Part shown: piece after piece, positions 1-64,000 of the stretch
How positions within the stretch are numbered: position 1 is the first letter of the stretch
How the letters are laid out: the number at the start of each line of letters is the position of its first letter
Source of the DNA: Candidatus Nomurabacteria bacterium
GTDB taxonomy: Bacteria; Patescibacteriota; Minisyncoccia; Phycocordibacterales; UBA918
Direction of reading: 5' to 3'
DNA: 64,000 nucleotides
NCBI GenBank assembly: GCA_020632075.1
Contig: JACKGH010000001.1
Span: forward strand, 42,133-106,132
Program-made: the position numbers and the translations under genes
The notes under the pieces: model-generated
The model's database searches: none
What the model was told of the DNA's origin: nothing
What the model saw: only the letters and a program-made list of their open reading frames with translations

Positions 1-853
1 GTCGATACACATTTTGCTCACTAGCGATGTGACCTTGGAGTTCAAGCATCATGAGGGTCTGGGCGGCCTCGGCTACGCCGAGGCCGCATTTTCGTATTAG
101 TTCGTCGCGGTGGGTTGGTTCGGTGAGGGTGTTGATGATGAGGAGTTCGATTGGTGAGAGCGCAAGCGAAGCTTGCGCGGGCGCCGCCTCCTGCGGCGCG
201 AGATTAAGTGCATCGAGCAAATCTTCTTTGCTCGTGATCGGGATCGCACCGAGTTTTAAGAATTGATGCACGCCTTTGCTGGTCTCTGCAAATATACTAC
301 CTGGCACCACGAGGAGGTCTCGACTGTAGTCGGCGGTCATGCGAGCAGTAGTGAGTGTGCCAGACTTCGGTGCAGCTTCGGGCAAGAGAGTGGCTTGGCT
401 GATTCCTGCCACGAGACGATTGCGCTGAATGAATGACCACTTGGTCGCTTGAAAGTCTGGGTCAAATTCTGACAGTAAACCACCGCCAGCTTCTAAGATC
501 CGGTAGGCTAGCTTTTTGTGTGAGGCGGGATAGATGCGTTCGTCTGAAATGCCACCGCCGGGTATCGCGAGCGTATACAATCCATTTTTGAGCGCTGCTT
601 CGTGGGCGAGCGAGTCTATTCCGAGGGCGAGGCCAGAGACAATGCCGACGGGCTGGCCCTTAAGGCCGCCGACCAGCTCTTCGACCACTTGCTTGCCGTA
701 CGTGGTGTATTTACGTGGTCCGACGATCGAGAGTAAGGTGAGGTCGGCGGCCGGGAGCTGTCCGCGATAGTTGAGTTTCTCGGGAGGCTGCGGAATTTCC
801 CGTAGGCCTACGGGAAATTCCGCAGCCGGCAACTCTACAATAGGAAAGGACAT
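1..853 (-). CDS. dprA: DNA processing protein DprA/Smf, partial; the ORF runs off the window so the stop is not seen. Absent from the ORF track.
   Basis: Manual reverse-complement translation from ATG at 853..851 gives MSFPIVELPAAEF...IVSGLALGIDSLAHEAAL...FIQRNRLVAGIS. These are DprA Rossmann-domain motifs (GxAxGID, RNRLIAG). There is no stop before position 1. Confidence 0.8.
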   Translation of the reverse strand, partial: MSFPIVELPAAEFPVGLREIPQPPEKLNYRGQLPAADLTLLSIVGPRKYTTYGKQVVEELVGGLKGQPVGIVSGLALGIDSLAHEAALKNGLYTLAIPGGGISDERIYPASHKKLAYRILEAGGGLLSEFDPDFQATKWSFIQRNRLVAGISQATLLPEAAPKSGTLTTARMTADYSRDLLVVPGSIFAETSKGVHQFLKLGAIPITSKEDLLDALNLAPQEAAPAQASLALSPIELLIINTLTEPTHRDELIRKCGLGVAEAAQTLMMLELQGHIASEQNVYR

Positions 854-953
854 TTCAGAATCCTATCATGTATACACGTTCAAAATGTTGGGTATCCAGA
901 GTTTTGGCCCCGCTTGTGCATGCTACTATAACTAGTAATTCATTCTGGGATTT

Positions 954-3900
954 ATGAAAGAAGTTTTTACAGCAGCGGTGCCTGATTACACCGGAAAAAC
1001 TGAAGATGAACGTGCTTTTGCGGTTGCAGCTAACGACGATCCCTACGATCGCTATCTTGATGAACCATCTGACGCCGCTGAAGTTGTTCTCGCTACTCCA
1101 TCAGAGACAACAGAAGAATATTCTTCTGAGACTGAGGAAGTAGTCTCTCCAGCTATCGCCGATCTAAAAGATCAGGTAGACACTATCAATACTGCGGTGC
1201 AACACAATGAACGTATAGATGATGCAGACGCACAGGTAAAAGCCTTGGAGCGAGAAATTCACCGCATGGAACGTGAAGACGCTCGTGCTGCGGTCGAGGA
1301 AGAGATCAATGGTCTGAAGATGCAGATCGACGCGATCAATACTGCAGTGCAAGAAAACATGCGGGTTGAAAATGCTGACGAGCAGGTCGAAGCGCTCGAG
1401 CGAGAGATTCGTATGTTGCAAAGCAAAGCCGTTTTGCCGGAACTAGAAGCCCAAAAAGAAGAATTGCAAGAGGATCTGGACCCAAATTTCGTCGGACCTC
1501 AGTCGGTAGAAGCTGACTTAGCTGAACTCAATGCGCATATTGCCGAAGCTAAAGGTTGGCAAGAAAAATTTGATCAAAACACTCCTGAAGGAATCGCTAA
1601 AGCCAAAGTTGAACGTGAGCAACAAGAAGTAGCGGCTGCAGAGGCGGAGCAGGCGCGTCAAGAAGCTGAAGTGGCGCAGGCGGAGATTGAGCGACAAGAA
1701 CGATCAGAACAGCGGAGAGAATACTTGCGTTTGAAGCGCGATTTTAAGGCAGCTGAGAATGAATATTACGACGCGCTGTCAGAGCAATATCTCCTTAATG
1801 GCCATGTGAGCAATTTCCTTGGTCTTGGTCGAAAAGAAATGAGCACCAGCGTGCAGGAAGCCTATGACAAATTCATGCAAGCCAACAAGGACTTTTATGG
1901 CCTTGCACGCAGTAGCGGTTTGTACGACACGGTAGTCGATAAAGTTAATGCGCGTCGTGATAAGGCGGGTAAAGAAGAAGTGACTGTTGCGATGGTGGCG
2001 TCTGATCGGCATGTATTCAAGCCAGCGCAGGAGCGTCTTGATCGGCAGACCATGCATTTCGAGCGGATCGAGAAAGTGAAAGAGAAAGCCAAGGAACTGG
2101 TAAAGAAACGCCCGTATCTTGCAATTGCGGCTGGTCTCGGAGTAACGGCACTCAACCCTGCAACTGTTCTTATGGGAGCCGGTTTCGGTATTGCTACAAA
2201 ATTAGGTGGTGATTTCACATTTTCTCGCAAAGCCGAGCAAGATCAGTCTGGCGAAAGCGACCGTATCCTTGCCATGATGGATGACGCGCAAATGTCACTC
2301 GAAGATCTTGAGTTGTCAGAACAAGCCTTCTTCAAGGCAGCAAATCGAACGCAGCGCACCAAGACTGCCGTGAACTGGGCTGCGAAAGCTGCAGGAGTGG
2401 CTGCTGGTGGATACACTCGTACTACCGAAGCGGCTGGTCCGGTTTGGGAGCTCTTTGGTGGATCAGCTGCAGAACCGGCTACGGTGGGTGCTGAGGTGGC
2501 GCAACAAAAAGCTGAGTTAGCGATCGATCGAATTGCGGATAAATATACACAGTCACTTACGCACTTACGAGCAGGTGTATCGCCGGGTGCACACCTTGGT
2601 GAAAGGATGATCCAGGAAGATATGATAACACCACTCGCTAGAGCGATCGAAGGAGTGAGGGGTGTGAATCACGAAGAGGCAGTTAAGATGGCTTATGCCG
2701 AACTGGGTCGGTCACTTGAAACGTTTCAGAGCGAGCACCCAGGTGAACAACATGCTGGTCACATTCTCTTAGAACGCATGATGAGTAAGTCTGGAGCTGA
2801 AGCTGTGCCAAGTGGTCTTCCAACGGGAGGGAGGTCAGAAGCTGTAGCAGTTGGTCCTGATGGAAACATTCAGATCAAGGGAGCAGAAGCGCTTGGTGGT
2901 GGTCCTCAAGGCCCATCATTCCCAGGAGAAGAACGCATCAGACAGATGTATGGTGATGAAGCAGTTGAGTCACTCAAGAAGCAGTTGGCTGAAGATGGTC
3001 ACGCTGAATATTCATATCATAAAGAATACACAACTGGGGAGGCTGTTGCTGAGCCTGTTATGGCAGAGGGCACTGCTGCTGAAGCCAGTGCTACACCTGT
3101 CTTAGAAAGCGAGGTAACACCAGACATGGTGAGGGCGGTTGAGGGTGATGTGATGACGGCCGCAGAGTCGAATCCTGTTCAAGCTGAAGCATCTGCTGAA
3201 GTGCTGAAAGAAGTGGCCGATCCGCGTATTGCAAAGCTAGCGGCTGAGATCGCTAAAGATCCAACATACGAAGTTAAGTCTGGTGATACGGTTTGGAATA
3301 TTATCGAGAACAAGCTGGAAAAATACGACCTGTTCCAGAGCCTTGATAAGGGACAGCGGCTGTATCTCATCGATGCATTAAAGGATAAGATCGTGAAAGA
3401 TCCTTCACTCATTGGTATTGAAGGGGGTGATGCTAGCAAGATAGGTGTGGGCGATAAGCTTGATCTGTCTCGTTTATTTACTGAGGATATTGTTGGTTCT
3501 GCTTCGGAGAAAGCGACGAATCTCTCACCTGAGCAGATCGGGAATATTGAAGCGAATATGGGAAGACCGATGTCTCCTGTAGCTGAAGTTCCTGTCGTCG
3601 CAAAAGACCCTACGGTCTATGCTCAGCCAAAGATGGACGCGGGCGGTGGCGTTGGCTTCACTATTCCTGATGGCACCAAGGCTGCACAGGAAGTGGTATT
3701 TGAAAGTCCGTTTATAAATGATACGGCAATAGAAATGAAACGTTCTGGTGTTGCTGGTATTGCAGAAGCAATGCAAAAGAACTTATTGGCCCACGCAAAG
3801 GCTGGTCATATCAATTTACCACCAGAATTCACTGACACTAGGATTGAAAAACTGATCTTAGATCGAGTGCCAGAGCTTCGCGAGCAGAATCCTGATTCTG

Positions 3901-5270
3901 TCCTCTGGTTTCAGAAGACTGCCGATGCTCGCTTTAGTCCGGCTGAGTGGAAGCAGATGATCGGACACACAGATCCGAACGATCTACGAGCGGGGGATAA
4001 AGTGAACATTCAGCTCTTGATGGATCGTGTATTCAATAAGTTCTACGGAGCTGGTAGTGAGCAGGTTACCACCGTGACTCACGGAATGCCGGCAACAGAA
4101 ATAGCATCTTCGGCGCCGCAACCGACCGAACAAGTGACATATTCGCCAGACGGAAAGACACGCATCACAACCTATGATGACAGAGAAGGATTCTTCCAAA
4201 AAGTTGGCAGTAAATACGAGTATAGCTCAAGTGGCTTTGGTGATGCGCCTGCCGCGGTTGAGTCTGCGCGTTCAGCAGCTGCTCCAGAAGCAGCAGCTTC
4301 GCCCGAGTTGATGCGTAGTGCCGGCTTCAATCCAAACGACTTCATGCGCTCGTTCAATGAGGTGGGTAAGACCTGGACTCCGCCAGAAGGGGCAGAGTTG
4401 CGTAATCATATTCTCAAGATCATGGACTCAATGTCTGACCAGGCACGAGCGAAGTATATGCCTGATGCGAGTGGCTTAACGAAGATTGACAGTAACTATC
4501 TAGCAGTACACTGGCCTGAGGCGGCTGACCTGCCATTTGGGCCGGCTGGTGGTGCAAAGTATGCTCCAGAATATTGGCAATACGTTGGAATTCCAAGTGG
4601 TGATCCTGAAGACCTTCGGGGGGCAGTCATCGATAATGAAAAGCTGCTGCGATTAATGTTCCATCCTGACAGTATTCAGCCAGGGGAGTTTGATCCGAAT
4701 GTGCTTCCTCACGCGATCGAGGAAGCCGAGAGAGTGTCGGCTGAGGCTGCGCGCGAGCAGATGGCTCGCAATGCGTTCAAGATCGTTGATCGAGCTGCAG
4801 TACGTGATGAGCAGAATATGATCCACGGCATGCTCGCGCGCACCCACACCGGCATGTCGCCATTTGAAGCTAAAAGCGAAGCGTTGCGACTCAACACCAT
4901 CTTTGGTTATCAGCCACGGATGACGGCTGGTTTTGCAAATGAAGTCTTGCCAACCCCGGCCAGCATGAGCGAAAAGCAATTTATGAATGAGCTCTATCGT
5001 CAGACCTACGGTGCGTACGCAGAAGGTGATATCACTGTGCCAGCATATCGTATGTATTATCTCAGTCATCACGGTGGTGCTGGCAATCCAACTGCGATCA
5101 ATGCGTTTGTAGATAAGAACATGGGTATGCTGAATAAGTTGTCACCGCAGCAGTTGCAAGAACTTGGATTTAGCGCAGGTAAACTAGCGCCGCAGGCTGG
5201 CGACAAGATCCAGATCGGCAAAGTAGTAGAGCTGATCTTGAAAAACGCTGCTACTCGTATAAATAATTAA
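954..5270 (+). CDS. Large (1438 aa) hypothetical protein. It has an acidic coiled-coil N-terminus with internal ~45-aa repeats and one predicted TM segment (LAIAAGLGVTALNPATVLMGAGFGIA).
   Basis: Long uninterrupted ORF with codon usage matching its neighbours. The repeats VDTINTAVQHNERIDDADAQVKALEREIHRM and IDAINTAVQENMRVENADEQVEALEREIRML are seen, and the internal antisense ORFs are short. No recognisable catalytic motif. Confidence 0.65.
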   Translation: MKEVFTAAVPDYTGKTEDERAFAVAANDDPYDRYLDEPSDAAEVVLATPSETTEEYSSETEEVVSPAIADLKDQVDTINTAVQHNERIDDADAQVKALEREIHRMEREDARAAVEEEINGLKMQIDAINTAVQENMRVENADEQVEALEREIRMLQSKAVLPELEAQKEELQEDLDPNFVGPQSVEADLAELNAHIAEAKGWQEKFDQNTPEGIAKAKVEREQQEVAAAEAEQARQEAEVAQAEIERQERSEQRREYLRLKRDFKAAENEYYDALSEQYLLNGHVSNFLGLGRKEMSTSVQEAYDKFMQANKDFYGLARSSGLYDTVVDKVNARRDKAGKEEVTVAMVASDRHVFKPAQERLDRQTMHFERIEKVKEKAKELVKKRPYLAIAAGLGVTALNPATVLMGAGFGIATKLGGDFTFSRKAEQDQSGESDRILAMMDDAQMSLEDLELSEQAFFKAANRTQRTKTAVNWAAKAAGVAAGGYTRTTEAAGPVWELFGGSAAEPATVGAEVAQQKAELAIDRIADKYTQSLTHLRAGVSPGAHLGERMIQEDMITPLARAIEGVRGVNHEEAVKMAYAELGRSLETFQSEHPGEQHAGHILLERMMSKSGAEAVPSGLPTGGRSEAVAVGPDGNIQIKGAEALGGGPQGPSFPGEERIRQMYGDEAVESLKKQLAEDGHAEYSYHKEYTTGEAVAEPVMAEGTAAEASATPVLESEVTPDMVRAVEGDVMTAAESNPVQAEASAEVLKEVADPRIAKLAAEIAKDPTYEVKSGDTVWNIIENKLEKYDLFQSLDKGQRLYLIDALKDKIVKDPSLIGIEGGDASKIGVGDKLDLSRLFTEDIVGSASEKATNLSPEQIGNIEANMGRPMSPVAEVPVVAKDPTVYAQPKMDAGGGVGFTIPDGTKAAQEVVFESPFINDTAIEMKRSGVAGIAEAMQKNLLAHAKAGHINLPPEFTDTRIEKLILDRVPELREQNPDSVLWFQKTADARFSPAEWKQMIGHTDPNDLRAGDKVNIQLLMDRVFNKFYGAGSEQVTTVTHGMPATEIASSAPQPTEQVTYSPDGKTRITTYDDREGFFQKVGSKYEYSSSGFGDAPAAVESARSAAAPEAAASPELMRSAGFNPNDFMRSFNEVGKTWTPPEGAELRNHILKIMDSMSDQARAKYMPDASGLTKIDSNYLAVHWPEAADLPFGPAGGAKYAPEYWQYVGIPSGDPEDLRGAVIDNEKLLRLMFHPDSIQPGEFDPNVLPHAIEEAERVSAEAAREQMARNAFKIVDRAAVRDEQNMIHGMLARTHTGMSPFEAKSEALRLNTIFGYQPRMTAGFANEVLPTPASMSEKQFMNELYRQTYGAYAEGDITVPAYRMYYLSHHGGAGNPTAINAFVDKNMGMLNKLSPQQLQELGFSAGKLAPQAGDKIQIGKVVELILKNAATRINN

Positions 5271-5272
5271 GT

Positions 5273-5575
5273 ATGACCACTTCAGATCCACAATTCTCAA
5301 AATTCGCTGAAGCTGCTGGGTTTACTGACATGACTGAGGCTCAACAGGCAGCGTTTTTACAACAAGCTGGTGAAGTTGTGTTTGAGTCGGCGCTCGCGCG
5401 CTTGGTAGCTGGTATGGATGATGCTGCAATCGAAGAGTTGCAAGAGTATCTTGAAAGTGTGTCTGAAGAAGATAATGTGCTCGAATACCTCATGGCAACC
5501 TATCCTGCGTTCTCAGATCATGTGGTTGAAGAAGCAGAAGCCCTCCAGGCTGAAGGAGAGTCGACCCTATCGTAA
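5273..5575 (+). CDS. Small acidic hypothetical protein (100 aa), translationally coupled to the upstream giant ORF.
   Basis: The ORF starts 3 nt after the upstream stop. It is acidic with no recognisable motifs. Confidence 0.45.
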   Translation: MTTSDPQFSKFAEAAGFTDMTEAQQAAFLQQAGEVVFESALARLVAGMDDAAIEELQEYLESVSEEDNVLEYLMATYPAFSDHVVEEAEALQAEGESTLS

Positions 5576-5652
5576 GTGCCACATACTCTATTCAGCTAGG
5601 AAGATTCATGTATAATCGGTCATTATTATTCACTGCATAACTAAACAAAACT

Positions 5653-6915
5653 GTGCTAGACATCAAATTCATCCGCGAGAACATTGACCTGGTCAAGTTG
5701 GCTGCGCAAAAAAAGAAATCATCGGTAGACCTCGACCGCTTGGCGGCAGTGGATGATTCGCGGCGTGAGATCATGCAGCGCATGGAGGAAAAGAAAGCGG
5801 AGCAAAACCGCGTGTCTGAAGGTATCCCGGCCGCACAGGATCCAGTAGTGAAGCAGCAACTCATTACCGAAATGCAGGCGCTCAAGGCTGAGATCCAGAA
5901 AGATGAAGAAGCGCTGAGGCCAGTGATGGAAGAGTGGCAGGCGCTTATGCTTCAGGTGCCAAACATTCCCGATATGTCGGTCCCTGATGGCGATAGTGAT
6001 GAGGACAATGAAGAGATCAAGACTTGGGGTGAGCAGACGAAGTTTGATTTTGCAGCGAAGGATCATGTCGAGCTCATGTTGCAACACAACATGGTTGATT
6101 TTGAGCGTGGTGCAAAAGTGCACGGCTTCCGCGGCTATTATCTCCTTGGTGATGGTGCGAAACTGTCGTGGGCGATCTGGAACTACGCCAATCAATTTTT
6201 CATGGAAAAAGGCTTTACGCCGGTTTTGCCTCCAGCGATCGTGCGCAAGGCAAATCTCTATGGTACTGGCCATTTGCCGAACGACGCAGAGGATGTGTAC
6301 AACACCCAAGATGATGACTACCTGATTGGCACCGCTGAGGTATCAGTCATGGGCTATTATGCCGATGAGATCTTGGATAAGAGTCTTTTCCCAGTGAAGT
6401 TTCTTGGTTTCTCTCCATGCTACCGTCGCGAAGCGGGTAGTCACGGCAAGGACACACGCGGACTCATTCGCGTGCATGAATTCTATAAGCTCGAGCAGGT
6501 GATGCTTTGCGAGGCGTCACACGAGGAGAGTGTAAAGTGGCACGAATGGATCAATCGCAACACTGAAGAGTTTATCGAGAGCTTGGGTATTCCGTATCAT
6601 ACGGTACTGAACTGTGGAGGTGATCTTGGGCAAGGTCAGGTAAAGAAGTACGACATCGAGTTGTGGGTGCCGGGTGAACAGAAGTATCGCGAGATCAGCT
6701 CAGCATCGTACTTCCATGATTTCCAGACGCGTCGTTTCAACATTCGCTACCGTGATGAAGATAGTAAGATCCGCTACGCGCACTCGCTCAACTGTACTGC
6801 GATCCCGACACCACGTATTCTTGTGTCGCTGGTGGAGAATTTTCAACAGGCAGATGGCTCGATCAAGATCCCAGAAAAGCTGGTGCCTTTCTTTGGGAAG
6901 GAGAGTATTGGATAG
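5653..6915 (+). CDS. serS: Seryl-tRNA synthetase (GTG start).
   Basis: N-terminal coiled-coil arm plus a class II aaRS core (FSPCYRREAGSHGKDTRGLIRVHEFYKLEQV, YREISSASYFHDFQTRRFNIRYRD). Confidence 0.9.
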   Translation: MLDIKFIRENIDLVKLAAQKKKSSVDLDRLAAVDDSRREIMQRMEEKKAEQNRVSEGIPAAQDPVVKQQLITEMQALKAEIQKDEEALRPVMEEWQALMLQVPNIPDMSVPDGDSDEDNEEIKTWGEQTKFDFAAKDHVELMLQHNMVDFERGAKVHGFRGYYLLGDGAKLSWAIWNYANQFFMEKGFTPVLPPAIVRKANLYGTGHLPNDAEDVYNTQDDDYLIGTAEVSVMGYYADEILDKSLFPVKFLGFSPCYRREAGSHGKDTRGLIRVHEFYKLEQVMLCEASHEESVKWHEWINRNTEEFIESLGIPYHTVLNCGGDLGQGQVKKYDIELWVPGEQKYREISSASYFHDFQTRRFNIRYRDEDSKIRYAHSLNCTAIPTPRILVSLVENFQQADGSIKIPEKLVPFFGKESIG

Positions 6916-6928
6916 AGTTTTTGTGTAA

Positions 6929-6962
6929 AATTGGGCGGCCCCGAAGGGGCCGCCCAATTTTT
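6929..6962. terminator. Rho-independent terminator after serS.
   Basis: Perfect 12-bp stem ttgggcggcccc/ggggccgcccaa with a gaa loop, followed by TTTTT. Confidence 0.8.
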
Positions 6963-6980
6963 ATGCTACGATATTCCCAC

Positions 6981-7829
6981 ATGAAACCACGCCGCAAAAA
7001 ACGTCTTGATCCAAATACTGTTGTGCTTCTGAAGCATATCGGAATGGGCGTGTTGGCGATCGGCACTGTTGCGTTGATAGTGACAGGAATTTGGTATGGT
7101 TCGCGCTTGTCTGCCCTTACCATCACAAAAGTAGATGTCCGTGGCGGAGAAACGATCGACCGCAGCTCTATTGAACAGATCGTTCAAGGAGCGCTTGAAG
7201 GTAACTATCTTGGGTTGGTGCCACAACGCTTTGCCTGGTTTTATCCTGAACAGGAGATCTTGACCCAACTTGCAGGAATTGAACGTATTCACAATGTATC
7301 GGTTCAACGAATGAATGGCACTTCGCTTTTGGTCACTTTTGACGAGTATGTTCCTCATGCATTGTGGTGTAACTCGGTGGAAGATCGTAGCTGCGTCTTC
7401 CTTGATGCTTCAGGATATGCGTTTGGACGCGCACCAGAGTTATCAGGTGGTGCTTTATTACGTTTTGTGACCAGTGGCCGTGAGGTTCAGATCGGTAGTA
7501 CCGTGGCTGATGCAGAAGCGTTGACCACGGTCACCTCCCTCGTATCGTTACTTGCTGATATTGGTTGGTATGTATCGTATGTTGAGCTCGATCAGGCTGG
7601 GGATGTATTTTTAAAGATCGTTGATGGTGGCGAACTGCGTGCTACTACCGATATCGATCCACAAGAGACAGTAGAAAATTTCCAAGTTATTCTTGCATCA
7701 CCAGAGTTTTTAGACTTGGCGCCTGGCACCTTTCAGTATGTGGACCTACGATTTGGGAACAAGGTATTCGTGAATGAAGAAGATGAAACATTCTCAGAAT
7801 CAGTGACAGCGACTACTACTCCTAATTAA
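6981..7829 (+). CDS. Cell-division protein FtsQ/DivIB-like: single N-terminal TM plus a POTRA-like domain.
   Basis: MKPRRKKRL..., a TM helix VLAIGTVALIVTGIWY, then ITKVDVRGGETIDRSSIEQIV...WFYPEQEILTQL...VSVQRMNGTSLLVTFDEY, which resembles FtsQ POTRA. The track start (6921) lies inside the serS terminator hairpin, so ATG 6981 was chosen. Confidence 0.5.
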   Translation: MKPRRKKRLDPNTVVLLKHIGMGVLAIGTVALIVTGIWYGSRLSALTITKVDVRGGETIDRSSIEQIVQGALEGNYLGLVPQRFAWFYPEQEILTQLAGIERIHNVSVQRMNGTSLLVTFDEYVPHALWCNSVEDRSCVFLDASGYAFGRAPELSGGALLRFVTSGREVQIGSTVADAEALTTVTSLVSLLADIGWYVSYVELDQAGDVFLKIVDGGELRATTDIDPQETVENFQVILASPEFLDLAPGTFQYVDLRFGNKVFVNEEDETFSESVTATTTPN

Positions 7830-7860
7830 AAATTCCCGCCGTAGTAACGGCGGGAAGACT
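7828..7860. terminator. Bidirectional hairpin terminator between convergent genes.
   Basis: aaaaa-ttcccgccg-tagtaa-cggcgggaa, followed by a T-rich stretch. Confidence 0.6.
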
Positions 7861-7866
7861 TGGTTT

Positions 7867-8160
7867 TCAGTTGTTTGCTTCGCGCTGCAGTACTTCCGCG
7901 AAGACGCCGTCGACTGGGTTGTCGACTACAGTGATCGGTGGTTTGGCACATTTTTCGAAGAGTGCCGGCACTACCATGGTGATCATGCCGATCATGGCAA
8001 ATGCGACACTACCCCCGATCAGCCAGTCTGCCAAGGATCCCAACGTTTTTTGGATCGCTGCAAAGATCAGCATCAGCATGATGGAAGCTATGAGTACGCC
8101 AAGGCCGGTAGCGGTGATGATCGCACTGGAGCGTTTACGAAGGCAAGGAACTTGGTGCAT
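7867..8160 (-). CDS. Small hypothetical membrane protein (97 aa, 2 TM).
   Basis: Hydrophobic segments LGVLIASIMLMLIFAAI and VAFAMIGMITMVVPALF. Confidence 0.4.
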   Translation of the reverse strand: MHQVPCLRKRSSAIITATGLGVLIASIMLMLIFAAIQKTLGSLADWLIGGSVAFAMIGMITMVVPALFEKCAKPPITVVDNPVDGVFAEVLQREANN

Positions 8161-8275
8161 TTTCTTTCCTTTGGTGTGGTGGAACCAATCAACAGCATTA
8201 CATGTAACTTCTACGTTTGCAATGGAATGTTTTTAAATGGGCCGCCTCGCAAGCGAGGCGGCCCAACACCTTTCG

Positions 8276-8698
8276 TCACAGACTTGAAAGCAGCGTACCA
8301 AATTCCTCCGGCAGGACACTGATCATCATGAGCACGAGGAGCCAGAGCGGGAAAGCTACTTGTCCGAGCGTTACGATGAGTAGGGCGCCGGTGCTGTCAC
8401 TGATGATGCGCTTGGCCGTGAGTCTGAGCACAGCGGCGAACAGACCGAAGGCGACCACCATAGACAGGATGAGTGCTGCATGCAGCAGCGCAGTGTCGAT
8501 ATGGTTTAGGCTCAGGACCTGCCAACCGATGATAGCGGAAATGATACCGCATACGATCATGGTCAGGTAGGCGCGGGCTGAGAAGAGACGATGCTTTTCG
8601 TCGTCGCCGTGAAGTGCACTGATCATGACAATGCAGAGTATCGCGAAGATGAGGAAGACGGTCTTCGGTAGCAGGTTATTCAAGAGGTCAAACCCCAT
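8276..8698 (-). CDS. Hypothetical membrane protein (140 aa, about 4 TM).
   Basis: Four hydrophobic helices, with a GC-rich hairpin at 8240-8265 downstream of its stop. Confidence 0.5.
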   Translation of the reverse strand: MGFDLLNNLLPKTVFLIFAILCIVMISALHGDDEKHRLFSARAYLTMIVCGIISAIIGWQVLSLNHIDTALLHAALILSMVVAFGLFAAVLRLTAKRIISDSTGALLIVTLGQVAFPLWLLVLMMISVLPEEFGTLLSSL

Positions 8699-8808
8699 GA
8701 CATTTCTCCGTTTGGGTTGCTTTTGTCCGGCAAAAGAATGACATTAAATAAACATTTTGTCAATAAAAAAGCCGCACCAAGAAGGTTGCGGCGTTTTCTG
8801 CGGTAGCG

Positions 8809-9042
8809 TCAGGCATATGTGCTGCCATGGTCGGTGACGATGGCGGTTGTACCGTCTTTGCCGATGACATATTCTGTTGCCCACTCTTTATCATCATCCA
8901 GCGGTTGCGGCGTTTTGCAATTTTTGCAGATGTAGAGTGGTGATTCGTGACGATTCCCATGTTGATCATACACAAATACTTTTTTCCGAACCTGGACATT
9001 TTCATGTCCACATTTTGGACAAGGTAGGTTTCTTGTACACAT
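8809..9042 (-). CDS. Small zinc-ribbon protein (about 77 aa).
   Basis: CPKCGHEN...x...CKNCKTP four-Cys ribbon. A GGAG sits 8 nt upstream of ATG 9042. It is divergent from dus. Confidence 0.4.
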   Translation of the reverse strand: MCTRNLPCPKCGHENVQVRKKVFVYDQHGNRHESPLYICKNCKTPQPLDDDKEWATEYVIGKDGTTAIVTDHGSTYA

Positions 9043-9096
9043 TGAAAATTCTCCGGCCTTGCGTTTGTGAATCCAAAATGTACAATGCCACGACAA

Positions 9097-10190
9097 TGAA
9101 TTTTTGGCAACGACTTCCAAAACCGATCATGGCACTCGCACCAATGGCCGATGTTACCGACGCGGCTTTTCGCAGGCTTATGGCGAAGTATAGCGCGCAC
9201 GAGCGCGCGGACGGCAGCGTCGGCGGTCCCGATGTGATGTGGACGGAGTTTGTCGCTGCCGATGGGCTTGTGCGCGCTACCCCAGAAGGTAAAGAAAAGC
9301 TGATGGCAGATTTGATCTACAGCGAAGAAGAGCGACCGATCGTTGCGCAGCTTTTCACGAGCGATCCAGAACATATGGAGTACGCGGCGAAACTGTGTCG
9401 CGAGCTTGGTTTCAATGGGATCGATATCAATATGGGTTGTCCTGATCGTTCGATCGAGAAGCAGGGTTGTGGCTCAGCTATGATCAAGACACCCGAAGTC
9501 GCAAAAGAAATTATCAAAGCAGCTAAGCGCGGCGCTGGCGATATGCCAGTCAGTGTAAAGACACGCGTTGGATATGGTGAAGACATTCTTGAGGAGTGGC
9601 TGCCGGCGATTCTGAAAGAATCGCCGGCGGCTGTGACCATTCACGCCCGCACGCGCAAAGAAATGAGCAAGGTGCCAGCCAAGTGGGAGCGGGTGAAGCG
9701 GGCAGTTGAGATCCGTAATGAGCTTAAATCAGATACTCTCATTCTTGGCAATGGTGACGTGCTTTCACTCCAAGATGCTGCAGATAAAGTAGCCATGAGT
9801 GGCGCCGATGGCGCGATGATTGGACGGGCGCTTTTTGGTAATCCGTGGTTTTTCCATCCGACCAAGCGCTTGCCGGTCCGTCTTACTGCGCTTCCAACCA
9901 AAGGAGTGAACCGCGACACGATCCACGTGGCAGACACTTCTGAGGAAGGTGTCGAGTATATCTCCATCGAAGAGCGGCTGCGCGTCATGGTTGAGCACTC
10001 TAAGCTGTTTGCCGAACTGCTACCGTTCAAAAATTTCTCAGTTATGAAGAAGCACTACAAGGCATATGTGAACTCATTTCCTAACGCAGCTGAGCTCCGA
10101 GCAGAGCTTATGGAACAGAATTCTCCTGACGAAGTAGAAGCTGTGGTTGAGCGTTTCATTGAATCTCATCGTGCTATATTGGAGGGATAA
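9097..10190 (+). CDS. tRNA-dihydrouridine synthase (Dus family).
   Basis: IMALAPMADVTDAAFR, GIDINMGCP and the TIHARTRKE TIM-barrel motifs. The start is taken at MNFWQRL; the upstream part of the track ORF is antisense to the zinc-ribbon gene. Confidence 0.8.
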
Positions 10191-11170
10191 TGAGCCCACA
10201 AGAAAGTTCTTCAGAATCTACATTACAGGCGAAAAACATTTCGCAGGTAGCGTGGGCTGAGTTGCGCAGTAAGCCGATCTTGTTTTATGGCGGCATTGCT
10301 GCTGCAATCACACTGGACATTTTGCTTTTTTCGGTCATGCTCGATCGAGATTGGGGCGATGCGATTGAGTCGCTTTTCCTACCCTGGCTGCCGCTTTTCT
10401 TGTGGTATGTACACACTGCAGCAAAAGCACGCAAACGCTTTTGGCAATTGGTCGCAGAGAAGAAAGGGTGGTCGTATGCCGAGACCGACGATGTGTCAGA
10501 TGAAGAGGCGCTGTTTTTAAATACTGGCCACTCACACTCAATCAGTAACATGATCTCAGGTACTGAAGACTCGATCCCGGTTCGTGCTTTTGAGAGTATG
10601 TATACAGTTGGTAGTGGCAAAAATAAGCAGACGTATACCTTTTCATGTTTTGCTTTTCGGTTTGAAGGATCGTTTCCACATTTGTATTTAAATCGTAATG
10701 ACAACCAGGTGTCATTCATTTCAAACCGTGAGTATCAGATTCCGCTGCCGGGAGAGTTTGGTGAGAAGTTTACGCTCTACGCACCAAAGGAATATGAGAT
10801 CGAAGCGTTGCAGATCTTCACGCCAGATCTTCTTGAGTACTTACTCCAAACCAATTGGCTAAGCGATATTGAGTTTGTAGACCATGAGTTTATTGTGTTT
10901 CGAAAAGGGTTTATTAGTTCGTATGATGAATTCACTACTGAGCTTGCTAGCGCAAGTAAGATTGCGTCGCGTTTTGCTGACACACTACAGCGCATGCAAT
11001 TCGCGCCGATCCCACACACCTCACACTTGCTTCGTGATGCGACCGATCGTCAAGCTCTTCGTGGCATGATTCATGCGTGGCCGAAATGGCTGTCGTTCGT
11101 GGTGGCAGCTGCGCTAGTTATCATGGTCATGTACTGGGCGTACCTGATGACTGAGCTGCTAGGTTTGTAG
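10190..11170 (+). CDS. Hypothetical membrane protein (326 aa).
   Basis: ATGA overlap with the dus stop. N- and C-terminal TM helices flank a soluble middle region. Confidence 0.5.
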   Translation: MSPQESSSESTLQAKNISQVAWAELRSKPILFYGGIAAAITLDILLFSVMLDRDWGDAIESLFLPWLPLFLWYVHTAAKARKRFWQLVAEKKGWSYAETDDVSDEEALFLNTGHSHSISNMISGTEDSIPVRAFESMYTVGSGKNKQTYTFSCFAFRFEGSFPHLYLNRNDNQVSFISNREYQIPLPGEFGEKFTLYAPKEYEIEALQIFTPDLLEYLLQTNWLSDIEFVDHEFIVFRKGFISSYDEFTTELASASKIASRFADTLQRMQFAPIPHTSHLLRDATDRQALRGMIHAWPKWLSFVVAAALVIMVMYWAYLMTELLGL

Positions 11171-11222
11171 ACTTTTGAACAGTCTACGGATGCAATCTCT
11201 TCTAGCGCTGATACACTAGATA

Positions 11223-11516
11223 GTGATGGACGAAGTATTACACGCAAACATCTTCTTTTTCATTGCTAGTTTTGCAACCGTGGTCTTCTGTGTGTTCACG
11301 TGCTTCATTCTCTTTCAGGTCTACAAGATCATGAAAAGTTTGCGAGCGATCATCGAGCGCATTGAGGCTGGGAGTGAAATGTTAGCAAACGATGTGGCTC
11401 ATGTCCGCGAGCTGGTGGCGAGCGGTGGCATCTGGTCGCGTGTTATACAATTTATTATGGGTTCACGGCGTGGCAGTGGCCGCAGGCGACGAAGCGCCAG
11501 CACAGATGAAGAGTAA
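11223..11516 (+). CDS. Small hypothetical membrane protein with an Arg-rich C-terminus.
   Basis: TM IFFFIASFATVVFCVFTCFILF followed by a GSRRGSGRRRRS tail. Confidence 0.35.
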   Translation: MMDEVLHANIFFFIASFATVVFCVFTCFILFQVYKIMKSLRAIIERIEAGSEMLANDVAHVRELVASGGIWSRVIQFIMGSRRGSGRRRRSASTDEE

Positions 11517-11530
11517 AGACTAATATTTTT

Positions 11531-11980
11531 ATGGCAAAAAAGAGTGCAAAGAAAGAAATGAGTTCAGCGCAGAAGATCAGCGTTGGTGTTGGTCTCACTG
11601 CAGCAGCAGTAGCAGCAGCCGGTGCATATTTTTTGTACGGCAGTAAGGATGCGCAGAAGAACCGGAAGGCTGTGAAGAGCTGGATGCTCAAGGCAAAGGC
11701 TGAAGTGCTGGAGAAGCTCGAAGACGCAAAAGAGATGTCGCAAGAGGAATATGAAGAATTGATTGCCAGTGTGGCTGGTGCGTACGCTGGTCTCAAGAGC
11801 GCTTCAAAGGTAGATGTCTCAGCGTTCAAGAAAGAAATGCTCGAGCACTGGAAGGCAATCGAACAAAGTGCAAAGCCAAAGAAAAAGGCTGCGAAGAAAG
11901 CAGTAAAGAAGGCTGCTAAAAAGGCTCCAGCAAAGAAGACTGCTAAGAAAGCTGCAAAGAAGACAGCTAAGAAGAAGTAA
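11531..11980 (+). CDS. Hypothetical protein with a histone H1-like Lys/Ala-rich C-terminal tail.
   Basis: C-terminal KPKKKAAKKAVKKAAKKAPAKKTAKKAAKKTAKKK. A strong terminator follows. Confidence 0.55.
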   Translation: MAKKSAKKEMSSAQKISVGVGLTAAAVAAAGAYFLYGSKDAQKNRKAVKSWMLKAKAEVLEKLEDAKEMSQEEYEELIASVAGAYAGLKSASKVDVSAFKKEMLEHWKAIEQSAKPKKKAAKKAVKKAAKKAPAKKTAKKAAKKTAKKK

Positions 11981-12001
11981 GTGCATTATGCACAGGGAAG
12001 T

Positions 12002-12035
12002 CGGCGCGGGCCCTTTGGGCCCGCGCCGATTTTGT
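12002..12035. terminator. Rho-independent terminator.
   Basis: cggcgcgggccc-ttt-gggcccgcgccg followed by ATTTTG. Confidence 0.8.
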
Positions 12036-12046
12036 ATCATAGTAGT

Positions 12047-12850
12047 ATGAAGCAATTGGTCGTAGCCTTGGTATTACTGTTGGTTTTGGTGCAGCTTTCT
12101 GGTACACCAAAGACAACTATCTCTGCGCCAGTATTGGCCGCGGAGCCATCACATTTGATCGTACATGCGCCAGCATCACTGCCGGTTACTGCCAAGGCGT
12201 ACGGCGTGTTTGATGTTGAGTCGGGGGAGTTGCTGCTGGCGTACAATGAAGAAGCTGAACTTCCGGTAGCCTCTGTCACCAAGCTCTTCACAGCTGCGGC
12301 GGCGCTTCGCGCCGCCGACACTCCACTCACGATCACTGCCGCTGATGTGGCCACCGAAGGTCGGGCGGGCAAATTGCATGCAGGGGACGAGTACTCAGTG
12401 CACGAGCTCCTCTTTCCACTTCTCTTAGAGTCTTCAAATGATGCAGCGACCGCACTTGAACGAGTGGTTGGTCCGGTAGTGGTTGCAGGTCGAGAGTTTG
12501 GCGACGCGGCCGGGCTTTCGTCACGCAATATTGCGAGTGTACATTCGCTCGTTACAGAAGTGCGTTCACTGTATCTCACTGAGCCTCATATTTTTGATAT
12601 TACCAAACTGTCGCAGAAGGTGGGTGAGTACACTGGTTGGATCAACAATTCTCCGGTGAGAGATTTGCCGGGCTACCAAGGCGGCAAGCATGGCTACACT
12701 GAAGCGGCTGGTCGTACCCTGACCGCGATCTTCAAAGAAGATTCACTCGGCGGACATGAACTCGGCTACATTATCCTTGGAAGCACTGATATCAAGCGTG
12801 ATCTCATTGCCTTGCGACAAGTGGTCGAGGACTCGGTAGAGTTGCAATAG
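12047..12850 (+). CDS. Secreted serine-type D-Ala-D-Ala carboxypeptidase-like protein (S11/PBP5-like).
   Basis: Signal peptide MKQLVVALVLLLVLVQLS, an SxxK motif in ASVTKLFTAAAAL, and an SxN-like motif in LLESSNDAA. Confidence 0.5.
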   Translation: MKQLVVALVLLLVLVQLSGTPKTTISAPVLAAEPSHLIVHAPASLPVTAKAYGVFDVESGELLLAYNEEAELPVASVTKLFTAAAALRAADTPLTITAADVATEGRAGKLHAGDEYSVHELLFPLLLESSNDAATALERVVGPVVVAGREFGDAAGLSSRNIASVHSLVTEVRSLYLTEPHIFDITKLSQKVGEYTGWINNSPVRDLPGYQGGKHGYTEAAGRTLTAIFKEDSLGGHELGYIILGSTDIKRDLIALRQVVEDSVELQ

Positions 12851-12870
12851 TTTGGTATACTCTAGCCACT

Positions 12871-13902
12871 ATGTCAGTTACCGGAGCCTTATACCGCAAG
12901 TATCGTCCGCAGACCTTTGCCGACGTGCGTGATCAAGATCATATTGTCACTGTTTTAGAAGGAGCGATCAAGAAAGGAGAGATCCCGCACGCTATTTTAT
13001 TCTCTGGTACCCGTGGTACCGGTAAGACGACGCTGGCGCGGATTTTCGCCAAGGCGATCGGTACAGCTGATCTCGATCTGTACGAGATCGACGCAGCGAG
13101 TAATCGTGGTATCGATGACGTGCGTGAACTTAAAGAAGCGGTACACACCATGCCATATGAGAGCGAGCACAAGGTATACATCATCGACGAGGTGCACATG
13201 CTCACTAAGGAAGCCTTCAATGCGCTCCTCAAGACCCTCGAAGAGCCACCAGCACACGTGGTGTTTATCCTCGCGACCACCGAAGAAGAAAAGCTGCTCG
13301 ATACCATTCTGTCTCGCTGTCAGGTATTCCGCATGCACTCACCAAGTCGCGCAGTGCTTGCTGAGACAGTCACTGATATCGCGAAGCAAGAAGGGTTCGA
13401 CTTGCAGCCTGACGCAGCAGACCTAATCGCCGTGGCAGCGAATGGCTCTTTCCGTGATGCTCTTGGTGTAACTCAGAAGGTGATCATGGCGTCTGGTGAT
13501 AAGATCGGTAGTGCGGACGAAGTCGCAGCGATCATTGGTGCACCAAAGACGGCGACCATGCAGCAGCTTCTTAAAGGCCTTCATGAGAAGAGTCGTGAAG
13601 ACGCGCTTGGTGCTGTGCAGCTTGCGGTGGAGAGTGGGGTAGATATGAAGCTGTTTGCACGACTCCTCCTAGAGCATGTACGGGCCGTAATGCTTTTGCG
13701 CAATCTTCCTGGCAAGAAAGAGCAGATCCTTGGTGCCTTTGGGACTGAGACACAGAAGCAGCTGGAGGAGTATGCGAGCGGCGCCTCACCGCTCAATTCG
13801 CACTTGTTGCTGAAACTGCTTGAGGCTACCGAGCTCGTGGCTCGCTCACCGATCCCGCAGGCGCCGCTCGAGATCGCCATTATCGAGGTAACTGAAGGCT
13901 AG
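12871..13902 (+). CDS. dnaX: DNA polymerase III subunit gamma/tau (short form).
   Basis: YRPQTFADV, a Walker A FSGTRGTGKTTLARIFAKA, a Walker B YIIDEVHML, and sensor motifs. Confidence 0.8.
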   Translation: MSVTGALYRKYRPQTFADVRDQDHIVTVLEGAIKKGEIPHAILFSGTRGTGKTTLARIFAKAIGTADLDLYEIDAASNRGIDDVRELKEAVHTMPYESEHKVYIIDEVHMLTKEAFNALLKTLEEPPAHVVFILATTEEEKLLDTILSRCQVFRMHSPSRAVLAETVTDIAKQEGFDLQPDAADLIAVAANGSFRDALGVTQKVIMASGDKIGSADEVAAIIGAPKTATMQQLLKGLHEKSREDALGAVQLAVESGVDMKLFARLLLEHVRAVMLLRNLPGKKEQILGAFGTETQKQLEEYASGASPLNSHLLLKLLEATELVARSPIPQAPLEIAIIEVTEG

Positions 13903-13903
13903 T

Positions 13904-14518
13904 ATGGAGATCTACTTAGTACGACACGGACAGACCGATGGTAATTTGCAGCGGCGGCACCAGGTAGAGCATTCAGTGCTCACCAAGCTTGGTAAAGAAC
14001 AAGCTGAGGAAGCAGGTAAAGAACTGAAGAAGTTTAAACCGACTCACTTGGTGGCGAGTTCGCTCGTGCGCGCGATCGAGACAGCACGAATCATTGGTGA
14101 AGAGTGTGATCTTACACCCGAGATCTCTTCACACTTCATTGAGATCGCGCGCCCGAAAGAAATGTACGGCCGACATCACTTCAGTCTTTCATCACTCTGG
14201 TTCTATTTCTGGTGGTACTTTGGGAGCAAGCATGGCACCAACAATGGTGGCGAGTCATACAAGCAGTTTCGTCAGCGCTTTACCGCTGCACAAGAATACC
14301 TGGCAGCACTGCCGGAGGATTCGCGCGTGGTGGTGGTAAGTCACGGTGTGTTTATTACTTTTTTCACGATCCACATCTGTAACAAGAAGTGGATGGGTCC
14401 GCTGCGAGCGCTCAAAGTATACGCAGATATATTGTCGATCAAGAATGGATCGATCACTAAAGTTGTATACGACACCAAGGCCAAAAAAAGGGAATGTGCC
14501 TGGTCTGTTGTAAAGTGA
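13904..14518 (+). CDS. Histidine phosphatase (phosphoglycerate mutase family).
   Basis: IYLVRHGQTDGN RHG catalytic motif with an SHG later on. Confidence 0.7.
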   Translation: MEIYLVRHGQTDGNLQRRHQVEHSVLTKLGKEQAEEAGKELKKFKPTHLVASSLVRAIETARIIGEECDLTPEISSHFIEIARPKEMYGRHHFSLSSLWFYFWWYFGSKHGTNNGGESYKQFRQRFTAAQEYLAALPEDSRVVVVSHGVFITFFTIHICNKKWMGPLRALKVYADILSIKNGSITKVVYDTKAKKRECAWSVVK

Positions 14519-14556
14519 CTTGAATCTTCTCAAAATTCTGGCAGTATAGTGCAACT

Positions 14557-14585
14557 GGCGCGGAATTGCTCCGCAATTCCGCGCC
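14557..14585. terminator. Perfect 13-bp inverted repeat after the phosphatase gene.
   Basis: ggcgcggaattgc-tcc-gcaattccgcgcc. Confidence 0.5.
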
Positions 14586-14655
14586 CACAAATCACCGCAT
14601 GGTGACACATTGCCCGAATAGAAACCTACAGATCGATCGGGCGATAGAAATATTT

Positions 14656-14726
14656 TGCCCGATCGTCTAGTGGTAGGACGTTGGTTTCTGGCACCAAAAA
14701 CTGGGGTTCGAATCCCTGTCGGGCAG
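14656..14726 (+). tRNA. tRNA-Gln (anticodon CUG).
   Basis: The acceptor stem tgcccga pairs with tcgggca. A D-loop AGTGGTAG is present. The anticodon stem-loop is ttggt-ttCTGgc-accaa, and the T-arm carries GGTTCGAATCC. No encoded CCA. Confidence 0.75.
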
Positions 14727-14886
14727 CGAGCATGTGAGACAGACCGAGGTCTCAAAATGAGCTATGTTTATCAAGCTCATGAGAGAACCAGTCATGGACA
14801 CGAACCGCCAAAAACGGTTCGAGTCCAAGGTCTAAAATCACGATTCATCTATTCCGTAATTGCATACCTGCTGAGAGCAGTAGCCA

Positions 14887-14914
14887 GAATGAAAAACCAC
14901 CCGTATGGGTGGTT
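14887..14914. terminator. Bidirectional terminator.
   Basis: aaaaaccaccc-gtat-gggtggttttt perfect stem. Confidence 0.7.
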
Positions 14915-14924
14915 TTTCATTGGG

Positions 14925-15410
14925 TTAGATTTTGTCTGCTAGATGTTTCTGTACCCGCTTATACTCATGCCACGTTAACCAAATGATGAGCAAATCAAAG
15001 AGTGTCAACAAGATGAGGAAGAATGAATGGGTGTATGTATAGCGATATATCTGATACACGATAAAAAGTGCAAAAACTACAATAGCAACTGGATACGCCC
15101 ACAGCTTGCCACGCAAGAGTCCGACAGACAGAAATATCTTGATAATGCCATGACTGAGAAGATATACAGCTGCAAAAAGCTGTGTGTGCTCAGAGAGATA
15201 CGGGATGTACTGCTGGACAGTATTGGCGACGAAGTCTGTTGGGTCTTCAATCAATTCACCTTTCGCTAGATACTCTATGAAGTGTGTGGTGGCACCAGTA
15301 AATAACAGAAGGGTTCCACCAACAATCTCTAGCGCAGCATTGAGTGCTTTGAACACGATGCCAGCTACAAATATGCGGTGCATGTTTTTCTCTTCGGTTA
15401 TTGTAGCCAT
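14925..15410 (-). CDS. Hypothetical membrane protein (161 aa, about 4 TM).
   Basis: Hydrophobic helices; no motif recognised. Confidence 0.45.
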   Translation of the reverse strand: MATITEEKNMHRIFVAGIVFKALNAALEIVGGTLLLFTGATTHFIEYLAKGELIEDPTDFVANTVQQYIPYLSEHTQLFAAVYLLSHGIIKIFLSVGLLRGKLWAYPVAIVVFALFIVYQIYRYTYTHSFFLILLTLFDLLIIWLTWHEYKRVQKHLADKI

Positions 15411-15880
15411 GGCAAAGAAATACTTTTAAGTTTCTGGTCACAGAGATAATACGCACCAGAAATTGCCACTAGGACAATGACAGTACTACCAACGACATCA
15501 GTGAGATGATGTATACCTACGTAAACGCGCGACAATCCGACCATAATCGCTAGAACAAGGAGTAGGTATGCAATCTTCTTGGTATGAGGGTACACCAATG
15601 CAGCGACGTACATGGTGAGAAGCGTATGGTCTGACGGAAAACCGTTGTCAGGATCGTGAGGTACTAGTGGGGTGAAATTACCGACTACAAACGGTCGAGG
15701 GTCGTAGTAGAAGTGGGAAGTAATTTGTGTGATTATGAGGATGAGTGGCAAAGCAATCACTGACGTGATAATCATTTGTCTCTTTATCTCTTTCGAAACA
15801 TACAGGAAATATCCACTAACAATAGCGAGACTTATAAGGAACAAATACTTCGCCCCAAAAATAAAAACAATGTCTAACAT
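15398..15880 (-). CDS. PAP2-family phosphatase (undecaprenyl-diphosphatase or phosphatidate phosphatase-like).
   Basis: PAP2 motifs PSDHT...SRVYVGIHHLTDV in a multi-TM protein. Confidence 0.65.
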   Translation of the reverse strand: MLDIVFIFGAKYLFLISLAIVSGYFLYVSKEIKRQMIITSVIALPLILIITQITSHFYYDPRPFVVGNFTPLVPHDPDNGFPSDHTLLTMYVAALVYPHTKKIAYLLLVLAIMVGLSRVYVGIHHLTDVVGSTVIVLVAISGAYYLCDQKLKSISLPWLQ

Positions 15881-15946
15881 AAGTTACTAGTATAAACGAC
15901 ATTCCCACTTTAGCTAAAGTGGGAATGTCGTCCAAGTGGGCAATGC

Positions 15947-16678
15947 TTATACGAGGTCTTTCTTCTTCGATTCAAATTCTTCCTTGTCGATCTCGCCTTT
16001 AGCGTAGCGTTCTTTGAGGATATCGATAGCACTTGTGTTTGTTGTTGCGGTGTGATGCATTCCGCCTCGATGCATCGCCATACGTACCAAAGCTACAACG
16101 CTTACGATCAGTAAGAGCCAGAACAGTCCCATCACAAGACCGCCGCCAAGCCACCCAGTTCCACCGAATCCATTAAATCCATAGCCCATCATATTGTTGT
16201 GATAGTTAGACCTTGTAATGTCGGGTTGGTACCCGTAGGTACCCATCATGCCATGGCCTCCGCCGTATCCCATCATGGGCATTGCGATTGGTCCAGAGTT
16301 ATAGTTTGACCAACAGCCGAGATATGAGCGGCCCATGTTGATGTGTGCTTGGCGCAAACTGGCTGAACCCTCGCCGCCCATCATATTGTCCATAGCCTCG
16401 TGTTGTGCAGTGCTCGCAAACATGGTGCCCATGTAGGCATCGCCCAGTTTCTCAAATTGATCGTCTGTGACCTTACTGCAGTCCACCTTCGACTGGTCAG
16501 AAATATTTTGTGTGCTGAGAATTGCAGATAATGTATCCCGGAGTTCCTGACTCGTATTACTGTTCGTTTGAGTTGTCCCCCAAGTACCACCCATCATGCC
16601 CATCTGTGCGTGAGTGACATTGACAACGCCGAGGGTAAGTGCGAAGACAGCCACCAGCGTAATAATTAATTGTTTCAT
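15947..16678 (-). CDS. Secreted or membrane Met/Gly-rich protein with a C-terminal SHOCT-like domain; putative metal (Cu) binding.
   Basis: Signal peptide, multiple MMG/MGY/GYG runs, a TM WLLLIVSVVALV, and a C-terminal AIDILKERYAKGEIDKEEFESKKKDL. Confidence 0.55.
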   Translation of the reverse strand: MKQLIITLVAVFALTLGVVNVTHAQMGMMGGTWGTTQTNSNTSQELRDTLSAILSTQNISDQSKVDCSKVTDDQFEKLGDAYMGTMFASTAQHEAMDNMMGGEGSASLRQAHINMGRSYLGCWSNYNSGPIAMPMMGYGGGHGMMGTYGYQPDITRSNYHNNMMGYGFNGFGGTGWLGGGLVMGLFWLLLIVSVVALVRMAMHRGGMHHTATTNTSAIDILKERYAKGEIDKEEFESKKKDLV

Positions 16679-16721
16679 AGAATAAAGATTAAGTATTTAT
16701 AACAGTGGTGGTGTTGACCTG

Positions 16722-16739
16722 ATACCCCCTAGGGGGTAT
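16722..16739. promoter_or_regulatory. CsoR-type operator: perfect 18-bp palindrome overlapping the putative csoR-copA promoter.
   Basis: ATACCCCCTAGGGGGTAT. It matches known CsoR operators such as B. subtilis copZA ATACCCTACGGGGGTAT. A TTGACC -35 lies directly upstream and TATTGT downstream. Confidence 0.7.
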
Positions 16740-16748
16740 TGTACGCTT

Positions 16749-17018
16749 ATGAAAGAATCAGTCAAGAAAGGAGTAGTGCGGCGGCTTAAGATCGCTGAAG
16801 GTCAGGTGCGTGGTCTTCAAAAGATGGTTGACGAAGATGCATACTGTATCGACATTATCACCCAAGCGTCGGCCGTTCGACACCTACTCAGTGCTGTGGA
16901 GGATCTGATGCTCGAAAATCACCTCGGGGAACATGTGGTCCACCAAATGCAAAAGGGGCAAGACAAAAAAGCTACTGAGGAGATCATGAAAGTATTTAAG
17001 GTAGGTAAAAAAAGATAG
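16749..17018 (+). CDS. csoR: CsoR/RcnR-family metal-sensing repressor.
   Basis: RLKIAEGQVRGLQKMVDEDAYCIDIITQASAV...H...H is the CsoR fold signature with Cys/His ligands. Confidence 0.75.
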   Translation: MKESVKKGVVRRLKIAEGQVRGLQKMVDEDAYCIDIITQASAVRHLLSAVEDLMLENHLGEHVVHQMQKGQDKKATEEIMKVFKVGKKR

Positions 17019-17020
17019 GT

Positions 17021-19057
17021 ATGGATCACTCTCATCACAACCACGAACATCATCACTGTCATAACCATGAACCTACACATCATGGGCATGGTGATCACAG
17101 CATGGGTCACGGTTCGGCTCAGACATTCTTACGTCGCTTCTGGATCGTTACCTTTCTCCTCATACCACTCGTGTTTGCCAACGAGATGGTCATGCATGCG
17201 TTTGGATTTCAAGCGTATACACTAAGTAAATGGATCGGTTTTGGCATTGCTACGGTTATCTTTGGGTTTGCACTTATATTCTTTCAGCATGCGCTACACG
17301 AAATAAAAGCTCGCAAGTACGGCATGATGACACTCGTCTCGCTAGCGGTTGGAGCGGGGTATCTTTTCTCTGTAGCCGCCACTTTTATCCCATCGCTTCA
17401 TGCTGACTTCTATCTTGAAATCTCGACTTTAATCTGGGTGCTTCTCTTTGGACACTATCTTGAAGCAAAGTCTGGAGCGGTGGCCGGTAATGCGCTTCAA
17501 GAAGTAGCTAAGTTGTTACCAAAACAAGCACATAAATTATTTAACGGGGTCGAGGAAGATGTAGATATTACTGAGCTTAATGAGAACGACCAAGTACTCG
17601 TTAAACCCGGTGAGAAGATTCCGGCTGACGGAACGATTGTCTCTGGTTCAGCCAACGTTGATGAAGCACTCATTAGCGGTGAATCGAAACCAGTCCATAA
17701 AGGTGTGGGAGACGAAGTTGTGGCCGGTTCTATCTGTCTTGATGGTTCGCTGGCCGTCAAGCTCTCTCGGGTCGGTGAGCACTCAACCATCGGACAAATT
17801 CAAAAACTGATCGCAGAAGCACAACAGACAAAACCAAATTCACAACGAATCGCCGATAAAGCGGCTGCGGTACTCACATTTGTTGCTGGTATCACTGCAC
17901 TTCTCACCATCCTCGTGTGGTCGCTACTACTTGGTGAAACCTTTACTTTTGCCATCACACTCGCCATCACAGTGCTCGTTATTGCCTGTCCTCATGCACT
18001 CGGGCTTGCTATCCCTACCGTCACCACCATTACCACCTCGCTCGCAGTCAAAAACGGCTTCTTTATCAAGAATCTCGCTAAAATTGAAGTCATCAGAAAA
18101 ACAGACTACGTGGTGTTTGATAAGACCGGCACACTCACCACTGGAGTCTTTGGTGTGACTGACATTGTTCCATTTGGTGGAAAAACAAAAGATCAGATAC
18201 TCAAAATTGCCGCGTCTCTTGAACAGCACTCATCTCACATTATTGGTCAGTCGATCGTTGCATATGCCAGAGAGGAGCGTATTAGGTTTGAGGAAATTGC
18301 GGAGTTTAAAAATATTGCTGGGAAAGGCATTAAGGCCAAATTGAATAGTCAGCTCTACATTGTCGGAAACAAGACGATCATTGAGGACACTAAGATTCCA
18401 CTCGGTGAAGTTGGAAATGAATACACAAAATTAGCTTCCAAAGGAAAAACCACCATCTTTGTTGCGGACGGAGAAAGCGTTGTTGGTCTGATTGCTCTAT
18501 CGGACACTATAAAACCAGAATCGTACAAGACAGTTAGAAAACTTCACGATATGGATGTGAAAGTGGCTATGCTCACGGGCGACAACAAGGAAGTAGCTAA
18601 GGGTGTGGCAGAGGAACTTGGTATCGACACTTTCTTTGCTGAGGTACTACCAGAAGACAAGTACTCACACATCAAATCACTACAAGCCGATGGCAATGTG
18701 GTTTTGATGGTTGGTGATGGGGTAAATGATGCTCCGGCCCTCACTCAAGCCGATGCTGGCATTGCAATCGGAGCTGGTACTGATGTGGCGGTTGAAGCTG
18801 GTGACGTAGTACTGACACAGAGCAATCCTGAAGACATCGTGAAGCTTATTACGCTCTCTAAAAGGGTCTATGGCAAGATGATTCAGAATCTTGTTTGGGC
18901 ACTTGGATACAACATCATTGCAATTCCAGCTGCTGCGGGTATGTTCGCATACTGGGGCTTTTTTCTTCGACCAGAGATCGGGGCGTTTGTCATGAGTCTC
19001 TCAACGGTTATTGTGGTTGCTAATGCTATGCTCCTCAAACGGGTTAATTTACGCTAA
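17021..19057 (+). CDS. copA: Copper-translocating P1B-type ATPase with a His-rich N-terminal metal-binding tail.
   Basis: CPH (IACPHALGLA), DKTGTLT, GDGVNDAP and TGES motifs, plus an N-terminal HSHHNHEHHHCHNHEPTHHGHGDH. Confidence 0.9.
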   Translation: MDHSHHNHEHHHCHNHEPTHHGHGDHSMGHGSAQTFLRRFWIVTFLLIPLVFANEMVMHAFGFQAYTLSKWIGFGIATVIFGFALIFFQHALHEIKARKYGMMTLVSLAVGAGYLFSVAATFIPSLHADFYLEISTLIWVLLFGHYLEAKSGAVAGNALQEVAKLLPKQAHKLFNGVEEDVDITELNENDQVLVKPGEKIPADGTIVSGSANVDEALISGESKPVHKGVGDEVVAGSICLDGSLAVKLSRVGEHSTIGQIQKLIAEAQQTKPNSQRIADKAAAVLTFVAGITALLTILVWSLLLGETFTFAITLAITVLVIACPHALGLAIPTVTTITTSLAVKNGFFIKNLAKIEVIRKTDYVVFDKTGTLTTGVFGVTDIVPFGGKTKDQILKIAASLEQHSSHIIGQSIVAYAREERIRFEEIAEFKNIAGKGIKAKLNSQLYIVGNKTIIEDTKIPLGEVGNEYTKLASKGKTTIFVADGESVVGLIALSDTIKPESYKTVRKLHDMDVKVAMLTGDNKEVAKGVAEELGIDTFFAEVLPEDKYSHIKSLQADGNVVLMVGDGVNDAPALTQADAGIAIGAGTDVAVEAGDVVLTQSNPEDIVKLITLSKRVYGKMIQNLVWALGYNIIAIPAAAGMFAYWGFFLRPEIGAFVMSLSTVIVVANAMLLKRVNLR

Positions 19058-19066
19058 AATAATCAC

Positions 19067-19486
19067 ATGAAATTTGGAAGACTGTGGAAGTTACATAAAG
19101 CCATCTGGGTAGTCATTACCGCTATGTTTGTATCTGTGCTCTTTCTCAGTCTCTTTCAGATGCCGATGGGTATGGATATGACCACGGGCGCTTCGGGGTG
19201 TCCTTTTATGTCTCACGGTGAGGAGGTCTTGTGTTCCATGAACACACTTGAACATCTGTCTGCCTGGCAGTCTGCTTTTACTGCTATCGTCCCTACCTTT
19301 GGTCTTTTAACACTTACGGTAGTGAGTATTTTGTTGCTGGCTTCAGTCGCCCCCAATCTACTTTCCACACCTCGCTTCAGTGAGCCATCATCGCCACGAT
19401 ATCTACGCGAGCAGATATACACCTTTAGCTACCGGCCGCTCCAAGAACTGTTTTCAAGCGGCATCCTACACCCGAAGCTTTTCTAG
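19067..19486 (+). CDS. Hypothetical membrane protein in the cop operon.
   Basis: Follows copA by 10 nt, carries 2-3 TM helices and a CPFMSH motif. A terminator hairpin follows at 19497-19525. Confidence 0.45.
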   Translation: MKFGRLWKLHKAIWVVITAMFVSVLFLSLFQMPMGMDMTTGASGCPFMSHGEEVLCSMNTLEHLSAWQSAFTAIVPTFGLLTLTVVSILLLASVAPNLLSTPRFSEPSSPRYLREQIYTFSYRPLQELFSSGILHPKLF

Positions 19487-19532
19487 TTAACTAATTCCAA
19501 CAACAGGCCTTTTTCTGTTGTTTTATTAGTTA

Positions 19533-20414
19533 ATGAGAAAAGTAACGATGAATAACAAAACTATAGTAATTGCCGTGTTTGTGCTTCTCCTTGGTGGACT
19601 AGCCTACTACACCGTTGGCTACAACCGCCACACGGACTCGAGCGACAGTCACGAAGCTATGATGGGTGCCCACGACGATGGCACCATCGAACCATATGAA
19701 ATCTACCCAGGTGATGTTGCTGAAAAAATTAAGAACAATGACAACATTGTCTTGCTTGACGTGCGAACACCTGAAGAATATGCCGAAAATCACCTCAAGG
19801 GTGCACTACTGCTTCCGGTACAAGAACTCTCACAGCAGTCACTGAATGCAATCGGACTCGGCGAAAACGCAAAAGACAAGGAGATCTACCTCTACTGTCG
19901 TAGCGGCAGTCGGAGTCAGACGGCGTATAACATCATGCGCTCGCTCGGGTACACCAACATTAAAAGTGTGGCTGGTGGTATGATCCACTGGGAAGAAGAC
20001 AACTACCCATTTACTGAGTCAGGTGTATACGAAGGAAATCAAATGATGAACGGTGAGACTATGATGCCGGACGATGCTACTGGCCCTCACATTACCTTTA
20101 ATCAAACCAGTCACGACTTTGGGGTTATTCCGCAATACGGTGGCAAGGTTGAAACGACCTTCACGGTCACAAATACCGGCAAAGAGACGTTACAGATTGG
20201 CGACCTAACGACGAGCTGCAGCTGTACGAGCGCAATGATCGCGGAAACCTCTATTGAACCCGGTAAAAGTACAACTCTGACAGTGGTGTTCGATCCAAAC
20301 TTCCACGAGGAACCGCTTGATGTCTTTAAACGTACCGTCTTTATTCCTACCAACGACCCCCGAAATCCTGAAGCAGAAGTCTCAATCACTGTCGATATTG
20401 CAGAGGGTCAGTAA
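19533..20414 (+). CDS. Rhodanese-domain protein with a C-terminal DUF1573-like beta-sandwich domain.
   Basis: N-terminal TM, a rhodanese core LLDVRTPEEYAENHLKGA...YCRSGSRS (active-site Cys), then FGVIPQYGGKVETTFTVTNTGKETLQIGDLTTSCSCT. Confidence 0.65.
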   Translation: MRKVTMNNKTIVIAVFVLLLGGLAYYTVGYNRHTDSSDSHEAMMGAHDDGTIEPYEIYPGDVAEKIKNNDNIVLLDVRTPEEYAENHLKGALLLPVQELSQQSLNAIGLGENAKDKEIYLYCRSGSRSQTAYNIMRSLGYTNIKSVAGGMIHWEEDNYPFTESGVYEGNQMMNGETMMPDDATGPHITFNQTSHDFGVIPQYGGKVETTFTVTNTGKETLQIGDLTTSCSCTSAMIAETSIEPGKSTTLTVVFDPNFHEEPLDVFKRTVFIPTNDPRNPEAEVSITVDIAEGQ

Positions 20415-20420
20415 TCATTA

Positions 20421-20921
20421 ATGAAAATAATACCTATGAACAAATACACTATTGGTGCGATCTTGCTGGGAACCATTCTGTTGCTGGTAATGGTCTCGAC
20501 CCAGAGCAACAACGCTGGACAAGCAGCCACCAAACAATCAGCCACATCTATCATCACTGTTACGGGAGACAAATATGACTTCGGTACAATTGATATCTTT
20601 GGCGGCAAAGTACATACAACTTACATGCTCAAAAATGAAGGACCCGATGATGTCACTATCACCAACGCCCAAACGAGCTGTATGTGTACCGAAGGCGAAA
20701 TAGACGGTTATACATTCGGTATGCATGGTAGTAACGTGCACAACATTGTCATCCCGGCCGGTGCAGAAAAAGAAGTGACCGCCACCTTCGACCCACTCGC
20801 TCATGGTCCGAATGGTACCGGTAAGATCACTCGAGAATTGGTCCTTAAGACCAACTCCACTGCTTCACCGGAAGTACGAATGATGTTCAATGGAGACGTC
20901 GCTAAAAATGAAAACAATTAA
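20421..20921 (+). CDS. DUF1573-like secreted protein.
   Basis: Signal/TM followed by YDFGTIDIFGGKVHTTYMLKNEGPDDVTITNAQTSCMCT, a paralog of the upstream C-terminal domain. Confidence 0.55.
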   Translation: MKIIPMNKYTIGAILLGTILLLVMVSTQSNNAGQAATKQSATSIITVTGDKYDFGTIDIFGGKVHTTYMLKNEGPDDVTITNAQTSCMCTEGEIDGYTFGMHGSNVHNIVIPAGAEKEVTATFDPLAHGPNGTGKITRELVLKTNSTASPEVRMMFNGDVAKNENN

Positions 20922-21321
20922 TCAGAAAAAACCTATGCAATACGGCTATTCAAAACAAGTAGCGCTACCCTTTACGGAAGCGGTGACAAAAACTAAAGAC
21001 GCACTGGCAGTGGAAGGTTTCGGGGTGCTCACTGAGATTAATGTTGCTGCCACGCTGAAGAAAAAACTCGATATTAATTTCAATCAGTACGTCATATTTG
21101 GTGCGTGTAACCCGGCGTTTGCCCACCAAGCACTCGAGGCAGAACCAGAGATTGGTCTACTACTTCCGTGCAACGTAATTGTTTACGAGCGCGACGGCAG
21201 TGTGCATGTCTCCGCCATTCTGCCAACGGTCGCCATGCAAATGGTTAAAAACGACTCATTACACGAAATCGCAACTGCAGTTGAAGCAAAGCTTAAAACT
21301 GTTGTTGACGCAATCGCATAA
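20908..21321 (+). CDS. DUF302-family protein.
   Basis: YGYSKQVALPFTEAVTKTKDALAVEGFGVLTEINVAATLKK...ILPTVAMQM is typical of DUF302. Confidence 0.55.
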   Translation: MKTINQKKPMQYGYSKQVALPFTEAVTKTKDALAVEGFGVLTEINVAATLKKKLDINFNQYVIFGACNPAFAHQALEAEPEIGLLLPCNVIVYERDGSVHVSAILPTVAMQMVKNDSLHEIATAVEAKLKTVVDAIA

Positions 21322-21326
21322 ACCTA

Positions 21327-22090
21327 TGAATGAAGAACAACAAACAACCAAAGTTACCGCTATGCCAGTAAGGACAAATTACCTCATTCCGCTTTCGATC
21401 GTAATCGCCGGGGCACTCATTGGGGCTGGACTTTATTTCAGTGGCAGCGCCACGTCATCAACTGTTCAAGCAAATAAAGCAGCTGTGGCTACTCCGCAAC
21501 CAGCCGTTGAGCAAGGTTCACCAGAGAAAGTAAATCCAGTTACCGCAACCGATCATATCAAAGGTTCACCTGATGCAGCGGTAAAGATTGTTGAGTATTC
21601 GGACTTTGAATGTCCATTCTGCAAACGTTTCCACGACACCATGAATCAGATAATGGAACAGTATGGCAATTCGGATGACGTAGCGTGGGTATACCGCCAC
21701 TTTCCACTTGACCAACTACATAGCAAAGCGCGACCAGTTGCAGTGGCATCTGAGTGTGCTAATGAGCAAGGTGGCAACGATACGTTCTGGAAATTTACTG
21801 ATCGTTACTTTGCACTTACCAAGTCGAATAATCAGACCGATATTCAAACCGTAATCCCGCAGATTGTAAATGAACTTGGTCTTAATACCACTGCTTTTCA
21901 AAGTTGTTTCGAAAGTGGAAAGTATGATGACCATATCCAGGCCGATGTACAGAACGCTATTGATACTGGTGGGCGTGGCACCCCATGGAGTATTGTCATT
22001 GCTCCAAATGGAAAGACCTTTCCACTGAATGGAGCGCTGCCACTCGAAGCCGTAAAGCAATTGATCGAACTGGCAAAGAAAGAACAATAA
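21327..22090 (+). CDS. DsbA-like thioredoxin-fold thiol:disulfide oxidoreductase, membrane-anchored.
   Basis: N-terminal TM, then KIVEYSDFECPFCKRFH containing a CxxC. It is a paralog of 58953..59711. Confidence 0.75.
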
Positions 22091-22093
22091 GCA

Positions 22094-22654
22094 ATGCTGC
22101 GAACACTCGGTACAGTCTTTAAACAACCACGGTATATACTCGTAGCGACACTCGTTGCGGTGAGTGTATTCGTGTTTGCAGTCTGGTTACCAAATGTCAG
22201 TTTGATAGCTTCTGTTCTTACGTCAAATGTGGGTACCTCTGCGGAGAAGGTGACTTTTCTGTTTAGCCTATTAGGCTCACTTACTACCAACTTCACGGTT
22301 CTATCTGCTGGTACGACCATTGTGGTGGCGATACTCTTTGGTATGAATGTCGCATTACTTCTGTACTACATCCAGAAAGTTAGAGTTAGAACATCAAGCA
22401 TTAGCTCCTTTAGTGGTATGGGTGTAGCTGGTGTCATAAGTGGCTTCTTGGGGGTCGGGTGTGCAGCATGCGGAACCTTTATCTTAAGTTCCGTACTGGT
22501 GCTGATTGGAGCTGGTGGAATATTAGTATACTTACCATTCGGAGGAAAAGAATTCGGAGTCATTGGTATTGCTCTACTGTTAGTAAACATTCACCAGTTA
22601 CTTAAAAAGATCAATACCAGTCTTACCTGTGAGACAAATTTATTTAGGAAGTGA
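22094..22654 (+). CDS. Four-TM membrane protein with an intramembrane CxxC (GVGCAACG) and a C-terminal Cys; conserved partner of the DsbA-like gene.
   Basis: Four hydrophobic helices, GFLGVGCAACGTFIL, and C-terminal TSLTCETN. It is a paralog of 59717..60271. Confidence 0.5.
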   Translation: MLRTLGTVFKQPRYILVATLVAVSVFVFAVWLPNVSLIASVLTSNVGTSAEKVTFLFSLLGSLTTNFTVLSAGTTIVVAILFGMNVALLLYYIQKVRVRTSSISSFSGMGVAGVISGFLGVGCAACGTFILSSVLVLIGAGGILVYLPFGGKEFGVIGIALLLVNIHQLLKKINTSLTCETNLFRK

Positions 22655-22671
22655 ATTAGAAAGATAAAATT

Positions 22672-24306
22672 ATGAAACGACTACTCATTATTATTGTGGC
22701 TGTGTTACTTTTAGGTGCTGCGTTTTGGTACCTGAATCAAAATGACACGATTACTACCAGCCACCTAGATACAACTGGTTACAATAACATTCAATCTGCT
22801 AGTGATTTAACGAAACTCACTGACGAACAGGTGGCAACTGTCCGCCCTACTGAAGTAGTGGAACTAAAAGACGGTGATACTTATAACTTAACTGCTTCGA
22901 TTGTGAAGCAAGAGGTTGGTAATCGAGAGGTAAAACGATTGGCATACAATGGGCAAATCCCAGGGCCAATCCTTAAAGCACCAAAAGGATCAACTGTAAC
23001 CATTAACTTTACCAATAACATCGACATGCCAACCGCGCTGCACTCACATGGCATTCGAGGTGATTACAAAATGGACGGCGCAGCACCACTCTCACAAGAC
23101 CCTATTCCGGTTGGTGGAACCTTCACGTATAAAATCACCTTCCCTGACACTGGTGTGTTTTGGTATCATCCGCACGTTCGAGAAGACTACCAGCAAGACA
23201 TGGGTCTCTATGGGAACATGGTCGTAACGGAACCTGGCTACTGGAATGATGTCGATCAAGAAGAATATCTAATCGTCGATGATGTACTCGAAAATGGTGA
23301 CTATAGTCCGACAATTGTCACCAACACCATGATGGGTCGTTTTGGTGACACGCTACTCATTAACGACCAAACAAATTACACACTTACGGTAAAACAAGGT
23401 CAGATAACACGACTTAACTTCACCAACGTAGCCAACACACGTACTTTTGATTTGTCGCTCACAGGCGCTGAAGTAAAAATGGTTGGTGGTGATATAGGTA
23501 GAATTGAAAAAGAGAAAATGGTTGACGATGTCATTATTGCGCCGGCCGAACGGTATGTTGTTGAGGTCTTCTATAAAGATTCGGGCACGTATGCCATCCT
23601 GCATCGTGGTAAGAAAATCGGTACGGTAGTAGTAGAGCCAAGCTCTGAAAATAAACAGGCACAATTTGCAGTCTTGGCTGAACATGCGGCGGATTACTCA
23701 GACATTCGCACAAATCAAACAGCACTACTCGCCAAGGCACCGGATAAACGTCTCCGTCTTGATGTAGACTTGATGGGACAGATGGGTGACATGATGTCAG
23801 GCGGAATGATGGATAACAACAACGAAGCACTGCGGGAACACTGTAAGCTCATGCCCGAAATGCATGGTTGCGAGCAGTTCACTACAGAGAATGGTGGTGA
23901 GCCTGGAGCTGGTATTGAGTGGGAAGATGATATGGCAATGATGAATAGGGTGAGCACAGACAAAAACACAACCTGGATCATTGAAGATCAAGATACCAAA
24001 AAACAAAACGAGGATATTAACTGGTCCTTCAAACAAGGCGACCTGGTAAAAGTACGCATTTACAACGACGAAAAAGGCGAACACCCAATGCAACATCCAA
24101 TTCACTTTCATGGACAACGTTTTGTTGTTCTGGCACGTAATGGACAGTTGAATGACGACTTGCAATGGAAAGACACGGTCCTGATTCCAAAGGGTCAGAC
24201 AGTCGATCTTCTAGTTGACATGAGTAATCCAGGAGAATGGATGGCACATTGTCACATTGCAGAACACTTGCACTCAGGGATGATGTTCCAGTTTAAGGTT
24301 GAGTAA
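22672..24306 (+). CDS. Multicopper oxidase (CopA/CueO/laccase-like).
   Basis: Signal peptide plus four Cu-binding motifs HSHG, WYHPH, HPIHFHG and HCHIAEHLHSGM. Confidence 0.85.
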   Translation: MKRLLIIIVAVLLLGAAFWYLNQNDTITTSHLDTTGYNNIQSASDLTKLTDEQVATVRPTEVVELKDGDTYNLTASIVKQEVGNREVKRLAYNGQIPGPILKAPKGSTVTINFTNNIDMPTALHSHGIRGDYKMDGAAPLSQDPIPVGGTFTYKITFPDTGVFWYHPHVREDYQQDMGLYGNMVVTEPGYWNDVDQEEYLIVDDVLENGDYSPTIVTNTMMGRFGDTLLINDQTNYTLTVKQGQITRLNFTNVANTRTFDLSLTGAEVKMVGGDIGRIEKEKMVDDVIIAPAERYVVEVFYKDSGTYAILHRGKKIGTVVVEPSSENKQAQFAVLAEHAADYSDIRTNQTALLAKAPDKRLRLDVDLMGQMGDMMSGGMMDNNNEALREHCKLMPEMHGCEQFTTENGGEPGAGIEWEDDMAMMNRVSTDKNTTWIIEDQDTKKQNEDINWSFKQGDLVKVRIYNDEKGEHPMQHPIHFHGQRFVVLARNGQLNDDLQWKDTVLIPKGQTVDLLVDMSNPGEWMAHCHIAEHLHSGMMFQFKVE

Positions 24307-24422
24307 CTGGGAGTAAAAATTGAAAGGACTATAATTACTGCTGTAAAAAATAAAGAAAAAGCGCCATTGTCGGCGTTTTTTCTTTTTTAACGATAAGTTT
24401 CAATTTTGTTATACTTGCAACC

Positions 24423-25868
24423 ATGAGTGAGTTGTATGCACAAACATTAAAGTATTTTCACCTTGCAATCACGGAATTCTTACCGACTCTTAGAGAGTTG
24501 TGTGATAACGTAACAGATGCCACCGTAAGAGAAGAGATAGAAGATTTAATTGAGGCATATGAAGATATTGATGCCAAGATAGAATCTCATGGTCTTAATT
24601 ACGATGACCCTAATCGTTCTTACGATGGAGAGCCTGATGAGATCAAAATTGATATCCCAGACGAAATGATTAAAAACTTGGCTCGTCTTTCTCATCGGCT
24701 ACTCTTTGCTTGGAAAAAACGACTTGTAAAACTTCAAAGAAAAACATATCTCACTGACGCTAACAAGGACGAAATTTACAAACTAGAGAATCTAATCTGG
24801 CCAATAGAGGCTTTACTGAAGGCTGAGTCTTATGTTCTGGGCAAATACGCTAATCTAGGTCCTTTGACTTTTCCTGGGGAAACCTCTGATCATGAAGGTG
24901 GAGTGACAAAAAGACTACATGATTTGCTTGAGCAGATTCATTCTTGTTACTCCTTGGGTGATGCAGGAGTTCTAGAGGGACAGCGTTTATCTGACACAGA
25001 AGAGCATGTGAGAACACAAATGACAGAAATTGCAGACGCTGTTGGTAACGAGGTTTTTCAGTTAAAGGTTAAAAAGCTTAACTCTGGATGGAGAACTATG
25101 CTGAAGAGTGGTTTTCATAATAGAAAGACGGCCGAATCTAAGCTTGCTGAGTGGGAGTCAATAATTAATGACATCTTGAAAAATCTTCATCCAGTAGATT
25201 CAGTTGAAAATATTGTAAAGACAATTAAGAATCGTCTAAAAACCGAAGACTTATTTGTTGAGAGTCGGTCTCAGGATGAAGACCAACATCTCCTTATAGG
25301 TAAAAGGGATGGTAGTCCAGAAAAGGCCCATCTGATCATTGACGGAAAGACCGGCGAGATCCGTGTTGAGGACAATCAGCAAGAACCAACTGAATTGATC
25401 AGTAAGATTGAATCGGTTCTCACACTACGTGATGGTAGAAAAATCAGATCAACACGGGAGTCTCTAGAAGAGATTTCAGATCACGATGCAAAACGACCAA
25501 AATTAGATTTGGAGACAAATTTTTCGGTTTCTGGAAGCAGTGCCGGAAACTTCCTAAAGTTTAAAGTTAAAAACGATGGAGAGGAATCTGCTGTTGATGT
25601 TAAAGCCATTTTTGTAGCCGATGGAGAAGAGGTGGAGAAAATTAGCGTTGCACACAGCATTTCACCAACACAATGTAGTCCTGAAATAAACTATCGTTAC
25701 ACAGATACAATGCTCTTTAATAGTCAGATATCTGATGCGAGAGTAAAATTTGAATACAAGGATCGCGCTGGCAATACTTACTTGTCAGGACGGAAACTCA
25801 TTCAAAATGATCGTGCTGACGGAAGATTTAATATACAAAGTAGACCCGGTGACTATTTTGAAGAATAG
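24423..25868 (+). CDS. Hypothetical protein (481 aa), acidic, no recognised domains.
   Basis: Long AT-rich ORF. It is convergent with the recombinase gene and overlaps it by 16 bp. Confidence 0.5.
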   Translation: MSELYAQTLKYFHLAITEFLPTLRELCDNVTDATVREEIEDLIEAYEDIDAKIESHGLNYDDPNRSYDGEPDEIKIDIPDEMIKNLARLSHRLLFAWKKRLVKLQRKTYLTDANKDEIYKLENLIWPIEALLKAESYVLGKYANLGPLTFPGETSDHEGGVTKRLHDLLEQIHSCYSLGDAGVLEGQRLSDTEEHVRTQMTEIADAVGNEVFQLKVKKLNSGWRTMLKSGFHNRKTAESKLAEWESIINDILKNLHPVDSVENIVKTIKNRLKTEDLFVESRSQDEDQHLLIGKRDGSPEKAHLIIDGKTGEIRVEDNQQEPTELISKIESVLTLRDGRKIRSTRESLEEISDHDAKRPKLDLETNFSVSGSSAGNFLKFKVKNDGEESAVDVKAIFVADGEEVEKISVAHSISPTQCSPEINYRYTDTMLFNSQISDARVKFEYKDRAGNTYLSGRKLIQNDRADGRFNIQSRPGDYFEE

Positions 25869-27196
25869 ATGTTGATTTGCTTATCTTGTAGCACAAGTTT
25901 GCTTTTTAAACAGCCCAGTAACTCTCGTTTTTCATAAATTGGTCTCTTTCTTAGAATGTGCTTAGCGTAATTCCGTATATCAATATCTCTCACACTCACT
26001 TTAGTTGAATCTTCTCCTAACACTGATTTCTGGAACTCATTGTGTGCTTCTAGCTCGGCTTTGATACGATCTTTCATACCAATTTCATCGAGTGAGATTG
26101 TGTCGAGTAGTTGCGCTAGTTGCTCAATCAAATCTTCTTCTCTGATGTAGCCACACTTACAGTGTTTATCGTGGAATTTGCTACAACCGTAGTAGACGTA
26201 GCGATGTGTATTGCCGTTTTTCTGTGTCTTGAATTTTTCGTCAGCGCTTATGGTCGAACCGCAGAGTCCGCAACTAATCATCTTAGTGAAGGCGAATTCT
26301 TTGTTTTGAGTTCTTACTACGTGTTCGTTGGTGAGTCTGTTTTGAACTGCCTTGTACAACTCTTTTGAAATTATTGGGTCATGTTTACCTTTGTACCAGT
26401 TACCGCTACCTTTTGGATACTCAAATTCTCCATAATAGAAGGTGTTTTTGAGGATGATATACACGTTGCTAAGCGTGAGTGGTTTTCCGTTCTTTGTTGC
26501 AAACCCTAAGTCGTCCCGAAGCCAGTGGAATATCTTTCGTCCAGACCAGCCATTGTATGCGACCTTCTCAAATATTTGTTTGATGACGTCTGCTCGTTGT
26601 TCATCAATAATCACTTCGCATTTTCGATTCCTGTCAGGATGATTGAGGTATCCAGTCGGTGCGACTGCGGGCCACAGTCCCATTTCACACCGTGCCTTGA
26701 GACCTCGCTTCACATTGACCACCTTGTTGTCATTCTCAAGCTTCGCCTGTGACCCAAGGATCATGAGAAGGAATTTTTCGTTCGGATTGTTCGTGAATCG
26801 TTGTCCGAAGGTGCGGATTTCGTGCAACAATCCTTGGTCCATGAGATCGACGACCGATCCGAGATCTCCTGCGTTACGGGAGAGACGGTCTGGTGCCCAG
26901 GTCAAAATACCGTTAAACTTGCCACTCCTGATCTCAGCAAGTAGCTCGTTGTATATGGGTCGCTGACCAACCTCTTTCGAGGAATGTGATTCACGTTTGA
27001 TTTCAGTAACGTTGAGTTGCTCACGGGAGGCAAGATCAAGCATCTCCCGTACCTGTGATTCGATCGAGAGGGCTTGTTTATCCTCCTGTTCCGTTGATTT
27101 TCGTGCGTAGAGGCAGTACCTGACGGTTGTTTGTACCTCCACTTTTTTCTCTGTCACCAGAGCGTTGCTTGCGTATGTCTCCATTACCACAATCAA
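25853..27196 (-). CDS. Large serine recombinase (phage integrase-type).
   Basis: Resolvase catalytic domain YCLYARKSTEQED...SIESQ, a recombinase domain, and a zinc ribbon CGLCGS...YYGCSKFHDKHCKCG. Confidence 0.85.
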   Translation of the reverse strand: MIVVMETYASNALVTEKKVEVQTTVRYCLYARKSTEQEDKQALSIESQVREMLDLASREQLNVTEIKRESHSSKEVGQRPIYNELLAEIRSGKFNGILTWAPDRLSRNAGDLGSVVDLMDQGLLHEIRTFGQRFTNNPNEKFLLMILGSQAKLENDNKVVNVKRGLKARCEMGLWPAVAPTGYLNHPDRNRKCEVIIDEQRADVIKQIFEKVAYNGWSGRKIFHWLRDDLGFATKNGKPLTLSNVYIILKNTFYYGEFEYPKGSGNWYKGKHDPIISKELYKAVQNRLTNEHVVRTQNKEFAFTKMISCGLCGSTISADEKFKTQKNGNTHRYVYYGCSKFHDKHCKCGYIREEDLIEQLAQLLDTISLDEIGMKDRIKAELEAHNEFQKSVLGEDSTKVSVRDIDIRNYAKHILRKRPIYEKRELLGCLKSKLVLQDKQINIYSSK

Positions 27197-27240
27197 TGAC
27201 GCAATACCCTGAAGGAGTCTAGGGCATCTGAAGTTGGTAA

Positions 27241-28710
27241 CTAAATCGCATCTGGGCGTCCGATGCCTGCAGTGGCGACTCGAGGGCTGTCTTCAAGAAT
27301 TCTAAGAACGACAATTGCGAAAGCGTCTGCAAGGTCATCATGCGTCTCTTTCCCAAAGCCAACCATTTGTTCGATCAGTTCCTCACATCCGACATCGGGG
27401 AAAAGAATCCTGCCTTCTTTTATGAATGAGGTGGTGAGGCGAAGTCGAGCGCCTTTGTCAGCACGCCCAGTCGGTACTCCGACCACATCGTAACGGTTCG
27501 TATCTAAGACCTGTACGAGTGCTCTTTGGTATCCAACGTCCTCAATGTACAGCTTCACACGGTAGCATTTGTCTTTATGTACTGCGTGCAATGCTTTGAT
27601 ATGTTCGACCTGTTCGGGAAAAGTTAATTGCGCGTTCGTGGGATTGGGTTGAATGTATATCTTCATATTCTTCCCATACCCGTAGACGTAGCCGACCACC
27701 ATAGCGGTACAGTCGGCAGAACTTTTCTCACTGATCGCCAAGTCCACCCCAATGGCAATCTGGTGTAACCCTTGGGATGGGAGTGATGAGTACGTTTGAA
27801 TCCATTGTGGTTGTACCACCTGTTCTGCAGTCGAGATGATTTTCAGCATGTATTCGCGGTACCATGACACCTCGTCACCAGTTTTCTCTTTTTCTGCTTC
27901 AACACTCTCTGTGTCGGGATATTTTCCCGGCCATAGCGGGTTATTATCGACATCTACAATCGGGTATTCACGATACATAGCATTGAGGGAATTCATCTCA
28001 CCAGCTTCTATCTTTCGCTGTAGTCGCTTCAGTACCGAATCCTCATGGAGCAGGTTCCCAACAGCGATGATACGTGTGCGCCTACTACCGGCTGGTATCA
28101 TCTCCCCTGTGAGCCAATCGAATGTCTTGTTTCGTCCCTCACGTGTCTTTACTGAATTAATGTCTTCAATGTCATCAAGGATGATCAGGTCTGGTCGATG
28201 TTCACCGTGACGCATACCACGGATGCTCTGCTCGACTGATGTGATCATGATCTTCACGTTGAGCCGTTTGATAATGAGTGCAGTAGCATTCCCAAGACTG
28301 TTCCGTTCTTCTTCAAACGGCCCAAGGTCTCGCTTGAGGAGTTCGTTGTGCAGAAGTTCGTTTTTTATGTTTGTGAGATATGCCCGCGCCTTTTGTTCGG
28401 TTTGCCCTGCAATGACGATGAATTTACGCTGTTGAACGCCTAAAATCGCCCACAGCACGTATGCAGTGGTGATAATGGTGGATTTAGCTGATCCTCGAAA
28501 CGCAACGATCACCGCAAGCTTCACGCTTTCATCTTGTAGGATGCGGAAGAGGTCAACATGGAAGGGTGCAACCTCATACTCAATGTATTTGTGAAAGTAG
28601 ATCGGAAAAAAGTGTTCGAAGCTTTTTTGCACGAGGTTTCGACGAAGCGAATGGTCGGAGAGTACTTTATCGAAAAAGTCTTCGACACTACTTTTCTTTT
28701 TTCTTGCCAT
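27241..28710 (-). CDS. Phage terminase large subunit.
   Basis: ATPase Walker-A-like AFRGSAKST, a C-terminal RNaseH-like nuclease region with acidic residues (DVGYQ, HDDLADAF), and adjacency to a terS-like gene. Confidence 0.65.
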   Translation of the reverse strand: MARKKKSSVEDFFDKVLSDHSLRRNLVQKSFEHFFPIYFHKYIEYEVAPFHVDLFRILQDESVKLAVIVAFRGSAKSTIITTAYVLWAILGVQQRKFIVIAGQTEQKARAYLTNIKNELLHNELLKRDLGPFEEERNSLGNATALIIKRLNVKIMITSVEQSIRGMRHGEHRPDLIILDDIEDINSVKTREGRNKTFDWLTGEMIPAGSRRTRIIAVGNLLHEDSVLKRLQRKIEAGEMNSLNAMYREYPIVDVDNNPLWPGKYPDTESVEAEKEKTGDEVSWYREYMLKIISTAEQVVQPQWIQTYSSLPSQGLHQIAIGVDLAISEKSSADCTAMVVGYVYGYGKNMKIYIQPNPTNAQLTFPEQVEHIKALHAVHKDKCYRVKLYIEDVGYQRALVQVLDTNRYDVVGVPTGRADKGARLRLTTSFIKEGRILFPDVGCEELIEQMVGFGKETHDDLADAFAIVVLRILEDSPRVATAGIGRPDAI

Positions 28711-29110
28711 AGTGATTTACGGACGAGAGCCGAAGCGCCTCTTTTATGAGACGCTTTTGCTCTTTCGTTAATGGTTCATCAGTCGATACCTTTCCTGAAA
28801 TCTCAAGCTTGTTGCTGTACCGAGAATTGTGCGTGGTCAAATACAAGCGAATTGCTTTAAACTCTCGATCACCAATAAGAGAAAACAGTTGATTCTCCGC
28901 AACATCAGACATAAACGTTCGACCCTCAACAAGCGCATCTTCGACCTGTTTTTTGAAACGCTTGTTGCTATTGATCCAGCGATACACAGTGGCTCGACCA
29001 ACACCCACTTTCTGACATGCTGTCTCGATGGTTGGGGTACGTTTAAGTTGCTCAAGAAACGCTTCCTTGAGTTTCTTTTGCCGAGCGTGAATAGTGTCAC
29101 GCCTGCTCAT
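28688..29110 (-). CDS. Terminase small subunit-like HTH protein.
   Basis: MSRRDTIHARQKKLKEAFLEQL...TACQKVGVGRATVYRWI has a HTH and sits upstream of TerL. The start was chosen at the internal Met to avoid overlap with the MTase. Confidence 0.5.
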   Translation of the reverse strand: MSRRDTIHARQKKLKEAFLEQLKRTPTIETACQKVGVGRATVYRWINSNKRFKKQVEDALVEGRTFMSDVAENQLFSLIGDREFKAIRLYLTTHNSRYSNKLEISGKVSTDEPLTKEQKRLIKEALRLSSVNHYGKKKEK

Positions 29111-29864
29111 ACGGTTTTGCTTTAATGCTGGTAAGTTTCTCGAAGCGGGCAATGATAGTCGCACAGTACTCAGGGTCGAGTTCAATACCTACACACTTTC
29201 GCTTAGTCTGCTCGCAAGCGAGTAGTGTCGTTCCAGAGCCAAGAAAGCTATCGAAAACAACATCACCGACTCGAGTGCTGTTCAGAATCAGACGACGAAT
29301 CAAATCAAGCGGTTTTGTGGTCGGATGCATCTTGCTTTGGTTTGGCTTTGGACACACGAGCACACTCTTATCTTTGGATTTCACAAACTCATGTGTGCCG
29401 TACCAGCCATACACAATCAGTTCATGTTGTGGTGCGTAATCAAGCCGACCTACAACTGCATGCGTCTTCACCCAGATAAGTAACTGGGCAAACTTCACAT
29501 CTAGTTCATTCATCGCTTCTCGCAGCGCAAACACCATCTTGTCTGCGTTGAAGATATAGAGACCATTCTTTCGTTCTAGATGTGATAACACAGGAGCAAG
29601 CCATGCTTTGGTGAATTCGCGATATTCATCGTCACTTTGGATATGGTCGTTGGTAATTACTTTGTCTTTAGCGAGAGTCTGGAAGTTACGTTTACTCTCC
29701 GTTACTGCCACTCCATACGGAGGATCACTTATAACCGCTTTGATCTTTTTATCTCCAATAATCTTGGCTACTAGCTCAGCATTCCGAGCATCACCACAGG
29801 CGAGGACATGCTCGCCAAGCACGAAGATGTCTCCGTGCTTAATTGAGTTTTGTAACTGGCTCAT
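29097..29864 (-). CDS. DNA methyltransferase (N6-adenine/N4-cytosine family, DPPY).
   Basis: Motif IV SDPPYGV and motif I FDSFLGSGTTLLACEQ. Confidence 0.85.
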   Translation of the reverse strand: MSQLQNSIKHGDIFVLGEHVLACGDARNAELVAKIIGDKKIKAVISDPPYGVAVTESKRNFQTLAKDKVITNDHIQSDDEYREFTKAWLAPVLSHLERKNGLYIFNADKMVFALREAMNELDVKFAQLLIWVKTHAVVGRLDYAPQHELIVYGWYGTHEFVKSKDKSVLVCPKPNQSKMHPTTKPLDLIRRLILNSTRVGDVVFDSFLGSGTTLLACEQTKRKCVGIELDPEYCATIIARFEKLTSIKAKPYEQA

Positions 29865-31119
29865 GTGAGAGTTTCTTAAATCGGTTGATAATCACCTGAC
29901 AGAAGACAGGCTCTATTTCGTTGAGGTACGCAGTACGCTTTAGCTGCTCGCAAGCTGAGAGAATACTCCCTGAGCCAGCGGTCAGGTCGAGTACAGTGTC
30001 TCCTGGTTTGGTACAACGGCGTAATGCTTTTTCGTGCAGTGTCGGATTCTTCTGGGTTGGATGTTCATATTCGCTACCAGGAATCCGCTTTACGAGCCAG
30101 ATGTTGAAGAGGTCTAGAATGTCGTCAGTTAGCCGATTGCCAGAAGAGACTTCTTTATTAATCACTTCGTTAAGATTCTTCAGTGAGTCATTCAGATACG
30201 GCTTACCAACCGTGCCGTACACGCAATATTCAGTAACTTTGTTGAATGCCACCTTCGGGGTGGGTGACTGATTGTCTTTGATCCAAATACAGAGCCGCTT
30301 CGAATCTACTCCTAGCTCTCGGTAGAGTTGCTGGAATAACCAAACGTATCGCTCGTCGGTCCAAAACATTACATGAGCGTCTGGTTTTGCTACCGACAGC
30401 GCATTTTGCATGATGGTGCGGATAAACAACTGATACTCATCGTCAGATTTGTTGTCATTTGTAGTACCACCGTACTTTGCTTTATTCCCGACACCTTTGT
30501 CGTATGACAATCCTATATTGAATGGCGGGTCGTCGTTTATGAGATCTATTCGCACACCATTAGTGAGTTGCTTTACTGTCTCGGGATCTAAGGCATTTCC
30601 ACACATCAGACGATGTCTACCAAGAGAAAAATAATCTCCTGGTTTGATGTTTGTATCCTGTGCGTTCTCTACCTCTTTCTTTTCATCAAACTCATCATTC
30701 ACAATCTCTAAGTTGTCATCGAATATGAATGACAAATCTTGTGACTCAAATCCAGCTAGTAGGAGTTCATCAATGTTGAAATCTGATGCGAGCTTTTCGT
30801 AGTCCCACGTTCCGCCTGAGCGGTTTGAGGTGAGAAGATAGTCACGAAATTCAGCTTTAGTGAGTGGTCGATTTGGGACTCGTACTTCAATCTCTTCTTC
30901 TTCACGACCAAGGAGCGATAGTGCCAAGACCCGCTGATTTCCAGCCACCAAGGTTCCGTCTGTGTTAATACAAGGCAGCTCAGCAACGTTGAACTTGTTG
31001 AGACTACGCTTCAGTCCCTCTAGTTGAGAGTCTGTGAGTTTACGGGGATTTTTCCCGTATCTAATAAGGTCTTTAACTTTCCGACGTTCAGTACGCCAGA
31101 CTAATTTTTGTTTAGCCAT
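29839..31119 (-). CDS. ParB-like nuclease domain fused to a DNA methyltransferase (N6A/N4C family).
   Basis: The N-terminus RYGKNPRKLTDSQLEGLKRSLNKFNVAELPCI...AGNQR is ParB/Srx-like. It is followed by DDPPFNIG (motif IV) and LDLTAGSGSILSACEQ (motif I). Confidence 0.85.
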   Translation of the reverse strand: MAKQKLVWRTERRKVKDLIRYGKNPRKLTDSQLEGLKRSLNKFNVAELPCINTDGTLVAGNQRVLALSLLGREEEEIEVRVPNRPLTKAEFRDYLLTSNRSGGTWDYEKLASDFNIDELLLAGFESQDLSFIFDDNLEIVNDEFDEKKEVENAQDTNIKPGDYFSLGRHRLMCGNALDPETVKQLTNGVRIDLINDDPPFNIGLSYDKGVGNKAKYGGTTNDNKSDDEYQLFIRTIMQNALSVAKPDAHVMFWTDERYVWLFQQLYRELGVDSKRLCIWIKDNQSPTPKVAFNKVTEYCVYGTVGKPYLNDSLKNLNEVINKEVSSGNRLTDDILDLFNIWLVKRIPGSEYEHPTQKNPTLHEKALRRCTKPGDTVLDLTAGSGSILSACEQLKRTAYLNEIEPVFCQVIINRFKKLSHEPVTKLN

Positions 31120-31151
31120 GTTATGTGGGCTTAACTACTAATCAGTCCAAC

Positions 31152-31186
31152 AAAAACACCAACTCAAATAAATGGTTGGTGTTTTT
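31152..31186. promoter_or_regulatory. Perfect 12-bp-stem hairpin in the divergent regulatory region between the MTase operon and the XRE gene.
   Basis: aaaaacaccaac-tcaaataaatg-gttggtgttttt. A related AAATGGTTG motif repeats at 31228-31241. Confidence 0.4.
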
Positions 31187-31506
31187 GCTTTCAGCCTTAA
31201 GAGATAGTTGACGAATGCAACAAACAGCAACCAAATGGTTGTATTTGTTACCTTCGTCAAAGACCCCTTTGTCTCCGATCAGTGACTGACCGGCTCCGGC
31301 ATCCTCCTCTGACTCATCAAATACTTAAAAGTATCTGGTCGCCGCATTTTGTTATGGCGCTGAAAGGCGTATGTGTTCCTGATGAACCTACTTATAAGGG
31401 TAGTACGTTTTTGAAATTACGCAACCTAGTTATTCAGAAGTAGGTAACTAAGGCTTCGCAAATACCCTGAAGTAAGCTAGAGTGCCAAAATAACTACAAA
31501 AAAGCG

Positions 31507-31788
31507 ATGTTTAATCTGAGCAATAGTAGTATCCTATATGATAACGTTGTGTTATATTGCAACAAGGCGTATAGTCAAATTATGAAAAGCGAGTCGCAAA
31601 AATTGGGCAATAACCTCAAACGAATTAGAACTGAGAAAGGTATTTCGCAGGGTGACATTGCTCGTGAGCTTGAGGTAAGCAGAAGCTTTATAAGCAATAT
31701 CGAGAACGGTAAAACAAACCCGACTTTGTCGACTATTTCGAAACTTGCAAAAACTGTTGGAGTCTCTGTGAGCGAATTAACAAAATAA
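31507..31788 (+). CDS. XRE-family HTH transcriptional regulator.
   Basis: LKRIRTEKGISQGDIARELEVSRSFISNIENGKTNPTLSTISKLAKTVGVSVSEL. The true start is probably MKSESQ at 31582. Confidence 0.75.
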   Translation: MFNLSNSSILYDNVVLYCNKAYSQIMKSESQKLGNNLKRIRTEKGISQGDIARELEVSRSFISNIENGKTNPTLSTISKLAKTVGVSVSELTK

Positions 31789-31798
31789 TTTTAATAAC

Positions 31799-32305
31799 AT
31801 GACATTCGACCCACAATTAATCTTATTATTCATCAACACAGTCGCTGTCATTTTTGTAATCGCACTGTTTTTAACTAAGAATGATACTGCCAGAAACGGT
31901 GACGCTGGTGATATTTACGAGAGGATTAAGAATGATATCAAATTCACATTCGAACCAATGGTCGATATACCACTTGGTGTCGAGGAAATCGTCGACCTTG
32001 CGGTAGAAGTGTGGCGAATGGAACAAAGGTTGTCTAAAGCGTCCGAAAATATACCAGAGATACACCAACGCAGTCTTTCAAATTCAATAAATCGTCTAAA
32101 GAGTTACTTAAATAAGTACGATGTAGAAATCCATGACTATACAGGACAAAAATATAACGATGGATTAAATTTTGACATTCTCTCCAGAGAGCAGGACCCG
32201 ACTCTTGAATCACCAATCGTAAAAGAAACAGTTGAGCCTACCATTACATGCAGAGGTAAGGTGGTGAAGAGGGCAAAAATCATATTGGCATCAAATCAAA
32301 AATAG
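31799..32305 (+). CDS. Hypothetical N-terminally membrane-anchored protein; first gene of the cargo operon.
   Basis: TM LILLFINTVAVIFVIALFL. The next gene starts 3 nt after its stop. Confidence 0.5.
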   Translation: MTFDPQLILLFINTVAVIFVIALFLTKNDTARNGDAGDIYERIKNDIKFTFEPMVDIPLGVEEIVDLAVEVWRMEQRLSKASENIPEIHQRSLSNSINRLKSYLNKYDVEIHDYTGQKYNDGLNFDILSREQDPTLESPIVKETVEPTITCRGKVVKRAKIILASNQK

Positions 32306-32307
32306 TT

Positions 32308-34800
32308 ATGGCAACTCGAAATATACAAATTGGAATTGATTTAGGTACCACAAACTCAGAGGTGGCAATTAATAATGGATCTGCTATTGAAATAATCAAG
32401 AATGGTTTTAATGATGAGTATACTCCTTCAGTATTTGGTGTAGATAAATCAAAAAATAAAATCGTGGGTAAAAAAGCCTATGAAAGATTGTTTAAATATT
32501 CATCAACCGAAGAACTAAATAACAACAAAGCTGAGGTTAAGAGAATCATGGGAACCTCAGAGACAGTACGTTTTGATAGAACAAATGAAGAATTACAACC
32601 TGAAGAGATTTCCGCAGAGATTTTGAAGTCACTAAAAGAAGACATTTTAAGAAAGTATAGTGACTTTGAGACTACGTCTGCTGTCATCACGATACCCGCT
32701 CACTTTTCTGTTGTTCAAGCTGAAGCAACCAAGAGAGCTGGAAATATAGCTGGATTTAATTATGTTGTTTTGCTCCAAGAACCAATCGCAGCCGCAATCG
32801 GTTACGGTTTTATGAATGCTAAGAACGAAAACTGGTTAGTATATGATCTTGGCGGCGGCACATTTGATGTTGCATTAATTTCTGCAAAAGATGGAAATCT
32901 TACTGTTGTTGCTCAAAACGGTGACAACTTCTTAGGAGGAAAAGACTTCGATAAATTGATAATCGATAAAGTCTTAATTCCAAAAATCAAAGAAGAATTC
33001 AACGTACCCGACCTAAAAGATGATCAAGTCGTTTTCTCTAAACTCAAGAATCTAGCAGAGACAGCAAAAATTGAACTAACCTCATCTGATAAGACTAATA
33101 TCCAAGTAGAAAACATTGGTGAGGATATGAATGGAAATGAAATTTATCTATCCATTGATTTCACTCGGTCAGAATTTGAGAAGCTTATCAAACCTCTAGT
33201 AGAACGAACAATAAAACTGAGTCAGGAAACAATTAAAGAATCTGGCATTAAACAGAGTTCAATCAATAAAATCATACTTGTTGGCGGACCTACATTAATT
33301 CCTTATATAAAAGATCGCCTTGAACGAGACCTAAAGATTGAGGTTGATACCAGTGTCGATCCTCTAACAATTGTTGCAAGAGGGGCTTGTATCTACGGAG
33401 TCAGTCAACAAATACCTGAAGAATTTCTGGAAAAAAGAGCTGATGCCGCTGAATCAATGTCGGTAAAATTACACTTCGACTCACTGTCATCTGATATTGA
33501 GACAACCATTAGTGGTGTAGTTGAGGATTTGAGGGACTCGGAAGAAGAGTATTATATTCAAATCCAAAGCGACTCAGGTACCTATAGTGGCCCAAAGATT
33601 AAAGTTAAAGGAGGTAAATTTTTTGACACTATAACCCTCGACAAAAATAAAACTAACCTATTCTGGATTTATCTTTTCGATTCTGAGGGAAACACTATTC
33701 AGATTGACCCTGACTCCTTTACTATTATTCACGGATTGTCTATATCTGGTGCGCCAATCCCTCATTCTGTTGGGGTTGGAGTTGTTAAGAAGGATTTTAA
33801 GACAGGTATTGCTACCGAAGTATTTGATAAATACTTTTCAAAAAATAGCACCTTGCCACTCGAAGAGACAAAAATCTTTAAGACTCTCAGAAAGCTTAAA
33901 AAGGGCGACAAAGATAACGCTCTACCTATCAATGTATATGAGGGAGAGTCTGACAGACAGGACAGAAATCAAAGAATCTGCAGCCTCAAGCTAACTGGTG
34001 AGCAGATACCCTATGATCTTCCTGAAGGAACTCCTGTTGAAATTACCATAAAGATTAATGAATCTCGCGAAGTCTCAGTTAATGCTTACATTGAGTCAAT
34101 TGATCTTTCTGTAGATGCCCGGGCAACTATTCATGATGAAGAACTGGACGTTGAGCAAATGAAGTCAGAGCTTGAACTACAAAGAAATCGAATTTCGAAT
34201 GCCAAGGAAAACTGCTCGGATGCTGAACGTAGAGATCTGGAAAACACATACGAATCCGTAGACGATAGTTTGCAAAGAGCTGAGGACGATCAGGATGAGA
34301 AAAGAAAAGCTAATAAGCAACTCAAAGATTTAAAGATTCAACTTGACTCCATCGAGCGAGACAAAGAAATGCCACAGCTAACTCGTGAATTTCGTGATGG
34401 CCTAATGAATGCAGACGAAACAATTAGAGAACTTGGTGATAAGGAAGAATACAATCAGCACAAAGAATTACTTGAAGCATTAAAGGCTGAAGGTGAAATT
34501 GCAATTGAAAACAACGACAAACATCTATTGGCTCGAGTGAATGAACAAATTGATGAGCTTAAGCAAAAGATTGTCTTTTCAAATCCTGCTGCATGGGCCT
34601 ATCTTTTCCAAAAGATAGTGTCAGAAAATAAGAATTTTATTAGCGACAAAGAAGCTGAATATTTCATCAACAAGGGACTTAGGTCAATTGAGGTTGGTGA
34701 TGTCGAAGAACTAAAGCGTTGCGTTAGAGGATTGCTGTTGTTGCTACCCCCTGAACAACAGCACATGATTCAAAGTTCAATGTCAGGTATAACTTATTAA
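32308..34800 (+). CDS. Non-canonical Hsp70 (830 aa): a complete actin-like NBD, a long insert, a degenerate SBD-beta and a helical C-terminus.
   Basis: IGIDLGTTNSEVA (phosphate 1), DLGGGTFDVAL (phosphate 2), ILVGGPTLIPYIKD (adenosine motif), and the SBD-like INVYEGESDRQDRNQRICSLKLTGEQIPYDLPEGTPVEITIKINESREVSVNA. Confidence 0.8.
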   Translation: MATRNIQIGIDLGTTNSEVAINNGSAIEIIKNGFNDEYTPSVFGVDKSKNKIVGKKAYERLFKYSSTEELNNNKAEVKRIMGTSETVRFDRTNEELQPEEISAEILKSLKEDILRKYSDFETTSAVITIPAHFSVVQAEATKRAGNIAGFNYVVLLQEPIAAAIGYGFMNAKNENWLVYDLGGGTFDVALISAKDGNLTVVAQNGDNFLGGKDFDKLIIDKVLIPKIKEEFNVPDLKDDQVVFSKLKNLAETAKIELTSSDKTNIQVENIGEDMNGNEIYLSIDFTRSEFEKLIKPLVERTIKLSQETIKESGIKQSSINKIILVGGPTLIPYIKDRLERDLKIEVDTSVDPLTIVARGACIYGVSQQIPEEFLEKRADAAESMSVKLHFDSLSSDIETTISGVVEDLRDSEEEYYIQIQSDSGTYSGPKIKVKGGKFFDTITLDKNKTNLFWIYLFDSEGNTIQIDPDSFTIIHGLSISGAPIPHSVGVGVVKKDFKTGIATEVFDKYFSKNSTLPLEETKIFKTLRKLKKGDKDNALPINVYEGESDRQDRNQRICSLKLTGEQIPYDLPEGTPVEITIKINESREVSVNAYIESIDLSVDARATIHDEELDVEQMKSELELQRNRISNAKENCSDAERRDLENTYESVDDSLQRAEDDQDEKRKANKQLKDLKIQLDSIERDKEMPQLTREFRDGLMNADETIRELGDKEEYNQHKELLEALKAEGEIAIENNDKHLLARVNEQIDELKQKIVFSNPAAWAYLFQKIVSENKNFISDKEAEYFINKGLRSIEVGDVEELKRCVRGLLLLLPPEQQHMIQSSMSGITY

Positions 34801-34808
34801 AATAGAAT

Positions 34809-36269
34809 ATGAATCTCTTAAAAGATAATGCATACCACATATTAGGCTTAGATACTTCAGCAAGCCAAAAAGAGATCTCCAAGAGGTCAAAAGAAATATT
34901 AACGCGCCTAAAAATTGACGATGTACCAGAGTACGAAATTGACTTAAATTTCTTTTCAAATTTTAGAACTGAGAATTCGGTAAAACTGGCACAATCTAAT
35001 TTATCGAATCCTAAGAAATTGATAAAAGAATACTTCTTTTGGTTTCAGGTTGCAGATAGCGTAGACGAAGAAGCTGTTGATTTTTTCAGAAAAGGACAAT
35101 TTGGTGAAGCTGCAAAAATATGGAAGGAGCATAGCCAAGGAGATACCATAAAGTCATTACTCTATAAAAAGAATTTGGCGATTTTAGTTACAATTCTCTT
35201 GTACAAATCAAAAGATGATGACCTCCTTAACAAGTCAGTCTCATTGTGGAGTGAATTAATAGGGTCTGATAAATTTTGGAACGGGTTTTCAAAAGTGTAT
35301 AAGTTACATGATGAATTGGGTTCTGACTCAGAAGTTATTAGTGATTTCAAAAGTAAGGTTGCCGATTATCTTTCTGACATTTATGCAGAGTTATCTTCAA
35401 TTCATCAGGACAAAGACTTTGTTACTTTGTTCGCAAAAAATTTTGGACTTAAGGGTGAAAAGATGGAGGCTGATGTATTGAACCCAATCTATAAAGTGAT
35501 AAATGACGCCGTTGAAGAATTGGATGCACTTGGCGTGAGTGATGACGGGGTGTTAGATCAAAAAGAAACCGCAGAGATTAAGCGACTTATTGGCATCATC
35601 CAATCTGAACTAAATAAGCTAATAGATCTTGGTTTGTACGATGATAGTAAGATTAAACTTGTACGTGACAGAGCTGCTGCTACCCTAAGAAAACTAAGTA
35701 TTGAGGTAAACAACAACTTAAATGAGGCTGATATTGCATTAGGTTTAAGTAAAATTGCCGATAGCATTTCAGGAACAACCAGCTTTAAGAGCAAGGTCCA
35801 GCAAGACATTAAAACTCTTGAAGAAAATCAAGCCTATAAAGCAAAGGAAGAAAAGCAAAAGGCTATTATTGATCCAATTCTGGCCACTTTTAAAGCTGGC
35901 GACTCAGAGAAGGCACTTCAGACAATTAATGCTTACATCTATAACGAAAGTACTGACCCTGATTTAAAAGAAACGTTATTAGAAATTAAAAAAGTTATTG
36001 AGGAACGTATCGTCCAACATGGTAAACCAGTAAAAAGTGCCCCCACCTTGTTTACTCTTAACGGTTTCGGTACAAAAATATATGGTGACACTTTGTATGT
36101 CACACTTTTGTTCATACCAGTAATTCCTCTCTCTCGATACTCCTTGGTTAATAATGGTGACAATTACAGTTTCCAGGGGAAGTTGGAATTGCGAGAGTGG
36201 CAAAAGATTTGGAAGGTGGTGGGTTTGATCGCGGTCGGTATTATCGTGCTTATGATGTTTAGCAGCTAG
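34809..36269 (+). CDS. J-like domain protein lacking the HPD motif, with a C-terminal transmembrane anchor.
   Basis: N-terminal AYHILGLDTSASQKEISKRSKEILTRLKIDDVPE aligns with DnaJ YYEILGV...EIRKAYKRLAMKYHPD, with HPD replaced by IDD. The C-terminal TM is WKVVGLIAVGIIVLMMF. Confidence 0.6.
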   Translation: MNLLKDNAYHILGLDTSASQKEISKRSKEILTRLKIDDVPEYEIDLNFFSNFRTENSVKLAQSNLSNPKKLIKEYFFWFQVADSVDEEAVDFFRKGQFGEAAKIWKEHSQGDTIKSLLYKKNLAILVTILLYKSKDDDLLNKSVSLWSELIGSDKFWNGFSKVYKLHDELGSDSEVISDFKSKVADYLSDIYAELSSIHQDKDFVTLFAKNFGLKGEKMEADVLNPIYKVINDAVEELDALGVSDDGVLDQKETAEIKRLIGIIQSELNKLIDLGLYDDSKIKLVRDRAAATLRKLSIEVNNNLNEADIALGLSKIADSISGTTSFKSKVQQDIKTLEENQAYKAKEEKQKAIIDPILATFKAGDSEKALQTINAYIYNESTDPDLKETLLEIKKVIEERIVQHGKPVKSAPTLFTLNGFGTKIYGDTLYVTLLFIPVIPLSRYSLVNNGDNYSFQGKLELREWQKIWKVVGLIAVGIIVLMMFSS

Positions 36270-36273
36270 GCTT

Positions 36274-36867
36274 ATGAATGATCACTTAGACTTCAACACA
36301 GATTTTTTAAATAATCCTGTTTCTGGTAAGAATCAGGGTCCATCTAATGATAACCAACCCAAAAATGGTGGGGGTAAAAAAGGTTGGATTATAGCAGCAG
36401 TCATCTTCGGTGTCCTTATTGTTATTGGTGCGATGGAAGATTCTGGTTCAACAGGTTCAACTTATACACCAACAACCAACTCGACGTACAGCAACAACAC
36501 GAACACTTCTGCTGATCATTCATTAGTATTTGATGGGCAAACTTTTAGATGTTCTGATTATCACTATGATAAAGCGATGGCATTGAGGCCAGACGCAACA
36601 CTGAGCGCACAAATAGATTCAGAGAGTGCAGCTCTAGATTTGCGTATTAGTAGTCTAGACTCAGAAGCGGCTAGGATAGACGCAATGTATGTTGATGAGT
36701 ATAGCCAGTGGTCGATTGATAACTACAACGCAGCTGTTGATGCATATAATGTTAAGAAAAATAGACTACAAGCCGATATTGATAGTTGGAATCTAAAAAA
36801 CACTTCTTTTAATAGAAAAATTGATGCTTACAACAATTACCTAGATACTAACTGCCGACCACAATAA
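36274..36867 (+). CDS. Single-pass membrane protein with an extracytoplasmic domain (197 aa).
   Basis: TM WIIAAVIFGVLIVIGAM. A Thr/Ser/Asn-rich linker follows, with repeated AYN/YN motifs. Confidence 0.5.
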   Translation: MNDHLDFNTDFLNNPVSGKNQGPSNDNQPKNGGGKKGWIIAAVIFGVLIVIGAMEDSGSTGSTYTPTTNSTYSNNTNTSADHSLVFDGQTFRCSDYHYDKAMALRPDATLSAQIDSESAALDLRISSLDSEAARIDAMYVDEYSQWSIDNYNAAVDAYNVKKNRLQADIDSWNLKNTSFNRKIDAYNNYLDTNCRPQ

Positions 36868-36870
36868 ATT

Positions 36871-37926
36871 ATGTCAATTCAAACAAAACCAATTCTACAT
36901 AATGGCTTTGAAATCAGAGAAGGCCTAAAAGTAAAGAGTCGTATCGACAAGGTATTTTTCACTGAGATTTATCACCTTGATAACGACACATACTTCTACC
37001 TCTTCCTAAATCTCAATCCTAACGAAATTATCGATAAGCGAGGGCGGTATGAATTAGTGAGGATTAATATCTCTTCTAAGGAGTGGATTGGAGCTATTGT
37101 AAAAAGTAATACTAACCCCGCTTCTGTCATTGAGGAGTTAACTACTCTGCGAGGATTTGATCAGATTGCTGGAATGCAAGAACTAAAGAATCTATTGATT
37201 GCAGAAGTGATAAATCCGCTACGAGATCCTGCTAGATTTGAAAAATTCAAAGTGTCTATACCTAACGGAATTTTGCTTTACGGTCCTCCGGGATGCGGAA
37301 AAACCTTCATCGTAAGAAAACTTGCGGAAGAGCTGGGATATAACTTTTTTGAAGTAAAACACTCAGACCTTGCAACGCCTTTTATACATGGATCAGTAGG
37401 TAATATTGGTAAGGTTTTTGAAACCGCAAAACAGAATTCACCAGCTGTTGTATTTTTTGATGAAATCAGTGGTCTTGTACCAAACCGTCAAAATTTGAAT
37501 GATTCATCTTCACACAAAGAGGAAGAGGTTAACGAGTTTTTGATTCAGCTTAACGATGCTGCTGATAATAATATTCTAGTTGTAGGTGCAACGAACTATA
37601 TTGATCGAATTGACCCAGCGATATTGAGGCCAGGACGAATGGATAAAAAGATTCATGTCCCACCACCTGACGCAGAAGCCAGAAAAGAACTATTCAAGCT
37701 TGGTCTTTCAGGTCGTCCGCACGATGAGAATATCGACTTTGAACACCTAGCTAAAATAACCGATGGCTACAGTAGCGCTGACATTATTGAGGGTATAGTT
37801 GAAGGAGCTGCTCGTCTGGCTGCGAACATGGATAAACAAGAAATTGATCAGGAACTACTAGAAAAAGAAGCAGCTAAACTTAAACCTGTAGAAGAAGAAA
37901 AGCCGAGATTTGGTTTCGGTGCGTAA
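36871..37926 (+). CDS. Classical-clade AAA+ ATPase (CDC48/FtsH/Vps4-like module) with an approximately 100-aa N-domain.
   Basis: Walker A GILLYGPPGCGKTF, Walker B VVFFDEISGL, and a second region of homology with Arg fingers GATNYIDRIDPAILRPGRMDKKIHV. Confidence 0.8.
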   Translation: MSIQTKPILHNGFEIREGLKVKSRIDKVFFTEIYHLDNDTYFYLFLNLNPNEIIDKRGRYELVRINISSKEWIGAIVKSNTNPASVIEELTTLRGFDQIAGMQELKNLLIAEVINPLRDPARFEKFKVSIPNGILLYGPPGCGKTFIVRKLAEELGYNFFEVKHSDLATPFIHGSVGNIGKVFETAKQNSPAVVFFDEISGLVPNRQNLNDSSSHKEEEVNEFLIQLNDAADNNILVVGATNYIDRIDPAILRPGRMDKKIHVPPPDAEARKELFKLGLSGRPHDENIDFEHLAKITDGYSSADIIEGIVEGAARLAANMDKQEIDQELLEKEAAKLKPVEEEKPRFGFGA

Positions 37927-37937
37927 TTTAGTAATCA

Positions 37938-38600
37938 ATGGAAATCGACTCAAAAGAAATCATTCTGCAATTGTTGAAAGGGATGTGGGAAATGAAGTCA
38001 CTATACCTCATGCTGTTTGGAGTGGTTGTCTTGGCCTTAATTGCAAGAATCCTTATGGATTTGATGAGCCGACAAAGTCAAATTAAGTGGTTTCTAGGCA
38101 AGCAAAAAGTTCAGGACTTGCAAAAGCTCACACCTTCACAATTTGAGGAATATATCGCCGAACTATTTAAATCACTTGGCTATCAAGCAGTTGTAACTGG
38201 CGGTAAGGGTGATGGAGGAGTCGATGTTGAAGCAGAAAAAGACGGCATCAAACACTACATTCAATGCAAAAAATTCATCACATCAAAAGTACCCGTTGGA
38301 GCAGTGCGTGACTTCTACGGTGCTATTGCAGATAGGATTGATGGTGGAAAGGGTTATTTCATCACTACAAATGTTTTTACACTTGATGCTGAACATTTTG
38401 CAGAAGATAAACCAATTGAACTAGTTGATAAGTTCAAGTTGATGGAATACATGCACATGGCGAATGTGGAAGTTCCAGAGTCCACTCCCGTCGTGTGTCC
38501 AAAGTGCGGATCCGAGCTTATTCGTCGCAGTGGTAAATACGGTCCCTTTATGGGCTGTAGTACGTATCCAAAGTGTGACTACACAAAGAAACTCGCATAA
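37938..38600 (+). CDS. Membrane-anchored Mrr-type (type IV restriction-like) PD-(D/E)XK nuclease fused to a topoisomerase-type C4 zinc ribbon.
   Basis: N-terminal TM LYLMLFGVVVLALIARILM; Mrr_cat-like FEEYIAELFKSLGYQAVVTGGKGDGGVDVEAEKDGIKHYIQCKKF; and C-terminal CPKCGSELIRRSGKYGPFMGCSTYPKCDY. Confidence 0.65.
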   Translation: MEIDSKEIILQLLKGMWEMKSLYLMLFGVVVLALIARILMDLMSRQSQIKWFLGKQKVQDLQKLTPSQFEEYIAELFKSLGYQAVVTGGKGDGGVDVEAEKDGIKHYIQCKKFITSKVPVGAVRDFYGAIADRIDGGKGYFITTNVFTLDAEHFAEDKPIELVDKFKLMEYMHMANVEVPESTPVVCPKCGSELIRRSGKYGPFMGCSTYPKCDYTKKLA

Positions 38601-38606
38601 GGTTAT

Positions 38607-39677
38607 ATGGATAAAGAAGTCGCATATAAGCCAAACACAACAGCCTGTGAGGATCTACCATATCCAATAGTATTATATCCCGGTTTCTACGGCTCCTTTT
38701 TCGCATTTAAGCAGAATAAAAAAGCAAAACCTCACTTTTGTTCATGTGCGTACGAAGCAATAGAAAACTACATTAGAATCAGACAGTCATCTGAGATTCC
38801 ATTGAACTCATACCCTGATCGTATGTACTTATTGGATTCCCACGATTTTCCAAAATCTGTTGTCCAGACTTTGATGCAATCCAACATACCTGACGATCAG
38901 GTGTTGGCGAATCTTAACTTTGCTGACAAGTTATGTCATGAGTGCAATTTGCAAACTCCTTCGTATCGCTATTGTGTAGAGATGTACGGAGGTGCATTCA
39001 AGCAAAATTATGGTTGGTACATAGGAAAACAAGCATACGAGTGGGGTTTTGATAGGAGTAAAAGTAAGTTGTTGATCGACAGTTTGTGTCCTGAAGATCT
39101 TCTTGAGTTGGTCAATGATGAATCCTTCCAGTATGGTAGAAAGAGACGAAGAGAAATTGCAGATAAAACGTTTGAGTTCGATAGAGATTTTGCAAACATT
39201 TCAGATGTAGATCGACAAGAATACAGTGCTTTGTTCCAAGAAGCTCGAAATATTGATAAAAGTCTCTCAAAACACTACAGAAAGATCAACAATGTTGTTG
39301 AGAACGAAGTGCGAAGGAAATTTGGTCATAAGAATGTTGGTGAAGCATGGACTAGTGAAACAATTCTCTACTACATAGTAAAAAAACTATATCCTGAACA
39401 TACAATCCACCGTCACTATCGTCCTGACTTTTTAGATGGTCTAGAATTAGATATTTACATTGAGGAGCTGAATATAGGTATTGAGTACCAAGGCATTCAG
39501 CACTACAAGCCAGTAAAACACTGGGGTGGTGAAGATGCGTTAAAAAAGTTGCAACAAAGAGATAAAAAGAAGAGGAATATTTGCAAAAAGATTGGAATTC
39601 CACTTATCTATTTTGAACATGATGAGGGATTGAGCGATAGTCTAGTTGTAGCGAAGTTAAGTGATTATGAAAGTTAG
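38607..39677 (+). CDS. Hypothetical protein with a C-terminal DUF559/Vsr-like PD-(D/E)XK endonuclease domain.
   Basis: The C-terminus HRHYRPDFLDGLELDIYIEELNIGIEYQGIQHY...RDKKKRNICKKIGIPLIYFEHDE aligns with the DUF559 core (YIVDF...LVIELDGGQHY...RD..L...G..VLRF.N.E). Confidence 0.5.
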   Translation: MDKEVAYKPNTTACEDLPYPIVLYPGFYGSFFAFKQNKKAKPHFCSCAYEAIENYIRIRQSSEIPLNSYPDRMYLLDSHDFPKSVVQTLMQSNIPDDQVLANLNFADKLCHECNLQTPSYRYCVEMYGGAFKQNYGWYIGKQAYEWGFDRSKSKLLIDSLCPEDLLELVNDESFQYGRKRRREIADKTFEFDRDFANISDVDRQEYSALFQEARNIDKSLSKHYRKINNVVENEVRRKFGHKNVGEAWTSETILYYIVKKLYPEHTIHRHYRPDFLDGLELDIYIEELNIGIEYQGIQHYKPVKHWGGEDALKKLQQRDKKKRNICKKIGIPLIYFEHDEGLSDSLVVAKLSDYES

Positions 39678-40239
39678 AATAAAGAAATTGATACAAAGAT
39701 TAAAAACTGACAAGAAACTGGCAGGTCTTTTTTTTCTATATGTTGCTACGGTGGTCGTTGTTTCTTATTTATTTATTCAGTGGCCTGAATATGCAAACAA
39801 GACTACCTACATTCTTTTCCTAATTTCTCTAATGCTGGTCACGTTGTTTACTTGGTCAATGGCAGCGTTGGCTATCTTCAGGTCTCTTCTAGTTGTTGGT
39901 GCAGGACTATCACTAGTGTTGTTCATTGCTCAATCGTACTGCGCCTTACCTCTTAACGAACAGGTTGCAGACGACTCTCTACAGAGCTTGATTGGAATAA
40001 GTGTTTTGTTTATAGGCGTGATGTTTTTTAATCGACTGTACCGCGAGCTGTTTGGTAATCCAGAATCGAAGCGTGAATTTGATAAGCTTGGTGCACTTAA
40101 AGTCTTTCGGGAAGCAAACAAAGGTAAGGATTCTGTTTTAATCCTTGTTCTTTACGCTTCCTTTATGGGTCTTATTCTAGGTCAGTTGTTCCAAGTTTTG
40201 TTCCCGATTTTTATTAACCTTTGTGTTTATCAACCATGA
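39667..40239 (+). CDS. Multi-pass membrane protein (about 5 TM).
   Basis: Overlaps the upstream stop; has five hydrophobic helices. Confidence 0.5.
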   Translation: MKVRIKKLIQRLKTDKKLAGLFFLYVATVVVVSYLFIQWPEYANKTTYILFLISLMLVTLFTWSMAALAIFRSLLVVGAGLSLVLFIAQSYCALPLNEQVADDSLQSLIGISVLFIGVMFFNRLYRELFGNPESKREFDKLGALKVFREANKGKDSVLILVLYASFMGLILGQLFQVLFPIFINLCVYQP

Positions 40240-40883
40240 CTGAATTATTAAAAATAGTACACAAATGTGTAGACAAGATTAAAGACGATTTTCTTTTGTT
40301 TTCAGTTGCAACTTTAGTATTAATGGTTGCTTTTCCAGAAGCAAAGATGACAACCTTCATTGTCTATGGCACTGCGGTGCTTATTTATGTTGTCGTAACT
40401 CTGATTAAAAGTAGAAAGCAGGAAACGAACAATCGTTTTTTACAGAATGTAGATGATTTCTTAAACGATCCAGCTTCTTGGGAACGTCGCACTATTGATC
40501 ATTCAGATGTCTATTTCTATTCTAGAGATAACAATTACAAAATTGTAACTGGTGACGAGTCAATACGTGAGTGGGAACCAAACATTGAACCTTGGATGCA
40601 AAATTTTCCAGACCCTCATGTTTCTGAGTACAACGTGTATTTAAAGCATGGAGAGAACACAATTGCAGAGTATAAATTTGTATATTGTGATGGTGCAAGA
40701 TATTTTATGCCCTTACCTAAAAAGCGTTGTGCTGAACCAGGAGATGATTTCAGATGCAATAGGTTCGAGTATATTTGGAATCGCAATTCAATCGAATATA
40801 AAATTGGTACTGTAATAGGTGATTTTTATAGGTATGAAAATCTGGAAGAGGTAGCTAGATTCTGCGGTATCGTGATTGAGTAA
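40236..40883 (+). CDS. Membrane-anchored hypothetical protein (2 TM plus a soluble domain).
   Basis: ATGA start/stop overlap with the upstream gene. TMs are FLLFSVATLVLMVAF and FIVYGTAVLIYVVVTLI. Confidence 0.5.
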   Translation: MTELLKIVHKCVDKIKDDFLLFSVATLVLMVAFPEAKMTTFIVYGTAVLIYVVVTLIKSRKQETNNRFLQNVDDFLNDPASWERRTIDHSDVYFYSRDNNYKIVTGDESIREWEPNIEPWMQNFPDPHVSEYNVYLKHGENTIAEYKFVYCDGARYFMPLPKKRCAEPGDDFRCNRFEYIWNRNSIEYKIGTVIGDFYRYENLEEVARFCGIVIE

Positions 40884-40897
40884 TCTATGGATTTTGT

Positions 40898-41845
40898 ATG
40901 TATAAAAACTTATATGACAAACATAAAATTAGAGGTGCCTTTATTACAGAAGACAATAAGAAGTTAATAGTAAACTTCGAGTTTTCAAACAAGGTAGTAT
41001 CCTTTAACAAAGGTCAGCTAATCGAAACGACTGAGACCTTAGAGAGGGCGGAAGTGAAAACTGTACTAGAGAAAGATAAGTATTTTGTATGTGTTGTTTC
41101 GACACCTGAAGCTGACCTCGATTTTCTTTATAAGATTTCCCTCGCGATTGCTTATGTAGTTGGTCAGAATTTTGAACTTCAATACTACTTCAAAGAATTT
41201 CCATACTATCCAACAAGTCACCACTGGAACATTGATAGCTGCAATCCAATATCGCGAAGACTTTTTGAAGACCTTTTACGTTCACCAAGTAACACTATCA
41301 GATTTTTACTTTCATTATTGCGCGATGACGCAACTGCTTTTTCACAACTTGTACCAACAATGTTGGTAGTAAACGCATACAATCACTCAGAAGTAAGCTT
41401 TATTACAGAGTTTGGTCTATTACAAAAGCTTTCCAAGAGGCACGATGCCGACAGTAAGTTGTTCACAGCCGAAAATGATCTAGATAAGCTATCACAGTTT
41501 TCTAATACAATACTTGAAACACTCCAGTTAGATTATACTGATATCAATATACCTGCACTAGAAAAGAAGTTATCGACAGAAAGCTTAAATAGTAAAACCG
41601 CTACAAACGAAAAGATTGTTTCGTATTTAAACAGTTTTGATAAAGAAAGAATAAAGTCGTGTGCTGAATATGTCCCACAATGGAATAAGTTGAGAAGTTC
41701 TGCACTTGTGACTCACGGAGGCAGACCGATCAATGTCAAAGATGCAGATAAACGTGGAAAAATGCACAAACTTCACGAACTATTATTGGACATAGTTAGT
41801 CTAGAGGTAAATGCAAAATATGGAGATGCTGGCATTCTAGACTGA
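40898..41845 (+). CDS. Hypothetical soluble protein (315 aa).
   Basis: In-operon ORF; no motif recognised. Confidence 0.45.
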   Translation: MYKNLYDKHKIRGAFITEDNKKLIVNFEFSNKVVSFNKGQLIETTETLERAEVKTVLEKDKYFVCVVSTPEADLDFLYKISLAIAYVVGQNFELQYYFKEFPYYPTSHHWNIDSCNPISRRLFEDLLRSPSNTIRFLLSLLRDDATAFSQLVPTMLVVNAYNHSEVSFITEFGLLQKLSKRHDADSKLFTAENDLDKLSQFSNTILETLQLDYTDINIPALEKKLSTESLNSKTATNEKIVSYLNSFDKERIKSCAEYVPQWNKLRSSALVTHGGRPINVKDADKRGKMHKLHELLLDIVSLEVNAKYGDAGILD

Positions 41846-41865
41846 TGAGCATACAATGAGGACTA

Positions 41866-43194
41866 ATGGAGTATCTCAAACCAAAACACTACTACACTGA
41901 CCTCTACGATAAACATACAGTCGAACGCTGTCGTCGTATTGAAAGTACGAATAGCATGCCTGATGCAGATCGCCCGAAGAAAGTCAGTAAGAAAGAAGCT
42001 GAAGCAATCAACGACTGGGCACACAACCTCATCCTTACCTTTGAGAAAGGGTCTCGCTGGTCCAATAAAGAAAAGACCATTAATGATTGGATGGAGAGAG
42101 ATAGAAGACGAGACGAGCTATTAGAATCAGCCAAAGCGCCAGAAGATATCCGCTGCCTCACGTGTCGTAATCGTATGGAACCTAATCACCGACAGCTTTG
42201 GCACGGTGATGAAGATAAGCCAGATCGTGTCCTCTTTATGTATGACTGCCCGAACCAGTGTCTTCCACGGCGGGCATTTTTTGATGATGGTAAGGAATGG
42301 CGCAGTACCCCACACCTCTGTGCTCGTTGTGGCAATCCAACCAATCACACGGTCTCTGATGACAAAGAGAAAATGGTCACAACGTACACTTGTCCAACTT
42401 GTCATCATGTTGAAGTTGATGAGTACGTCTGGAATAAGCCAGAAGATGAATACGATGAACACTTCGCGACGGATCGTGATCGATTCTGTGTTTCAGATGA
42501 AGAAGGGAGAAATATAGAAGACATGAAATGGCAAATGGAGCGCATGGGTGACTTTGCTAAGGAGTGGGAAGAGAAAGAAAAAGCTCGTGCCAAGAAACTA
42601 GAGGAGAACCCAAAAGGATTTCACCTTGAGGGTGCTGGCTATACTTGTTCGATTTGTCGCAATAGTACCCCTGCAGGAGACAACTGGTACGATAAATGGG
42701 GTATCAAATGTCTAGTGTGTCAGTGGTCCATTGATCATAAAGAAATACCAGCCTCACTCGCCAAGAATGAGGATAGCTGGTATCGAAAGTATGACTTTGA
42801 ACACTATTTTAATGTGAAGGGTCAGACGCTCAATAAATGGGTTAGAGAAGGTCTGGTAAAAGCTCGAACGGTGAGTCGTTACGGTGAAGGTGTGCATACG
42901 CAAGTATTCCTTGTCAAAGATAACAAGGATTTCCTGCCTCCTAAGAAGTTACTTGAATCAAAGCGGGGTCGAGTTGTAGAGAATGGCAAAGAGGAGGTGC
43001 GAATACTGCCTTGGTACTGCTTTGGTGATCCGCACGAAATATTGAAAGGATACAAGATCATGGATTATTTACGAGTACTGTCTCCAGAAGAGGTAGAACA
43101 ACGAGAGAAAGAACGTCAGGAGAAAGCGGAGAAACGCAGACTGCATCGTGAGAAAGTAAAAGCTGCTAGAGAGAAGCGCAAGAAGCGTAAATGA
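41866..43194 (+). CDS. Multi-zinc-ribbon protein with a Lys/Arg-rich C-terminal tail.
   Basis: Three CxxC...CxxC pairs (CLTCRN...CPNQC; CARCGN...CPTCHH; CSICRN...CLVCQW), a GGA-rich RBS, and a tail EKRRLHREKVKAAREKRKKRK. Confidence 0.55.
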   Translation: MEYLKPKHYYTDLYDKHTVERCRRIESTNSMPDADRPKKVSKKEAEAINDWAHNLILTFEKGSRWSNKEKTINDWMERDRRRDELLESAKAPEDIRCLTCRNRMEPNHRQLWHGDEDKPDRVLFMYDCPNQCLPRRAFFDDGKEWRSTPHLCARCGNPTNHTVSDDKEKMVTTYTCPTCHHVEVDEYVWNKPEDEYDEHFATDRDRFCVSDEEGRNIEDMKWQMERMGDFAKEWEEKEKARAKKLEENPKGFHLEGAGYTCSICRNSTPAGDNWYDKWGIKCLVCQWSIDHKEIPASLAKNEDSWYRKYDFEHYFNVKGQTLNKWVREGLVKARTVSRYGEGVHTQVFLVKDNKDFLPPKKLLESKRGRVVENGKEEVRILPWYCFGDPHEILKGYKIMDYLRVLSPEEVEQREKERQEKAEKRRLHREKVKAAREKRKKRK

Positions 43195-43428
43195 GACAGT
43201 GACCGAGATGGGTGATTTATGTCTCATTTGTCTCACTTGCAAAAACAGCAGCATGACCGAAGTGCCTCTGCTAAAGAGTAGAAGGAGGTGTAATATGTCC
43301 TTAGGTTGCTTGACCTCAGAGGTTCAGAACCGTAGTGGGCAGCCTTGACTTTTAAATATTTAATGCTATTATTTTAATAGTAGATTTTTCTAATGTAAAT
43401 CCACAAAGCAATTTCCAAGGAGGTAATT

Positions 43429-44043
43429 GTGAGTGCAGAAAGTTGGACATACGTGTCAGCGCTGGTGGTCGCCATCAGTGGAGCGTACTACGCGATCCGT
43501 GCTTGGCAGGGGCATGTCGACCCCAATCCTGTAAGTTGGGGTGTCTGGGCCTTTGTAGGTGTTGCTCTGTTTCTGACTGCAGACTCATCAGAAGCTGGAG
43601 CTGTTTACTGGAGTGCACTTATTGGCGCGATCAATCCTACGGTTATAGCCGCCGTCATCTTTTTCCGGTCTAAAAACAGAACATACAGCCTACAAGCACA
43701 TGAAAAGTGGTGTTTGATCCTGGCTGCAATGGGATATGCGTTTTGGTTTTGGGTTCGAAACGAGCCGGCTGCAGCGTCGTGGTCCCTGTACTGGATGATC
43801 TTCGTAGATCTCTTTGCTGTCTGGCCAACATTGGTGCAAGTCCTCAAAGATCCTTTGTCGGACAAACCGTTTCCATGGATCGTATTCGGTATTGGATATG
43901 GGCTCTCAGGCTTTGCTATCGAAACACATACAGTAGCAAACTGGGCTCTGACCGTCTACATGCTTGCTGGAGGACTCACGATTTCACTGCCGATGATTAT
44001 CGGCCGCGTGCGTCGTGGCGTACCTATCGTCGAGTGGGCATAA
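43429..44043 (+). CDS. Hypothetical six-TM membrane protein (GTG start).
   Basis: GGAGG lies 6 nt upstream of the GTG. Six hydrophobic helices; a terminator follows at 44044-44083. Confidence 0.5.
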   Translation: MSAESWTYVSALVVAISGAYYAIRAWQGHVDPNPVSWGVWAFVGVALFLTADSSEAGAVYWSALIGAINPTVIAAVIFFRSKNRTYSLQAHEKWCLILAAMGYAFWFWVRNEPAAASWSLYWMIFVDLFAVWPTLVQVLKDPLSDKPFPWIVFGIGYGLSGFAIETHTVANWALTVYMLAGGLTISLPMIIGRVRRGVPIVEWA

Positions 44044-44102
44044 GCCGCCTCACCAAGAAAACCGGTGGAGGCGGTTTTCTTTTGTCTAAATCACAAAGAA
44101 AG

Positions 44103-44162
44103 TTCCAACTTCGTCCCATACGGCCAGCGAGATTGACAAATAGTACTTAATGTGCTACTTTA
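44103..44162 (+). promoter_or_regulatory. Promoter module copy 1: conserved upstream box, TTGACA, a 17-nt spacer, and an extended -10 TGcTACTTT.
   Basis: cttcgtcccatacggccagcgagaTTGACAaatagtacttaatgTGcTACTTT. Near-identical to copy 2. Confidence 0.6.
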
Positions 44163-44191
44163 CATACTAGTTTGCAACTCTGGAGAAAATC

Positions 44192-44482
44192 ATGCCCACC
44201 GCAATGAGTGAAGCGCTGACGAAAGCTGGTCTTATTACACAGGAGCAATCTGATAGTGTGAGGTCTACTCCTGCACACATGGAACACTGTTTTGACTTGA
44301 TTCCTGAGAGTGACAGGCTTGTAGCTTTGCTAGAAGAGCATAAGGTGCCCTGGAATATCCATACTCTCGGCGTGATTGCTGCCTGCAGTGCGATGCGTGA
44401 AAGGGGTGAGTACAGACAGGCTCTTCAGCACATGATCAGTCACATGAAATCGATGGCAGTCGAGCACGGGATTCCCGTGTAA
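44192..44482 (+). CDS. Small hypothetical protein (96 aa).
   Basis: GGAG RBS, bracketed by promoter copy 1 and a terminator hairpin at 44484-44530. Confidence 0.45.
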   Translation: MPTAMSEALTKAGLITQEQSDSVRSTPAHMEHCFDLIPESDRLVALLEEHKVPWNIHTLGVIAACSAMRERGEYRQALQHMISHMKSMAVEHGIPV

Positions 44483-44542
44483 ACGCCCTACGTAGAAATT
44501 GCTCTACGGAGGGCGATTTCTATTTTAAATACTCAAAAAAAG

Positions 44543-44602
44543 TTCGAACATCGTCCCAAACTGCCAGCGAGATTGACAAATAGCATTTAATGTGCTATTT
44601 TG
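44543..44602 (+). promoter_or_regulatory. Promoter module copy 2.
   Basis: catcgtcccaaactgccagcgagaTTGACAaatagcatttaatgTGcTATTTT. Confidence 0.6.
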
Positions 44603-44638
44603 TTTTGGGTTTTTCTCAACAACCGCAAGAGGTATGAA

Positions 44639-45067
44639 ATGTTCAACAAACACAAAGGCTTTACACTGATCGAACTGATGATCGTCGTGGCTATTCTCGG
44701 CATACTGGTCGCAATTCTGGCTGGTGTCGGAGGTGCCGGCCTCTACGGCTGGGCTTTCTCAGAGGAGAAAAGTGGTCAACTACAGAGTGTCGAGTCGGCT
44801 ATTCCTGAAGGTGGCCTGATTGCGGCAACGGGAAGCGCTGTTTTTTCTGCTGCAGTTTCGATGAAGCTGGAAGACCAGTCGTATCTGACTTTCTCGACAG
44901 ATGATCGTCAGTGGGCAGTCTATCGGGGCGACAAGGCACGTGGTAAATGTGCAACCGTGAAGGTGTATCCATACGCACCATGGAATATTTCCAAGGGCGG
45001 CACGTTCCACAATGGCCGACTGCTCAAGGTCTGGGACTGTCCAGCGGTTATGATGAACGAAGGTTGA
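44639..45067 (+). CDS. Type IV pilin-like protein (prepilin with a class III signal).
   Basis: AAGAGGT RBS 7 nt upstream; MFNKHKG|FTLIELMIVVAILGILVAI prepilin peptidase motif; a terminator at 45088-45120. Confidence 0.7.
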   Translation: MFNKHKGFTLIELMIVVAILGILVAILAGVGGAGLYGWAFSEEKSGQLQSVESAIPEGGLIAATGSAVFSAAVSMKLEDQSYLTFSTDDRQWAVYRGDKARGKCATVKVYPYAPWNISKGGTFHNGRLLKVWDCPAVMMNEG

Positions 45068-45138
45068 TTCTGTCCGTTTGTGTACCTATAAATCCCGCGC
45101 AATGTGTGCGGGATTTCTTATTTACAAAAGGTTCTAAC

Positions 45139-45198
45139 TTCGTCCCAAGCGGCCAGCGTATTCAATATTGACAAAAATTCAAAAAAGTGTATAGTATT
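45139..45198 (+). promoter_or_regulatory. Promoter module copy 3: the same upstream box displaced by about 10 bp, then TTGACA-N16-TATAGT.
   Basis: cttcgtcccaagcggccagcgtattcaataTTGACAaaaattcaaaaaagtgTATAGT. Confidence 0.55.
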
Positions 45199-45282
45199 TA
45201 CATCAAATCGAAATTGTTGTAAGCAGAAGTGTTTATCACAGTCTCATAGGTTTGAGATTTATTCACTTTTTGTTCAAAACAA

Positions 45283-45483
45283 ATGGAAACAGGAACTATT
45301 GCAAGCCTACGAAATGGCTTCGGCTTTATCAAGCGAGAAGGACAGGAGAAAGATCTCTTTTTCCACGTAAGCGGACTCGTAGGAGTTGAGTTTGACAGTC
45401 TTCGCGAAGGAGATAAAGTCCAGTTCGAAGTAGGCGAAGGATCAAAGGGTCCTAACGCTGTGAACGTAAGCTTGGTTGACTAA
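45283..45483 (+). CDS. cspA: Cold-shock protein (CspA family) with an approximately 85-nt 5'UTR.
   Basis: METGTIASLRNGFGFIKREGQEKDLFFHVSGL carries the RNP1 (GFGFI) and RNP2 (FFHV) motifs. A terminator follows at 45503-45535. Confidence 0.85.
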   Translation: METGTIASLRNGFGFIKREGQEKDLFFHVSGLVGVEFDSLREGDKVQFEVGEGSKGPNAVNVSLVD

Positions 45484-45569
45484 GTTAACTAGCACTATAC
45501 AAAAAGCACCCAACCGGGTGCTTTTTGTTTTTTATTGCCACATCCTCTCCCTCAGCGTATGCTACCAGC

Positions 45570-46835
45570 ATGAAAAATGACGGAGAGCAGACCAGTGTAG
45601 TGTGGGACGTGATCGTGATCGGTGGTGGGTCAGCGGGGATGATGGCCGCCGCGATAGCGGCGGCCAAAGGAGCAACAGTCTTGCTCCTAGAGAAAAACGA
45701 CGTCCTCGGCAAAAAGCTCTCGATCACCGGGGGCGGGCGCTGTAATATCACCAACAACAAGCCAAATGTCCGCGATATGCTTGCATCGTACAAAGACGAA
45801 GGAAAGTTTCTCTTTTCGACCTTTACGCAGCATGGTGTGGCGGAGTCACTCGAATGGTTCCTTGAGCGTGGCGTGGCGGTAAAAGAAGAAAACGAAGGAC
45901 GACTCTTCCCGGTGACAGACTCTGCGGAGACTGTCCTCGATGCACTCGTAGCAGAACTCAAGCGGCAAAAAGTCGAGGTGCGGTCCAGGCAGCCAGTGAC
46001 TGATGTGTCGTACTCTCAGGAACAGAAACTGTTCACCATTCATACTGTCACCGAAGCTTTCACCACCAAGGCTTGCGTGGTTGCAACCGGCGGCTACGCC
46101 CGGCCAGACACTGGCTCGACTGGCGATGGCTTTCGGTGGCTTGAGAAACTTGGTCATGCTATCGAGTCGGTCAGCGACGCACTCGTACCAGTGAAGCTGC
46201 AATCTGCCTGGGTGAAAGAACTAAGCGGCATTACGCTTCCAGAAGTAAAGGTCAGTGTATGGACTGGTGGCAAGAAGCAGTTGGTGAAGACTGGTCGTGT
46301 ACTCTTTACGCACTTTGGAGTAACTGGCCCGTTGATCTTGAATATGAGTAAATTGATCGCAGATCATCTAGCGCACGATCCAGTAGAAATCCGTTTTGAT
46401 CTGTTTCCGCAGTACGACGCTGGCGAATTTAAAACGTACCTACACGAGGTCTTGCAGTCGAATAAAAAACTCCAGAACGCACTCAGTGAGCTTTTGCCAC
46501 TACAGCTCGTAAAGGGAATACTAGCCGAGCTATCGATCGACGGTGAGACACCGTGTCATAGCGTACGGAAAGAAGATCGGACACAGCTGCTGCAGTACCT
46601 CCAGGCGGTTCCACTACCAGTCGAGGGTTTGCTTGGGGTAGAGAAGGCAATCGTATCTTCCGGCGGTGTGGCGCTGACTGAAGTGGATTTTAAAACCATG
46701 TCATCAAAGCTCGTTTCACGGCTCTACATTGTGGGTGATATGCTCAATATCAACCGCCCGTCGGGCGGGTACAGCTTGCAGCTCTGTTGGAGCACTGGGT
46801 ACGTAGCTGGGCTCCATGCTGCAGGCATTGAGTAG
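45570..46835 (+). CDS. HI0933-like FAD-dependent oxidoreductase (aminoacetone oxidase family flavoprotein).
   Basis: DVIVIGGGSAGMMAAAIAAAKGATVLLLEK dinucleotide-binding motif and GGGRCNITN. Confidence 0.7.
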   Translation: MKNDGEQTSVVWDVIVIGGGSAGMMAAAIAAAKGATVLLLEKNDVLGKKLSITGGGRCNITNNKPNVRDMLASYKDEGKFLFSTFTQHGVAESLEWFLERGVAVKEENEGRLFPVTDSAETVLDALVAELKRQKVEVRSRQPVTDVSYSQEQKLFTIHTVTEAFTTKACVVATGGYARPDTGSTGDGFRWLEKLGHAIESVSDALVPVKLQSAWVKELSGITLPEVKVSVWTGGKKQLVKTGRVLFTHFGVTGPLILNMSKLIADHLAHDPVEIRFDLFPQYDAGEFKTYLHEVLQSNKKLQNALSELLPLQLVKGILAELSIDGETPCHSVRKEDRTQLLQYLQAVPLPVEGLLGVEKAIVSSGGVALTEVDFKTMSSKLVSRLYIVGDMLNINRPSGGYSLQLCWSTGYVAGLHAAGIE

Positions 46836-46954
46836 AAGAGTGTGGTGCCAGTGAAAAATTACAGAGACGCTTGAAATTGACAAAGTAACAAAAATATGTT
46901 ATTTTGTAAAAAGCTAAAACTGTAAGTAACTCACATAGATCTGGGGAGGTCGTC

Positions 46955-47398
46955 ATGTTGCGAGCATTCACTCAGCTAGTGTCTCGTTTGCCGTTTGCTG
47001 GCAGGGCGGCTATCCGTCCTGCATATCGTAGTTTCATCAGAGCCAAGAAAGGCAAAAAGCACGGTGCGATGGCTTGGTTGTCATCGGTTCTCGGGTTTAT
47101 GATCTGGGGCCATGGATATCAGGCGATCCGCGGTGCAGCCGCCATGCGGTTGGCCTTCCTGATGAAGGCAAAGTGGTTCTCACACGTCGTTGTGATGGGG
47201 TACACGGCAGCCAATGTTGCCGTGACGATCGCGCAGGTCTACCTGCTGGCGCTATCTCTCTACTACTACTTCGCTGATAAACGCACCAGACTGCTCGGCG
47301 GACATGAGGAATTCTCCGGTGGAGAAATACTGCTCATGCTCGTGGTTACTCTGGGGGGTCAACTGCTTTTCATGCATATCGAAAAGGGTCTGGCGTAA
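46955..47398 (+). CDS. Hypothetical membrane protein.
   Basis: Several hydrophobic helices; a terminator hairpin lies near 47421-47445. Confidence 0.4.
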   Translation: MLRAFTQLVSRLPFAGRAAIRPAYRSFIRAKKGKKHGAMAWLSSVLGFMIWGHGYQAIRGAAAMRLAFLMKAKWFSHVVVMGYTAANVAVTIAQVYLLALSLYYYFADKRTRLLGGHEEFSGGEILLMLVVTLGGQLLFMHIEKGLA

Positions 47399-47479
47399 GT
47401 TCAAACGCTCCGCACCGAAAAAGCCTCGGTGACGGGGCTTTTTCAATGTTTAGGTACGCTATACTAAACCTATATGGAA

Positions 47480-47676
47480 AACACAGAAAAACATTACATT
47501 TGTCTTGGGGGGTGCCGAGGGGTATCAGCTCATCCGGGAGTGTGCCAAGCGCCAGATTGTGCAAATCACCAGCATGAGCTCGTAGAGTGTACGTGCACCG
47601 ATGGACTGCATAATGATTTCAAGCCAGTGGAGGAGTAAGGTAAGTTCATGAAAGACGGCAACTGATGACCGTCTTT
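47480..47676 (+). ncRNA. Candidate small RNA or structured leader of about 200 nt ending in an intrinsic terminator, with no credible ORF.
   Basis: Begins ggggggtgccgagggg and ends aagacgg-caactgatga-ccgtcttttttg. Only tiny or antisense ORFs fall in this span. Confidence 0.25.
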
Positions 47677-47704
47677 TTTGTGTCTGTTATACTTTCATTT
47701 AATG

Positions 47705-47989
47705 AACAAGATAAGTGAACAGGCACAGCGGGTGGAGGTTGAGATCAAAAAGCTCGAAGCTATGGGTGGATCGCTTACTGGCAAGTCGAAGCGTCTCCGT
47801 GACTCAGTATTTGCGCGGTTCCCAGTGTTGTTCGTGCTGCTGTCTACGTTTGGTCTGGTAGCGACCTTGTATGGCTTTGAGAAAGCGATCGATCAGGTCG
47901 ATTATTTTGCTGAGCATCCGATCATGGTTTTGATTATTGGTTTAGGGACGCTTACGCTCACTGGAAGTTTGTATAAGAAGCTGCGATAA
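47705..47989 (+). CDS. Small hypothetical membrane protein.
   Basis: MNKISEQAQRVEVEIKKLEAMGG... followed by two TM helices. Confidence 0.4.
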   Translation, partial: NKISEQAQRVEVEIKKLEAMGGSLTGKSKRLRDSVFARFPVLFVLLSTFGLVATLYGFEKAIDQVDYFAEHPIMVLIIGLGTLTLTGSLYKKLR

Positions 47990-47995
47990 ATTTCT

Positions 47996-48244
47996 ATGAC
48001 ACAACGATTATCAAGTGGCGTCGTCCACAAAGTCCCGGCTGACATGCGAGAAGCGTTGCTATCCTCGGAGAAGATCGCTGCAGCCTGGAATGACCTCACG
48101 CCACTGGCGCGCAATGAGTGGATCTGCTGGACAACTTCAGTGAAAAAGGCTGAGACAAGAGCTGATCATATCAGGCGAGTGAAAGAAGATATGTTGAAAG
48201 GGAAGCGACGGCCCTGCTGCTGGCCTGGGTGCCCACACCGGTAG
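47996..48244 (+). CDS. YdeI/OmpD-associated family-like small protein.
   Basis: WNDLTPLARNEWICWTTSVKKAETRADHIRRV...RPCCWPGCPHR, with a C-terminal CCWPGC motif. Confidence 0.4.
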   Translation: MTQRLSSGVVHKVPADMREALLSSEKIAAAWNDLTPLARNEWICWTTSVKKAETRADHIRRVKEDMLKGKRRPCCWPGCPHR

Positions 48245-48315
48245 CTATTATTGACAATCTGTTTAAATAATCGTACTCTCACTTTTAGGTAACTAACAAA
48301 TCAAGGAGGTGCGCC

Positions 48316-48513
48316 ATGTCTCACCGTGAGCGAGAAACAGTGATAGATTTTATCCGTTCGCTGTACGGGGATTCAGAACATGCGGAGAGGATTATTGCCT
48401 CATTGGCAAGTTTGAACGATGAAGAGGTAAGTGAATTCTATGAAGATCTCGTTGCACTAGCAGATCGCTTGAAGGATGTTCCAGGCATGTTGGAACACTT
48501 AACAAAAAAATGA
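48316..48513 (+). CDS. Small acidic hypothetical protein.
   Basis: AAGGAGG RBS; a terminator follows at 48530-48556. Confidence 0.45.
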   Translation: MSHRERETVIDFIRSLYGDSEHAERIIASLASLNDEEVSEFYEDLVALADRLKDVPGMLEHLTKK

Positions 48514-48579
48514 ACTTACTTGACCAAACCTGCCTCTTCGGAGGCGTTTTTTGTTCGCGTGTTGTATACTTAGATTCTA

Positions 48580-49485
48580 ATGGAACATATTTTTGAAGCG
48601 CAGCAGTTTAGTACTGCAGACATCGCACAGCTATTTGAGACAGCAACTCGGCTGGAGCATGAACCATCAGACGCTCTTAAAGGGAAAATATTAGCAACTT
48701 TATTTTATGAACCGAGTACCCGAACTCGGCTTTCTTTTGAGTCAGCCATGCTCAAGCTCGGAGGTGGTGTGATCAGTACTGAGAATGCTAAAGAATTTTC
48801 TTCTGCCACCAAGGGTGAGACGCTTGAAGACACGATCCGTGTAGTGAGTTCATATGCGGACGTGATCGCACTTCGTCATTTTGAAGCGGGTGCTGCCAAG
48901 CAGGCAGCGGCAGTCTCAATGGCATCGGTCATCAATGCTGGTGATGGAGCGGGCCAGCATCCAACGCAGGCGTTGCTTGATCTCTACACGATCCAACGTG
49001 AGCGCGGCAAGATTGATGATATTCGTGTCGTGATGATGGGTGACCTGAAGAATGGGCGCACGGTGCGTTCACTGTCATACTTGCTGGGTAAGTATGAGGA
49101 TGTACACATTGATTTTGTGTCGCCACCGGCGCTTAAGATTGGTGATGATATCAAGGAGTATCTTGATAAGCATGGGGTGTCGTACGAGGAGCATGATGAC
49201 TTTGTGGCAGTGATAGATGATGCTGATGTGGTGTATCAGACGCGGATCCAGAGCGAGCGCTTTAGTGATACGGCAGAGTATCAAAAATACAAAGGCGTGT
49301 ATGTACTGACGGTGGAGAATACGAGTGGTATGAAAGAGGGTGCGGTGATCATGCATCCACTGCCACGAGTTGACGAGATCGATGCTGCGCTTGATGAATA
49401 TCCTCGTGCTGCGTATTTTCGTCAGGCAGGGTATGGGTTGTTGGTGCGGATGGCGTTGTTACTGCTGGTGTGTGGGAAAGTGTGA
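48580..49485 (+). CDS. pyrB: Aspartate carbamoyltransferase catalytic subunit.
   Basis: FYEPSTRTRLSFESAM and HPTQALLDLYTI. Confidence 0.75.
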   Translation: MEHIFEAQQFSTADIAQLFETATRLEHEPSDALKGKILATLFYEPSTRTRLSFESAMLKLGGGVISTENAKEFSSATKGETLEDTIRVVSSYADVIALRHFEAGAAKQAAAVSMASVINAGDGAGQHPTQALLDLYTIQRERGKIDDIRVVMMGDLKNGRTVRSLSYLLGKYEDVHIDFVSPPALKIGDDIKEYLDKHGVSYEEHDDFVAVIDDADVVYQTRIQSERFSDTAEYQKYKGVYVLTVENTSGMKEGAVIMHPLPRVDEIDAALDEYPRAAYFRQAGYGLLVRMALLLLVCGKV

Positions 49486-49539
49486 GAAGTATTGTTAAAG
49501 GTATTAAAAAGCCACGCCGATCTCGGCGTGGCATTTTGT

Positions 49540-50064
49540 TTAGCGCGGGTTACGTATCCACTCGCGAATGTTCTGTAGTAGTGCAGCTGACCGTTTCTCC
49601 TCTGGGCTGAATTGGCCCCAGTTCTCCTCGGTGAAATCGTCTACCAGATAGAACAGGGTAGTGCCAGACTCCAGGTGGTGTACGTAGTCTTTGCTGTCTT
49701 CTATCAGTTTCAACTCATCACCGTAGTAGTTTTCGACTACCAGTGACCCGTCGGGAAAGCAGTAGTAGGCAACTAGATTTCTGGTGCCATGAGTGTCTTC
49801 GAATGGTCTTTTGCGCATGTCGATCGCTACCTCAGCGTACGGCTCATCCTTCGATAGCCATATTAATATCGCGCGCTTGTACCTTGTTCGTTGTGATTCC
49901 TTGTGGCGCCAGATCGAACGATCTGGTTCATTCTCAAAGTTTTCCCAATGAGGTTCTGAACTTTCAGAGATCGCATTAGGGATAAAGCTGCCACAGCCTG
50001 CAAGAAAAATGACTGATAATGACACAAGCAATAGTTGAATGATCTGCTTCACTGGTTGCTCCAA
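49540..50064 (-). CDS. Lipoprotein, hypothetical.
   Basis: Signal peptide with a lipobox, LSVIFLAGCGS. Confidence 0.5.
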   Translation of the reverse strand: MEQPVKQIIQLLLVSLSVIFLAGCGSFIPNAISESSEPHWENFENEPDRSIWRHKESQRTRYKRAILIWLSKDEPYAEVAIDMRKRPFEDTHGTRNLVAYYCFPDGSLVVENYYGDELKLIEDSKDYVHHLESGTTLFYLVDDFTEENWGQFSPEEKRSAALLQNIREWIRNPR

Positions 50065-50165
50065 AGGACAAGAAATTTATCCAAAATATGACATAGATAT
50101 CAAACTTTGTAAAACATCACTCGACTTCTGCTATACTATTGATATAGCAGCTAAGCCACTGTGTA

Positions 50166-51106
50166 TGTCATATGCATATTCGGAAGAGCAGTTTGGCTCA
50201 TATACCAAACTCCTGGTCCTTCATGAGGAAAGCGGCAATGAGATCGGGATTGTTCCCGAGATGGGTGCTCGACTCAATCGGTTCCTGGTGAATTTACATG
50301 GAGAAACCGTACCGGCGGTCGATGGCTACAAGACTCCACTCGAACTCGGGAAGCAAGCATCTGCCAAGAGTTCACTGTTAGCACCCTTTCCGAATCGTGT
50401 CGCTGACGGGAAATTCACGTATCGTAACGAATCATATCAGCTTGAGATAAATAAGAAGAAAGAACACAATGCGATTCATGGTTTCATTTCCGATCAGGTG
50501 TTCACGGTAGTGTCTGCAGACGTGGTTGAAGATTTTTACGAGATCGTGCTTGAACATGTCTCAGAAGGTGCGAAAGGGTATCCGTTCGCATTTAAGACGA
50601 CGGTGACGTATCGCTTCGGTGGCGTGTGGCTGTCTGTCGACACTGCTGTGACCAATTTGGAGAAGACGAGTATACCGATCGGCTTTGGCTGGCACCCATA
50701 CTTCCAGCTGACGGTGCCGATCGATGAGGTACAGCTGACCTTGCCACCTGTCGAACGGATCGATGTTGATGCGCGACTGATCCCGACTGGAGTGACTGAA
50801 GTGTACGAAAAATTTCAACAACCAACATATATCGGAGAGACAGAGTTTGATACTGGTTTTCACTTTTTAAGCGACCAGCGTGAGATACAGTTATATGACG
50901 ATTCGCATGGTATGTATCTCACGATCTGGATGGAAGGTGAAGGGAATAACTATGAGTATGTGCAGTTGTATACACCACCTGGGAGAAAGTCGATCGCGAT
51001 CGAACCAATGACCTGTGCAGCTGATGCTTTCAATAATGGTATGGGTCTTAAGAAACTTGCGGCACACGACACGTTCAAGGCACAATTTACGATCATGGTG
51101 TCGTAG
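50166..51106 (+). CDS. Aldose 1-epimerase (galactose mutarotase-like) family protein.
   Basis: GFGWHPYFQL motif and FPNRVADGKF; the start is taken at MSYAYS. Confidence 0.55.
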
Positions 51107-51157
51107 CTCTGCTGACATTTTGGGGTGATATGCTATGGTATACAACGTATATTTGAT

Positions 51158-52843
51158 ATGGAGCTAGATCCGAAACAGATGCTGCACGACGTGCTGGTGG
51201 GAGCGGTCGTTAAGAATGATTGGCCGGAAGAGGTCGATTTTGTGGTGGATTACCCGACCGATAAAAACGCGCAGGCGGACCTTTTTTCCAATGTGGCGAT
51301 GGTGTTGAGTAAGCGGGTGGGTAGCGCGCCGCGAGCTGTTGCGGAGCAACTGCTCGCGGCGCTGCCTGCCCTCCCGCAAGTCACTGCAGTCGAAGTGGCT
51401 GGGTCAGGCTTCATAAACTTCACCCTTGATCGGTCGTACTTTACAAGCGTACTTGCAGGTGCGCTTGAAGCAGGCGAAAACTGGGGTAAGAATGCTTCTT
51501 GGCAGGGGAAGAAGGTGTTGGTGGAATACACCGACCCAAATCCGTTTAAAGAATTCCATGTTGGACATTTGTTTACCAATGCGGTTGGTGAAAGTATTGC
51601 ACGACTGTTCATGATGAATGGAGCAGACACCAAGCGAGTCAACTACCAGGGTGACGTGGGCTTGCATGTTGCGCACGCTATTTGGGGGCTTCGAAAACTG
51701 GGGGTGACTAATGTAGCTGAACTTACTCCAAAAATCTTAGGCAAGGCATACGCCACTGGTGCGACTGCGTACAAGGAAGACCAAGTTGCCGCCGATGAAA
51801 TTCGTGAGATCAACAAGCTGGTTTACAGTCGTGCCGATGCTGCGGTGAATGAAATCTATGATGCAGGAAGAAAAGTATCGCTTGGGTACTTTGAAACGAT
51901 CTATGCGCTCGTGGGCACGCAGTTTGATGAGTACTTTTTCGAAAGCGAGGCTGGGCCGAAGGGGAAGGAACTGGTGCTCGCGCATCCAGAAGTATTCCCA
52001 GAGAGTGATGGCGCGCGGATCTTTGATGGTGAGCAGTATGGCCTGCACACTCGTGTGTTTTTGAACAAGGAAGGTCTGCCGACCTACGAGGCAAAAGAGC
52101 TTGCACTCGCGAAGCTGAAGAAGGAGCGACTTGGAGAATATGATCACTCAGTGATTTCAACTGCTAATGAAGTGAGTCAATACTTTAAGGTGTTGCTCAA
52201 GGCGATGAGTTTGCTCTATCCAGAGTTGGCAGCGAAGACCGAGCACATCGGGCATGGTACGGTGCGCCTTAGTACCGGCAAGATGTCGTCTCGAACGGGC
52301 GATGTGATCCCGGCGATCGACTTCGTGGCTGAAGTAGCAGAGAAAGCGGCTGAGAAAATGGCTGCACCAAGTCATCAGCTTGCGAATGAGGTAGCGATCG
52401 CTGCGATCAAGTACGCCACACTGAAGGGAAATATTTTGCAGGACTCTGTTTTTGATAAGGAGAAAGCGCTTTCGTTTGAGGGAGATTCTGGGCCGTATTT
52501 GCAGTATACGCATGCGCGGATTTGTTCAGTGCTCGAGAAGGCGGCGGAAGCCGGCGTCCAGGTGGACGCGTCGCTTCCGCCGCCAGAGGCTTACGCAGTC
52601 GAAAAGCTGCTAGAGCGGTTCCCGAGTGTCGTTGAAGCGGCGCTCGCGGAGCGAGCGCCGCACCAGGTCACTGGCTATCTCACAGAACTCGCTGGTGCCT
52701 TCAACTCATTCTATGCTGCAGAAAAGATTGCCGATGCTGCAGATCAGTACGCGCCGTATAAGGCTGCAGTTGCAAAGGCTGTGGCGCTTACCCTGCAACA
52801 AGGCTTGTGGACGCTTGGTATCTCTGCGCCAGAGCGCATGTAA
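51158..52843 (+). CDS. argS: Arginyl-tRNA synthetase.
   Basis: HIGH-like FHVGHLFTNAVGESIARL, the arginyl-tRNA synthetase architecture, and a C-terminal DALK-type anticodon-binding domain. Confidence 0.85.
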   Translation: MELDPKQMLHDVLVGAVVKNDWPEEVDFVVDYPTDKNAQADLFSNVAMVLSKRVGSAPRAVAEQLLAALPALPQVTAVEVAGSGFINFTLDRSYFTSVLAGALEAGENWGKNASWQGKKVLVEYTDPNPFKEFHVGHLFTNAVGESIARLFMMNGADTKRVNYQGDVGLHVAHAIWGLRKLGVTNVAELTPKILGKAYATGATAYKEDQVAADEIREINKLVYSRADAAVNEIYDAGRKVSLGYFETIYALVGTQFDEYFFESEAGPKGKELVLAHPEVFPESDGARIFDGEQYGLHTRVFLNKEGLPTYEAKELALAKLKKERLGEYDHSVISTANEVSQYFKVLLKAMSLLYPELAAKTEHIGHGTVRLSTGKMSSRTGDVIPAIDFVAEVAEKAAEKMAAPSHQLANEVAIAAIKYATLKGNILQDSVFDKEKALSFEGDSGPYLQYTHARICSVLEKAAEAGVQVDASLPPPEAYAVEKLLERFPSVVEAALAERAPHQVTGYLTELAGAFNSFYAAEKIADAADQYAPYKAAVAKAVALTLQQGLWTLGISAPERM

Positions 52844-52846
52844 TCT

Positions 52847-53848
52847 ATGAAGACTGGTCGAGTTACCGAAGTGCATCGTACTAACCTCACGGTCAGAGTC
52901 GACGATCGTGAGCTGCTCGCCACGGTGCGGGGTGATTTTCATGTGACAGGTGCGTTTCCGGTGGTGGGTGATTATGTGTCACTTAAAGTGCTTGCTGATG
53001 ATAAAGCAGTGATTGAGGAAGTGTTAGAACGAAAGAGTGTGATCAAGCGAAAGGCGGCTGATGCAGAAGAAGAGCAGACAATCGTCGCGAATGTTGATGT
53101 TATCTTTATCGTCATGGGGCTCGATGGTGACTACAGCATCAGCCGCCTTGAACGCTACCTACTCCTTGCGCAGCAGAGCGCTGTGCCGGCAGTAGTTGTT
53201 TTGAATAAGTCAGATGTGGTTGATGATACAACGTCGTACCAAACAGAAGTCGAAGCGGTGGCTGGTGATACTCCAGTGTGTGTGATTTCAGCACTTTCTG
53301 GTAAGGGGATGGATACGGTATTGGCGCATATTGCTTCAGAGACTACTGCGGTGCTCCTTGGTTCATCAGGTGCGGGGAAATCGACCATGACCAACTGGCT
53401 CCTACAGGAAGAAGTGCAGGAGGTGAATGAAACGCGTGCCGATGATAGTCATGGTCGTCATACCACCACTTCACGACAATTATTTGCATTGCCACACGGT
53501 GGGTATTTGATCGACACGCCAGGTATGCGCGAGCTTGGTGTGCTTGAGTCAGATGCTGATGATGAACTATTGGTTTTTGCGCATATCGAAGAGCTGGCGC
53601 AACAGTGTAAGTATCGTGACTGTGATCATGAGAAGAGTGATGGATGTGCGGTTCTCGCTGCGATCGCGGCCGGCGAGCTGGAGGAGCGGGAGCTGCAGAA
53701 TTACCTCAAGCTGCAGCGCGAGCGCGAATTCAACGACAGCAAGGGCTCGCCGGCCGCGGCTCGACACCGACGTCAAAATGAAAAAAGACTTAGTCAAAAG
53801 ATCGAAGCGATGAAACGCGACCAGTTGAAACGTCGTGCTGGGAGATAG
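52847..53848 (+). CDS. rsgA: Ribosome small-subunit-dependent GTPase A.
   Basis: Circularly permuted GTPase: NKSDVV, LGSSGAGKSTMTNWL, DTPGMRE; and a zinc finger CKYRDCDHEKSDGC. Confidence 0.85.
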   Translation: MKTGRVTEVHRTNLTVRVDDRELLATVRGDFHVTGAFPVVGDYVSLKVLADDKAVIEEVLERKSVIKRKAADAEEEQTIVANVDVIFIVMGLDGDYSISRLERYLLLAQQSAVPAVVVLNKSDVVDDTTSYQTEVEAVAGDTPVCVISALSGKGMDTVLAHIASETTAVLLGSSGAGKSTMTNWLLQEEVQEVNETRADDSHGRHTTTSRQLFALPHGGYLIDTPGMRELGVLESDADDELLVFAHIEELAQQCKYRDCDHEKSDGCAVLAAIAAGELEERELQNYLKLQREREFNDSKGSPAAARHRRQNEKRLSQKIEAMKRDQLKRRAGR

Positions 53849-53853
53849 TCAGC

Positions 53854-54966
53854 TTACTTAGTCACAGTGACAACTCCTTCATTTTGCATATACGCGGTCG
53901 CTTCGTCATTGTCGATGATGGAGCGGTCTTTTTGTGTTAAGCCGAAGAAGATCGGATAGCTCGACCAGTGCACCGCAAATGAAACAGCCGGGAAGTGCTG
54001 CTGAATATCAGTTGCAATAGTTTGGTTGTTGAAGCCGGAAATAGAAAGTGACCCAATCTCAGCCAGTCCGATCGGTTTTTGCTTTGAGATGAGCTCGTCT
54101 AGATCGCCCGTTTGATTTAGTTCGCTCAGGTCGTCTCGGTAGTAGTCGACAGCAAGGATATCTACCAGATCATCGCCCGGATACAATTCAAGCACTGGTC
54201 TATACTGCGACCCATACGTGCTATTGGGACTATAGACCCAAATTAGGTTGTTCAGGCCACGTTCATTTGTGAAGTATTCAAAGATGCCTTGCCAGAGTTT
54301 TTGAAACGTCTCGGAGCTTATTGGTTGACCATTCTCCCATGACCACCAAAACCAGTCACCGTTCATCTCATGTAGTGGTCTGATGAGCACAACAACACCT
54401 GCTGCCTCCAGCTCTTCCAGTCCATCTGCTACTTTACGTAGGTCGTCTCTCCAACGTGTGTAAGGTTCTGTGTCGGGAGTAAAAATGTCTGCAAAGTCAC
54501 TGGAGCTACTATCGTACAGTCCGTTGTTTGTGAAAGGATTGTTGGGCGTGAAGTTGATCGTTACAAGACCATCGCGATTCCAGTGGTCGACCGCGATCGT
54601 ATTGATATCGTGTAAATCCTCCTTCACGCTACCAAATCCGTATCCAAGGTCAAAGATCTTCGGGTACAAGCCTGTTTCATTGTGCAGCTTTGTGATGTTA
54701 TGCTCGAATTTTGTTGTCAGGTCGTCTGTGGCATGACCAACATGTTGTCCAGACATAAATGTAGGTTTGAAGGAAAGATCTGCAAGTGTATCAAGGATCG
54801 TGGCAGAAGCCGACATATCTGACGAAACGGGTGTGGTGTCCATTTCCTCACGAGTGAAAGGGTTCTGCGCGTCAGCTACGACTACAACTTGAGTTGGCTC
54901 ACTAGTGGTATTGGCGACCACTGCAAAGCCAATGATGATCAGTATCAGAATCACGAGTTTCTTCAT
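53854..54966 (-). CDS. Secreted glycoside hydrolase, GH26-like.
   Basis: Signal peptide MKKLVILILIIIGFAVVA, LIRPLHEMNGDWFWW, and WSWENGQ. Confidence 0.5.
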   Translation of the reverse strand: MKKLVILILIIIGFAVVANTTSEPTQVVVVADAQNPFTREEMDTTPVSSDMSASATILDTLADLSFKPTFMSGQHVGHATDDLTTKFEHNITKLHNETGLYPKIFDLGYGFGSVKEDLHDINTIAVDHWNRDGLVTINFTPNNPFTNNGLYDSSSSDFADIFTPDTEPYTRWRDDLRKVADGLEELEAAGVVVLIRPLHEMNGDWFWWSWENGQPISSETFQKLWQGIFEYFTNERGLNNLIWVYSPNSTYGSQYRPVLELYPGDDLVDILAVDYYRDDLSELNQTGDLDELISKQKPIGLAEIGSLSISGFNNQTIATDIQQHFPAVSFAVHWSSYPIFFGLTQKDRSIIDNDEATAYMQNEGVVTVTK

Positions 54967-55032
54967 GTTCTCATTGTACACTGTGTGGCTACCTTGTACT
55001 CCCGTGCAGCTAGCGTATACTGCTCGATAATT

Positions 55033-56334
55033 ATGCGAAGAGATATTGTGCATCCGGGAGCTGGTTCGCTCACATATGAAATACGCGAGATTGTAGCGGT
55101 GGGCGAAAAGCTGCGCGATCTTGGCGTGCCGATCTATTGGGAAAATATTGGTGATCCGATCGCCAAAGGTCGAAAGATGCCGGAGTGGATCAAGGATATT
55201 GTGGCTGACTTAGTAGCCAATGATGATAGTTCGTGGGGCTATTCGCCGACCAAGGGTGTTCTCTCGACACGCGAATACATCGCGAAAGCACGCAATGCCG
55301 AGGGTGGAGTTGAGATCACAGCAAATGACATCCTCTTTTTCAATGGACTCGGTGATGCTATCCAGACCATCTTCATGTACCTCAACCAAAGCGCACGTGT
55401 ACTTGGTCCGAATCCGGCTTACTCCACACACAGCTCGGCTGAGGCAGCACATGCACGTAGTGAACACTTAACCTATGATCTCTTGCCAGAAAATGGCTGG
55501 CTACCAGATCTTGAAGATCTTTACCGAAAAGTGAAGTACAACCCGAGCATCTCAGGTATCTTGATCATCAATCCAGATAATCCAACGGGGACAGTCTATC
55601 CAGAAAAAGTTTTACGAGGGATCGTTGATATTGCGCGAGAGTTTGACTTGTTTATTATGAGCGATGAGATCTATGCGAGCATCACGTACGGCGAGACGCC
55701 AATGTGCCCACTCTCAAAGGTGCTTGGTGACGTGCCTGGGATGGCGCTTAAGGGACTTTCAAAGGAGATTCCGTGGCCGGGGAGTCGCTGTGGCTGGGTA
55801 GAGTTTTACAATCAGTCAAAGGACGAGAACTTTGCTACGTTTGCGAATTCGATCGTACATGCGAAGCAGCTCGAAGTGTGCTCGACCACCTTGCCACAGA
55901 AAGCCTTGCCGCTTATTTTTTCACATGAGAAGTATCCTGCCCATCTCAAGGAAGTGGCAACTGAGTATGCGAAGAAGGCTGAGGTGCTGGCAGAAATTTT
56001 AAATAAGATTGAGGGACTGTCAGTAGTAAAACCACAGGGAGCTTTCTATGCCTCACCGCTCTTTGCTGAAGGTGTGTTGCGGAATGATCAAACTCTACCG
56101 ATCGAGGATGATAAGGTTCGTGCGTATGTTGAAGGGTTGGTGAAGAGCGTTCCAAACGATAAGCGCTTCGTGTACTACCTGCTCGGGGCAACTGGTATCT
56201 GTGTTGTACCGCTTTCTGGCATGAACAGTCATCGCGAAGGGTTCCGAATGACCATGCTTGAGCCAGACGAGAAGAAATTTAAAGACATGGTTGAGCGACT
56301 AGCAGCAGCGACTGCGCAGTATCTGCAGAGTTAA
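55033..56334 (+). CDS. PLP-dependent aminotransferase class I/II (AlaA/AlaC-like).
   Basis: IVHPGAGSLTYEIREI, ENIGDP, IINPDNPTG, and a PLP-lysine region SKE. A terminator follows at 56336-56362. Confidence 0.75.
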   Translation: MRRDIVHPGAGSLTYEIREIVAVGEKLRDLGVPIYWENIGDPIAKGRKMPEWIKDIVADLVANDDSSWGYSPTKGVLSTREYIAKARNAEGGVEITANDILFFNGLGDAIQTIFMYLNQSARVLGPNPAYSTHSSAEAAHARSEHLTYDLLPENGWLPDLEDLYRKVKYNPSISGILIINPDNPTGTVYPEKVLRGIVDIAREFDLFIMSDEIYASITYGETPMCPLSKVLGDVPGMALKGLSKEIPWPGSRCGWVEFYNQSKDENFATFANSIVHAKQLEVCSTTLPQKALPLIFSHEKYPAHLKEVATEYAKKAEVLAEILNKIEGLSVVKPQGAFYASPLFAEGVLRNDQTLPIEDDKVRAYVEGLVKSVPNDKRFVYYLLGATGICVVPLSGMNSHREGFRMTMLEPDEKKFKDMVERLAAATAQYLQS

Positions 56335-56362
56335 CAACAGCCGGGCGCGAAGCGCCCGGCTG

Positions 56363-56581
56363 TTGGTATACTATTTTCATATGGAACCTCATTGGCAGAT
56401 CATCGTGTTTTCACTGCTTGTGGTCGACAGTGTCGGTGCGATCATTATGTCGTGGTGCGGTCGCCGCTGGTGGATACACAACCTAGGTGTGTTCGCTGAA
56501 TATTTTCCGCCTGCCAAAGGTTGGTCAGCGCTATACTTTTTGCTCGTGCTGGTGATAGGTCACTTACTTGGCCTGTACTAA
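56363..56581 (+). CDS. Small hypothetical membrane protein.
   Basis: Two TM helices; weak evidence. Confidence 0.3.
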   Translation: MVYYFHMEPHWQIIVFSLLVVDSVGAIIMSWCGRRWWIHNLGVFAEYFPPAKGWSALYFLLVLVIGHLLGLY

Positions 56582-58809
56582 GGTACGAGACACTCAAGCC
56601 CAAGTTCGATCCGATCGGCAACAATATCGTAGCCAAAGTCATTTGGGTGCACTAAGTCACTCATGAGGAACGGATTGCCGAAGATGTTTTTATAAATGTC
56701 TGGAATGAAAACAGAACCAGTGTCGCTCGCGACATCTTCGTAGGCTGCATACACAGTGTCGTTGAAGAGGTAATTATCAAAACCAACCACGATCGTGTTC
56801 GCACCAGTTTCTTGAATTTGATCCACGATCGATCGTAGGTTTGTAAACGTCTGTGCTTGAGTAAGGAGTGGTACCGATTGCCAGTCGTAGCCGAGTCGGT
56901 CTGCGATCGCGTCAAGCTCGCTGGTCAGTTCGCGATCGACCGCAGTTTCGCTTAGCGCTTCGTAGACACGACGGATCTCATCATTACCACCTAGAAAGAC
57001 GATCACTGTGCTTGGTGACTTGCTCAGCACATCGGCAGTGAGTCGCTCGAGCGCATCTTGGGTTGTGTCTCCAGAGACGCCAGCATTAATGATGTTGATC
57101 CCTAAGTTCTTCTCAAGCTCATCAACGTAGTTTTGGCCAGGCGTGGCGCCAATACCGTAGGTGATGCTATCGCCGAGTGCGATCACCGGGCCGCTGCCAG
57201 TCGGGTAATTGGTTATCTGACTCAGGTCAAAACCGTTACAGTTTTCGGGATTGAATGTAACTGAGAATGGTTCTGAAGTGGCGACCTTCGTGTAGGAATT
57301 CTTTTTGAATAATCGAAACTCAAAGGTTCCTTCAGTGTTCAATGGGAACTGTTCTCGGTACGACAGAGTGTCGGTGTACTCCCAGTCTAAGTAGCTGCTA
57401 TCCGAAGATCCTACGGTGTATAGTCCGATCCAGTCAAGCAGGGAATAAGGTCCGCTCCAAACAGCATCGGCTATTTCACCAAAGTCGTATGAGGTTTTGT
57501 CCGGTTCAACACTGTATATTGTGACCGGCGGCGGATCGTTCGGGTTGTCATTCGCAGTGACCAAAAAACTATTTGAGATGGCAACTCGTTTGTAACTATT
57601 GTTCTTGAAGTAGCGAAACTCGAATTCTCCAGTATTCGGCAGTGCAAATGATAGCTCTCCAGTAACACCAGTGACGTATGCCCAGCTGCTGTAGCTGTAG
57701 TCTGAGGCTCCTAACTGGTACAGTCCGATCCAGTCTTGAGTCAAGCTGTCGCTGGTGTCAGTTTCCCAGCTTACGGTTGCAGTCGCACCTTGCGCGTATT
57801 CAGTGTCATCGGTGCTTAGTGTGTACGCATTGTTGTTATCATTTGGGTCTGGTGCAGTGACAGTGAAGTTTTCTGAGGTGGCAACGCGTTCATATCCGTT
57901 ATTCTTGAAGTATCGTATTTCGAATGTGCCGATCTGTGGGAGATTGAAGGATTTTTCTCCGGTTGCACTGGTAATGTACGCCCAGTCTTGGTAACTGTAA
58001 TCGGTTGTGTCGACAGCGTACAGTCCGATCCAGTCATTGGTTAGATTATCGTCTGCGTCAGCATCCCAGGCCACTGTCACGGTGTCACCTTGTGTAAAGC
58101 TGGTGTCGTTTACGGTGAGGGAGTAGCCGGGAGTGCTATCGTCCCCATCATCAGAATCATCCGCCTCAGTCACAGTGATCGTGTCTGAAGTCGCGACATC
58201 AGTGTAGCTATTGTCGATAAGATAGCGGAATTCGTACGTTCCGGGTGTGTTGATGGTGAAAGTCTTGCTGCCGTCGGTGGTGTTGGTGTAGGCCCAATCG
58301 CTATAGGAGGTGTTGCTGCTGTCTACACCGTACAGTCCGATCCAGTCATAGGTCACATCTGTGGTCCCAGTGACTTCCCAGCTTACTGTCACTTGTTTAC
58401 CTGCTGCGACAGTGCCTGCATCGGTAGAAAGGATATACGTCACTTCTGGATCAGTCGTGATCGTGAATGCTTCTGAGGTAGCAACAAGTTCGAATCCTGC
58501 ATTTGTAAACAATCGGAGTTCGTAGGTGCCAGGAACTCCCTCGTACAAGATGAGCGACCCTTCGGTGGCAGTCGATAAGTATGACCAGCTACGGTACTGA
58601 GTATTGGCCGAGTCAACTTTATAGATACCGACCCAGTCGCTTGCATTGTGATCTGCTGGCGCAGTCCAAGAAACAACGATCGATTCATTGGGAGAGTAGT
58701 TCGTGGCGTTTGGGGCGACAGTATAAGTTGCTGCACTCACTAAAATTGGCGACAGCAGTAGCACTTCCAACAAGCCTAGAAATGAGTTTCGTAGGACGTT
58801 CATATACAC
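56578..58809 (-). CDS. Secreted protein with five to six tandem ~100-aa beta-domain repeats and a C-terminal SGNH/GDSL hydrolase domain.
   Basis: Signal peptide; repeats of the form DWIGLYxVDSSNTSYxDWAYT...GTYEFRYFKNNSY..VATS; a C-terminal VIALGDSITYG...GGNDE...DxxH (SGNH). Confidence 0.65.
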   Translation of the reverse strand: MYMNVLRNSFLGLLEVLLLSPILVSAATYTVAPNATNYSPNESIVVSWTAPADHNASDWVGIYKVDSANTQYRSWSYLSTATEGSLILYEGVPGTYELRLFTNAGFELVATSEAFTITTDPEVTYILSTDAGTVAAGKQVTVSWEVTGTTDVTYDWIGLYGVDSSNTSYSDWAYTNTTDGSKTFTINTPGTYEFRYLIDNSYTDVATSDTITVTEADDSDDGDDSTPGYSLTVNDTSFTQGDTVTVAWDADADDNLTNDWIGLYAVDTTDYSYQDWAYITSATGEKSFNLPQIGTFEIRYFKNNGYERVATSENFTVTAPDPNDNNNAYTLSTDDTEYAQGATATVSWETDTSDSLTQDWIGLYQLGASDYSYSSWAYVTGVTGELSFALPNTGEFEFRYFKNNSYKRVAISNSFLVTANDNPNDPPPVTIYSVEPDKTSYDFGEIADAVWSGPYSLLDWIGLYTVGSSDSSYLDWEYTDTLSYREQFPLNTEGTFEFRLFKKNSYTKVATSEPFSVTFNPENCNGFDLSQITNYPTGSGPVIALGDSITYGIGATPGQNYVDELEKNLGINIINAGVSGDTTQDALERLTADVLSKSPSTVIVFLGGNDEIRRVYEALSETAVDRELTSELDAIADRLGYDWQSVPLLTQAQTFTNLRSIVDQIQETGANTIVVGFDNYLFNDTVYAAYEDVASDTGSVFIPDIYKNIFGNPFLMSDLVHPNDFGYDIVADRIELGLECLVP

Positions 58810-58952
58810 TACTATATACGCATAACTGGTATTTGCAAGTAATGATTAATGTGGTGTAATTTTTTCTGAACCAAATAGGGTAGTAGGGTAATTCAAATAC
58901 CGTGTATACTATGCTGAAATAGTAGTTAAATAGTCACGTAGTAACAGTCATT

Positions 58953-59711
58953 ATGTCAGACCAAACAGTACAATCAACGCAACCTCACACGCAGCAAAGC
59001 ACGCTAATGAAAGATCTTATGATCCCGGTTTCGATCATCATTGCTGGTGGCTTTATTGGCGCTGGACTTTACTTTGGTGGTGGCCAAGCAAGCTCTACTG
59101 GTGTTGCTGCACCAACTCAGGCAGCTGAAGCTGATGATAAGACTAGTTTGGTCAATCCAGTGACTGCCGCAGACCATATTCGTGGCAGTCTCGAAGCGCC
59201 GGTGAAGATCATCGAGTTTTCTGACTATGACTGTCCATTCTGTACGCGGTACCACACGGCAATGCAGGAGATCACAAGTAAGTATTCCGGTGATGAAGTG
59301 GCGTGGGTATACCGTCATTTTCCGCTTGAGCAACTTCATCCACAGGCAGCTGCTGTCGCTCTTGCTTCAGAATGTGTCGCTGAGCTCGGTGGTAATGATG
59401 CGTTCTGGGAATTCACAGATAGCTATATGACAGCTCGTGGCAGTGGCGATAAAACTGCACACAATGAACTTATTCCAAAGCTGGTTCTCGGAGTTGGTGT
59501 GTCACAGCAAGCATTCACAGAGTGCTACGATAGTGGTCGTCACAACGCAGCAATCCAGGAAGACATGACTGATGCGGTCGAGACCGGTGGTCGCGGTACA
59601 CCATGGAGTATTTTGGTTGGGCCATCTGGCAAGACCTACCCGATCAATGGTGCGCTTCCAGCTGCAACGATCGAGAATCTTATCAAGCTAGCAAAAGAAG
59701 AAGCTTACTAG
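58953..59711 (+). CDS. DsbA-like thioredoxin-fold oxidoreductase (paralog of 21327..22090).
   Basis: KIIEFSDYDCPFCTRYH, with about 55% identity by eye to the upstream paralog. Confidence 0.75.
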   Translation: MSDQTVQSTQPHTQQSTLMKDLMIPVSIIIAGGFIGAGLYFGGGQASSTGVAAPTQAAEADDKTSLVNPVTAADHIRGSLEAPVKIIEFSDYDCPFCTRYHTAMQEITSKYSGDEVAWVYRHFPLEQLHPQAAAVALASECVAELGGNDAFWEFTDSYMTARGSGDKTAHNELIPKLVLGVGVSQQAFTECYDSGRHNAAIQEDMTDAVETGGRGTPWSILVGPSGKTYPINGALPAATIENLIKLAKEEAY

Positions 59712-59716
59712 AGAGT

Positions 59717-60271
59717 ATGGCGTCCGGAGTTTTGACTCGGGTCTTTCGACATCGAAGGTATGTGTTCGGTGCTGCGTTGGTAGCGTTCGCGGTGTTGACC
59801 GCTGGTGTTATGTTGCCCAATTGGGGTATTTTAGTACAGATACTGTTTTCTGGTTCGATCGGTCTTGGTGCAAAACTTTCCTTTGTCTTTAGTTTGTATG
59901 GTTCGATCTTTACTAACTTCACTGTATTTTCAGCCCTGTATCTATTGCTGATCGCAGTACTGTTTGGGATCAATGTTGGCATTTTGACATTCTACATTCG
60001 TCGACGGCAGACCAAGCGCACCGAAGGTGCGGCGGCGCATCTGGCGAGTATTGGAGGGATTGTGAGTGCGATGCTTGGGATTGGCTGTGCGGCGTGTGGC
60101 TCGGTAGTGATCACAGCAGTACTTGGTTTATTTGGTGCTACTGGATTGCTGCTCCTGCTACCGTTTCATGGAATCGAGTTTGGTGTGCTTGGTCTGATCT
60201 TGCTTATCGTATCGATCAGATATTTGATGCGGCGGATCAATGATCCAATCGTTTGTCCAACTAAGTACTAA
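59717..60271 (+). CDS. Four-TM CxxC membrane partner (paralog of 22094..22654).
   Basis: GIGCAACGSVVI and C-terminal DPIVCPTKY, in the same arrangement after the DsbA-like gene. Confidence 0.5.
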   Translation: MASGVLTRVFRHRRYVFGAALVAFAVLTAGVMLPNWGILVQILFSGSIGLGAKLSFVFSLYGSIFTNFTVFSALYLLLIAVLFGINVGILTFYIRRRQTKRTEGAAAHLASIGGIVSAMLGIGCAACGSVVITAVLGLFGATGLLLLLPFHGIEFGVLGLILLIVSIRYLMRRINDPIVCPTKY

Positions 60272-60302
60272 AAAAGAGCCACCACTGGCTCTTTTTTAGC
60301 AT

Positions 60303-61310
60303 TTATCTCCCACGGCCGTAGATTGAACGCAACTTACTCACGTGTTCTTGATAATCAGCAGAACAGTGATAGGTACCGTTGCTGGTATGGAAGTAGAATA
60401 GACAGTCTGTTGGAATCGGATTGAGGGCGGCTAAGATAGCTTCAGCCGAAGGATTCGAAATTGGTCCTGGTGGCAAGCCTTCATTCTTGTAGGTGTTATA
60501 TGGTGAGTCCATGTACTTGTCGGCTGGGCGAACTGCTGGCCACCAGGCTGGTTCGTAGGCGCGGCTCCCGCGTGCATACTGCAACGTCGCGTCTAATTGT
60601 AGTGGCATATTTATAAAGAGACGATTCCAGATCACGCCTGAAATTTCGCGCATGTTCTCAAAATCACTGGCTTCGCGTTCAAGTAATGATGCGATGATGA
60701 GCGCGTCTTCAAGCGGTACTTGCTCAGCTACTTCAGGAGTATACCGAGCAAGGATTTCTTTCTCAAATGAAGAGCTGATGAGCTGCTGCATGTCGGCTGG
60801 TGTCGCGCCACGATGTGCGATGTATTGGCCTGGATAGTACTTTCCGTCACTAAAAGTAGGCGCTGTCTCGTCGACGAGTCGTTGGAACTCTAACCGGTCA
60901 TCAACGTCCCAGCGAAGGATCTCCCCGATCTTTTTTGCTGCTTCTTCTTTTCGTTCGCCTGGCCAGATCACAACGATCCGACCGACTGGTGAGGCAAGGT
61001 TTTGATACCAGTCATCTTCAGCAAAGAAAGCAGCGACCTTGTTCCACCAGTTACGGCGTGAATCTGGAGCCGCTGCAAGCGCGTCTGTGAAGAAGGTATC
61101 TGCAGCAGGGTCTTCTATGATCGTTTTTGCGATCGGGTCAACACTGACCGGAAATGGCTCTGGGCGGTCGATCTCCTCGATCTGCTTTACTGCATAAGAA
61201 AAGATCATGCTCTTTGACTCGAGTAGAAGAACAAACCCCATTGACCCAAGGACACTACACATGATTATGAGACCCGCGATTCCACGAAGCACCGCCTGTT
61301 TGTTCAGCAT
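60303..61310 (-). CDS. mltG: Endolytic murein transglycosylase MltG (YceG family).
   Basis: N-terminal TM plus YceG motifs GLPPGPISNPSAEAILAALNP...YFHTSNGTYH. Confidence 0.7.
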   Translation of the reverse strand: MLNKQAVLRGIAGLIIMCSVLGSMGFVLLLESKSMIFSYAVKQIEEIDRPEPFPVSVDPIAKTIIEDPAADTFFTDALAAAPDSRRNWWNKVAAFFAEDDWYQNLASPVGRIVVIWPGERKEEAAKKIGEILRWDVDDRLEFQRLVDETAPTFSDGKYYPGQYIAHRGATPADMQQLISSSFEKEILARYTPEVAEQVPLEDALIIASLLEREASDFENMREISGVIWNRLFINMPLQLDATLQYARGSRAYEPAWWPAVRPADKYMDSPYNTYKNEGLPPGPISNPSAEAILAALNPIPTDCLFYFHTSNGTYHCSADYQEHVSKLRSIYGRGR

Positions 61311-61438
61311 GTGATTATTATGCCATATTGCAATGAGATAGATTCTTGAATGGGTGGGTAATTCTCTAGTCTTATAATTTGTGGCCTGGCGTGGTGAGGA
61401 GTAGAATAGGTAGACCTTACAGGCTTAATTTTGTACGT

Positions 61439-62116
61439 ATGAAAAGCATGAAAATTATTGGATTCTTAGTAGTTGCAGCGATAGTGGTTGCTGTAGCCGG
61501 GTATTTCATGTTGTTTGGTGGTGATACGTCATCAGAGACTAGTGAAGAAAAAGCTGCGCAGTTGGCTGAGGAAGCGGGAGTTTCGCCAGCTACTGATGAT
61601 ACACGCCAGGGTAGCGGAACGCTCGAAGAGTTGCGACTCTTGGGCGAGGACCTCGAATGTACTATCGCTGTGGTGGCTGGAGAGCAAGCGACGACTGTTG
61701 AAGGAACCTACTTCGTGAGTGATGGTGAGATCAGAGGTGACTTCCTGACCGAGACGCCAGACCTAAGCGGCATGATGTTGTCTTCTATGATCATTTCTGA
61801 GGATATGATGTATGTTTGGACTGAACTTGAAGGTGAAAAGTATGGGGTGAAGATCGATCTTTCACTGGTAGAGGAGGATGTAAATGCAGAGACTGCAGTG
61901 TCACAAGAACCGGTGCGAATGGATGATCGAGTTGATTATCGTTGTGTGCGCTGGAGCAACGTCGACCGCACGGTGTTTGTACCACCGGGTGATGTGCTCT
62001 TTCAGGACATGAGTGCTGTCATGGAGTCTGGTATGGAATACGGTACTACGTACGAAGGAGGAGGCATGCCGAATTTTGAAGGATTCGAGATGCCGCAAAT
62101 GCCAGAATTACCGTAG
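61439..62116 (+). CDS. Hypothetical secreted or membrane-anchored acidic protein.
   Basis: N-terminal TM IIGFLVVAAIVVAVAGYFML; a terminator at 62131-62165. Confidence 0.45.
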   Translation: MKSMKIIGFLVVAAIVVAVAGYFMLFGGDTSSETSEEKAAQLAEEAGVSPATDDTRQGSGTLEELRLLGEDLECTIAVVAGEQATTVEGTYFVSDGEIRGDFLTETPDLSGMMLSSMIISEDMMYVWTELEGEKYGVKIDLSLVEEDVNAETAVSQEPVRMDDRVDYRCVRWSNVDRTVFVPPGDVLFQDMSAVMESGMEYGTTYEGGGMPNFEGFEMPQMPELP

Positions 62117-62162
62117 TGGAGCTAATAGAAAAGGCGCGGGGCCCTTGGGCCCCGCACCTTTT

Positions 62163-62519
62163 CTATGCCAATCTATCAACTCCGATCGTGATTAATACGA
62201 TGGCGAAAAAGATGCCAGCCAAGAACACTGCACCAGCAGCCATGTCCTTACTGTGTTTGATGCCGTCGTGTAGTTCGGGGTGGATGCGGTCGAGGGCCGC
62301 TTCAAGGGCAGAGTTTTGGAGTTCAGTGATAAAAATGAGAAACGTGGAGAGAGTTAGAAAAAGCGCCTCTATAGTAGAAAACGGTTTGAAAAAGTAGTAG
62401 GCGAGCAGTGCAACAATGGCAGCAAGTGCTACCTGACTAGCGAAGCCAAAATCATGTCGTAATGCATAGGTGAGTCCACGTAGTGCGTGTGGGAAGCGTC
62501 GAAAGTATTTTTTGATCAT
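62163..62519 (-). CDS. dgkA: Diacylglycerol/undecaprenol kinase (DgkA family).
   Basis: ELQNSALEAALDRIHPELH...KDMAAGAVFLAGIF in a three-TM protein. Confidence 0.7.
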   Translation of the reverse strand: MIKKYFRRFPHALRGLTYALRHDFGFASQVALAAIVALLAYYFFKPFSTIEALFLTLSTFLIFITELQNSALEAALDRIHPELHDGIKHSKDMAAGAVFLAGIFFAIVLITIGVDRLA

Positions 62520-62761
62520 AGTTTCACTATTTTACTATACACCATGGTTCTGAATACTTTCTCGTTATCACTGATCAGTCGGGGGTTTGGGGGGTTTTAA
62601 AAATCGAGCCGCATTCAGGCAGGCTAGGGTCATATCCGCATGGCGGAAGGTCGTCAAAGTCTGGTGTGTAGCCCACCTCTGTGTATACGTAGGCCAACAA
62701 CAGTATGAGCATAACAACTATTGCGATTACTATTTTTCTAAACATGAGACCTTTAGTATAC

Positions 62762-63493
62762 CTAATAGTCTTTCTCTGCGTAGATAGAGATAGTACGGCG
62801 CTTGCGGGCCTTACCTTTTGAGGTGTGTTTGTGAGAGCGATAGATTTTGTGAACAATGAATCGCTCACTTAGGAATGCTACTAACTCTTCCTCACTGTAG
62901 ACATACTCTGGCACTCCCATGACCGGATGGATATAGGTTCCTTCTTCTTGTCCCGGATGATCCTTGAGGAGCCGAGCGGTGTGGAGGTCTTTGTCCTTGA
63001 GGAAGGTTTTCATGAAGAGGAAGCCACCGGGCGCGAGCACGCGAAAGAGTTCGTCACGGAGGTGCTCGCGCCCGGCTTTATCGAGGAAATGCGAAGTCAT
63101 CATATCAAGCGCAATCGTTTGTGACTCGTCTTCGGCAGGGAGCGGCGCGCCAGCTGATCCAACGTGGTATTTAATCGCAAGCCCCTCGCTGGCGCGCCGT
63201 GCTTGCGCAACTGCCGCAGAAGAGATGTCGACGCCAATACCATTCATACCAAACTCGCGTGCCAGATAGATGAGATTACGTCCGTTACCACAGCCAGCAT
63301 CGATCGCACTTGATCCAGTAGCCAGAATATCCTCACGCTTGCGCCGCTCTGTCCACCGAGTGAACTTAGCGAGGTCGGCACTCTCAGCTTCAGAGAGCTT
63401 GAGGTGCTCCGGGTTGGTGTACTCCTTATCCCAAAAAGCCGCACCGTGCACCTTGCGCTTTTTCTTCCGAGTGAAATTTGGTTTGACTGCCAT
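62762..63493 (-). CDS. Class I SAM-dependent methyltransferase.
   Basis: Motif I AIDAGCGNGRNLIYLA and motif II GIGVDIS. Confidence 0.65.
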   Translation of the reverse strand: MAVKPNFTRKKKRKVHGAAFWDKEYTNPEHLKLSEAESADLAKFTRWTERRKREDILATGSSAIDAGCGNGRNLIYLAREFGMNGIGVDISSAAVAQARRASEGLAIKYHVGSAGAPLPAEDESQTIALDMMTSHFLDKAGREHLRDELFRVLAPGGFLFMKTFLKDKDLHTARLLKDHPGQEEGTYIHPVMGVPEYVYSEEELVAFLSERFIVHKIYRSHKHTSKGKARKRRTISIYAEKDY

Positions 63494-63508
63494 ACAGTAC
63501 GCAAGAGA

Positions 63509-64000
63509 CTACGACACTTTTGGCTTATTGTCTACCTCTCGTACGATAAAGGTATTTGCGATCCACTTCGAGAATTCAACCACCATGATGTTGATCAAGC
63601 ACCACACTGCCACAAAGCAGATCCAGCCAAAAGAGAGTGGGGTGACTTCAAAGATATCCACTAAGAACGGAACGGTAAAGGTTGCGATCATGAGTACTGT
63701 GCCAATGGCAACACCACCCATAAGGTATCGATTTTCAAGTAGTGAGTAGCTGAAGATCGAGCGACTGAGATCAAGGAAAGAGAATGAAATGAAGAGTGTG
63801 TAGGTACCAAAACTTGCAAAGATGATACTGCGAGCGAGGTCGACTGGTACGCCGAACTGTAGCAAGCTTAAGTATAGTCCGAAGAGCATAAGCGAGACTA
63901 CTATACCGATGAAGATCGTCAGAAAGATCACTCGTGTGCTAAAGAACTGTTTGCTGGCCGCGCCTTCTTCACGCATTCTCTGACGGTCAAACGCAAAGGC
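63509..64000 (-). CDS. C-terminal membrane segment of a cation-transporting P-type ATPase, partial; the ORF continues past the window end.
   Basis: Cation_ATPase_C-like TM helices. The reading frame remains open upstream of Met 63976 (AFAFDRQRM...). Confidence 0.5.
   Translation of the reverse strand, partial: AFAFDRQRMREEGAASKQFFSTRVIFLTIFIGIVVSLMLFGLYLSLLQFGVPVDLARSIIFASFGTYTLFISFSFLDLSRSIFSYSLLENRYLMGGVAIGTVLMIATFTVPFLVDIFEVTPLSFGWICFVAVWCLINIMVVEFSKWIANTFIVREVDNKPKVS

Follow-up and report, generated by a model that had tools for sequence, protein, structure and literature searches.

Gene content of the locus

The 64 kb stretch of DNA analysed here (the window) carries, in the middle of an island of 28.6 kb, five minus-strand genes that form one tight operon, with gene overlaps of 14–26 nt and no minus-strand terminator inside it (Table 1). 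All five genes are intact. The large serine recombinase, TerL, TerS-like HTH protein, two DNA methyltransferases and XRE protein named in the initial annotation were all confirmed by Pfam and PHROG matches, one of the methyltransferases being fused to a ParB domain. The TerL has no Pfam match; its P-loop (AFRGSAKS), LIILDD(I)ED and C-terminal D323/HDD458-459 motifs are invariant in 17 homologues. The recombinase aligns over residues 27–412 with the SPbeta integrase 9dxh in the PDB (2e-13). Two Logan contigs terminate near 31160, in the divergent intergenic region. As first noted from the sequence, the island lacks capsid, portal, tail and lysis genes: none of its ORFs matches such a family in Pfam or PHROGs. 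None was found elsewhere in the 64 kb. Replication genes were not recognised in the core or in the island, and no conserved operon regulator is present in the window.

Table 1 Features of the island and its ends (window coordinates)
Feature	Position	Strand	Basis and remarks
tRNA-Gln(CTG)	14656–14727	+	ARAGORN, Rfam; 3' end toward island
Trailer, ~210 nt, conserved, tRNA-proximal island end	14728–14935	+	Invariant 21-mer 14861–14881; terminator hairpin ~14892–14925
DUF2127 membrane protein, PAP2 phosphatase, SHOCT-domain protein (slot A, part 1)	14925–16678	-	Pfam
Copper cluster (slot A, part 2)	16715–24306	+	Pfam
Predicted CsoR operator/promoter	16715–16745	+	ATACCCCCTAGGGGGTAT; palindrome read from sequence
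csoR	16749–17018	+	Pfam
P-type ATPase (CopA)	17021–19057	+	Pfam
139-aa gene, rhodanese-DUF1573, DUF1573, DsbA-like, 186-aa gene		+	Between P-type ATPase and multicopper oxidase
Multicopper oxidase	22672–24306	+	Pfam
481-aa protein, cargo	24423–25868	+	Weak CARDB match; converges on recombinase gene, 16 nt overlap
Large serine recombinase (integrase)	25853–27196	-	Resolvase, Recombinase, Zn_ribbon_recom; phrog_95 (9e-66); last gene of operon
TerL (terminase large subunit)	27241–28710	-	phrog_38 (3.5e-78); NCBI MCB9815826.1
TerS-like HTH protein (terminase small subunit)	28688–29110	-	PF13022, several TerS PHROGs; 23 nt overlap with TerL
N6/N4 DNA methyltransferase	29097–29864	-	PF01555 (3e-32), phrog_498
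ParB-domain/DNA methyltransferase fusion	29839–31119	-	PF01555, phrog_498, phrog_620; first gene of operon
Divergent intergenic region	31120–31506		Hairpin 31148–31187
Cassette 1 (slot B)	31507–37926	+	Pfam, PADLOC; XRE, 168-aa (weak GrpE), 830-aa Hsp70-like, 486-aa, 197-aa, 351-aa AAA ATPase (IetA/TRIP13-like)
XRE	31507–31788	+	First gene of cassette 1
Slot B, part 2	37938–43194	+	Pfam/PADLOC/PHROG matches; Mrr_cat nuclease with Top1 zinc ribbon, 356-aa (HNH/homing-endonuclease-like PHROGs), 192-aa, 220-aa (PDC-S50), 315-aa, 442-aa Cys-rich protein
Approximate tRNA-distal junction	43195–43346		GC, contig end, tRNA look-alike

Island limits and composition

From its sequence, the region at 14.7–43.3 kb is best read as a single integrated member of a conserved integrative-island family. 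Comparison with related loci places the left limit at the tRNA-Gln gene, which is the probable integration target. With this start, the copper cluster at 14.9–24.3 kb belongs to the island, and the initial limits of 24400–43300 are corrected on the left and retained, as approximate, on the right. The host flank up to the tRNA gene (SerRS, Dus, DnaX, His_Phos_1) is syntenic in L004 and L168, and both flanks within the window consist of housekeeping genes. At the right end, GC climbs to host level across the junction interval, an ENA contig from another sample (L172) begins at 43260, and a weak look-alike of the tRNA-Gln 3' end lies at 43320–43344 (16/25 matching; 17/25 from 43319 in the other register), followed by a host-type promoter repeat.

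The AT-richness initially ascribed to the whole region holds for much of the cargo, where GC is 0.374 at 31.5–37.9 kb and 0.393 at both 37.9–43.2 kb and 24.4–25.9 kb. It does not extend to the phage-like module (0.455 versus 0.49–0.50 in the host flanks). The copper cluster, at 0.452, has the same composition as the module.

Cargo slots

Slot A is bounded by the recombinase and by the trailer that abuts the 3' end of the tRNA. Judged by its gene families, its content here is copper resistance. CsoR/CopA/DsbD-cupredoxin/MCO genes also lie beside the module in L005, L015, L034, L076, L077, L080, L082, L106 and L298. The DUF2127, PAP2 and SHOCT genes are missing from the syntenic locus L004, and the 481-aa protein was found only in contigs of the same organism.

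Slot B, upstream of the methylases and on the opposite strand, holds an Hsp70-like/AAA cassette and candidate defence genes of nuclease type. Cassette 1 recurs as a unit in L166 and L168/L169 (46–82% identity), with variants in L004, L295 and L297/L298; among relatives its place is slot A, slot B or a prophage-like region. The XRE protein, initially taken for a regulator within the phage-like set, belongs, on this comparative reading, to the portable cassette rather than being a regulator conserved with the terminase module. The 442-aa protein has relatives in 11 other loci, again upstream of the module and on the opposite strand.

A recurrent module in CPR genomes

At least 367 GTDB species genomes, along with many metagenome contigs, contain profile relatives of the TerL. 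By record title the hosts are mostly Patescibacteria (CPR), with non-CPR taxon labels, as recorded, on about one third of the genome records. We examined 82 loci, 80 kept by the TerL profile scan and two contigs of the same organism. Of these, 78 have the ParB-methyltransferase, 79 the methyltransferase, 81 TerS and 63 the recombinase, with constant order and strand; in about half of the related loci the ParB-methyltransferase occurs without the second methyltransferase. ORF clustering puts the recombinase downstream of TerL, in the same orientation, at 51 of 81 genome loci; tblastn with IMG/VR contigs included puts it downstream of TerL at 77 of 109 module loci. The 80 genome loci show no other conserved gene family and no structural gene up to 10 kb from the module. 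IMG/VR contigs with a TerL of at least 43% identity carry the same module, and more than 100 fetched loci showed the five genes in unchanged order, again with no structural genes. The islands form a widespread and apparently undescribed mobile family of the ultra-small CPR (Patescibacteria) bacteria.

Values of dN/dS are 0.01–0.18 across the module genes (0.016–0.053 for the recombinase, 0.03–0.07 for TerL), indicating strong purifying selection. Such low values, the invariant ATPase and nuclease motifs of TerL and the tight gene overlaps together suggest that the function of the module has been retained. In 12 related loci a LexA-like S24 repressor is encoded upstream of the module, divergently in 10 of them.

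Neighbour-joining groups 112 element TerLs in a single clade, outside which fall the 28 TerLs from module-less loci, five of which are confirmed phage contigs (L112, L113, L119, L122 and L124). Four of these (L113, L119, L122 and L124; TerL identity 34–41%) have the order TerS-TerL-portal(+MuF)-protease-MCP. L119 also has a ParB-methyltransferase upstream and the methyltransferase-TerS-TerL order of the module, followed by the portal. The position after TerL is thus occupied by the portal in phages and by the recombinase in the elements. On these sequence relationships we consider that the core operon is phage-derived and then had a history separate from that of phages.

tRNA linkage and mobility

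In all 24 related loci with a recombinase after TerL and a visible tRNA, the first tRNA beyond the recombinase is antisense to it (Gln 10, Ser 10, Glu 4). TerS, TerL and the recombinase are oriented toward slot A and the tRNA wherever a tRNA is visible, and the nearest-neighbour recombinase has the same tRNA type in 17 of 22 cases. The trailer matches no Rfam family and shows compensatory pairs. At least 120 JGI metagenome contigs contain its 21-mer, and of the 41 loci with 3 kb or more of downstream sequence, 28 have an antisense recombinase there.

Trailer identity is 91–94% among L004, L005 and L008 despite differing tRNAs and flanks. Between L004 and L008 the recombinases are 97% and the trailers 91% identical, while the tRNA-Gln isoacceptors differ and the flanks are unrelated. 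L029 and L032 share 91% identity across 6.4 kb, with the match ending ~26 nt inside tRNA-Ser, where both tRNA-Ser genes are alike anyway. Modules are mosaic, recombinases of 96–97% identity occurring alongside TerLs of 61–73%, and some related loci have tandem modules.

Three related hosts carry an element at the same tRNA-Gln locus. Relative to the window, TerL identity is 71% and SerRS identity 85% in L004, and 44% and 74% in L168. Element divergence approximately parallels host divergence, which suggests that long vertical residence also plays a part. As to an excised form, no fetched contig has a terminal overlap, the end motif is absent from IMG/VR, and no circular form was found.

A satellite-like reading and its alternatives

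The observed family, its architecture, selection, tRNA linkage and cargo are best read as those of a helper-dependent, satellite-like integrative element, for which we infer packaging, a helper phage, excision and transfer; we give this reading about an even chance. The serine recombinase would integrate the element at tRNA-Gln, and those of sister clades at tRNA-Ser or tRNA-Glu. Induction of the operon would yield methylases, terminase and recombinase together, possibly under control of the divergent LexA/S24 repressor in some relatives. TerS and TerL could then fill procapsids of a helper phage with an SPP1/Mu-type portal with element DNA, which the methylases may pre-protect against restriction in the next host. 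We identified no helper phage, the closest TerL in a phage context being 41% identical, and found no pac site. Known satellites usually replicate to provide packaging substrates, and that no replication gene was recognised counts against the satellite-like reading. So do the absence of an excised form among the contigs examined, the lack of a conserved operon regulator in the window, the signs of vertical residence, and the mid-island position of the module, from which headful packaging in situ and in one direction would not take up the whole element.

The terminase pair might instead be kept to sabotage the packaging of an infecting phage, by DNA cutting, mis-packaging or procapsid titration, on a defence island that spreads rarely, through transformation or recombination. 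Consistent with this, the cargo is mostly of defence type (here the Mrr nuclease, IetA-like AAA protein and PDC-S50; in relatives R-M, reverse transcriptase and PLD-SNF2 genes), replication module and circular form were not found, and elements persist at one locus in related hosts. We nevertheless regard it as unlikely, as co-transcription of recombinase and terminase, narrow tRNA specificity and near-identity of recombinase and trailer in unrelated contexts point to active site-specific movement. In known satellites such as SaPI/PICI, interference and self-transfer do not exclude each other. Another use of the same genes would be in-situ packaging as in lateral transduction, with a headful start from the unexcised island that exports the slot A cargo and the chromosome past the tRNA. 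Mu-like phages package integrated DNA, and the Mu-like SuMu and BalMu-1 are among the phages with the closest deposited TerLs; the absence of a replication module also fits, as does the fact that TerS, TerL and recombinase face slot A and the tRNA at all loci with a visible tRNA. This is a rather remote prospect, given that identity to the Mu-like TerLs is just 24–29% and that a conserved, strongly site-specific integrase implies that integration of the whole element matters. Slot B would also be left untransferred.

Head, tail and lysis genes could also be encoded elsewhere in the same genomes, as they would be in a split prophage or in a GTA-like system; some other bacteria are known to have dispersed GTA loci, and the inspected span covered ~10 kb to the left and right of a module and, here, 64 kb. 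Nothing structural lies within these spans, however, the genomes are ~1 Mb, and a site-specific integrase and tandem copies suit a mobile element better than a domesticated system; we hold this slightly more doubtful still. The degraded prophage of the initial annotation, as a one-off portal-to-lysis deletion that joined TerL to its integrase, would agree with the gene order shared with phage contig L119. It is very improbable and we reject it, since the truncated architecture recurs in >100 loci of many lineages with dN/dS far below 1 and a monophyletic TerL clade distinct from phage TerLs, and since all five genes are intact here. The satellite-like reading, also raised initially together with its accessory systems, thus stands as the best available one, but not as membership of the PICIs.

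Comparison with known systems

In its cargo only, the island resembles two defence systems. Its Hsp70-like NBD protein, of ~830 aa, precedes a helical-repeat protein, an arrangement described for CnuD of the CoCoNuT systems (PMC11090510), and the AAA ATPase matches IetA models of IetAS at 2e-33. Unlike these systems, the cargo has no McrB-type GTPase, McrC/DUF2357 or IetS protease, and the cassette includes an XRE of its own besides a GrpE-like first protein.

The terminase is most akin to Mu-like and SPP1-like headful terminases: the best deposited phage TerL matches include Mu-like phages, and in related phage contigs the portal is of SPP1 type with a fused MuF-like domain. Identity to the deposited phages is just 23–29%, and sequence matches in the PDB are weak (T7 gp19, 3e-5). 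SPbeta and skin of Firmicutes share the integrase domain set, a phage origin and terminase genes. As prophages, complete or defective, they have structural genes and interrupt protein-coding genes, whereas the present family lacks structural genes and sits at tRNA genes. Serine integrases are not known to target tRNA genes, the 14 of 297 mapped cases being unproven (PMC7192596).

Like SaPI/PICI, the family consists of integrated islands with no capsid, tail or lysis genes, with their own small terminase, accessory or defence cargo and, in some relatives, a divergent repressor. It differs in a large serine rather than tyrosine integrase, in encoding TerL besides TerS, in two core methylases, in its size here (28.6 kb) and in its CPR hosts. 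The island also has no recognisable primase/replicase or origin module, Stl- or AlpA-type regulator or capsid-size redirection genes. Membership of the PICIs is rejected on the different integrase type and the absence of a replication module and of a master regulator. The cf-PICIs encode capsid, portal, protease and connector, none of which the island has; they are satellites that bring their own terminase and do not merely redirect that of the helper, and this they have in common with the family described here.

Extent and composition of the island

The island lies between two blocks of housekeeping genes. Read from the tRNA side, it comprises a trailer, three minus-strand genes, a csoR-copA copper cluster ending in a multicopper oxidase, a 481-aa protein of unassigned function, a minus-strand module of five genes (ParB-MTase, MTase, TerS, TerL and a large serine recombinase) and 12 plus-strand cargo genes. 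Pfam and PHROG matches for the module genes confirm the gene content named in the initial annotation. The same scans, applied to island ORFs and to the flanks within the 64-kb window, returned no capsid, portal, tail or lysis gene, so the reported lack of structural genes stands. The description of the region as AT-rich holds for the plus-strand cargo (GC 0.37-0.39, against 0.50 and 0.49 in the flanks) but not for the module (0.455) or the copper block (0.452).

Coordinates of features in the window and in related loci (L-numbers, contigs from genomes and metagenomes)
Feature	Location	Strand	Description
Left host flank	window, to tRNA-Gln		SerRS, Dus, D-Ala-D-Ala carboxypeptidase, DnaX, His_Phos_1; housekeeping
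1438-aa ORF	window 954-5270	+	conserved host flank
Partial tRNA copies	window 14600-14640; L168 8975-9010; L023 16387-16411; L005 15140-15240		beside intact tRNA
tRNA-Gln	window 14656-14727		end of left host flank
Trailer, ~210 nt	window 14728-14935	+	directly 3' of tRNA-Gln; invariant 21-mer TGCATACCTGCTGAGAGCAGT; intrinsic terminator at end
Trailer copies	L004 14192-14397; L008 15299-15502; L005 11312-11522; L168 9112-9230; also L175-L254
CsoR-type operator palindrome	window 16715-16745		ATACCCCCTAGGGGGTAT; inside TTGAC..TATAAT-like promoter, 5' of csoR-copA
TerS-like gene	window 28688-29110	-	alongside TerL
Assembly breaks	window ~31160 (L001/L002); 43260 (L172)		separate metagenome assemblies of this organism
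Slot B cassette	window 31507-37926	+	XRE, GrpE-like (168 aa), Hsp70-like (830 aa), 486 aa, 197 aa, AAA ATPase
Far island end (less certain)	window 43194 to ~43347		442-aa gene stop to host-type promoter
tRNA 3'-end look-alike	window ~43320		16-17/25 matched
Right host flank	window, from ~43.4 kb		membrane protein, pseudopilin-like genes, HI0933-like protein, PyrB, ArgRS; housekeeping
Right-flank gene	window 43429-44043		preceded by TTGAC…TAATGCTA element
Promoter-like repeats	window 44094-44161; 44534-44601; 45128-45158		…CCAGCGAGATTGACAAATAG.ACTTAATGTGCTA…; 5' of small genes
743-aa protein	window 56578-58809	-	HECW_N, SKICH and GDSL lipase domains

The left limit first proposed, at 24400, does not coincide with any boundary; the tRNA-side end is the trailer that follows tRNA-Gln. 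Up to this tRNA, the left flank of the window is also found in L004 and L168, two contigs from related hosts (SerRS 85% and 74% identity, DnaX 77% and 58%), and each then bears an element of the same family. A single gene separates trailer and recombinase in L004, as compared with 11 kb, copper cluster included, in the window. Trailers of L004, L005 and L008 are 91-94% identical, though their flanks and tRNA-Gln genes differ: anticodons are CTG or TTG, and L005 keeps just degenerate tRNA 3' ends. This conservation across differing tRNAs and flanks, together with the synteny of L004 and L168, supports placing the tRNA-proximal end of the element at the trailer and assigning whatever lies between trailer and recombinase to internal cargo (slot A). 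The trailer is unlikely to be a mere host 3' flank of tRNA-Gln, since it follows either Gln isoacceptor and in three cases tRNA-Ser, an intact tRNA is sometimes absent, and it is better conserved across hosts than the tRNA itself.

The 21-mer of the trailer occurs in at least 120 metagenome contigs, mostly 47-290 nt past a tRNA-Gln and followed by cargo and an antisense recombinase. Compensatory changes are present at 19 of the 57 pairs of the predicted fold (RNAalifold, five copies), and an Rfam search of the trailer returned no family. The trailer may be an element-borne small RNA or an attachment arm for the integrase.

The far end is less certain. Its placement is supported by a shift in GC and by a contig from another sample that begins at 43260. 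We did not rely on the tRNA 3'-end look-alike nearby because the match is weak and a tRNA 3'-end repeat was found at the far end of none of 12 other tRNA-bearing loci. Direct or inverted repeats that could serve as att sites around 24.4-43.3 kb were at chance level, the element end motif had no match in IMG/VR, and none of the fetched contigs had the terminal overlap of a circular assembly. The initial annotation had proposed comparison with relatives lacking the island to define the junctions. The left end was placed through contigs that themselves carry an element; on the right, the orthologues of the flanking gene at 43429-44043 are in non-syntenic relatives and did not yield an empty site. 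The assembly breaks at either side of the plus-strand cargo suggest strain-level variation at its edges.

Among features of the host flanks, one of the small genes behind the promoter-like repeats at 44-45 kb encodes an N_methyl pseudopilin, and the element before the right-flank gene at 43429 resembles these repeats. The 743-aa protein has Pfam matches to HECW_N (4e-19) and SKICH (8e-17), domains whose names come from eukaryotic proteins, along with a GDSL lipase domain, which is unusual for a bacterial protein. The 1438-aa ORF had no Pfam match.

A conserved module across CPR genomes

A TerL profile search identified relatives in at least 367 species-representative genomes. We compared 82 loci with flanks of up to 10 kb, consisting of 80 kept from the profile scan and two contigs of the same organism; about 26 of the 80 genome records bear non-CPR taxon labels, as deposited. 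Searches with the window proteins (tblastn) recovered ParB-MTase in 78, MTase in 79, TerS in 81 and the recombinase in 63 of the 82 loci, with identical gene order and strand throughout. When 1,488 ORFs were clustered all-against-all, the module genes were the only conserved families and the remainder was variable. IMG/VR contigs with a TerL of at least 43% identity carry the same module.

Neighbouring module genes overlap by 14-26 nt, no minus-strand terminator was found inside the operon, and dN/dS of all module genes is 0.01-0.18 (Nei-Gojobori). The window TerL is identical to NCBI MCB9815826.1 ('Candidatus Nomurabacteria bacterium'), encoded on a contig of 1,004,653 bp, and PF17289 is precomputed on its homologues. 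The AFRGSAKS P-loop, the LIILDD.ED Walker B motif and the nuclease residues D323 and HDD457-459 are invariant in the alignment, so that the protein is predicted to retain the ATPase and RNase-H-like nuclease residues of a functional terminase. In the search for its packaging family, the best deposited phage TerLs, among them those of Mu-like phages, have just 23-29% identity, and matches from a PDB sequence search were weak. With PF00239 (Resolvase), PF07508 (Recombinase) and PF13408 (zinc ribbon), and with residues 27-412 aligning with the SPbeta integrase, the recombinase is a large serine recombinase. As judged from these comparisons of sequence, the module is a conserved operon under selection, in which a complete terminase and a serine integrase are coupled to two methylases.

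Contigs with more distant TerLs (34-41% identity) that we inspected, L113, L119, L122 and L124, are real phages that encode, besides TerS and TerL, a major capsid protein, a protease/scaffold and a portal of the SPP1 type with a fused MuF; L113 has a near-identical counterpart in L112, and in L119 ParB-MTase also lies upstream. In a neighbour-joining tree of 141 TerLs, 112 from elements form a single clade and 28 from module-less loci fall outside it; L082, an element cut by the contig end, is the sole apparent exception. Given the separate clade and phage relatives in which the portal comes after TerL, we conclude that the operon was cut from a phage late region just after TerL and then diversified as a terminase-only unit. 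A one-off degraded prophage, which was one of the two original readings of the island, is excluded by the absence of head, tail and lysis remnants, by the recurrence of the same architecture under selection across many loci, and by the distinct TerL clade.

Identities differ gene by gene between elements (L004 and L008, recombinase 97% and TerL 73%; L029 and L056, 96% and 61%), a mosaicism typical of mobile elements that exchange genes. Two modules of different subfamilies lie 10-25 kb apart in three contigs (L018, L077 and IMGVR_UViG_3300014205_009253, with L083 and L111). Divergence of element and host run in parallel at one shared locus, thus long vertical residence also occurs. Derivatives that are decayed or lack TerL also exist: TerL is broken into two ORFs in L025, and in L203 TerS adjoins the recombinase and leaves no space for TerL.

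Linkage to tRNA genes

The recombinase follows TerL in 77 of 109 module loci, and 24 of these 77 have a tRNA beyond the recombinase. The first such tRNA is on the opposite strand in every one of the 24 (Gln 10, Ser 10, Glu 4). The element reaches up to the 3' end of the tRNA or into it. Upstream of modules there are just six tRNAs in 584 kb. The closest recombinase relative has the same tRNA type in 17 of 22 cases. The use of tRNA genes as targets by serine integrases has been considered unproven (PMC7192596).

Partial tRNA copies beside the intact gene take several forms: a mini-hairpin repeating both strands of the acceptor stem in the window, an exact 25 nt of the D/anticodon arm in L168, and repeated degenerate tRNA 3' ends with pieces of trailer in L005. 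They may be scars of successive integrations.

Cargo

At least nine other loci have genes for CsoR, CopA, DsbD-cupredoxin, DsbA-like proteins and multicopper oxidase next to the module. Copies of the csoR promoter and operator of the window lie just past the trailer in L175, L184, L188, L195, L211 and L220; the copper operon therefore travels as a regulated cassette.

The plus-strand cargo beyond the methylases (slot B) begins with a cassette that includes an Hsp70-like protein; L166 and L168/L169 have the whole set of genes together, at 46-82% identity. L004, L295 and L297/L298 have a more diverged variant with additional genes, and the cassette also occurs in L248. Across versions, the fourth and fifth proteins are ~486-530 aa and ~200 aa long, and some versions add Yip1, DUF6804 and an NfeD/S49 protease. 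The cassette sits in slot A directly past the trailer in L168/L169, within a prophage-like region with a tyrosine integrase in L166 and L295, and in L297/L298 in the same layout as in the window (copper genes, module, cassette). Since XRE recurs with these genes in L166 and L168/L169, it is part of this portable cassette, and we rejected it as repressor of the module.

The Hsp70-like part resembles CnuD of CoCoNuTs (PMC11090510), and the AAA ATPase resembles IetA. PADLOC identified no complete named defence system in the cargo, only single components (IetA-like AAA, Mrr/type IV REase-like and PDC-S50). The Hsp70-like cassette is absent from PADLOC and may be a new system of defence or exclusion. 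An exact sequence look-up found no record of the Hsp70-like protein, probably because the gene start was called otherwise. The remaining slot B genes encode a nuclease of the Mrr type with a zinc ribbon, HNH-like and PDC-S50-like proteins and further uncharacterised proteins. The Cys-rich 442-aa protein has relatives on the same side of other elements; a PDB sequence search with it gave nothing useful. Cargo of other elements includes R-M systems, a reverse transcriptase and PLD-SNF2 proteins. In 12 loci the module is preceded upstream by a gene for a LexA-like S24 repressor, which is transcribed divergently in 10 of them.

Possible mechanism

As far as gene order and sequence identity in the loci compared indicate, elements of the family are linked to tRNA genes, have moved between unrelated contexts, occur in tandem in some contigs and show turnover of cargo. 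We consider that the element probably works most like a phage satellite. The serine integrase would insert it at a tRNA; on induction, the terminase would load element DNA into helper-phage capsids of the SPP1/Mu portal type, and the methylases would protect this DNA in advance. Several observations count against a satellite: the module is in the middle of the island, element and host divergence run in parallel at one shared locus, no helper phage was identified, no excised form was seen, and no primase, helicase or Rep was recognised among island genes or conserved neighbours in 80 loci, where unannotated proteins remain.

Other explanations are an island that acts by interference only and a split prophage with its structural genes elsewhere in the genome. 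The terminase might instead start headful packaging on the integrated island, as a platform for lateral transduction in situ. The nearest deposited phage TerLs include those of Mu-like phages, which package by the headful mechanism directly from integrated DNA, and neither replication nor excision would then be needed. In this reading, which we regard as improbable, CPR bacteria would have in the module a DNA-export device that stands alone and sends slot A cargo (copper resistance, defence cassettes) and adjoining chromosome into the capsids of any compatible phage. If true, genes would flow among these ultra-small episymbionts by a major route that has so far gone unseen, and serine integrases would for the first time be found to use tRNA genes systematically.

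Comparison with known satellites

The CPR bacteria (Patescibacteria) account for a large part of the diversity of bacteria. Their known phages, defence systems and mobile elements are few (PMC12366544, PMC12455944). We found no earlier description of a family of CPR elements with terminase and serine recombinase in the literature searched, and other papers may exist. The family is fairly notable for the many CPR genomes in which it is found, for its minimal design and for the way serine integrases and tRNA genes are systematically paired. Present in hundreds of species genomes, it would be a concrete and testable means of horizontal transfer, and of spreading genes for defence and metal resistance, in the reduced genomes of CPR bacteria. 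It would also be a large natural collection of serine integrases tied to tRNA genes, of relevance to the biology of integrases and to the discovery of genome-engineering tools. IMG/VR files such loci as viral contigs, so CPR 'viruses' may be over-counted by discovery pipelines.

The initial suggestion of a PICI-like satellite is apt in some respects. Like PICIs and SaPIs, the island is without capsid, tail and lysis genes and has its own packaging gene, a TerS-like gene to which TerL is added. In replication, regulation and type of integrase it is unlike them: it is without a recognised autonomous replication module, it has no Stl/AlpA-like gene (the LexA-like repressor is present in 12 relatives only), and it carries a large serine recombinase where they have a tyrosine integrase. 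It differs from cf-PICIs in having no capsid, portal or protease of its own. With a terminase but neither capsid nor replicon, it would represent a minimal satellite design.

Follow-up and report, generated by a model that had tools for sequence, protein, structure and literature searches.

HscC, an extra Hsp70 of Escherichia coli, is about 556 aa long, and we know of no dedicated exchange factor or AAA partner for it. [quoted passage not shown] Hsp70 homologues have also been described in predicted conflict systems, namely CnuD of CoCoNuT, which has degenerate Walker motifs (PMC11090510), and GTPase-centred systems with HSP70, GrpE, and DnaJ (PMC7159879).

Here, we describe a cassette of five genes built around a non-canonical Hsp70 in a 64,000-nt stretch of Candidatus Nomurabacteria DNA (the window). 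It resembles the HscC–DjlB/DjlC set in being a sporadic extra Hsp70 with its own membrane-anchored co-chaperones adjoining. It differs in the family-wide loss of the HPD motif and of the Hsp70 residues by which that motif is read. Its Hsp70, at 830 aa, is also far longer than HscC, with an enlarged beta region and a helical tail of considerable length, and is joined by a membrane-anchored GrpE-like protein and a AAA ATPase resembling Cdc48. With DnaK–DnaJ–GrpE and ClpB, the cassette shares an intact Hsp70 catalytic site, a substrate-binding-beta-like domain, a GrpE-family factor, and a AAA+ unfoldase. Unlike that housekeeping system, it is mobile and accessory, its co-factors are all membrane-anchored, its J-like partner lacks HPD, and its AAA is of the single-ring classical Cdc48 type.

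The mitochondrial presequence translocase motor (PAM) consists of mtHsp70, Tim44, Pam18, Pam16, and Mge1, with Pam16 lacking HPD. As in the cassette, anchored partners hold Hsp70 at the membrane together with a GrpE-type factor and an HPD-less J-like subunit. However, no HPD-bearing J partner or channel component was identified in the cassette, which has an extra AAA ATPase and resides on bacterial mobile elements, and homology evidence for the likeness is limited to shared families. Like CnuD and the GTPase-centred systems, the cassette would place an Hsp70 within a predicted biological-conflict operon (PMC11090510, PMC7159879). Those systems center on McrB-like or GAP1-N2/DO GTPases, some with tubulin or HEPN, none of which the cassette contains, and its Hsp70 is catalytically intact whereas CnuD is degenerate in its Walker motifs (PMC11090510).

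Organization of the locus

Positions 31507-43194 of the window contain 12 ORFs, all co-directional on the plus strand. A sequence-only reading had treated this stretch as one operon packed with gaps of 0-10 nt or ATGA-type overlaps. The packing stands, with one true ATGA overlap between ORF9 and ORF10 (40236-40239), and the gaps are slightly wider than claimed, at 2-20 nt from the XRE gene to ORF12 (in order 10, 2, 8, 4, 3, 11, 6, 14, and 20). ORF8 and ORF9 overlap by 11 nt if the ATG at 39667 is the ORF9 start. GC content is homogeneously low (0.35-0.41) from the XRE gene through ORF11, below both the element backbone (0.44-0.475) and the chromosome (0.49-0.50). Comparing about 45 related loci, with occurrence counts taken from 39 non-redundant ones, we found that the supposed 11-gene operon splits at the sequence level into a conserved core, variable 3′ cargo, and an element backbone.

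The operon is headed by an XRE-family HTH regulator (ORF1, 31507..31788, +; HTH_3, 3e-18), as had been read from the sequence, and the protein is matched by the PADLOC models HTH_VI, control-protein, and capH. Of 39 loci, 15 have its gene (cluster c7) close to the cassette, and in 10 it is on the plus strand directly 5′ of the GrpE-like gene with a 1-5 nt gap. The backbone operon, reading leftward, and the XRE-cassette operon, reading rightward, diverge from an intergenic region (31120..31506) that is presumed from its position to be the control region; an Rfam search of it gave no match, and a promoter scan gave nothing exceeding background.

The mobile element

The segment from 25.85 to 43.2 kb of the window is a small integrative mobile element of a CPR bacterium. 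Its backbone comprises a large serine recombinase, TerL, TerS, two DNA methylases, and ORF12. The proposal that the Hsp70/J-like/AAA unit is mobile was borne out, since mobile elements carry it, but the label "phage-derived island" was not, as this small element has a serine recombinase, terminase genes, and methylases and no structural genes. The recombinase forms the left end (25853..27196, −; Pfam Resolvase, Recombinase, and Zn_ribbon_recom; phrog_95 integrase, 9e-66). Its family (cluster c6) flanks the cassette in 17/39 loci, plus L048-L050, and a tyrosine integrase is beside the cassette in 4/39.

Next to the recombinase are the terminase large subunit (27241..28710, −; phrog_38 TerL, 3.5e-78), whose cluster c11 recurs in seven loci, and a terminase small subunit-like HTH protein (28688..29185, −; PHROG terminase-small families at ~2e-8; Pfam HTH_Tnp_1_2 and Sf6_terminase). 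Two tandem N6/N4 DNA methyltransferases follow (29097..31119, −; Pfam N6_N4_Mtase; phrog_498). The upstream one (29839-31119) has a ParB-like N-terminal domain by its match to ParB-like PHROGs, and its L049 homologue has ParB_N plus N6_N4_Mtase. At the right end, ORF12 (41866..43194, +) encodes the three zinc ribbons, seen as three CxxC...CxxC pairs, and the basic C-terminal tail that had been noted earlier. Its GC content of 0.45 is backbone-like, and its homologues (cluster c17) adjoin the cassette or backbone in L012, L020 (70% identity), and L043.

A conserved five-gene core

The core (31799-37926) encodes a GrpE-like protein, an Hsp70, a J-like protein, a single-pass membrane protein, and a AAA ATPase, in that order, and on the evidence of its sequences appears to be a previously undescribed membrane-anchored Hsp70 chaperone machine carried on mobile elements. 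The GrpE-like and Hsp70 genes are each present in 38 of the 39 loci, the J-like gene in 37, and the AAA gene in 35, with median gaps of 3-6 nt across loci. The co-occurrence check proposed with the sequence-only reading thus came out in favor of a tight Hsp70/J-like/AAA unit. Carriers belong to CPR/Patescibacteria, Omnitrophota, and Melainabacteria, and the closest relatives of the window's cassette (L048, L050, and L001) share 82-86% Hsp70 identity with it. The association is kept in L047, despite a AAA gene on the opposite strand, and in the distant prophage- or ICE-like context of L046. Optional membrane proteins (Yip1, RDD, and DUF6804) are interspersed in some loci. The suspected novelty was upheld in that we found no description of the unit in PADLOC models or the searched literature.

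Core 1 (ORF2, 31799..32305, +) encodes a GrpE-like nucleotide-exchange factor with an N-terminal membrane anchor (TM residues 1-28). Its own match to Pfam GrpE is weak (E=0.044), and the assignment to a membrane-anchored GrpE-like family is suggested at the family level: about 40 of 75 homologues have a precomputed PF01025 GrpE match, two are named GrpE by their sources, and the C-terminal domain is conserved in the family alignment. The earlier reading had missed this membership. The protein is 100% identical to one from 'Candidatus Nomurabacteria'.

Core 2 (32308..34800, +) encodes the Hsp70, which had been recognized as such (PF00012 nucleotide-binding domain, 3e-89). The nucleotide-binding domain (1-365) is followed by the enlarged beta-rich region (384-605), in which the substrate-binding-beta-like domain lies, and residues 615-827 form a long helical C-terminus. 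Over 455 residues, the fold matches that of BiP in the ATP state. The catalytic residues D8, K70, E171, D194, T199, and D201 are invariant across the family, while R167, N170, T173, R151, N147, and D148 are replaced throughout; set against DnaK, the protein has lost R167, N170, and T173 as well as the allosteric hub residues. The protein is therefore predicted to be catalytically intact with a J-interface altered family-wide, and its loss of J-domain contact residues matches the loss of HPD in its J-like partner.

That partner, core 3 (34809..36269, +), is tail-anchored. In an AF2 model with a pLDDT of 87.6, its J-like N-terminus has four helices and no HPD, the body is made of all-alpha helical repeats, and a small beta unit precedes the C-terminal TM helix, which is predicted at 464-486. 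As had been observed, IDD stands in the HPD position and the C-terminus is a TM helix. Among the homologues examined none has HPD, the motif being I[DGENS][DEQ]xP instead. No Pfam family covers the protein; residues 6-41 align to the DnaJ J-domain (hhalign, E=0.0016), and this weak profile score, together with family-level evidence and the model, suggests the J-like assignment. The family numbers 227, 884, and 2274 representatives at E<=1e-30, 1e-10, and 1e-3, respectively.

Core 4 (ORF5, 36274..36867, +) encodes a single-pass membrane protein (TM 33-58) which, in the family alignment, has a conserved cytosolic peptide, HLDFxxDFL, at its N-terminus; beyond the TM helix, a linker rich in Ser and Thr leads to an extracytoplasmic coiled coil in which two Cys are conserved. 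Its family (c4) is the most divergent of the core, detected by BLAST in 24/39 loci, and the protein is a candidate sensor or client.

Core 5 (36871..37926, +) encodes the single-domain classical AAA ATPase that had been called from sequence (PF00004, 6e-35; AAA_lid_3). Its best PDB match is p97 D2 (domain E=1e-47), and its sequence has Walker A GPPGCGKT, Walker B FFDE, an aromatic pore loop, and RPGR. It thus resembles Cdc48/p97 and Msp1 in its AAA domain, in keeping the pore loop and arginine fingers, and in being co-encoded with membrane-anchored partners, but it differs in having just one AAA domain, together with ~95 aa of novel N-terminal sequence, in lacking ubiquitin-type adaptors, and in being partnered with an Hsp70 system. 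IetAS (Gao et al. 2020) is reportedly a AAA–protease defence pair, and the cassette AAA matches PADLOC IetA models at 2e-33, with some loci having an S49/NfeD protease after the core. We rejected an IetA/IteA identity: the cassette has no IetS subtilase, and the score of 112 bits against an NCBIfam IteA cutoff of 510 indicates likeness in a generic classical AAA core. The other four core proteins have no PADLOC model; the AAA alone matches, generically, IetA/TRIP13 models.

Variable cargo 3′ of the AAA gene

The region 37938-41845 (ORF7-ORF11) is a hotspot 3′ of the AAA gene. ORF7 (37938..38600, +) encodes a nuclease of the Mrr type, anchored in the membrane by its N-terminus and carrying a topoisomerase-type zinc ribbon at its C-terminus, as first read (Mrr_cat, 1.5e-26; Zn_ribbon_Top1, 1e-15). 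It is type IV restriction-like, with the motif GDGGVD...IQCKK and matches to the PADLOC models mREase_IV, PDC-S02, and ZorD nuclease. ORF8 (38607..39677, +) had been described as a DUF559/Vsr-like nuclease. Pfam evidence for this is weak (DUF2726, E=0.005), and the strong matches are to phage homing-endonuclease-like families (phrog_19778, 1.9e-70; phrog_27771, 3e-43), with a Vsr/DUF559-like C-terminal core that matches PHROGs annotated as HNH, homing, or intron-encoded endonucleases. ORF8 is probably a selfish insert.

ORF9 (39667..40239, +) encodes a multi-pass membrane protein with four to six hydrophobic segments and no family match in Pfam, PADLOC, NCBIfam, or PHROGs. The two-TM protein of ORF10 (40236..40883, +; TM 20-64) is related to PDC-S50 (5.9e-14), a PADLOC candidate single-gene defence family, and ORF11 (40898..41845, +) translates to a soluble 315-aa protein with no match in Pfam, NCBIfam, or PHROGs. 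The membrane proteins listed earlier were recovered, with TM segments predicted in ORF2, ORF5, ORF7, ORF9, and ORF10.

By their distribution, the two nucleases next to the core are changeable cargo, outside the chaperone machine. Only three elements have the Mrr–zinc ribbon after the AAA gene: that of the window, L049, and, as a frameshifted or truncated copy, L020. ORF8-ORF11 were not found in any other compared locus, and the closest relatives (L048, L050, and L001) have neither nuclease. Elsewhere, optional add-ons include SNase and S49/NfeD and A24 peptidases, and zinc-ribbon-Top1 proteins are found 3′ of the core in L003, L023, and L028. Neighbors of the cassette in other loci include AbiEii (2/146 sampled), AIPR, RhuM, PDC-S05, LmuA-like proteins, and a BpuJI restriction enzyme with methylases, as well as housekeeping genes (SHMT, Mur ligases, and PBPs).

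Possible functions of the cassette

We tentatively favor, at somewhat less than even confidence, the reading that the cassette is an element-borne conflict module at the membrane, acting in anti-phage defence or superinfection exclusion, from which both element and host would gain. Through their anchors, the J-like scaffold and the GrpE-like factor would keep Hsp70 cycling focused at the inner membrane face. The single-pass protein might signal what happens at the envelope, for instance phage adsorption or ejection, or its N-terminal peptide might be presented as a client. Hsp70 would then deliver polypeptides associated with the membrane to the AAA ring, which would extract and unfold them; possible substrates are the ejection or channel proteins of an incoming phage, holin-like proteins, and the sensor itself. 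Infection would be blocked or a response triggered, and the Mrr–zinc ribbon, SNase, S49/NfeD, and A24 add-ons, where present, may bring extra effector activity.

Consistent with this are the tight conservation and operon structure of the core, whose association survives rearrangement in L047 and the distant context of L046; a complete but non-canonical Hsp70 system; membrane tethering, from TM predictions, the J-like model, and the c4 alignment; and mobility, seen in recombinase or integrase neighbors, minimal elements, prophage sites, and low GC. Defence-type neighbors, the nuclease or protease character of the variable add-ons, and the likeness of the XRE head gene to defence-operon controllers point the same way. 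Against it, four of five core proteins are missing from PADLOC models, the J-like and GrpE assignments of the window proteins have weak profile scores, and the housekeeping neighbors make guilt by association moderate at best. Six loci (L005, L024, L037, L042, L048, and L050) have the five core genes without a recognizable effector, so a defence role needs the chaperone/AAA pair or the membrane proteins as effector.

Yip1, RDD, DUF6804, and S49/NfeD, which often accompany the core, suggest membrane proteostasis more than they do immunity. The cassette could be a mobile stress-tolerance module, a horizontally transferred quality control of damaged membrane proteins in which Hsp70 and its anchored co-chaperones recognize clients, the Cdc48-like AAA extracts them, and S49/NfeD, where present, degrades them. 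We consider this unlikely, though well worth weighing. The transmissible heat-resistance islands of proteobacteria, which benefit the fitness of their carrier, offer a parallel. Every core part belongs to a chaperone or unfoldase family, the recurrent optional partners are membrane proteins and proteases (Peptidase_A24 among them), and the core often stands without a nuclease or toxin-like effector. HscC–DjlB/DjlC is a precedent for a sporadic membrane-acting Hsp70 with tail-anchored partners (PMC8215388). Yet losing both HPD and the Hsp70 residues that read it would be unusual for a general folding machine, no sHSP, ClpB/ClpK, or DegP genes lie alongside the cassette, and its tight linkage to recombinases, terminases, and methylases and its prophage accessory sites fit poorly; nuclease add-ons and defence-gene neighbors are left unexplained. 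Another reading, which we consider improbable, is that the cassette serves the life cycle of the serine-recombinase/terminase element or of the prophage itself. It could remodel helper-phage assembly or lysis proteins, control at the membrane when lysis or release occurs, or power the uptake or export of proteins or DNA, much like the mitochondrial import motor. The cassette is a constant, not swappable, payload of this element family, which is equally compatible with such a role and with conflict. It makes up about half of L048 and L050, which otherwise hold only the recombinase, TerL, TerS, and methylase; in L046, a HerA/DUF87 ATPase and a series of unknown genes in the same direction come after it; and its architecture may be likened to Hsp70 translocation motors. 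However, it occurs without a terminase or recombinase within 10 kb in L003, L005, and L047 and also in a different element type, the tyrosine-integrase prophages. J-like homologues are absent from 50,697 phage and 72,556 plasmid records, with one match in IMG/VR, and PHROGs has no family for the GrpE-like or J-like proteins and a marginal match for c4 (E=0.0012).

Very improbable is the original model, in which all eleven genes form one system and the Hsp70/J-like pair and AAA control, at the membrane, two PD-(D/E)xK nucleases dedicated to it. Tight co-directional packing, homogeneous low GC from XRE to ORF11, the Mrr–zinc ribbon straight after AAA in L049, and the zinc-ribbon-Top1 proteins of three other loci speak for it. 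It is largely refuted because the genes do not co-occur: the Mrr gene is missing in ~40/43 loci, close relatives among them, and ORF8-ORF11 are, among the compared loci, confined to the window, where ORF8 has its homing-endonuclease-like matches and ORF10 resembles a separate candidate system.

L050 shares chromosomal synteny with the window in a different element arrangement, and in L001 and L014 the cassette has a prophage lysis module on one side and the integrase on the other. Between L020 and the window, XRE, Mrr, and ORF12 are 70-79% identical and Hsp70 just 60%, an unevenness that points to module swapping.

Organization of the operon

Twelve plus-strand ORFs follow one another in the same direction between 31507 and 43194. 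The sequence-only reading had described them as packed with gaps of 0-10 nt; the tight one-strand packing stands, but the gaps are 2-20 nt. The ORF listing contains two overlaps, one of which is a true ATGA overlap (40236-40239). The GC content is 0.35-0.41 from the XRE gene to ORF11, 0.44-0.475 in the flanking genes of the element, and 0.49-0.50 in the chromosome. Promoter and terminator scans gave counts that were not above shuffled background.

The domain assignments made in that reading were largely recovered. Pfam identified an XRE regulator at the operon head (HTH_3, 3e-18), the nucleotide-binding domain of an Hsp70 (PF00012, 3e-89), a classical AAA ATPase (6e-35), and an Mrr-type nuclease with a topo-type zinc ribbon (Mrr_cat, PF04471, 1.5e-26; Zn_ribbon_Top1, 1e-15). 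Hydropathy placed TM segments at the N terminus of ORF2, the C terminus of the J-like protein, in ORF5, at the N terminus of the Mrr protein, in ORF9 (multi-pass), and in ORF10. Three CxxC...CxxC pairs and a basic tail, read off the translation of ORF12 (41866-43194), agree with its description as a triple zinc-ribbon protein.

A conserved five-gene cassette

Related contexts were gathered with six exact-protein look-ups and with the J-like alignment (37 genome loci and one IMG/VR locus), together with two distant variants. All ORFs in these loci were clustered, and counts are given over 39 non-redundant loci. The co-occurrence of Hsp70, J-like, and AAA genes seen in the window is found elsewhere: the GrpE-like and Hsp70 genes were each present in 38 of the 39 loci, the J-like gene in 37, and the AAA gene in 35. 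Where one of these four is missing, the cause is a contig end or an artefact of ORF calling. BLAST detected c4 (ORF5), the small TM protein, in 24/39. Across these loci, neighboring core genes are separated by a median of 3-6 nt. The XRE gene of cluster c7 occurs in 15/39 and lies directly 5' of the GrpE-like gene, 1-5 nt away, in 10 of them. We conclude that a conserved, mobile, XRE-headed cassette of five genes (31799-37926, plus strand) combines a complete Hsp70 system with a Cdc48-like AAA ATPase and has a variable cargo slot on its 3' side.

The Hsp70 has more than 120 full-length homologues (830-839 aa, 58-98% identity, spanning phyla), mostly in Patescibacteria. Carriers of the cassette span many CPR classes, Omnitrophota, and one Melainabacteria MAG, and a few carrier bins are probably mis-assigned. 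The cassette is also present in bins labeled Woesearchaeota archaeon, Gammaproteobacteria, Akkermansia, Proteobacteria, or Bacteroidota (L036, CAZNQS010000020.1, and L022, L024, L038, L040, and L042); such labels reflect either cross-phylum or cross-domain transfer or mis-binned CPR contigs. The sporadic distribution, the linkage to recombinases, and the foreign GC content led us to reject a housekeeping CPR chaperone.

The association survives rearrangement, as in L047, where the AAA gene is divergent and lies 5' of GrpE-like–Hsp70–J-like. At this locus (L047:3858-12750), TPR repeats extend the J-like protein, which reaches 911 aa, and a Fic-domain gene adjoins on the 3' side. A distant version of the cassette in L046 (13338-22033) has a prophage- or ICE-like context (ERF, SSB, Gp157, integrase, and resolvase); it is followed by a HerA/DUF87 ATPase and eight co-directional genes with no assigned function, and this context may be an uncharacterized phage or conjugative element. 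Optional genes within or after the core at other loci encode Yip1, RDD, DUF6804 (24 loci), S49/NfeD peptidase (7 loci), a TM zinc-ribbon-Top1 protein, SNase with Excalibur, and Peptidase_A24.

Components of the cassette

ORF2 (31799-32305) has an N-terminal TM helix and a C-terminal domain that is conserved in the family alignment. By itself the window protein is a marginal match to Pfam GrpE (E=0.044); of its 75 homologues, about 40 have a PF01025 match and two bear the name GrpE in their source records. The family profile found no GrpE match among PDB sequences, and hhalign against a single E. coli GrpE gave a collinear alignment with E=0.01 and a probability of 4%. The Pfam matches of its homologues identify ORF2 as a probable member of the GrpE family.

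The Hsp70 (32308-34800) retains D8, K70, E171, D194, T199, and D201 (DnaK numbering), which are invariant in 37 family members. Two other groups of residues are changed family-wide: the J-domain contacts (R167->V, N170->Q, T173->I) and the relay positions (R151->A/S, N147->S, D148->V/T), which are established in the DnaK literature as the J-domain-binding and signal-relay sites. The AF2 model (pLDDT 79.9) consists of a nucleotide-binding domain (residues 1-365), a beta region of double size (384-605), and a helical tail of ~210 aa. The top NCBIfam matches are DnaK and HscA models, every one far below its cutoff.

The J-like gene (34809-36269) starts 8 nt 3' of the Hsp70 gene. In the AF2 model (pLDDT 87.6), the N terminus is a four-helix J-like fold whose long loop bears IDD at the HPD position; it leads into an all-alpha body of helical repeats, then a small beta unit, and finally a TM helix at the C terminus (residues 464-486). 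The model, the homologue alignments, and hydropathy together agree with the sequence-only reading on the replaced HPD and the C-terminal anchor. HPD is absent from the 30-39 aligned homologues and from 18 distant ones; the conserved motif is I-[DGENS]-[DEQ]-x-P-x-[YF]-x-x-D, and the J-like N terminus bears IDD or IGE. The protein has no Pfam DnaJ match, Pfam has no model for the family, and hhalign against a single E. coli DnaJ was collinear at low probability; the J-like assignment draws on the AF2 topology. Counted as representatives at 50% identity, the family numbers 227, 884, and 2274 at E<=1e-30, 1e-10, and 1e-3, and the J-like protein has no match in 50,697 records of cultured phages or 72,556 plasmid records and one in IMG/VR. 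In L003/L004 (20843-21598), ~8 kb 3' of the cassette, an ankyrin-repeat protein carries a true DnaJ domain (PF00226); no other HPD-type J-protein was seen in the contexts inspected with Pfam annotation.

Judging from these alignments, the interface between the J-like protein and the Hsp70 is rewritten on both sides. It represents a natural experiment in how an Hsp70 can be coupled without HPD.

In the family alignment, c4 (36274-36867) begins with a cytosolic peptide, HLDFxxDFL, and Lys residues, followed by a single TM helix, a Ser/Thr-rich linker, and an ectodomain with a coiled coil, YNxxVDxYN repeats, and two cysteines that are nearly invariant. No other core member evolves as fast as c4 (26-49% identity), and its predicted layout is that of a bitopic sensor or client. 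In the AAA protein (36871-37926), both Walker motifs (A and B), the arginine fingers, and an aromatic pore loop are in place, and nothing matches it better than the D2 domain of p97/Cdc48 (domain E=1e-47). The co-factors of the cassette are all predicted to be membrane-anchored.

Cargo genes and module exchange

The genes that follow the cassette (ORF7 to ORF11, 37938-41845) behave differently from the core. The sequence-only reading had united chaperones and two nucleases in a single system of 11 genes, and the comparison of loci contradicts this: ORF8-ORF11 have no counterpart at any other locus compared, and the Mrr–zinc ribbon gene (ORF7) directly follows the AAA gene elsewhere only in L049 and, as a truncated and apparently frameshifted copy, in L020. 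The nearest relatives by Hsp70 identity (L048, 86%; L050, 82%; L001, 82%) lack the nucleases.

ORF7 carries the D...(Q/E)xK motif as GDGGVD...IQCKK and matches PADLOC mREase_IV at 3.8e-15, which points to a putative type IV (Mrr-like) restriction endonuclease of the Mrr_cat PD-(D/E)xK kind. For ORF8 (38607-39677), the proposed DUF559/Vsr-like identity found weak Pfam support (DUF2726, E=0.005), and PHROGs points to homing-endonuclease-like families instead: the protein is a near full-length member of phrog_19778 (1.9e-70), and the phage families that its C terminus resembles are annotated as HNH, homing, or intron-encoded endonucleases. ORF8 reads as a putative selfish insert, a free-standing homing-endonuclease-like gene within the operon. 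ORF10 matches the PADLOC candidate family PDC-S50 (5.9e-14). We assigned ORF12 to the element instead of the cassette because its GC resembles that of the backbone and it is found again in L012, L020, and L043.

Compared with the window, the XRE, Mrr, and ORF12 proteins of L020 are 70-79% identical, whereas its Hsp70 is just 60% identical; the window core is closest to L001 and L007. The window-like genes of L020 lie at 6607-6939, 17505-17897, and 18642-19970, and its Mrr copy lacks the N-terminal half. As read from protein identities, this mosaic shows that modules have been exchanged between backbones, so that the core cassette and its flanks differ in history.

Carrier element and genomic neighborhood

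In the window, the cassette sits to the right of a set of minus-strand genes: a large serine recombinase (25853-27196; Resolvase, Recombinase, and Zn_ribbon_recom domains; phrog_95 at 9e-66), TerL (27241-28710; phrog_38, 3.5e-78), a TerS-like HTH protein (28688-29185), and two N6/N4 DNA methylases (29097-31119), one fused to a ParB-like domain. To the right of ORF12 follow a membrane protein, a pilin-like protein, a cold-shock protein, and a flavoprotein, all at chromosomal GC. Pfam and PHROGs returned no structural-protein match (capsid, portal, or tail) among the ORFs of the element, and no primase or replicase was recognized in it. An integrase (the serine recombinase), a regulator (XRE), and its own terminase (TerS and TerL) without structural genes are the features of a PICI-like satellite. 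Because it has its own terminase and no recognized capsid, portal, or tail genes, the carrier (25853-43194) resembles a small, satellite-like integrative element of ~17 kb rather than a prophage; an intact prophage was rejected because structural genes are absent. The GrpE-like protein is 100% identical to an NCBI protein of 'Candidatus Nomurabacteria bacterium', which makes the host a member of the CPR/Patescibacteria. Convincing direct repeats flanking the element were not found, as expected for a serine recombinase, and its ends are therefore approximate.

In 17/39 loci and in L048-L050, the cassette has a large serine recombinase as its immediate neighbor on one side or the other, and a tyrosine integrase is nearby in 4/39. 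L048 and L050 are minimal elements: apart from XRE and the five core genes, they contain only the recombinase, TerL, TerS, methylase, and one small gene. A TerB_N-domain gene abuts both of them (right end, e.g. L050:20867-21829). L050 shares the chromosomal synteny of the window (SerRS, FtsQ, Dus, DnaX, and His_Phos), yet the halves of its element are in the opposite order and the cargo is absent, which points to insertions that were either separate events or rearranged. In L001 and L014, the cassette has a tyrosine integrase on one side and a prophage lysis module (LysM protein and amidase endolysin) on the other, an interval that is the classical accessory-gene locus of temperate phages.

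Among 146 non-redundant neighbors sampled within 7 kb of cassettes are AbiEii (2), AIPR, a BpuJI restriction enzyme with methylases, RhuM, and PDC-S05, LmuA-like, and UvrD/GajB-like proteins. Housekeeping genes (SHMT, Mur ligases, and PBPs) occur in the same sample. A defense association is present but moderate.

Comparison with known systems

The cassette Hsp70 matches canonical DnaK-type Hsp70s in its actin-fold domain and six invariant catalytic residues, and the cassette shares a GrpE-family exchange factor with the DnaK-type system, based on the homologues of ORF2. It differs in that its J-like partner lacks HPD and the J-domain-reading residues of its Hsp70 are replaced. In joining an HPD-less J-like subunit and GrpE to a tethered Hsp70, the cassette resembles the mitochondrial import motor. 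More broadly, an Hsp70 paired with a Cdc48-like AAA protein on a bacterial membrane has parallels among eukaryotic machines that extract or import proteins.

A recent review recognizes three prokaryotic Hsp70 types, DnaK, HscA, and HscC (PMC8215388); with the cassette there would be a fourth type, which is mobile, large, and highly conserved. Among known systems, HscC–DjlB/DjlC comes nearest in function: it is an additional Hsp70 of sporadic occurrence whose J-proteins are tail-anchored (PMC8215388). The cassette J-like protein is likewise tail-anchored and encoded next to its Hsp70, but the J-domains of DjlB and DjlC bear HPD.

Earlier predicted Hsp70 conflict systems are built around GTPases, namely CoCoNuT (PMC11090510) and the GTPase-centered HSP70/GrpE systems (Kaur et al. 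2020; PMC7159879). The former, with its McrBC-linked Hsp70, is ruled out, as Pfam, NCBIfam, and PADLOC found no McrB-like GTPase or McrC/DUF2357 match in the operon, and the latter by the absence of a GAP1-N2/DO GTPase. Neither the window operon nor the core shared by the 39 loci showed a GTPase or tubulin domain. IetAS is also ruled out: the AAA protein scores 112 bits against a cutoff of 510 for NF042959 (IteA), its PADLOC IetA match (2e-33) reflects the shared AAA core, and no ORF between 31.5 and 43.2 kb has a protease domain of the subtilisin-like IetS kind or any other. In PADLOC-DB v2, only the AAA, XRE, Mrr, and ORF10 proteins matched models; the GrpE-like, J-like, and c4 proteins had no match, and the Hsp70 had only a spurious Cmr1 match (E=0.0017). 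We found no description of the cassette in the literature searched.

Putative function

We rate the cassette as a specialized Hsp70 machine. Our working interpretation, a tentative one, is that it serves as a conflict module, for either defense or superinfection exclusion. The scaffold and the exchange factor, both anchored, would concentrate the cycling of Hsp70 on the membrane, c4 would act in sensing or presentation, and the AAA protein would extract and unfold the invader's membrane-associated proteins or trigger a response, with nuclease and protease add-ons as optional effectors. Mobile membrane proteostasis would suit the chaperone and protease character of the parts as well as the loci that exist without any effector, and we regard it as unlikely, if worth keeping in view. 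A role in the life cycle of the element, suggested by the constancy of the cassette across the recombinase/terminase element family, strikes us as less probable still. That all 11 genes form one chaperone–dual-nuclease system is very improbable given that they do not co-occur.

A broader proposal joins two claims, and we consider the pair possible though doubtful. The cassette would be a fourth prokaryotic Hsp70 class beside DnaK, HscA, and HscC, with an anchored GrpE, a J-like scaffold that lacks HPD and whose interface with the Hsp70 has co-evolved, a sensor exposed at the surface, and a Cdc48-like extractase; it would also be a new anti-phage or superinfection-exclusion system that acts by ATP-driven membrane protein extraction and is spread by satellite-like elements and prophages among ultra-small bacteria. 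If the defense or exclusion role is true, the cassette would be the first such system built on a complete Hsp70 cycle, and the defense reading would make it categorically new as a type of immune system. Conflicts among phages, hosts, and satellites in CPR bacteria, which to our knowledge have barely been explored experimentally, would then also come into view. Even if its role is proteostasis, it would be a self-contained chaperone module that travels on mobile elements.

Other features of the surrounding DNA

The first 14.5 kb of the window are chromosomal (SerRS, Dus, and DnaX) and are followed by tRNA-Gln (14656-14727), the sole Rfam match. After this tRNA, GC falls from ~0.50 to 0.44 over 14656-25852, a stretch that holds a P-type ATPase (17021-19057) and a multicopper oxidase (22672-24306) and is missing from L050, which has the same upstream synteny. 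It is probably a separate metal-resistance island adjoining the Hsp70 element. A perfect palindrome of 18+18 nt with zero spacer (15896-15931) lies between minus-strand genes ending at 15880 and starting at 15947.

On the other side of the element, a 31-68 nt repeat occurs in three copies at 87-88% identity (44094-44161, 44534-44601, and 45128-45158). The copies contain a TTGACA-type promoter-like box and lie just 5' of three small genes, a 96-aa ORF (44192), the pilin-like gene (44600), and the cold-shock gene (45283), for which they may form a common regulatory element.

Follow-up and report, generated by a model that had tools for sequence, protein, structure and literature searches.

A predicted membrane-anchored Mrr-type nuclease and a predicted Vsr-like nuclease in the accessory region of a phage-like element of Candidatus Nomurabacteria

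Among the nucleases described to date, SNIPE (PD-lambda-1; Saxton et al., Nature 2026, PMC13190303) is bound to the membrane and cleaves phage DNA during its injection, and experiments show that the tethering prevents self-cleavage (PMC13190303). The DUF4041 domain of this protein binds both DNA and tape-measure proteins, and its nuclease is of the GIY-YIG type (PMC13190303). Anti-phage activity has also been shown for Epona, a transmembrane-Mrr_cat fusion from an integron cassette of Vibrio cholerae (Darracq et al., bioRxiv 10.1101/2024.07.02.601686), which is described as having a holin-like domain and two transmembrane segments, but no zinc ribbon. For the EDxHD nucleases, the residues in question and their roles have been defined for I-Bth0305I and Vsr, and in I-Bth0305I they are E170, D196, N208, H213 and D222 (PMC3239194).

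The locus considered here lies in a window (the whole stretch of DNA that was analysed, 64,000 nucleotides in length) from the genome of a member of Candidatus Nomurabacteria (CPR), where it is carried by an integrative, terminase-carrying, phage-like element. An earlier note on this DNA had reported two adjacent predicted nuclease genes, and both ORFs are found on the + strand at exactly the limits given in Table 1, with all of the motifs that were quoted from them. The view that both proteins are predicted nucleases of the PD-(D/E)XK superfamily with intact catalytic residues also holds for ORF1 as well as for ORF2. The NCBI proteins that are identical to them are recorded as 'restriction endonuclease [Candidatus Nomurabacteria bacterium]' and 'hypothetical protein H6786_00440', respectively.

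Table 1. Positions in the window of the two genes, their predicted domains and the neighbouring modules
Feature	Position	Strand	Description or basis
Element backbone	25853..31119	-	large serine recombinase, terminase large subunit (489 aa), terminase small subunit, two N6/N4 DNA methyltransferases
Five-gene membrane-associated Hsp70-AAA module, directly upstream	31799..37926	+	168 aa, Hsp70-like 830 aa, 486 aa, 197 aa, AAA 351 aa; conserved, same array
ORF1, 220 aa	37938..38600	+	predicted membrane-anchored Mrr-type nuclease with C-terminal topoisomerase-type zinc ribbon
Predicted transmembrane helix, single, ORF1 residues ~21-43	37998..38066	+	hydropathy, homologue conservation
Mrr_cat PD-(D/E)XK domain, ORF1 residues 61-172	38118..38453	+	Pfam, alignment, 1y88, PADLOC
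C4 zinc ribbon, topoisomerase I type, ORF1 residues 186-219	38493..38594	+	C187, C190, C207, C213
ORF2, 356 aa	38607..39677	+	two-domain nuclease family, uncharacterised; no Pfam family above cut-off
N-terminal domain, ORF2 residues 1-166	38607..39104	+	conserved Cys/His
Helical linker, ORF2 residues ~167-221	39105..39269	+	DSSP, family alignments
Vsr / EDxHD-like nuclease module, ORF2 residues ~222-356	39270..39674	+	invariant residues
Downstream genes, same array	39661..43194	+	four proteins, context only

The resemblance between ORF1 and SNIPE is one of plan. In both proteins a single N-terminal transmembrane helix leaves a short N-tail outside and places a DNA-binding module and the nuclease in the cytoplasm (an arrangement that in ORF1 is predicted), the N-terminal region is variable while the nuclease is strongly conserved, and a single gene is carried in defence contexts. 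However, SNIPE combines GIY-YIG with DUF4041, whereas ORF1 combines an Mrr-type PD-(D/E)XK domain with a topoisomerase-type zinc ribbon; a Pfam scan of ORF1 found neither DUF4041 nor GIY-YIG, ORF1 is half the size of SNIPE, and there is no homology between the two. SNIPE depends on its DUF4041-type module for engaging the tape-measure proteins of phages, and ORF1 has no such module. The suggestion made in the earlier note, that the activity of such a nuclease could be confined to the envelope, may now be said to have an experimental precedent in this unrelated protein (PMC13190303).

Epona shares with ORF1 the Mrr_cat domain, the presence of membrane-spanning sequence and the single-gene character but, as far as its description permits the comparison, it differs from ORF1 in that the latter has one helix and a C4 zinc ribbon. 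The Mrr/type IV methyl-directed enzymes (PF04471; AF1548, 1y88) share with ORF1 the catalytic domain and its D...QxK signature; however, canonical Mrr is a soluble protein with an N-terminal winged-helix domain (Mrr_N), in place of which ORF1 has a membrane helix, and it is ORF1 that carries a C-terminal zinc ribbon in addition.

Domains and membrane helix of ORF1

The Mrr-type core and the C4 zinc ribbon that had been recognised from motifs in ORF1 are borne out by Pfam, where both matches lie above the cut-off. The match to Mrr_cat (PF04471) scores 93.2 bits (cut-off 21; E 1.5e-26) and covers profile positions 1-115 of 115, and that to Zn_ribbon_Top1 (PF01396) scores 57.7 bits (cut-off 32; E 1e-15). 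Further matches of the ORF1 family profile are to AF1548, an Mrr-like protein of solved structure (1y88; E 6.9e-4), and to the zinc ribbons in topoisomerase I of E. coli (TopA; 4rul; E 5.9e-7), and the PADLOC models that match ORF1 are mREase_IV (3.8e-15), ZorD and PDC-S02, all at about 1e-15. In an alignment with 23 homologues, which are a sample from 717 homologue clusters, residues E70, D92, D96 and Q109-C110-K111 are invariant and the D...QxK motif is intact; the catalytic roles of E70 as the helix-1 Glu, of D92/D96 and of QxK in the PD-QxK variant of the signature are presumed here from knowledge of the Mrr_cat family rather than from a structure. Three of the zinc-ribbon cysteines (C187, C190, C207) are invariant, and at least 90% of the aligned homologues have the fourth, C213. 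No Pfam match to the winged-helix Mrr_N domain was found in ORF1, residues 1-60 of which consist of a short tail, the transmembrane helix and a basic linker. A literature search for zf-C4_Topoisom in combination with Mrr found no paper, and a scan of viral contigs with the ORF1 family gave one distant match only.

The hydrophobic segment of ORF1 has a Kyte-Doolittle 19-residue mean of 2.55, the classical threshold for this window size being 1.6, and an equivalent segment (2.2-3.2) is present in 23/23 aligned homologues. Because the segment is kept in all of them despite free drift of its sequence, the helix appears to be under selection. The statement that ORF1 begins with a hydrophobic helix is correct as regards the existence of the segment, but not its position, as residues ~21-43 are involved rather than the very first ones. 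Tethering of a restriction-type nuclease had also been called unusual, yet within the ORF1 family it is the rule, as all 23 aligned members have the segment. In a few relatives (P0211, P0219) two hydrophobic segments are seen, while ORF1 has one.

As to the nature of this segment, the N-terminus of ORF1 consists of an uncharged N-tail of 20 residues followed by a hydrophobic core of 19-23 residues, the positive charge is concentrated behind the helix, and no AxA-type cleavage site was seen by eye, all of which supports the interpretation in the earlier note of an anchor and not a cleavable signal peptide. Among the 23 homologues, the net charge of the C-terminal flank ranges from 0 to +6 (+2 or more in 22 of them) and that of the N-terminal flank from -1 to +3. 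On the basis of hydropathy and the positive-inside rule, the predicted topology has the short N-tail on the outer and the nuclease on the cytoplasmic side.

ORF2 and its nuclease family

The earlier note had stated that the C-terminal domain of ORF2 aligns well to Vsr-like endonucleases of the DUF559 family. The motif string on which this was based is present and the likeness to Vsr is real at the level of the fold; however, a sequence match to DUF559 is lacking. DUF559 (PF04480) gave no Pfam match in ORF2 of the window and was seen in 1/24 family members at E 0.26, and an hhalign comparison of the ORF2 family with a genuine MTES_1575/DUF559 domain was not significant (probability 0.2%), though the core motif was aligned. 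By the Pfam cut-off, ORF2 does not belong to DUF559. Its sole Pfam match, to DUF2726 (PF10881), scores 16.9 bits, which is below the cut-off of 24.7, and 4/24 members give weak matches to this family. Searches of PDB sequences with full-length ORF2, the family profile and the C-terminal domain gave chance-level matches only (GlgB, nitrile hydratase, retinol-binding protein).

The catalytic domain is structurally similar to the Vsr-like PD-(D/E)XK fold group (Vsr, DUF559, I-Bth0305I, RAP). In this module E232, R236, E251, D282, E293, H299, D319 and K322 are invariant and Q295 is nearly so; E251, D282, H299 and D319 (and, nearly, Q295) hold in 114 sequences of the family and lie in the expected secondary-structure elements, and the catalytic residues are kept across bacteria, archaea and one phage in the alignment. 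By position and order, E251, D282, Q295 (or E293), H299 and D319 map onto the EDxHD residues (PMC3239194), and it is on this correspondence that ORF2 is predicted to have the conserved E, D, x, H and D residues of that family. The N-terminal domain, in which C45, C47, C110, H111, E112 and C113 are invariant and C123 is near-invariant, is confidently predicted, novel and without a known structural relative; from the invariant Cys/His residues it is presumed to bind a metal, probably zinc, and to serve in DNA recognition. Both the length and the sequence of the linker between the two are hypervariable in the family, and DSSP helices are found in ORF2 at 172-193 and 200-238. Most of this architecture had not been recognised in the earlier note.

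In comparison to I-Bth0305I and other EDxHD proteins, Vsr and DUF559 (PMC3239194; PDB 3r3p, 1cw0, 3hrl), ORF2 is distinguished by its 166-residue Cys/His domain and long variable helical linker, no NUMOD/HTH N-terminal region being found in it, and also by a Gln at the 'ExDG' position. Further, unlike its EDxHD relatives, ORF2 is free-standing and not intron- or intein-encoded; an Rfam search of the whole window found only a tRNA-Gln and no intron or ribozyme near ORF2. The Hhe/PDC-S37-type helicase-Vsr defence proteins and the free-standing DUF4379-Vsr phage nucleases are similar to ORF2 in that they are modular proteins of conflict or of mobile elements whose catalytic end is a nuclease of the Vsr type, and the islands with ORF1 and ORF2 contain them too; however, their N-terminal modules are an SF1 helicase (Hhe/PDC-S37) or a DUF4379 treble-clef finger (S. 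thermophilus phage P7154 gp03), whereas that of ORF2 is the novel domain.

Several observations bear on the lifestyle of this protein. Its family has members in bacteria, archaea and phages, where the neighbouring genes are unrelated, and the catalytic module is homologous to phage families in PHROG that carry the annotation of homing or intron-encoded endonuclease. A full-length homologue is located beside terS in Clostridium phage phiCT19406A, and a relative of the C-terminal domain lies between TerS and TerL in only 11/188 related S. thermophilus phages. In addition, two syntenic loci (L001 and L096), with a nucleotide identity of 78-82%, are collinear apart from an indel of 1085 bp. This indel, located after the stop codon of DUF2779 and before the ATG of ORF1, corresponds exactly to the coding sequence of ORF2 together with a spacer of 20 nt. 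Such a cassette-sized indel and the sporadic terminase-adjacent relatives are compatible with mobility. We consider it most likely that ORF2 is a free-standing mobile endonuclease, for which a homing-type selfish lifestyle is favoured and stand-alone defence is a close second; its Vsr/EDxHD-type module would carry out Mg-dependent cleavage of DNA, and the N-terminal domain, joined to it by the variable helical linker, would supply target recognition.

If ORF2 is instead a stand-alone nuclease defending against phages or plasmids, its N-terminal domain would sense some feature of foreign DNA. The fusion of this domain in other proteins to TerB_N, ankyrin repeats or HhH, and the location in islands with genes for Hhe-like helicase, DUF2779, SMODS and DUF2726, suit the effector of a conflict system no less well than a homing enzyme, and the high conservation (~50% identity across phyla) points the same way. 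However, no PADLOC v2 model matched ORF2 at E <= 0.01, and the homology of the catalytic module to phage homing families, the sporadic presence of relatives at the classical homing-gene position by the terminase genes and the cassette-level indel all argue against it. Defence is retained here as a real but tentative possibility.

Proposed role of ORF1

Homologues of ORF1 have as defence-island neighbours a Type IIG restriction-modification enzyme (E 2.8e-235), a Hhe/PDC-S37-like helicase with a Vsr-type C-terminus, PDC-S06, GmrSD, HEPN and the Cas4-like DUF2779. By analogy with SNIPE and Epona, we infer that ORF1 is a membrane-confined nuclease directed against foreign DNA. It would be a type-IV-like endonuclease of the Mrr family whose one N-terminal helix holds the nuclease at the cytoplasmic face of the membrane, and whose C-terminal zinc ribbon would bind DNA; the zinc ribbon type of topoisomerase I binds single-stranded DNA. 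Foreign DNA near the membrane would be cut, while the tether would keep the enzyme off the host nucleoid, and in this manner location may substitute for, or add to, specificity for sequence or modification; the mode of action would resemble that of the two described proteins. ORF1 could equally be an ordinary restriction enzyme of the cytoplasmic face, with an anchor that serves another purpose.

ORF1 might also be a restriction enzyme of the conventional sort, namely a methyl-directed type IV enzyme or the type II partner of the two N6/N4 methyltransferases of the element, the helix being incidental to its specificity. Type IV and some type II enzymes have Mrr_cat as their catalytic domain, the PADLOC match to mREase_IV is in accordance with this, and a TerL-TerS-MTase-MTase block is directly convergent to ORF1 in four loci (L088, L093, L100, L160) and lies within 7 kb of it in the window. 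However, ORF1 lacks the winged helix of canonical Mrr, most ORF1 loci have no methyltransferase neighbour, and retention of the hydrophobic segment in every aligned homologue is not what an incidental helix would lead one to expect. Moreover, the methyltransferases accompany the terminase backbone also in elements without ORF1 (L171, L174), and as they travel with that backbone they were set aside as cognate modification enzymes of ORF1. We consider a conventional restriction enzyme of this kind to be unlikely.

ORF1 and ORF2 are separate single-gene cassettes

Both genes are cargo in the variable accessory (defence-type) region of the phage-like element, the terminase large subunit of which is recognised at E 3.5e-78, and the GC content is lower across 31-42 kb (37% vs 48%). 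Downstream, the array encodes four further proteins: one of 192 aa with five transmembrane segments, a PDC-S50-like one of 220 aa with two such segments, one of 315 aa, and one of 442 aa that is conserved in related elements.

The title of the earlier note implied that the two nucleases form a pair. If they were a two-gene system, functional only together, one of them would recognise or nick DNA and the other complete the cleavage. In the window the genes are separated by a gap of 6 nt, and of 86 ORF2-family loci the only ones with ORF1 next to ORF2 are L001/L002, which represent one element, and L007, so that the adjacency is limited to three distinct elements, inclusive of the window. However, the gene order in L001/L002 and L007 is the reverse of that in the window, ORF2 is a neighbour at 0/80 ORF1-family loci, two loci with close ORF2 homologues (L003, L008) lack ORF1, and none of the ~36 ORF2 loci below 60% identity has it. 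The indel between L001 and L096 shows, in addition, that ORF2 alone can be present or absent at an otherwise collinear locus. ORF1 and ORF2 are, based on these results, two separate single-gene nuclease cassettes and not a system, and the pairing is improbable. The adjacency in three elements is, as a side observation, more than would be expected if the two genes were wholly unrelated.

Even less probable is a role of ORF1 as nuclease effector for the upstream Hsp70/AAA module, with one multi-gene system extending from 31799 to ~38600. The genes form a co-directional array in which neighbours overlap or are 2-20 nt apart, with no promoter or terminator signal inside it (although in a scan of 31-44.5 kb the counts of such signals did not exceed the shuffle expectation and are uninformative on sub-operons), the 168-aa, 486-aa and 197-aa proteins of the module also have predicted transmembrane segments, and the AAA protein resembles the defence ATPase IetA. 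However, the module is complete without ORF1 or ORF2 in 4/4 other loci (L171, L172, L173, L174), where it is followed by a convergent recombinase, phage capsid genes or host genes, and ORF1 homologues elsewhere follow a helicase and DUF2779, Type IIG restriction-modification enzymes or GmrSD. Due to the four loci without ORF1, this assignment was rejected. A scan of viral contigs with the 486-aa protein gave no match. It would be wrong, though tempting, to read the two genes as a paired system or as the effector arm of the Hsp70/AAA operon.

Competence nucleases have a single N-terminal anchor, and this likeness, a pilin-like gene at 44600-45067 and the dependence of CPR bacteria on scavenging of DNA and nucleotides would be in keeping with ORF1 being a nuclease that, like EndA or NucA, is exported or sits at the cell surface and there prepares extracellular DNA for uptake, but the positive charge C-terminal of the helix in nearly all homologues, the four-cysteine zinc ribbon, which is typically cytoplasmic, and the location among defence genes on a mobile element and not beside competence genes make this very improbable indeed.

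On balance, we consider it somewhat probable that the locus holds independent cassettes in which ORF1 is a membrane-held Mrr-type nuclease and ORF2 a mobile, homing-type endonuclease. A bolder joint reading, which is rather doubtful at present, is that ORF1 represents a second, independently evolved solution to the distinction of self from non-self by location, and that ORF2 is the founder of a new homing-type family. ORF1 would then be a minimal entry-site nuclease, in which a helix, an Mrr core and a zinc ribbon in 220 residues destroy DNA as it crosses the membrane, and its type would be widespread on phage-like elements of CPR bacteria, which are mostly without CRISPR; the recognition module of ORF2 would be a new zinc-binding fold, and this lineage may home into the conserved DUF2779-ORF1 junction.

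In ORF2 a domain without structural relative is joined to a well-understood catalytic module, and if DNA sequence is read by this domain, it would provide the sort of new recognition scaffold that is sought in homing-endonuclease engineering. The CPR/Patescibacteria are abundant organisms with tiny genomes in which CRISPR is rare, and because of this, little is known of how these organisms and the mobile elements they carry withstand foreign DNA. Should ORF1 act in the proposed manner, then a restriction-enzyme core within a protein of only 220 residues would suffice for membrane-confined immunity, for which ORF1 would be a compact test model, and the principle of SNIPE would be a convergent strategy that is not peculiar to one GIY-YIG family.

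The integrative element and its cargo

The two open reading frames (ORF1 and ORF2) described in the earlier note are both present, 6 nt apart on the + strand, and all of the motifs quoted for them are found in the sequence. The surrounding DNA is an integrative, phage-like element and the two genes belong to its variable cargo, as follows from its terminase/recombinase backbone (the terminase large subunit matches phrog_38, E 3.5e-78), the low GC content over 31-42 kb (35-41%, vs ~48% in the surroundings), the recurrence of the TerL-TerS-methyltransferase-methyltransferase block and a 442-aa protein beside ORF1 homologues on other contigs, and the defence arrays in which these homologues occur. 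Typically the ORF1 homologues come last, at the 3' end, in co-directional arrays made up of known or candidate defence genes, among them a Type IIG restriction-modification enzyme (E 2.8e-235), an Hhe/PDC-S37-like SF1 helicase with a Vsr-type C-terminus, a Cas4-like DUF2779 protein (17 loci), PDC-S06, a Ppl-like SMC protein, GmrSD and HEPN. Because the 442-aa protein is near-identical (E about 1e-230) in the related elements L088, L089, L090 and L160, it probably belongs to the element's backbone. Genes for a portal, capsid or tail are absent from the entire window, and the element looks satellite-like or like a degraded phage.

Features of the window and of the compared loci
Feature	Location	Strand	Remarks
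P-type ATPase	window 17021-19057		metal/redox cluster
Multicopper oxidase	window 22672-24306		metal/redox cluster
Large serine recombinase, TerL, TerS, two N6/N4 DNA methyltransferases	window 25853-31119	-	
Five-gene block	window 31799-37926	+	first five genes of eleven-gene array
Five-gene block elsewhere	L171 5991-12118; L172 6032-12125; L173 6038-12100; L174 5989-12503		
ORF1	window 37938-38600	+	220 aa
Mrr_cat	ORF1 residues 61-172		Pfam, E 1.5e-26, profile covered in full
Zn_ribbon_Top1	ORF1 residues 186-219		Pfam, E 1e-15
ORF2	window 38607-39677	+	356 aa
192-aa ORF	window 39661-40239	+	five predicted transmembrane segments; precedes PDC-S50-like gene
220-aa PDC-S50-like protein	window 40221-40883	+	two N-terminal hydrophobic segments
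442-aa Cys-rich protein	window 41866-43194	+	

The eleven + strand genes at 31799-43194 follow one another closely, either overlapping or separated by 2-20 nt. The first five encode, in order, a 168-aa protein (146-168 aa across loci, N-terminal hydrophobic segment), an 830-aa Hsp70-like ATPase (830-839 aa, long non-canonical C-terminal half), a 486-aa protein (486-489 aa, 581 aa in L174; two C-terminal hydrophobic segments), a 197-aa protein (191-228 aa; one hydrophobic segment) and a classical, FtsH/Cdc48-like AAA ATPase (PADLOC IetA-like match, 2e-33). This block recurs on CPR integrative elements, and in L172 it is found in a prophage head-morphogenesis region, with the portal and minor-capsid genes on one side and the major capsid gene on the other. 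ORF1 and ORF2 are absent from all four other CPR loci carrying the block, and ORF1 was therefore rejected as its effector. Taken as a unit, the block corresponds to no defence system and to no Pfam family, and its novelty may exceed that of the ORF1/ORF2 finding.

Downstream of ORF2, the 192-aa ORF has no homologue in any library searched, and the 220-aa protein matches PADLOC PDC-S50, a candidate single-gene defence family (5.9e-14), its homologues coming after ORF1 in L007 and L097. A 233-aa protein (cluster c2), which has no Pfam or PADLOC match and is absent from the window, recurs directly downstream of ORF1 homologues at 12 loci (among L087-L107 and L160); it could act together with ORF1 and have been lost or replaced here. 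Further, the window region 14656-24306 carries tRNA-Gln(CTG) and then a metal- and redox-type gene cluster, which also includes rhodanese/DUF1573 proteins, DUF302 and a DsbA-like thioredoxin; as its GC content (42-46%) is intermediate between island and flanks, it may be a second acquired block.

ORF1, a predicted membrane-anchored Mrr-type nuclease

ORF1 is identical to a Candidatus Nomurabacteria protein annotated in NCBI as "restriction endonuclease". Its profile, based on 23 homologues, matches the Mrr-like AF1548 (solved structure 1y88, E 6.9e-4) and the C-terminal zinc ribbons of E. coli topoisomerase I (4rul, E 5.9e-7). In the homologue alignment E70, D92, D96 and Q109-C-K111 are invariant, as are the ribbon cysteines C187, C190 and C207, with C213 nearly so; hence the active site, of the PD-QxK type, is intact, and so is the zinc site. 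A weaker Pfam match, to the "inactive" restriction-endonuclease family NA-iREase1, was rejected, since this label is not applicable to a protein whose catalytic residues are conserved.

The hydrophobic N-terminal helix noticed earlier is borne out: residues ~21-43 form the sole strongly hydrophobic stretch (Kyte-Doolittle 19-residue mean 2.55), and an equivalent stretch (mean 2.2-3.2), not conserved in sequence itself, is present in 23/23 homologues. The 15 residues C-terminal of it are basic (net charge at least +2 in 22 of the 23 homologues) and the short N-tail has little net charge (-1 to +3). Based on hydropathy and the positive-inside rule, ORF1 is predicted to be a signal-anchor protein whose N-tail faces outward and whose nuclease and zinc ribbon are cytoplasmic; it does not resemble a protein with a cleavable signal peptide.

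From the intact Mrr-type site, the DNA-binding zinc ribbon, the conserved membrane segment and the defence islands, we infer that ORF1 may be a membrane-confined endonuclease attacking foreign DNA near the membrane, whose tether would limit its access to the nucleoid. The earlier idea of membrane tethering is reasonable, and it now has precedent. This logic has been demonstrated for SNIPE, a membrane-bound anti-phage nuclease of the same predicted topology, where deletion of the helix yields a nucleoid-associated, toxic protein (PMC13190303), and anti-phage activity has been measured for Epona, a transmembrane-Mrr_cat protein (bioRxiv 10.1101/2024.07.02.601686). However, it will be incorrect to interpret ORF1 as a member of the SNIPE family, because the two have no domain in common beyond the helix; ORF1 would rather work like SNIPE. 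The ORF1 family is populous and annotated already, and ORF1 varies the idea of a membrane-bound defence nuclease rather than being a new kind of thing.

ORF2, a separate cassette encoding a predicted nuclease

The adjacency of the two nucleases should not be interpreted as showing that they form a unit. An ORF2 neighbour was sought at 80 metagenomic ORF1-family loci and found at none (0/80). At 86 ORF2-family loci the neighbours are almost entirely unrelated between loci, and ORF1 adjoins only in L001/L002 (one element) and L007, where ORF2 precedes ORF1, the reverse of the order in the window. Apart from 1085 bp, L001 can be aligned collinearly with L096 at 78-82% nucleotide identity. The additional stretch in L001 lies between the stop codon of DUF2779 and the start codon of ORF1, and consists precisely of the ORF2 coding sequence and a 20-nt spacer. 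This precise presence/absence polymorphism (L001 10001-11100 vs L096 7991-8005) has the junctions TAAGCGTT, then ATG...TAG plus 20 nt, then ATGGAATTC in L001, and TAAGCATT directly joined to ATGGAATTT in L096. Due to this clean difference, ORF2 can be said to come and go as a cassette. ORF1 and ORF2 are not a unit.

ORF2 is identical to the NCBI "hypothetical protein H6786_00440" of Candidatus Nomurabacteria. As both proteins match entries from such an assembly exactly, the window can be assigned to a CPR/Patescibacteria genome. None of the Pfam, NCBIfam or PADLOC models matched it above threshold; in Pfam, DUF2726 alone gives a signal, below threshold, and the DUF559 domain proposed earlier was not detected by Pfam. 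The family (541 clusters, typically 330-370 aa, ~50% identical) is conserved over its full length, and the AlphaFold2 model from 114 sequences is confident (pLDDT 94.4). In these sequences E251, D282, E293, H299, D319 and K322 are invariant and Q295 nearly so, and all seven are kept in seven sequences from bacteria, archaea and one phage. The conserved catalytic-module residues coincide in position with the E, D, x, H, D residues that define the EDxHD family (PMC3239194); a PD-(D/E)XK census puts the Vsr-like fold group in one cluster (PMC3424549). ORF2 is a variant of the Vsr/EDxHD nucleases and not a new kind of thing. The C-terminal half, reached through a helical linker (residues ~167-221) of widely varying length and sequence, matches, at the sequence level, families of phage proteins that carry HNH, homing or intron-encoded endonuclease annotations, e.g. 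phrog_559 (6.7e-21), phrog_9084 (4.2e-13), phrog_7140 and phrog_3339.

This homing-type homology and the EDxHD-type Vsr fold with its catalytic residues, together with terminase-adjacent relatives, unrelated neighbours across bacteria and archaea and the cassette-sized indel, lead us to read ORF2 as a putative free-standing mobile endonuclease. A full-length homologue lies directly upstream of terS in Clostridium phage phiCT19406A, and of 188 related S. thermophilus phages only 11 have a relative of the C-terminal domain inserted between TerS and TerL, the distribution typical of a free-standing homing endonuclease. The inserted 302-aa protein (L168 1030-1938; Streptococcus phage P7154 gp03), annotated 'hypothetical protein', combines a DUF4379 treble-clef zinc finger, a CapR-homology region and an ORF2-like Vsr nuclease. 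However, that ORF2 is a stand-alone defence nuclease is nearly as likely, because of its island context and of fusions involving TerB_N and ankyrin repeats.

As a mobile endonuclease, ORF2 would derive its target recognition from its new N-terminal domain, the most original element here, predicted confidently and with no known fold. This domain recurs 300-390 residues into longer proteins (P0369, P0377, P0487 and P0425), whose N-termini bear ankyrin repeats, TerB_N or helix-hairpin-helix motifs, which suggests that it is a modular domain used by conflict systems.
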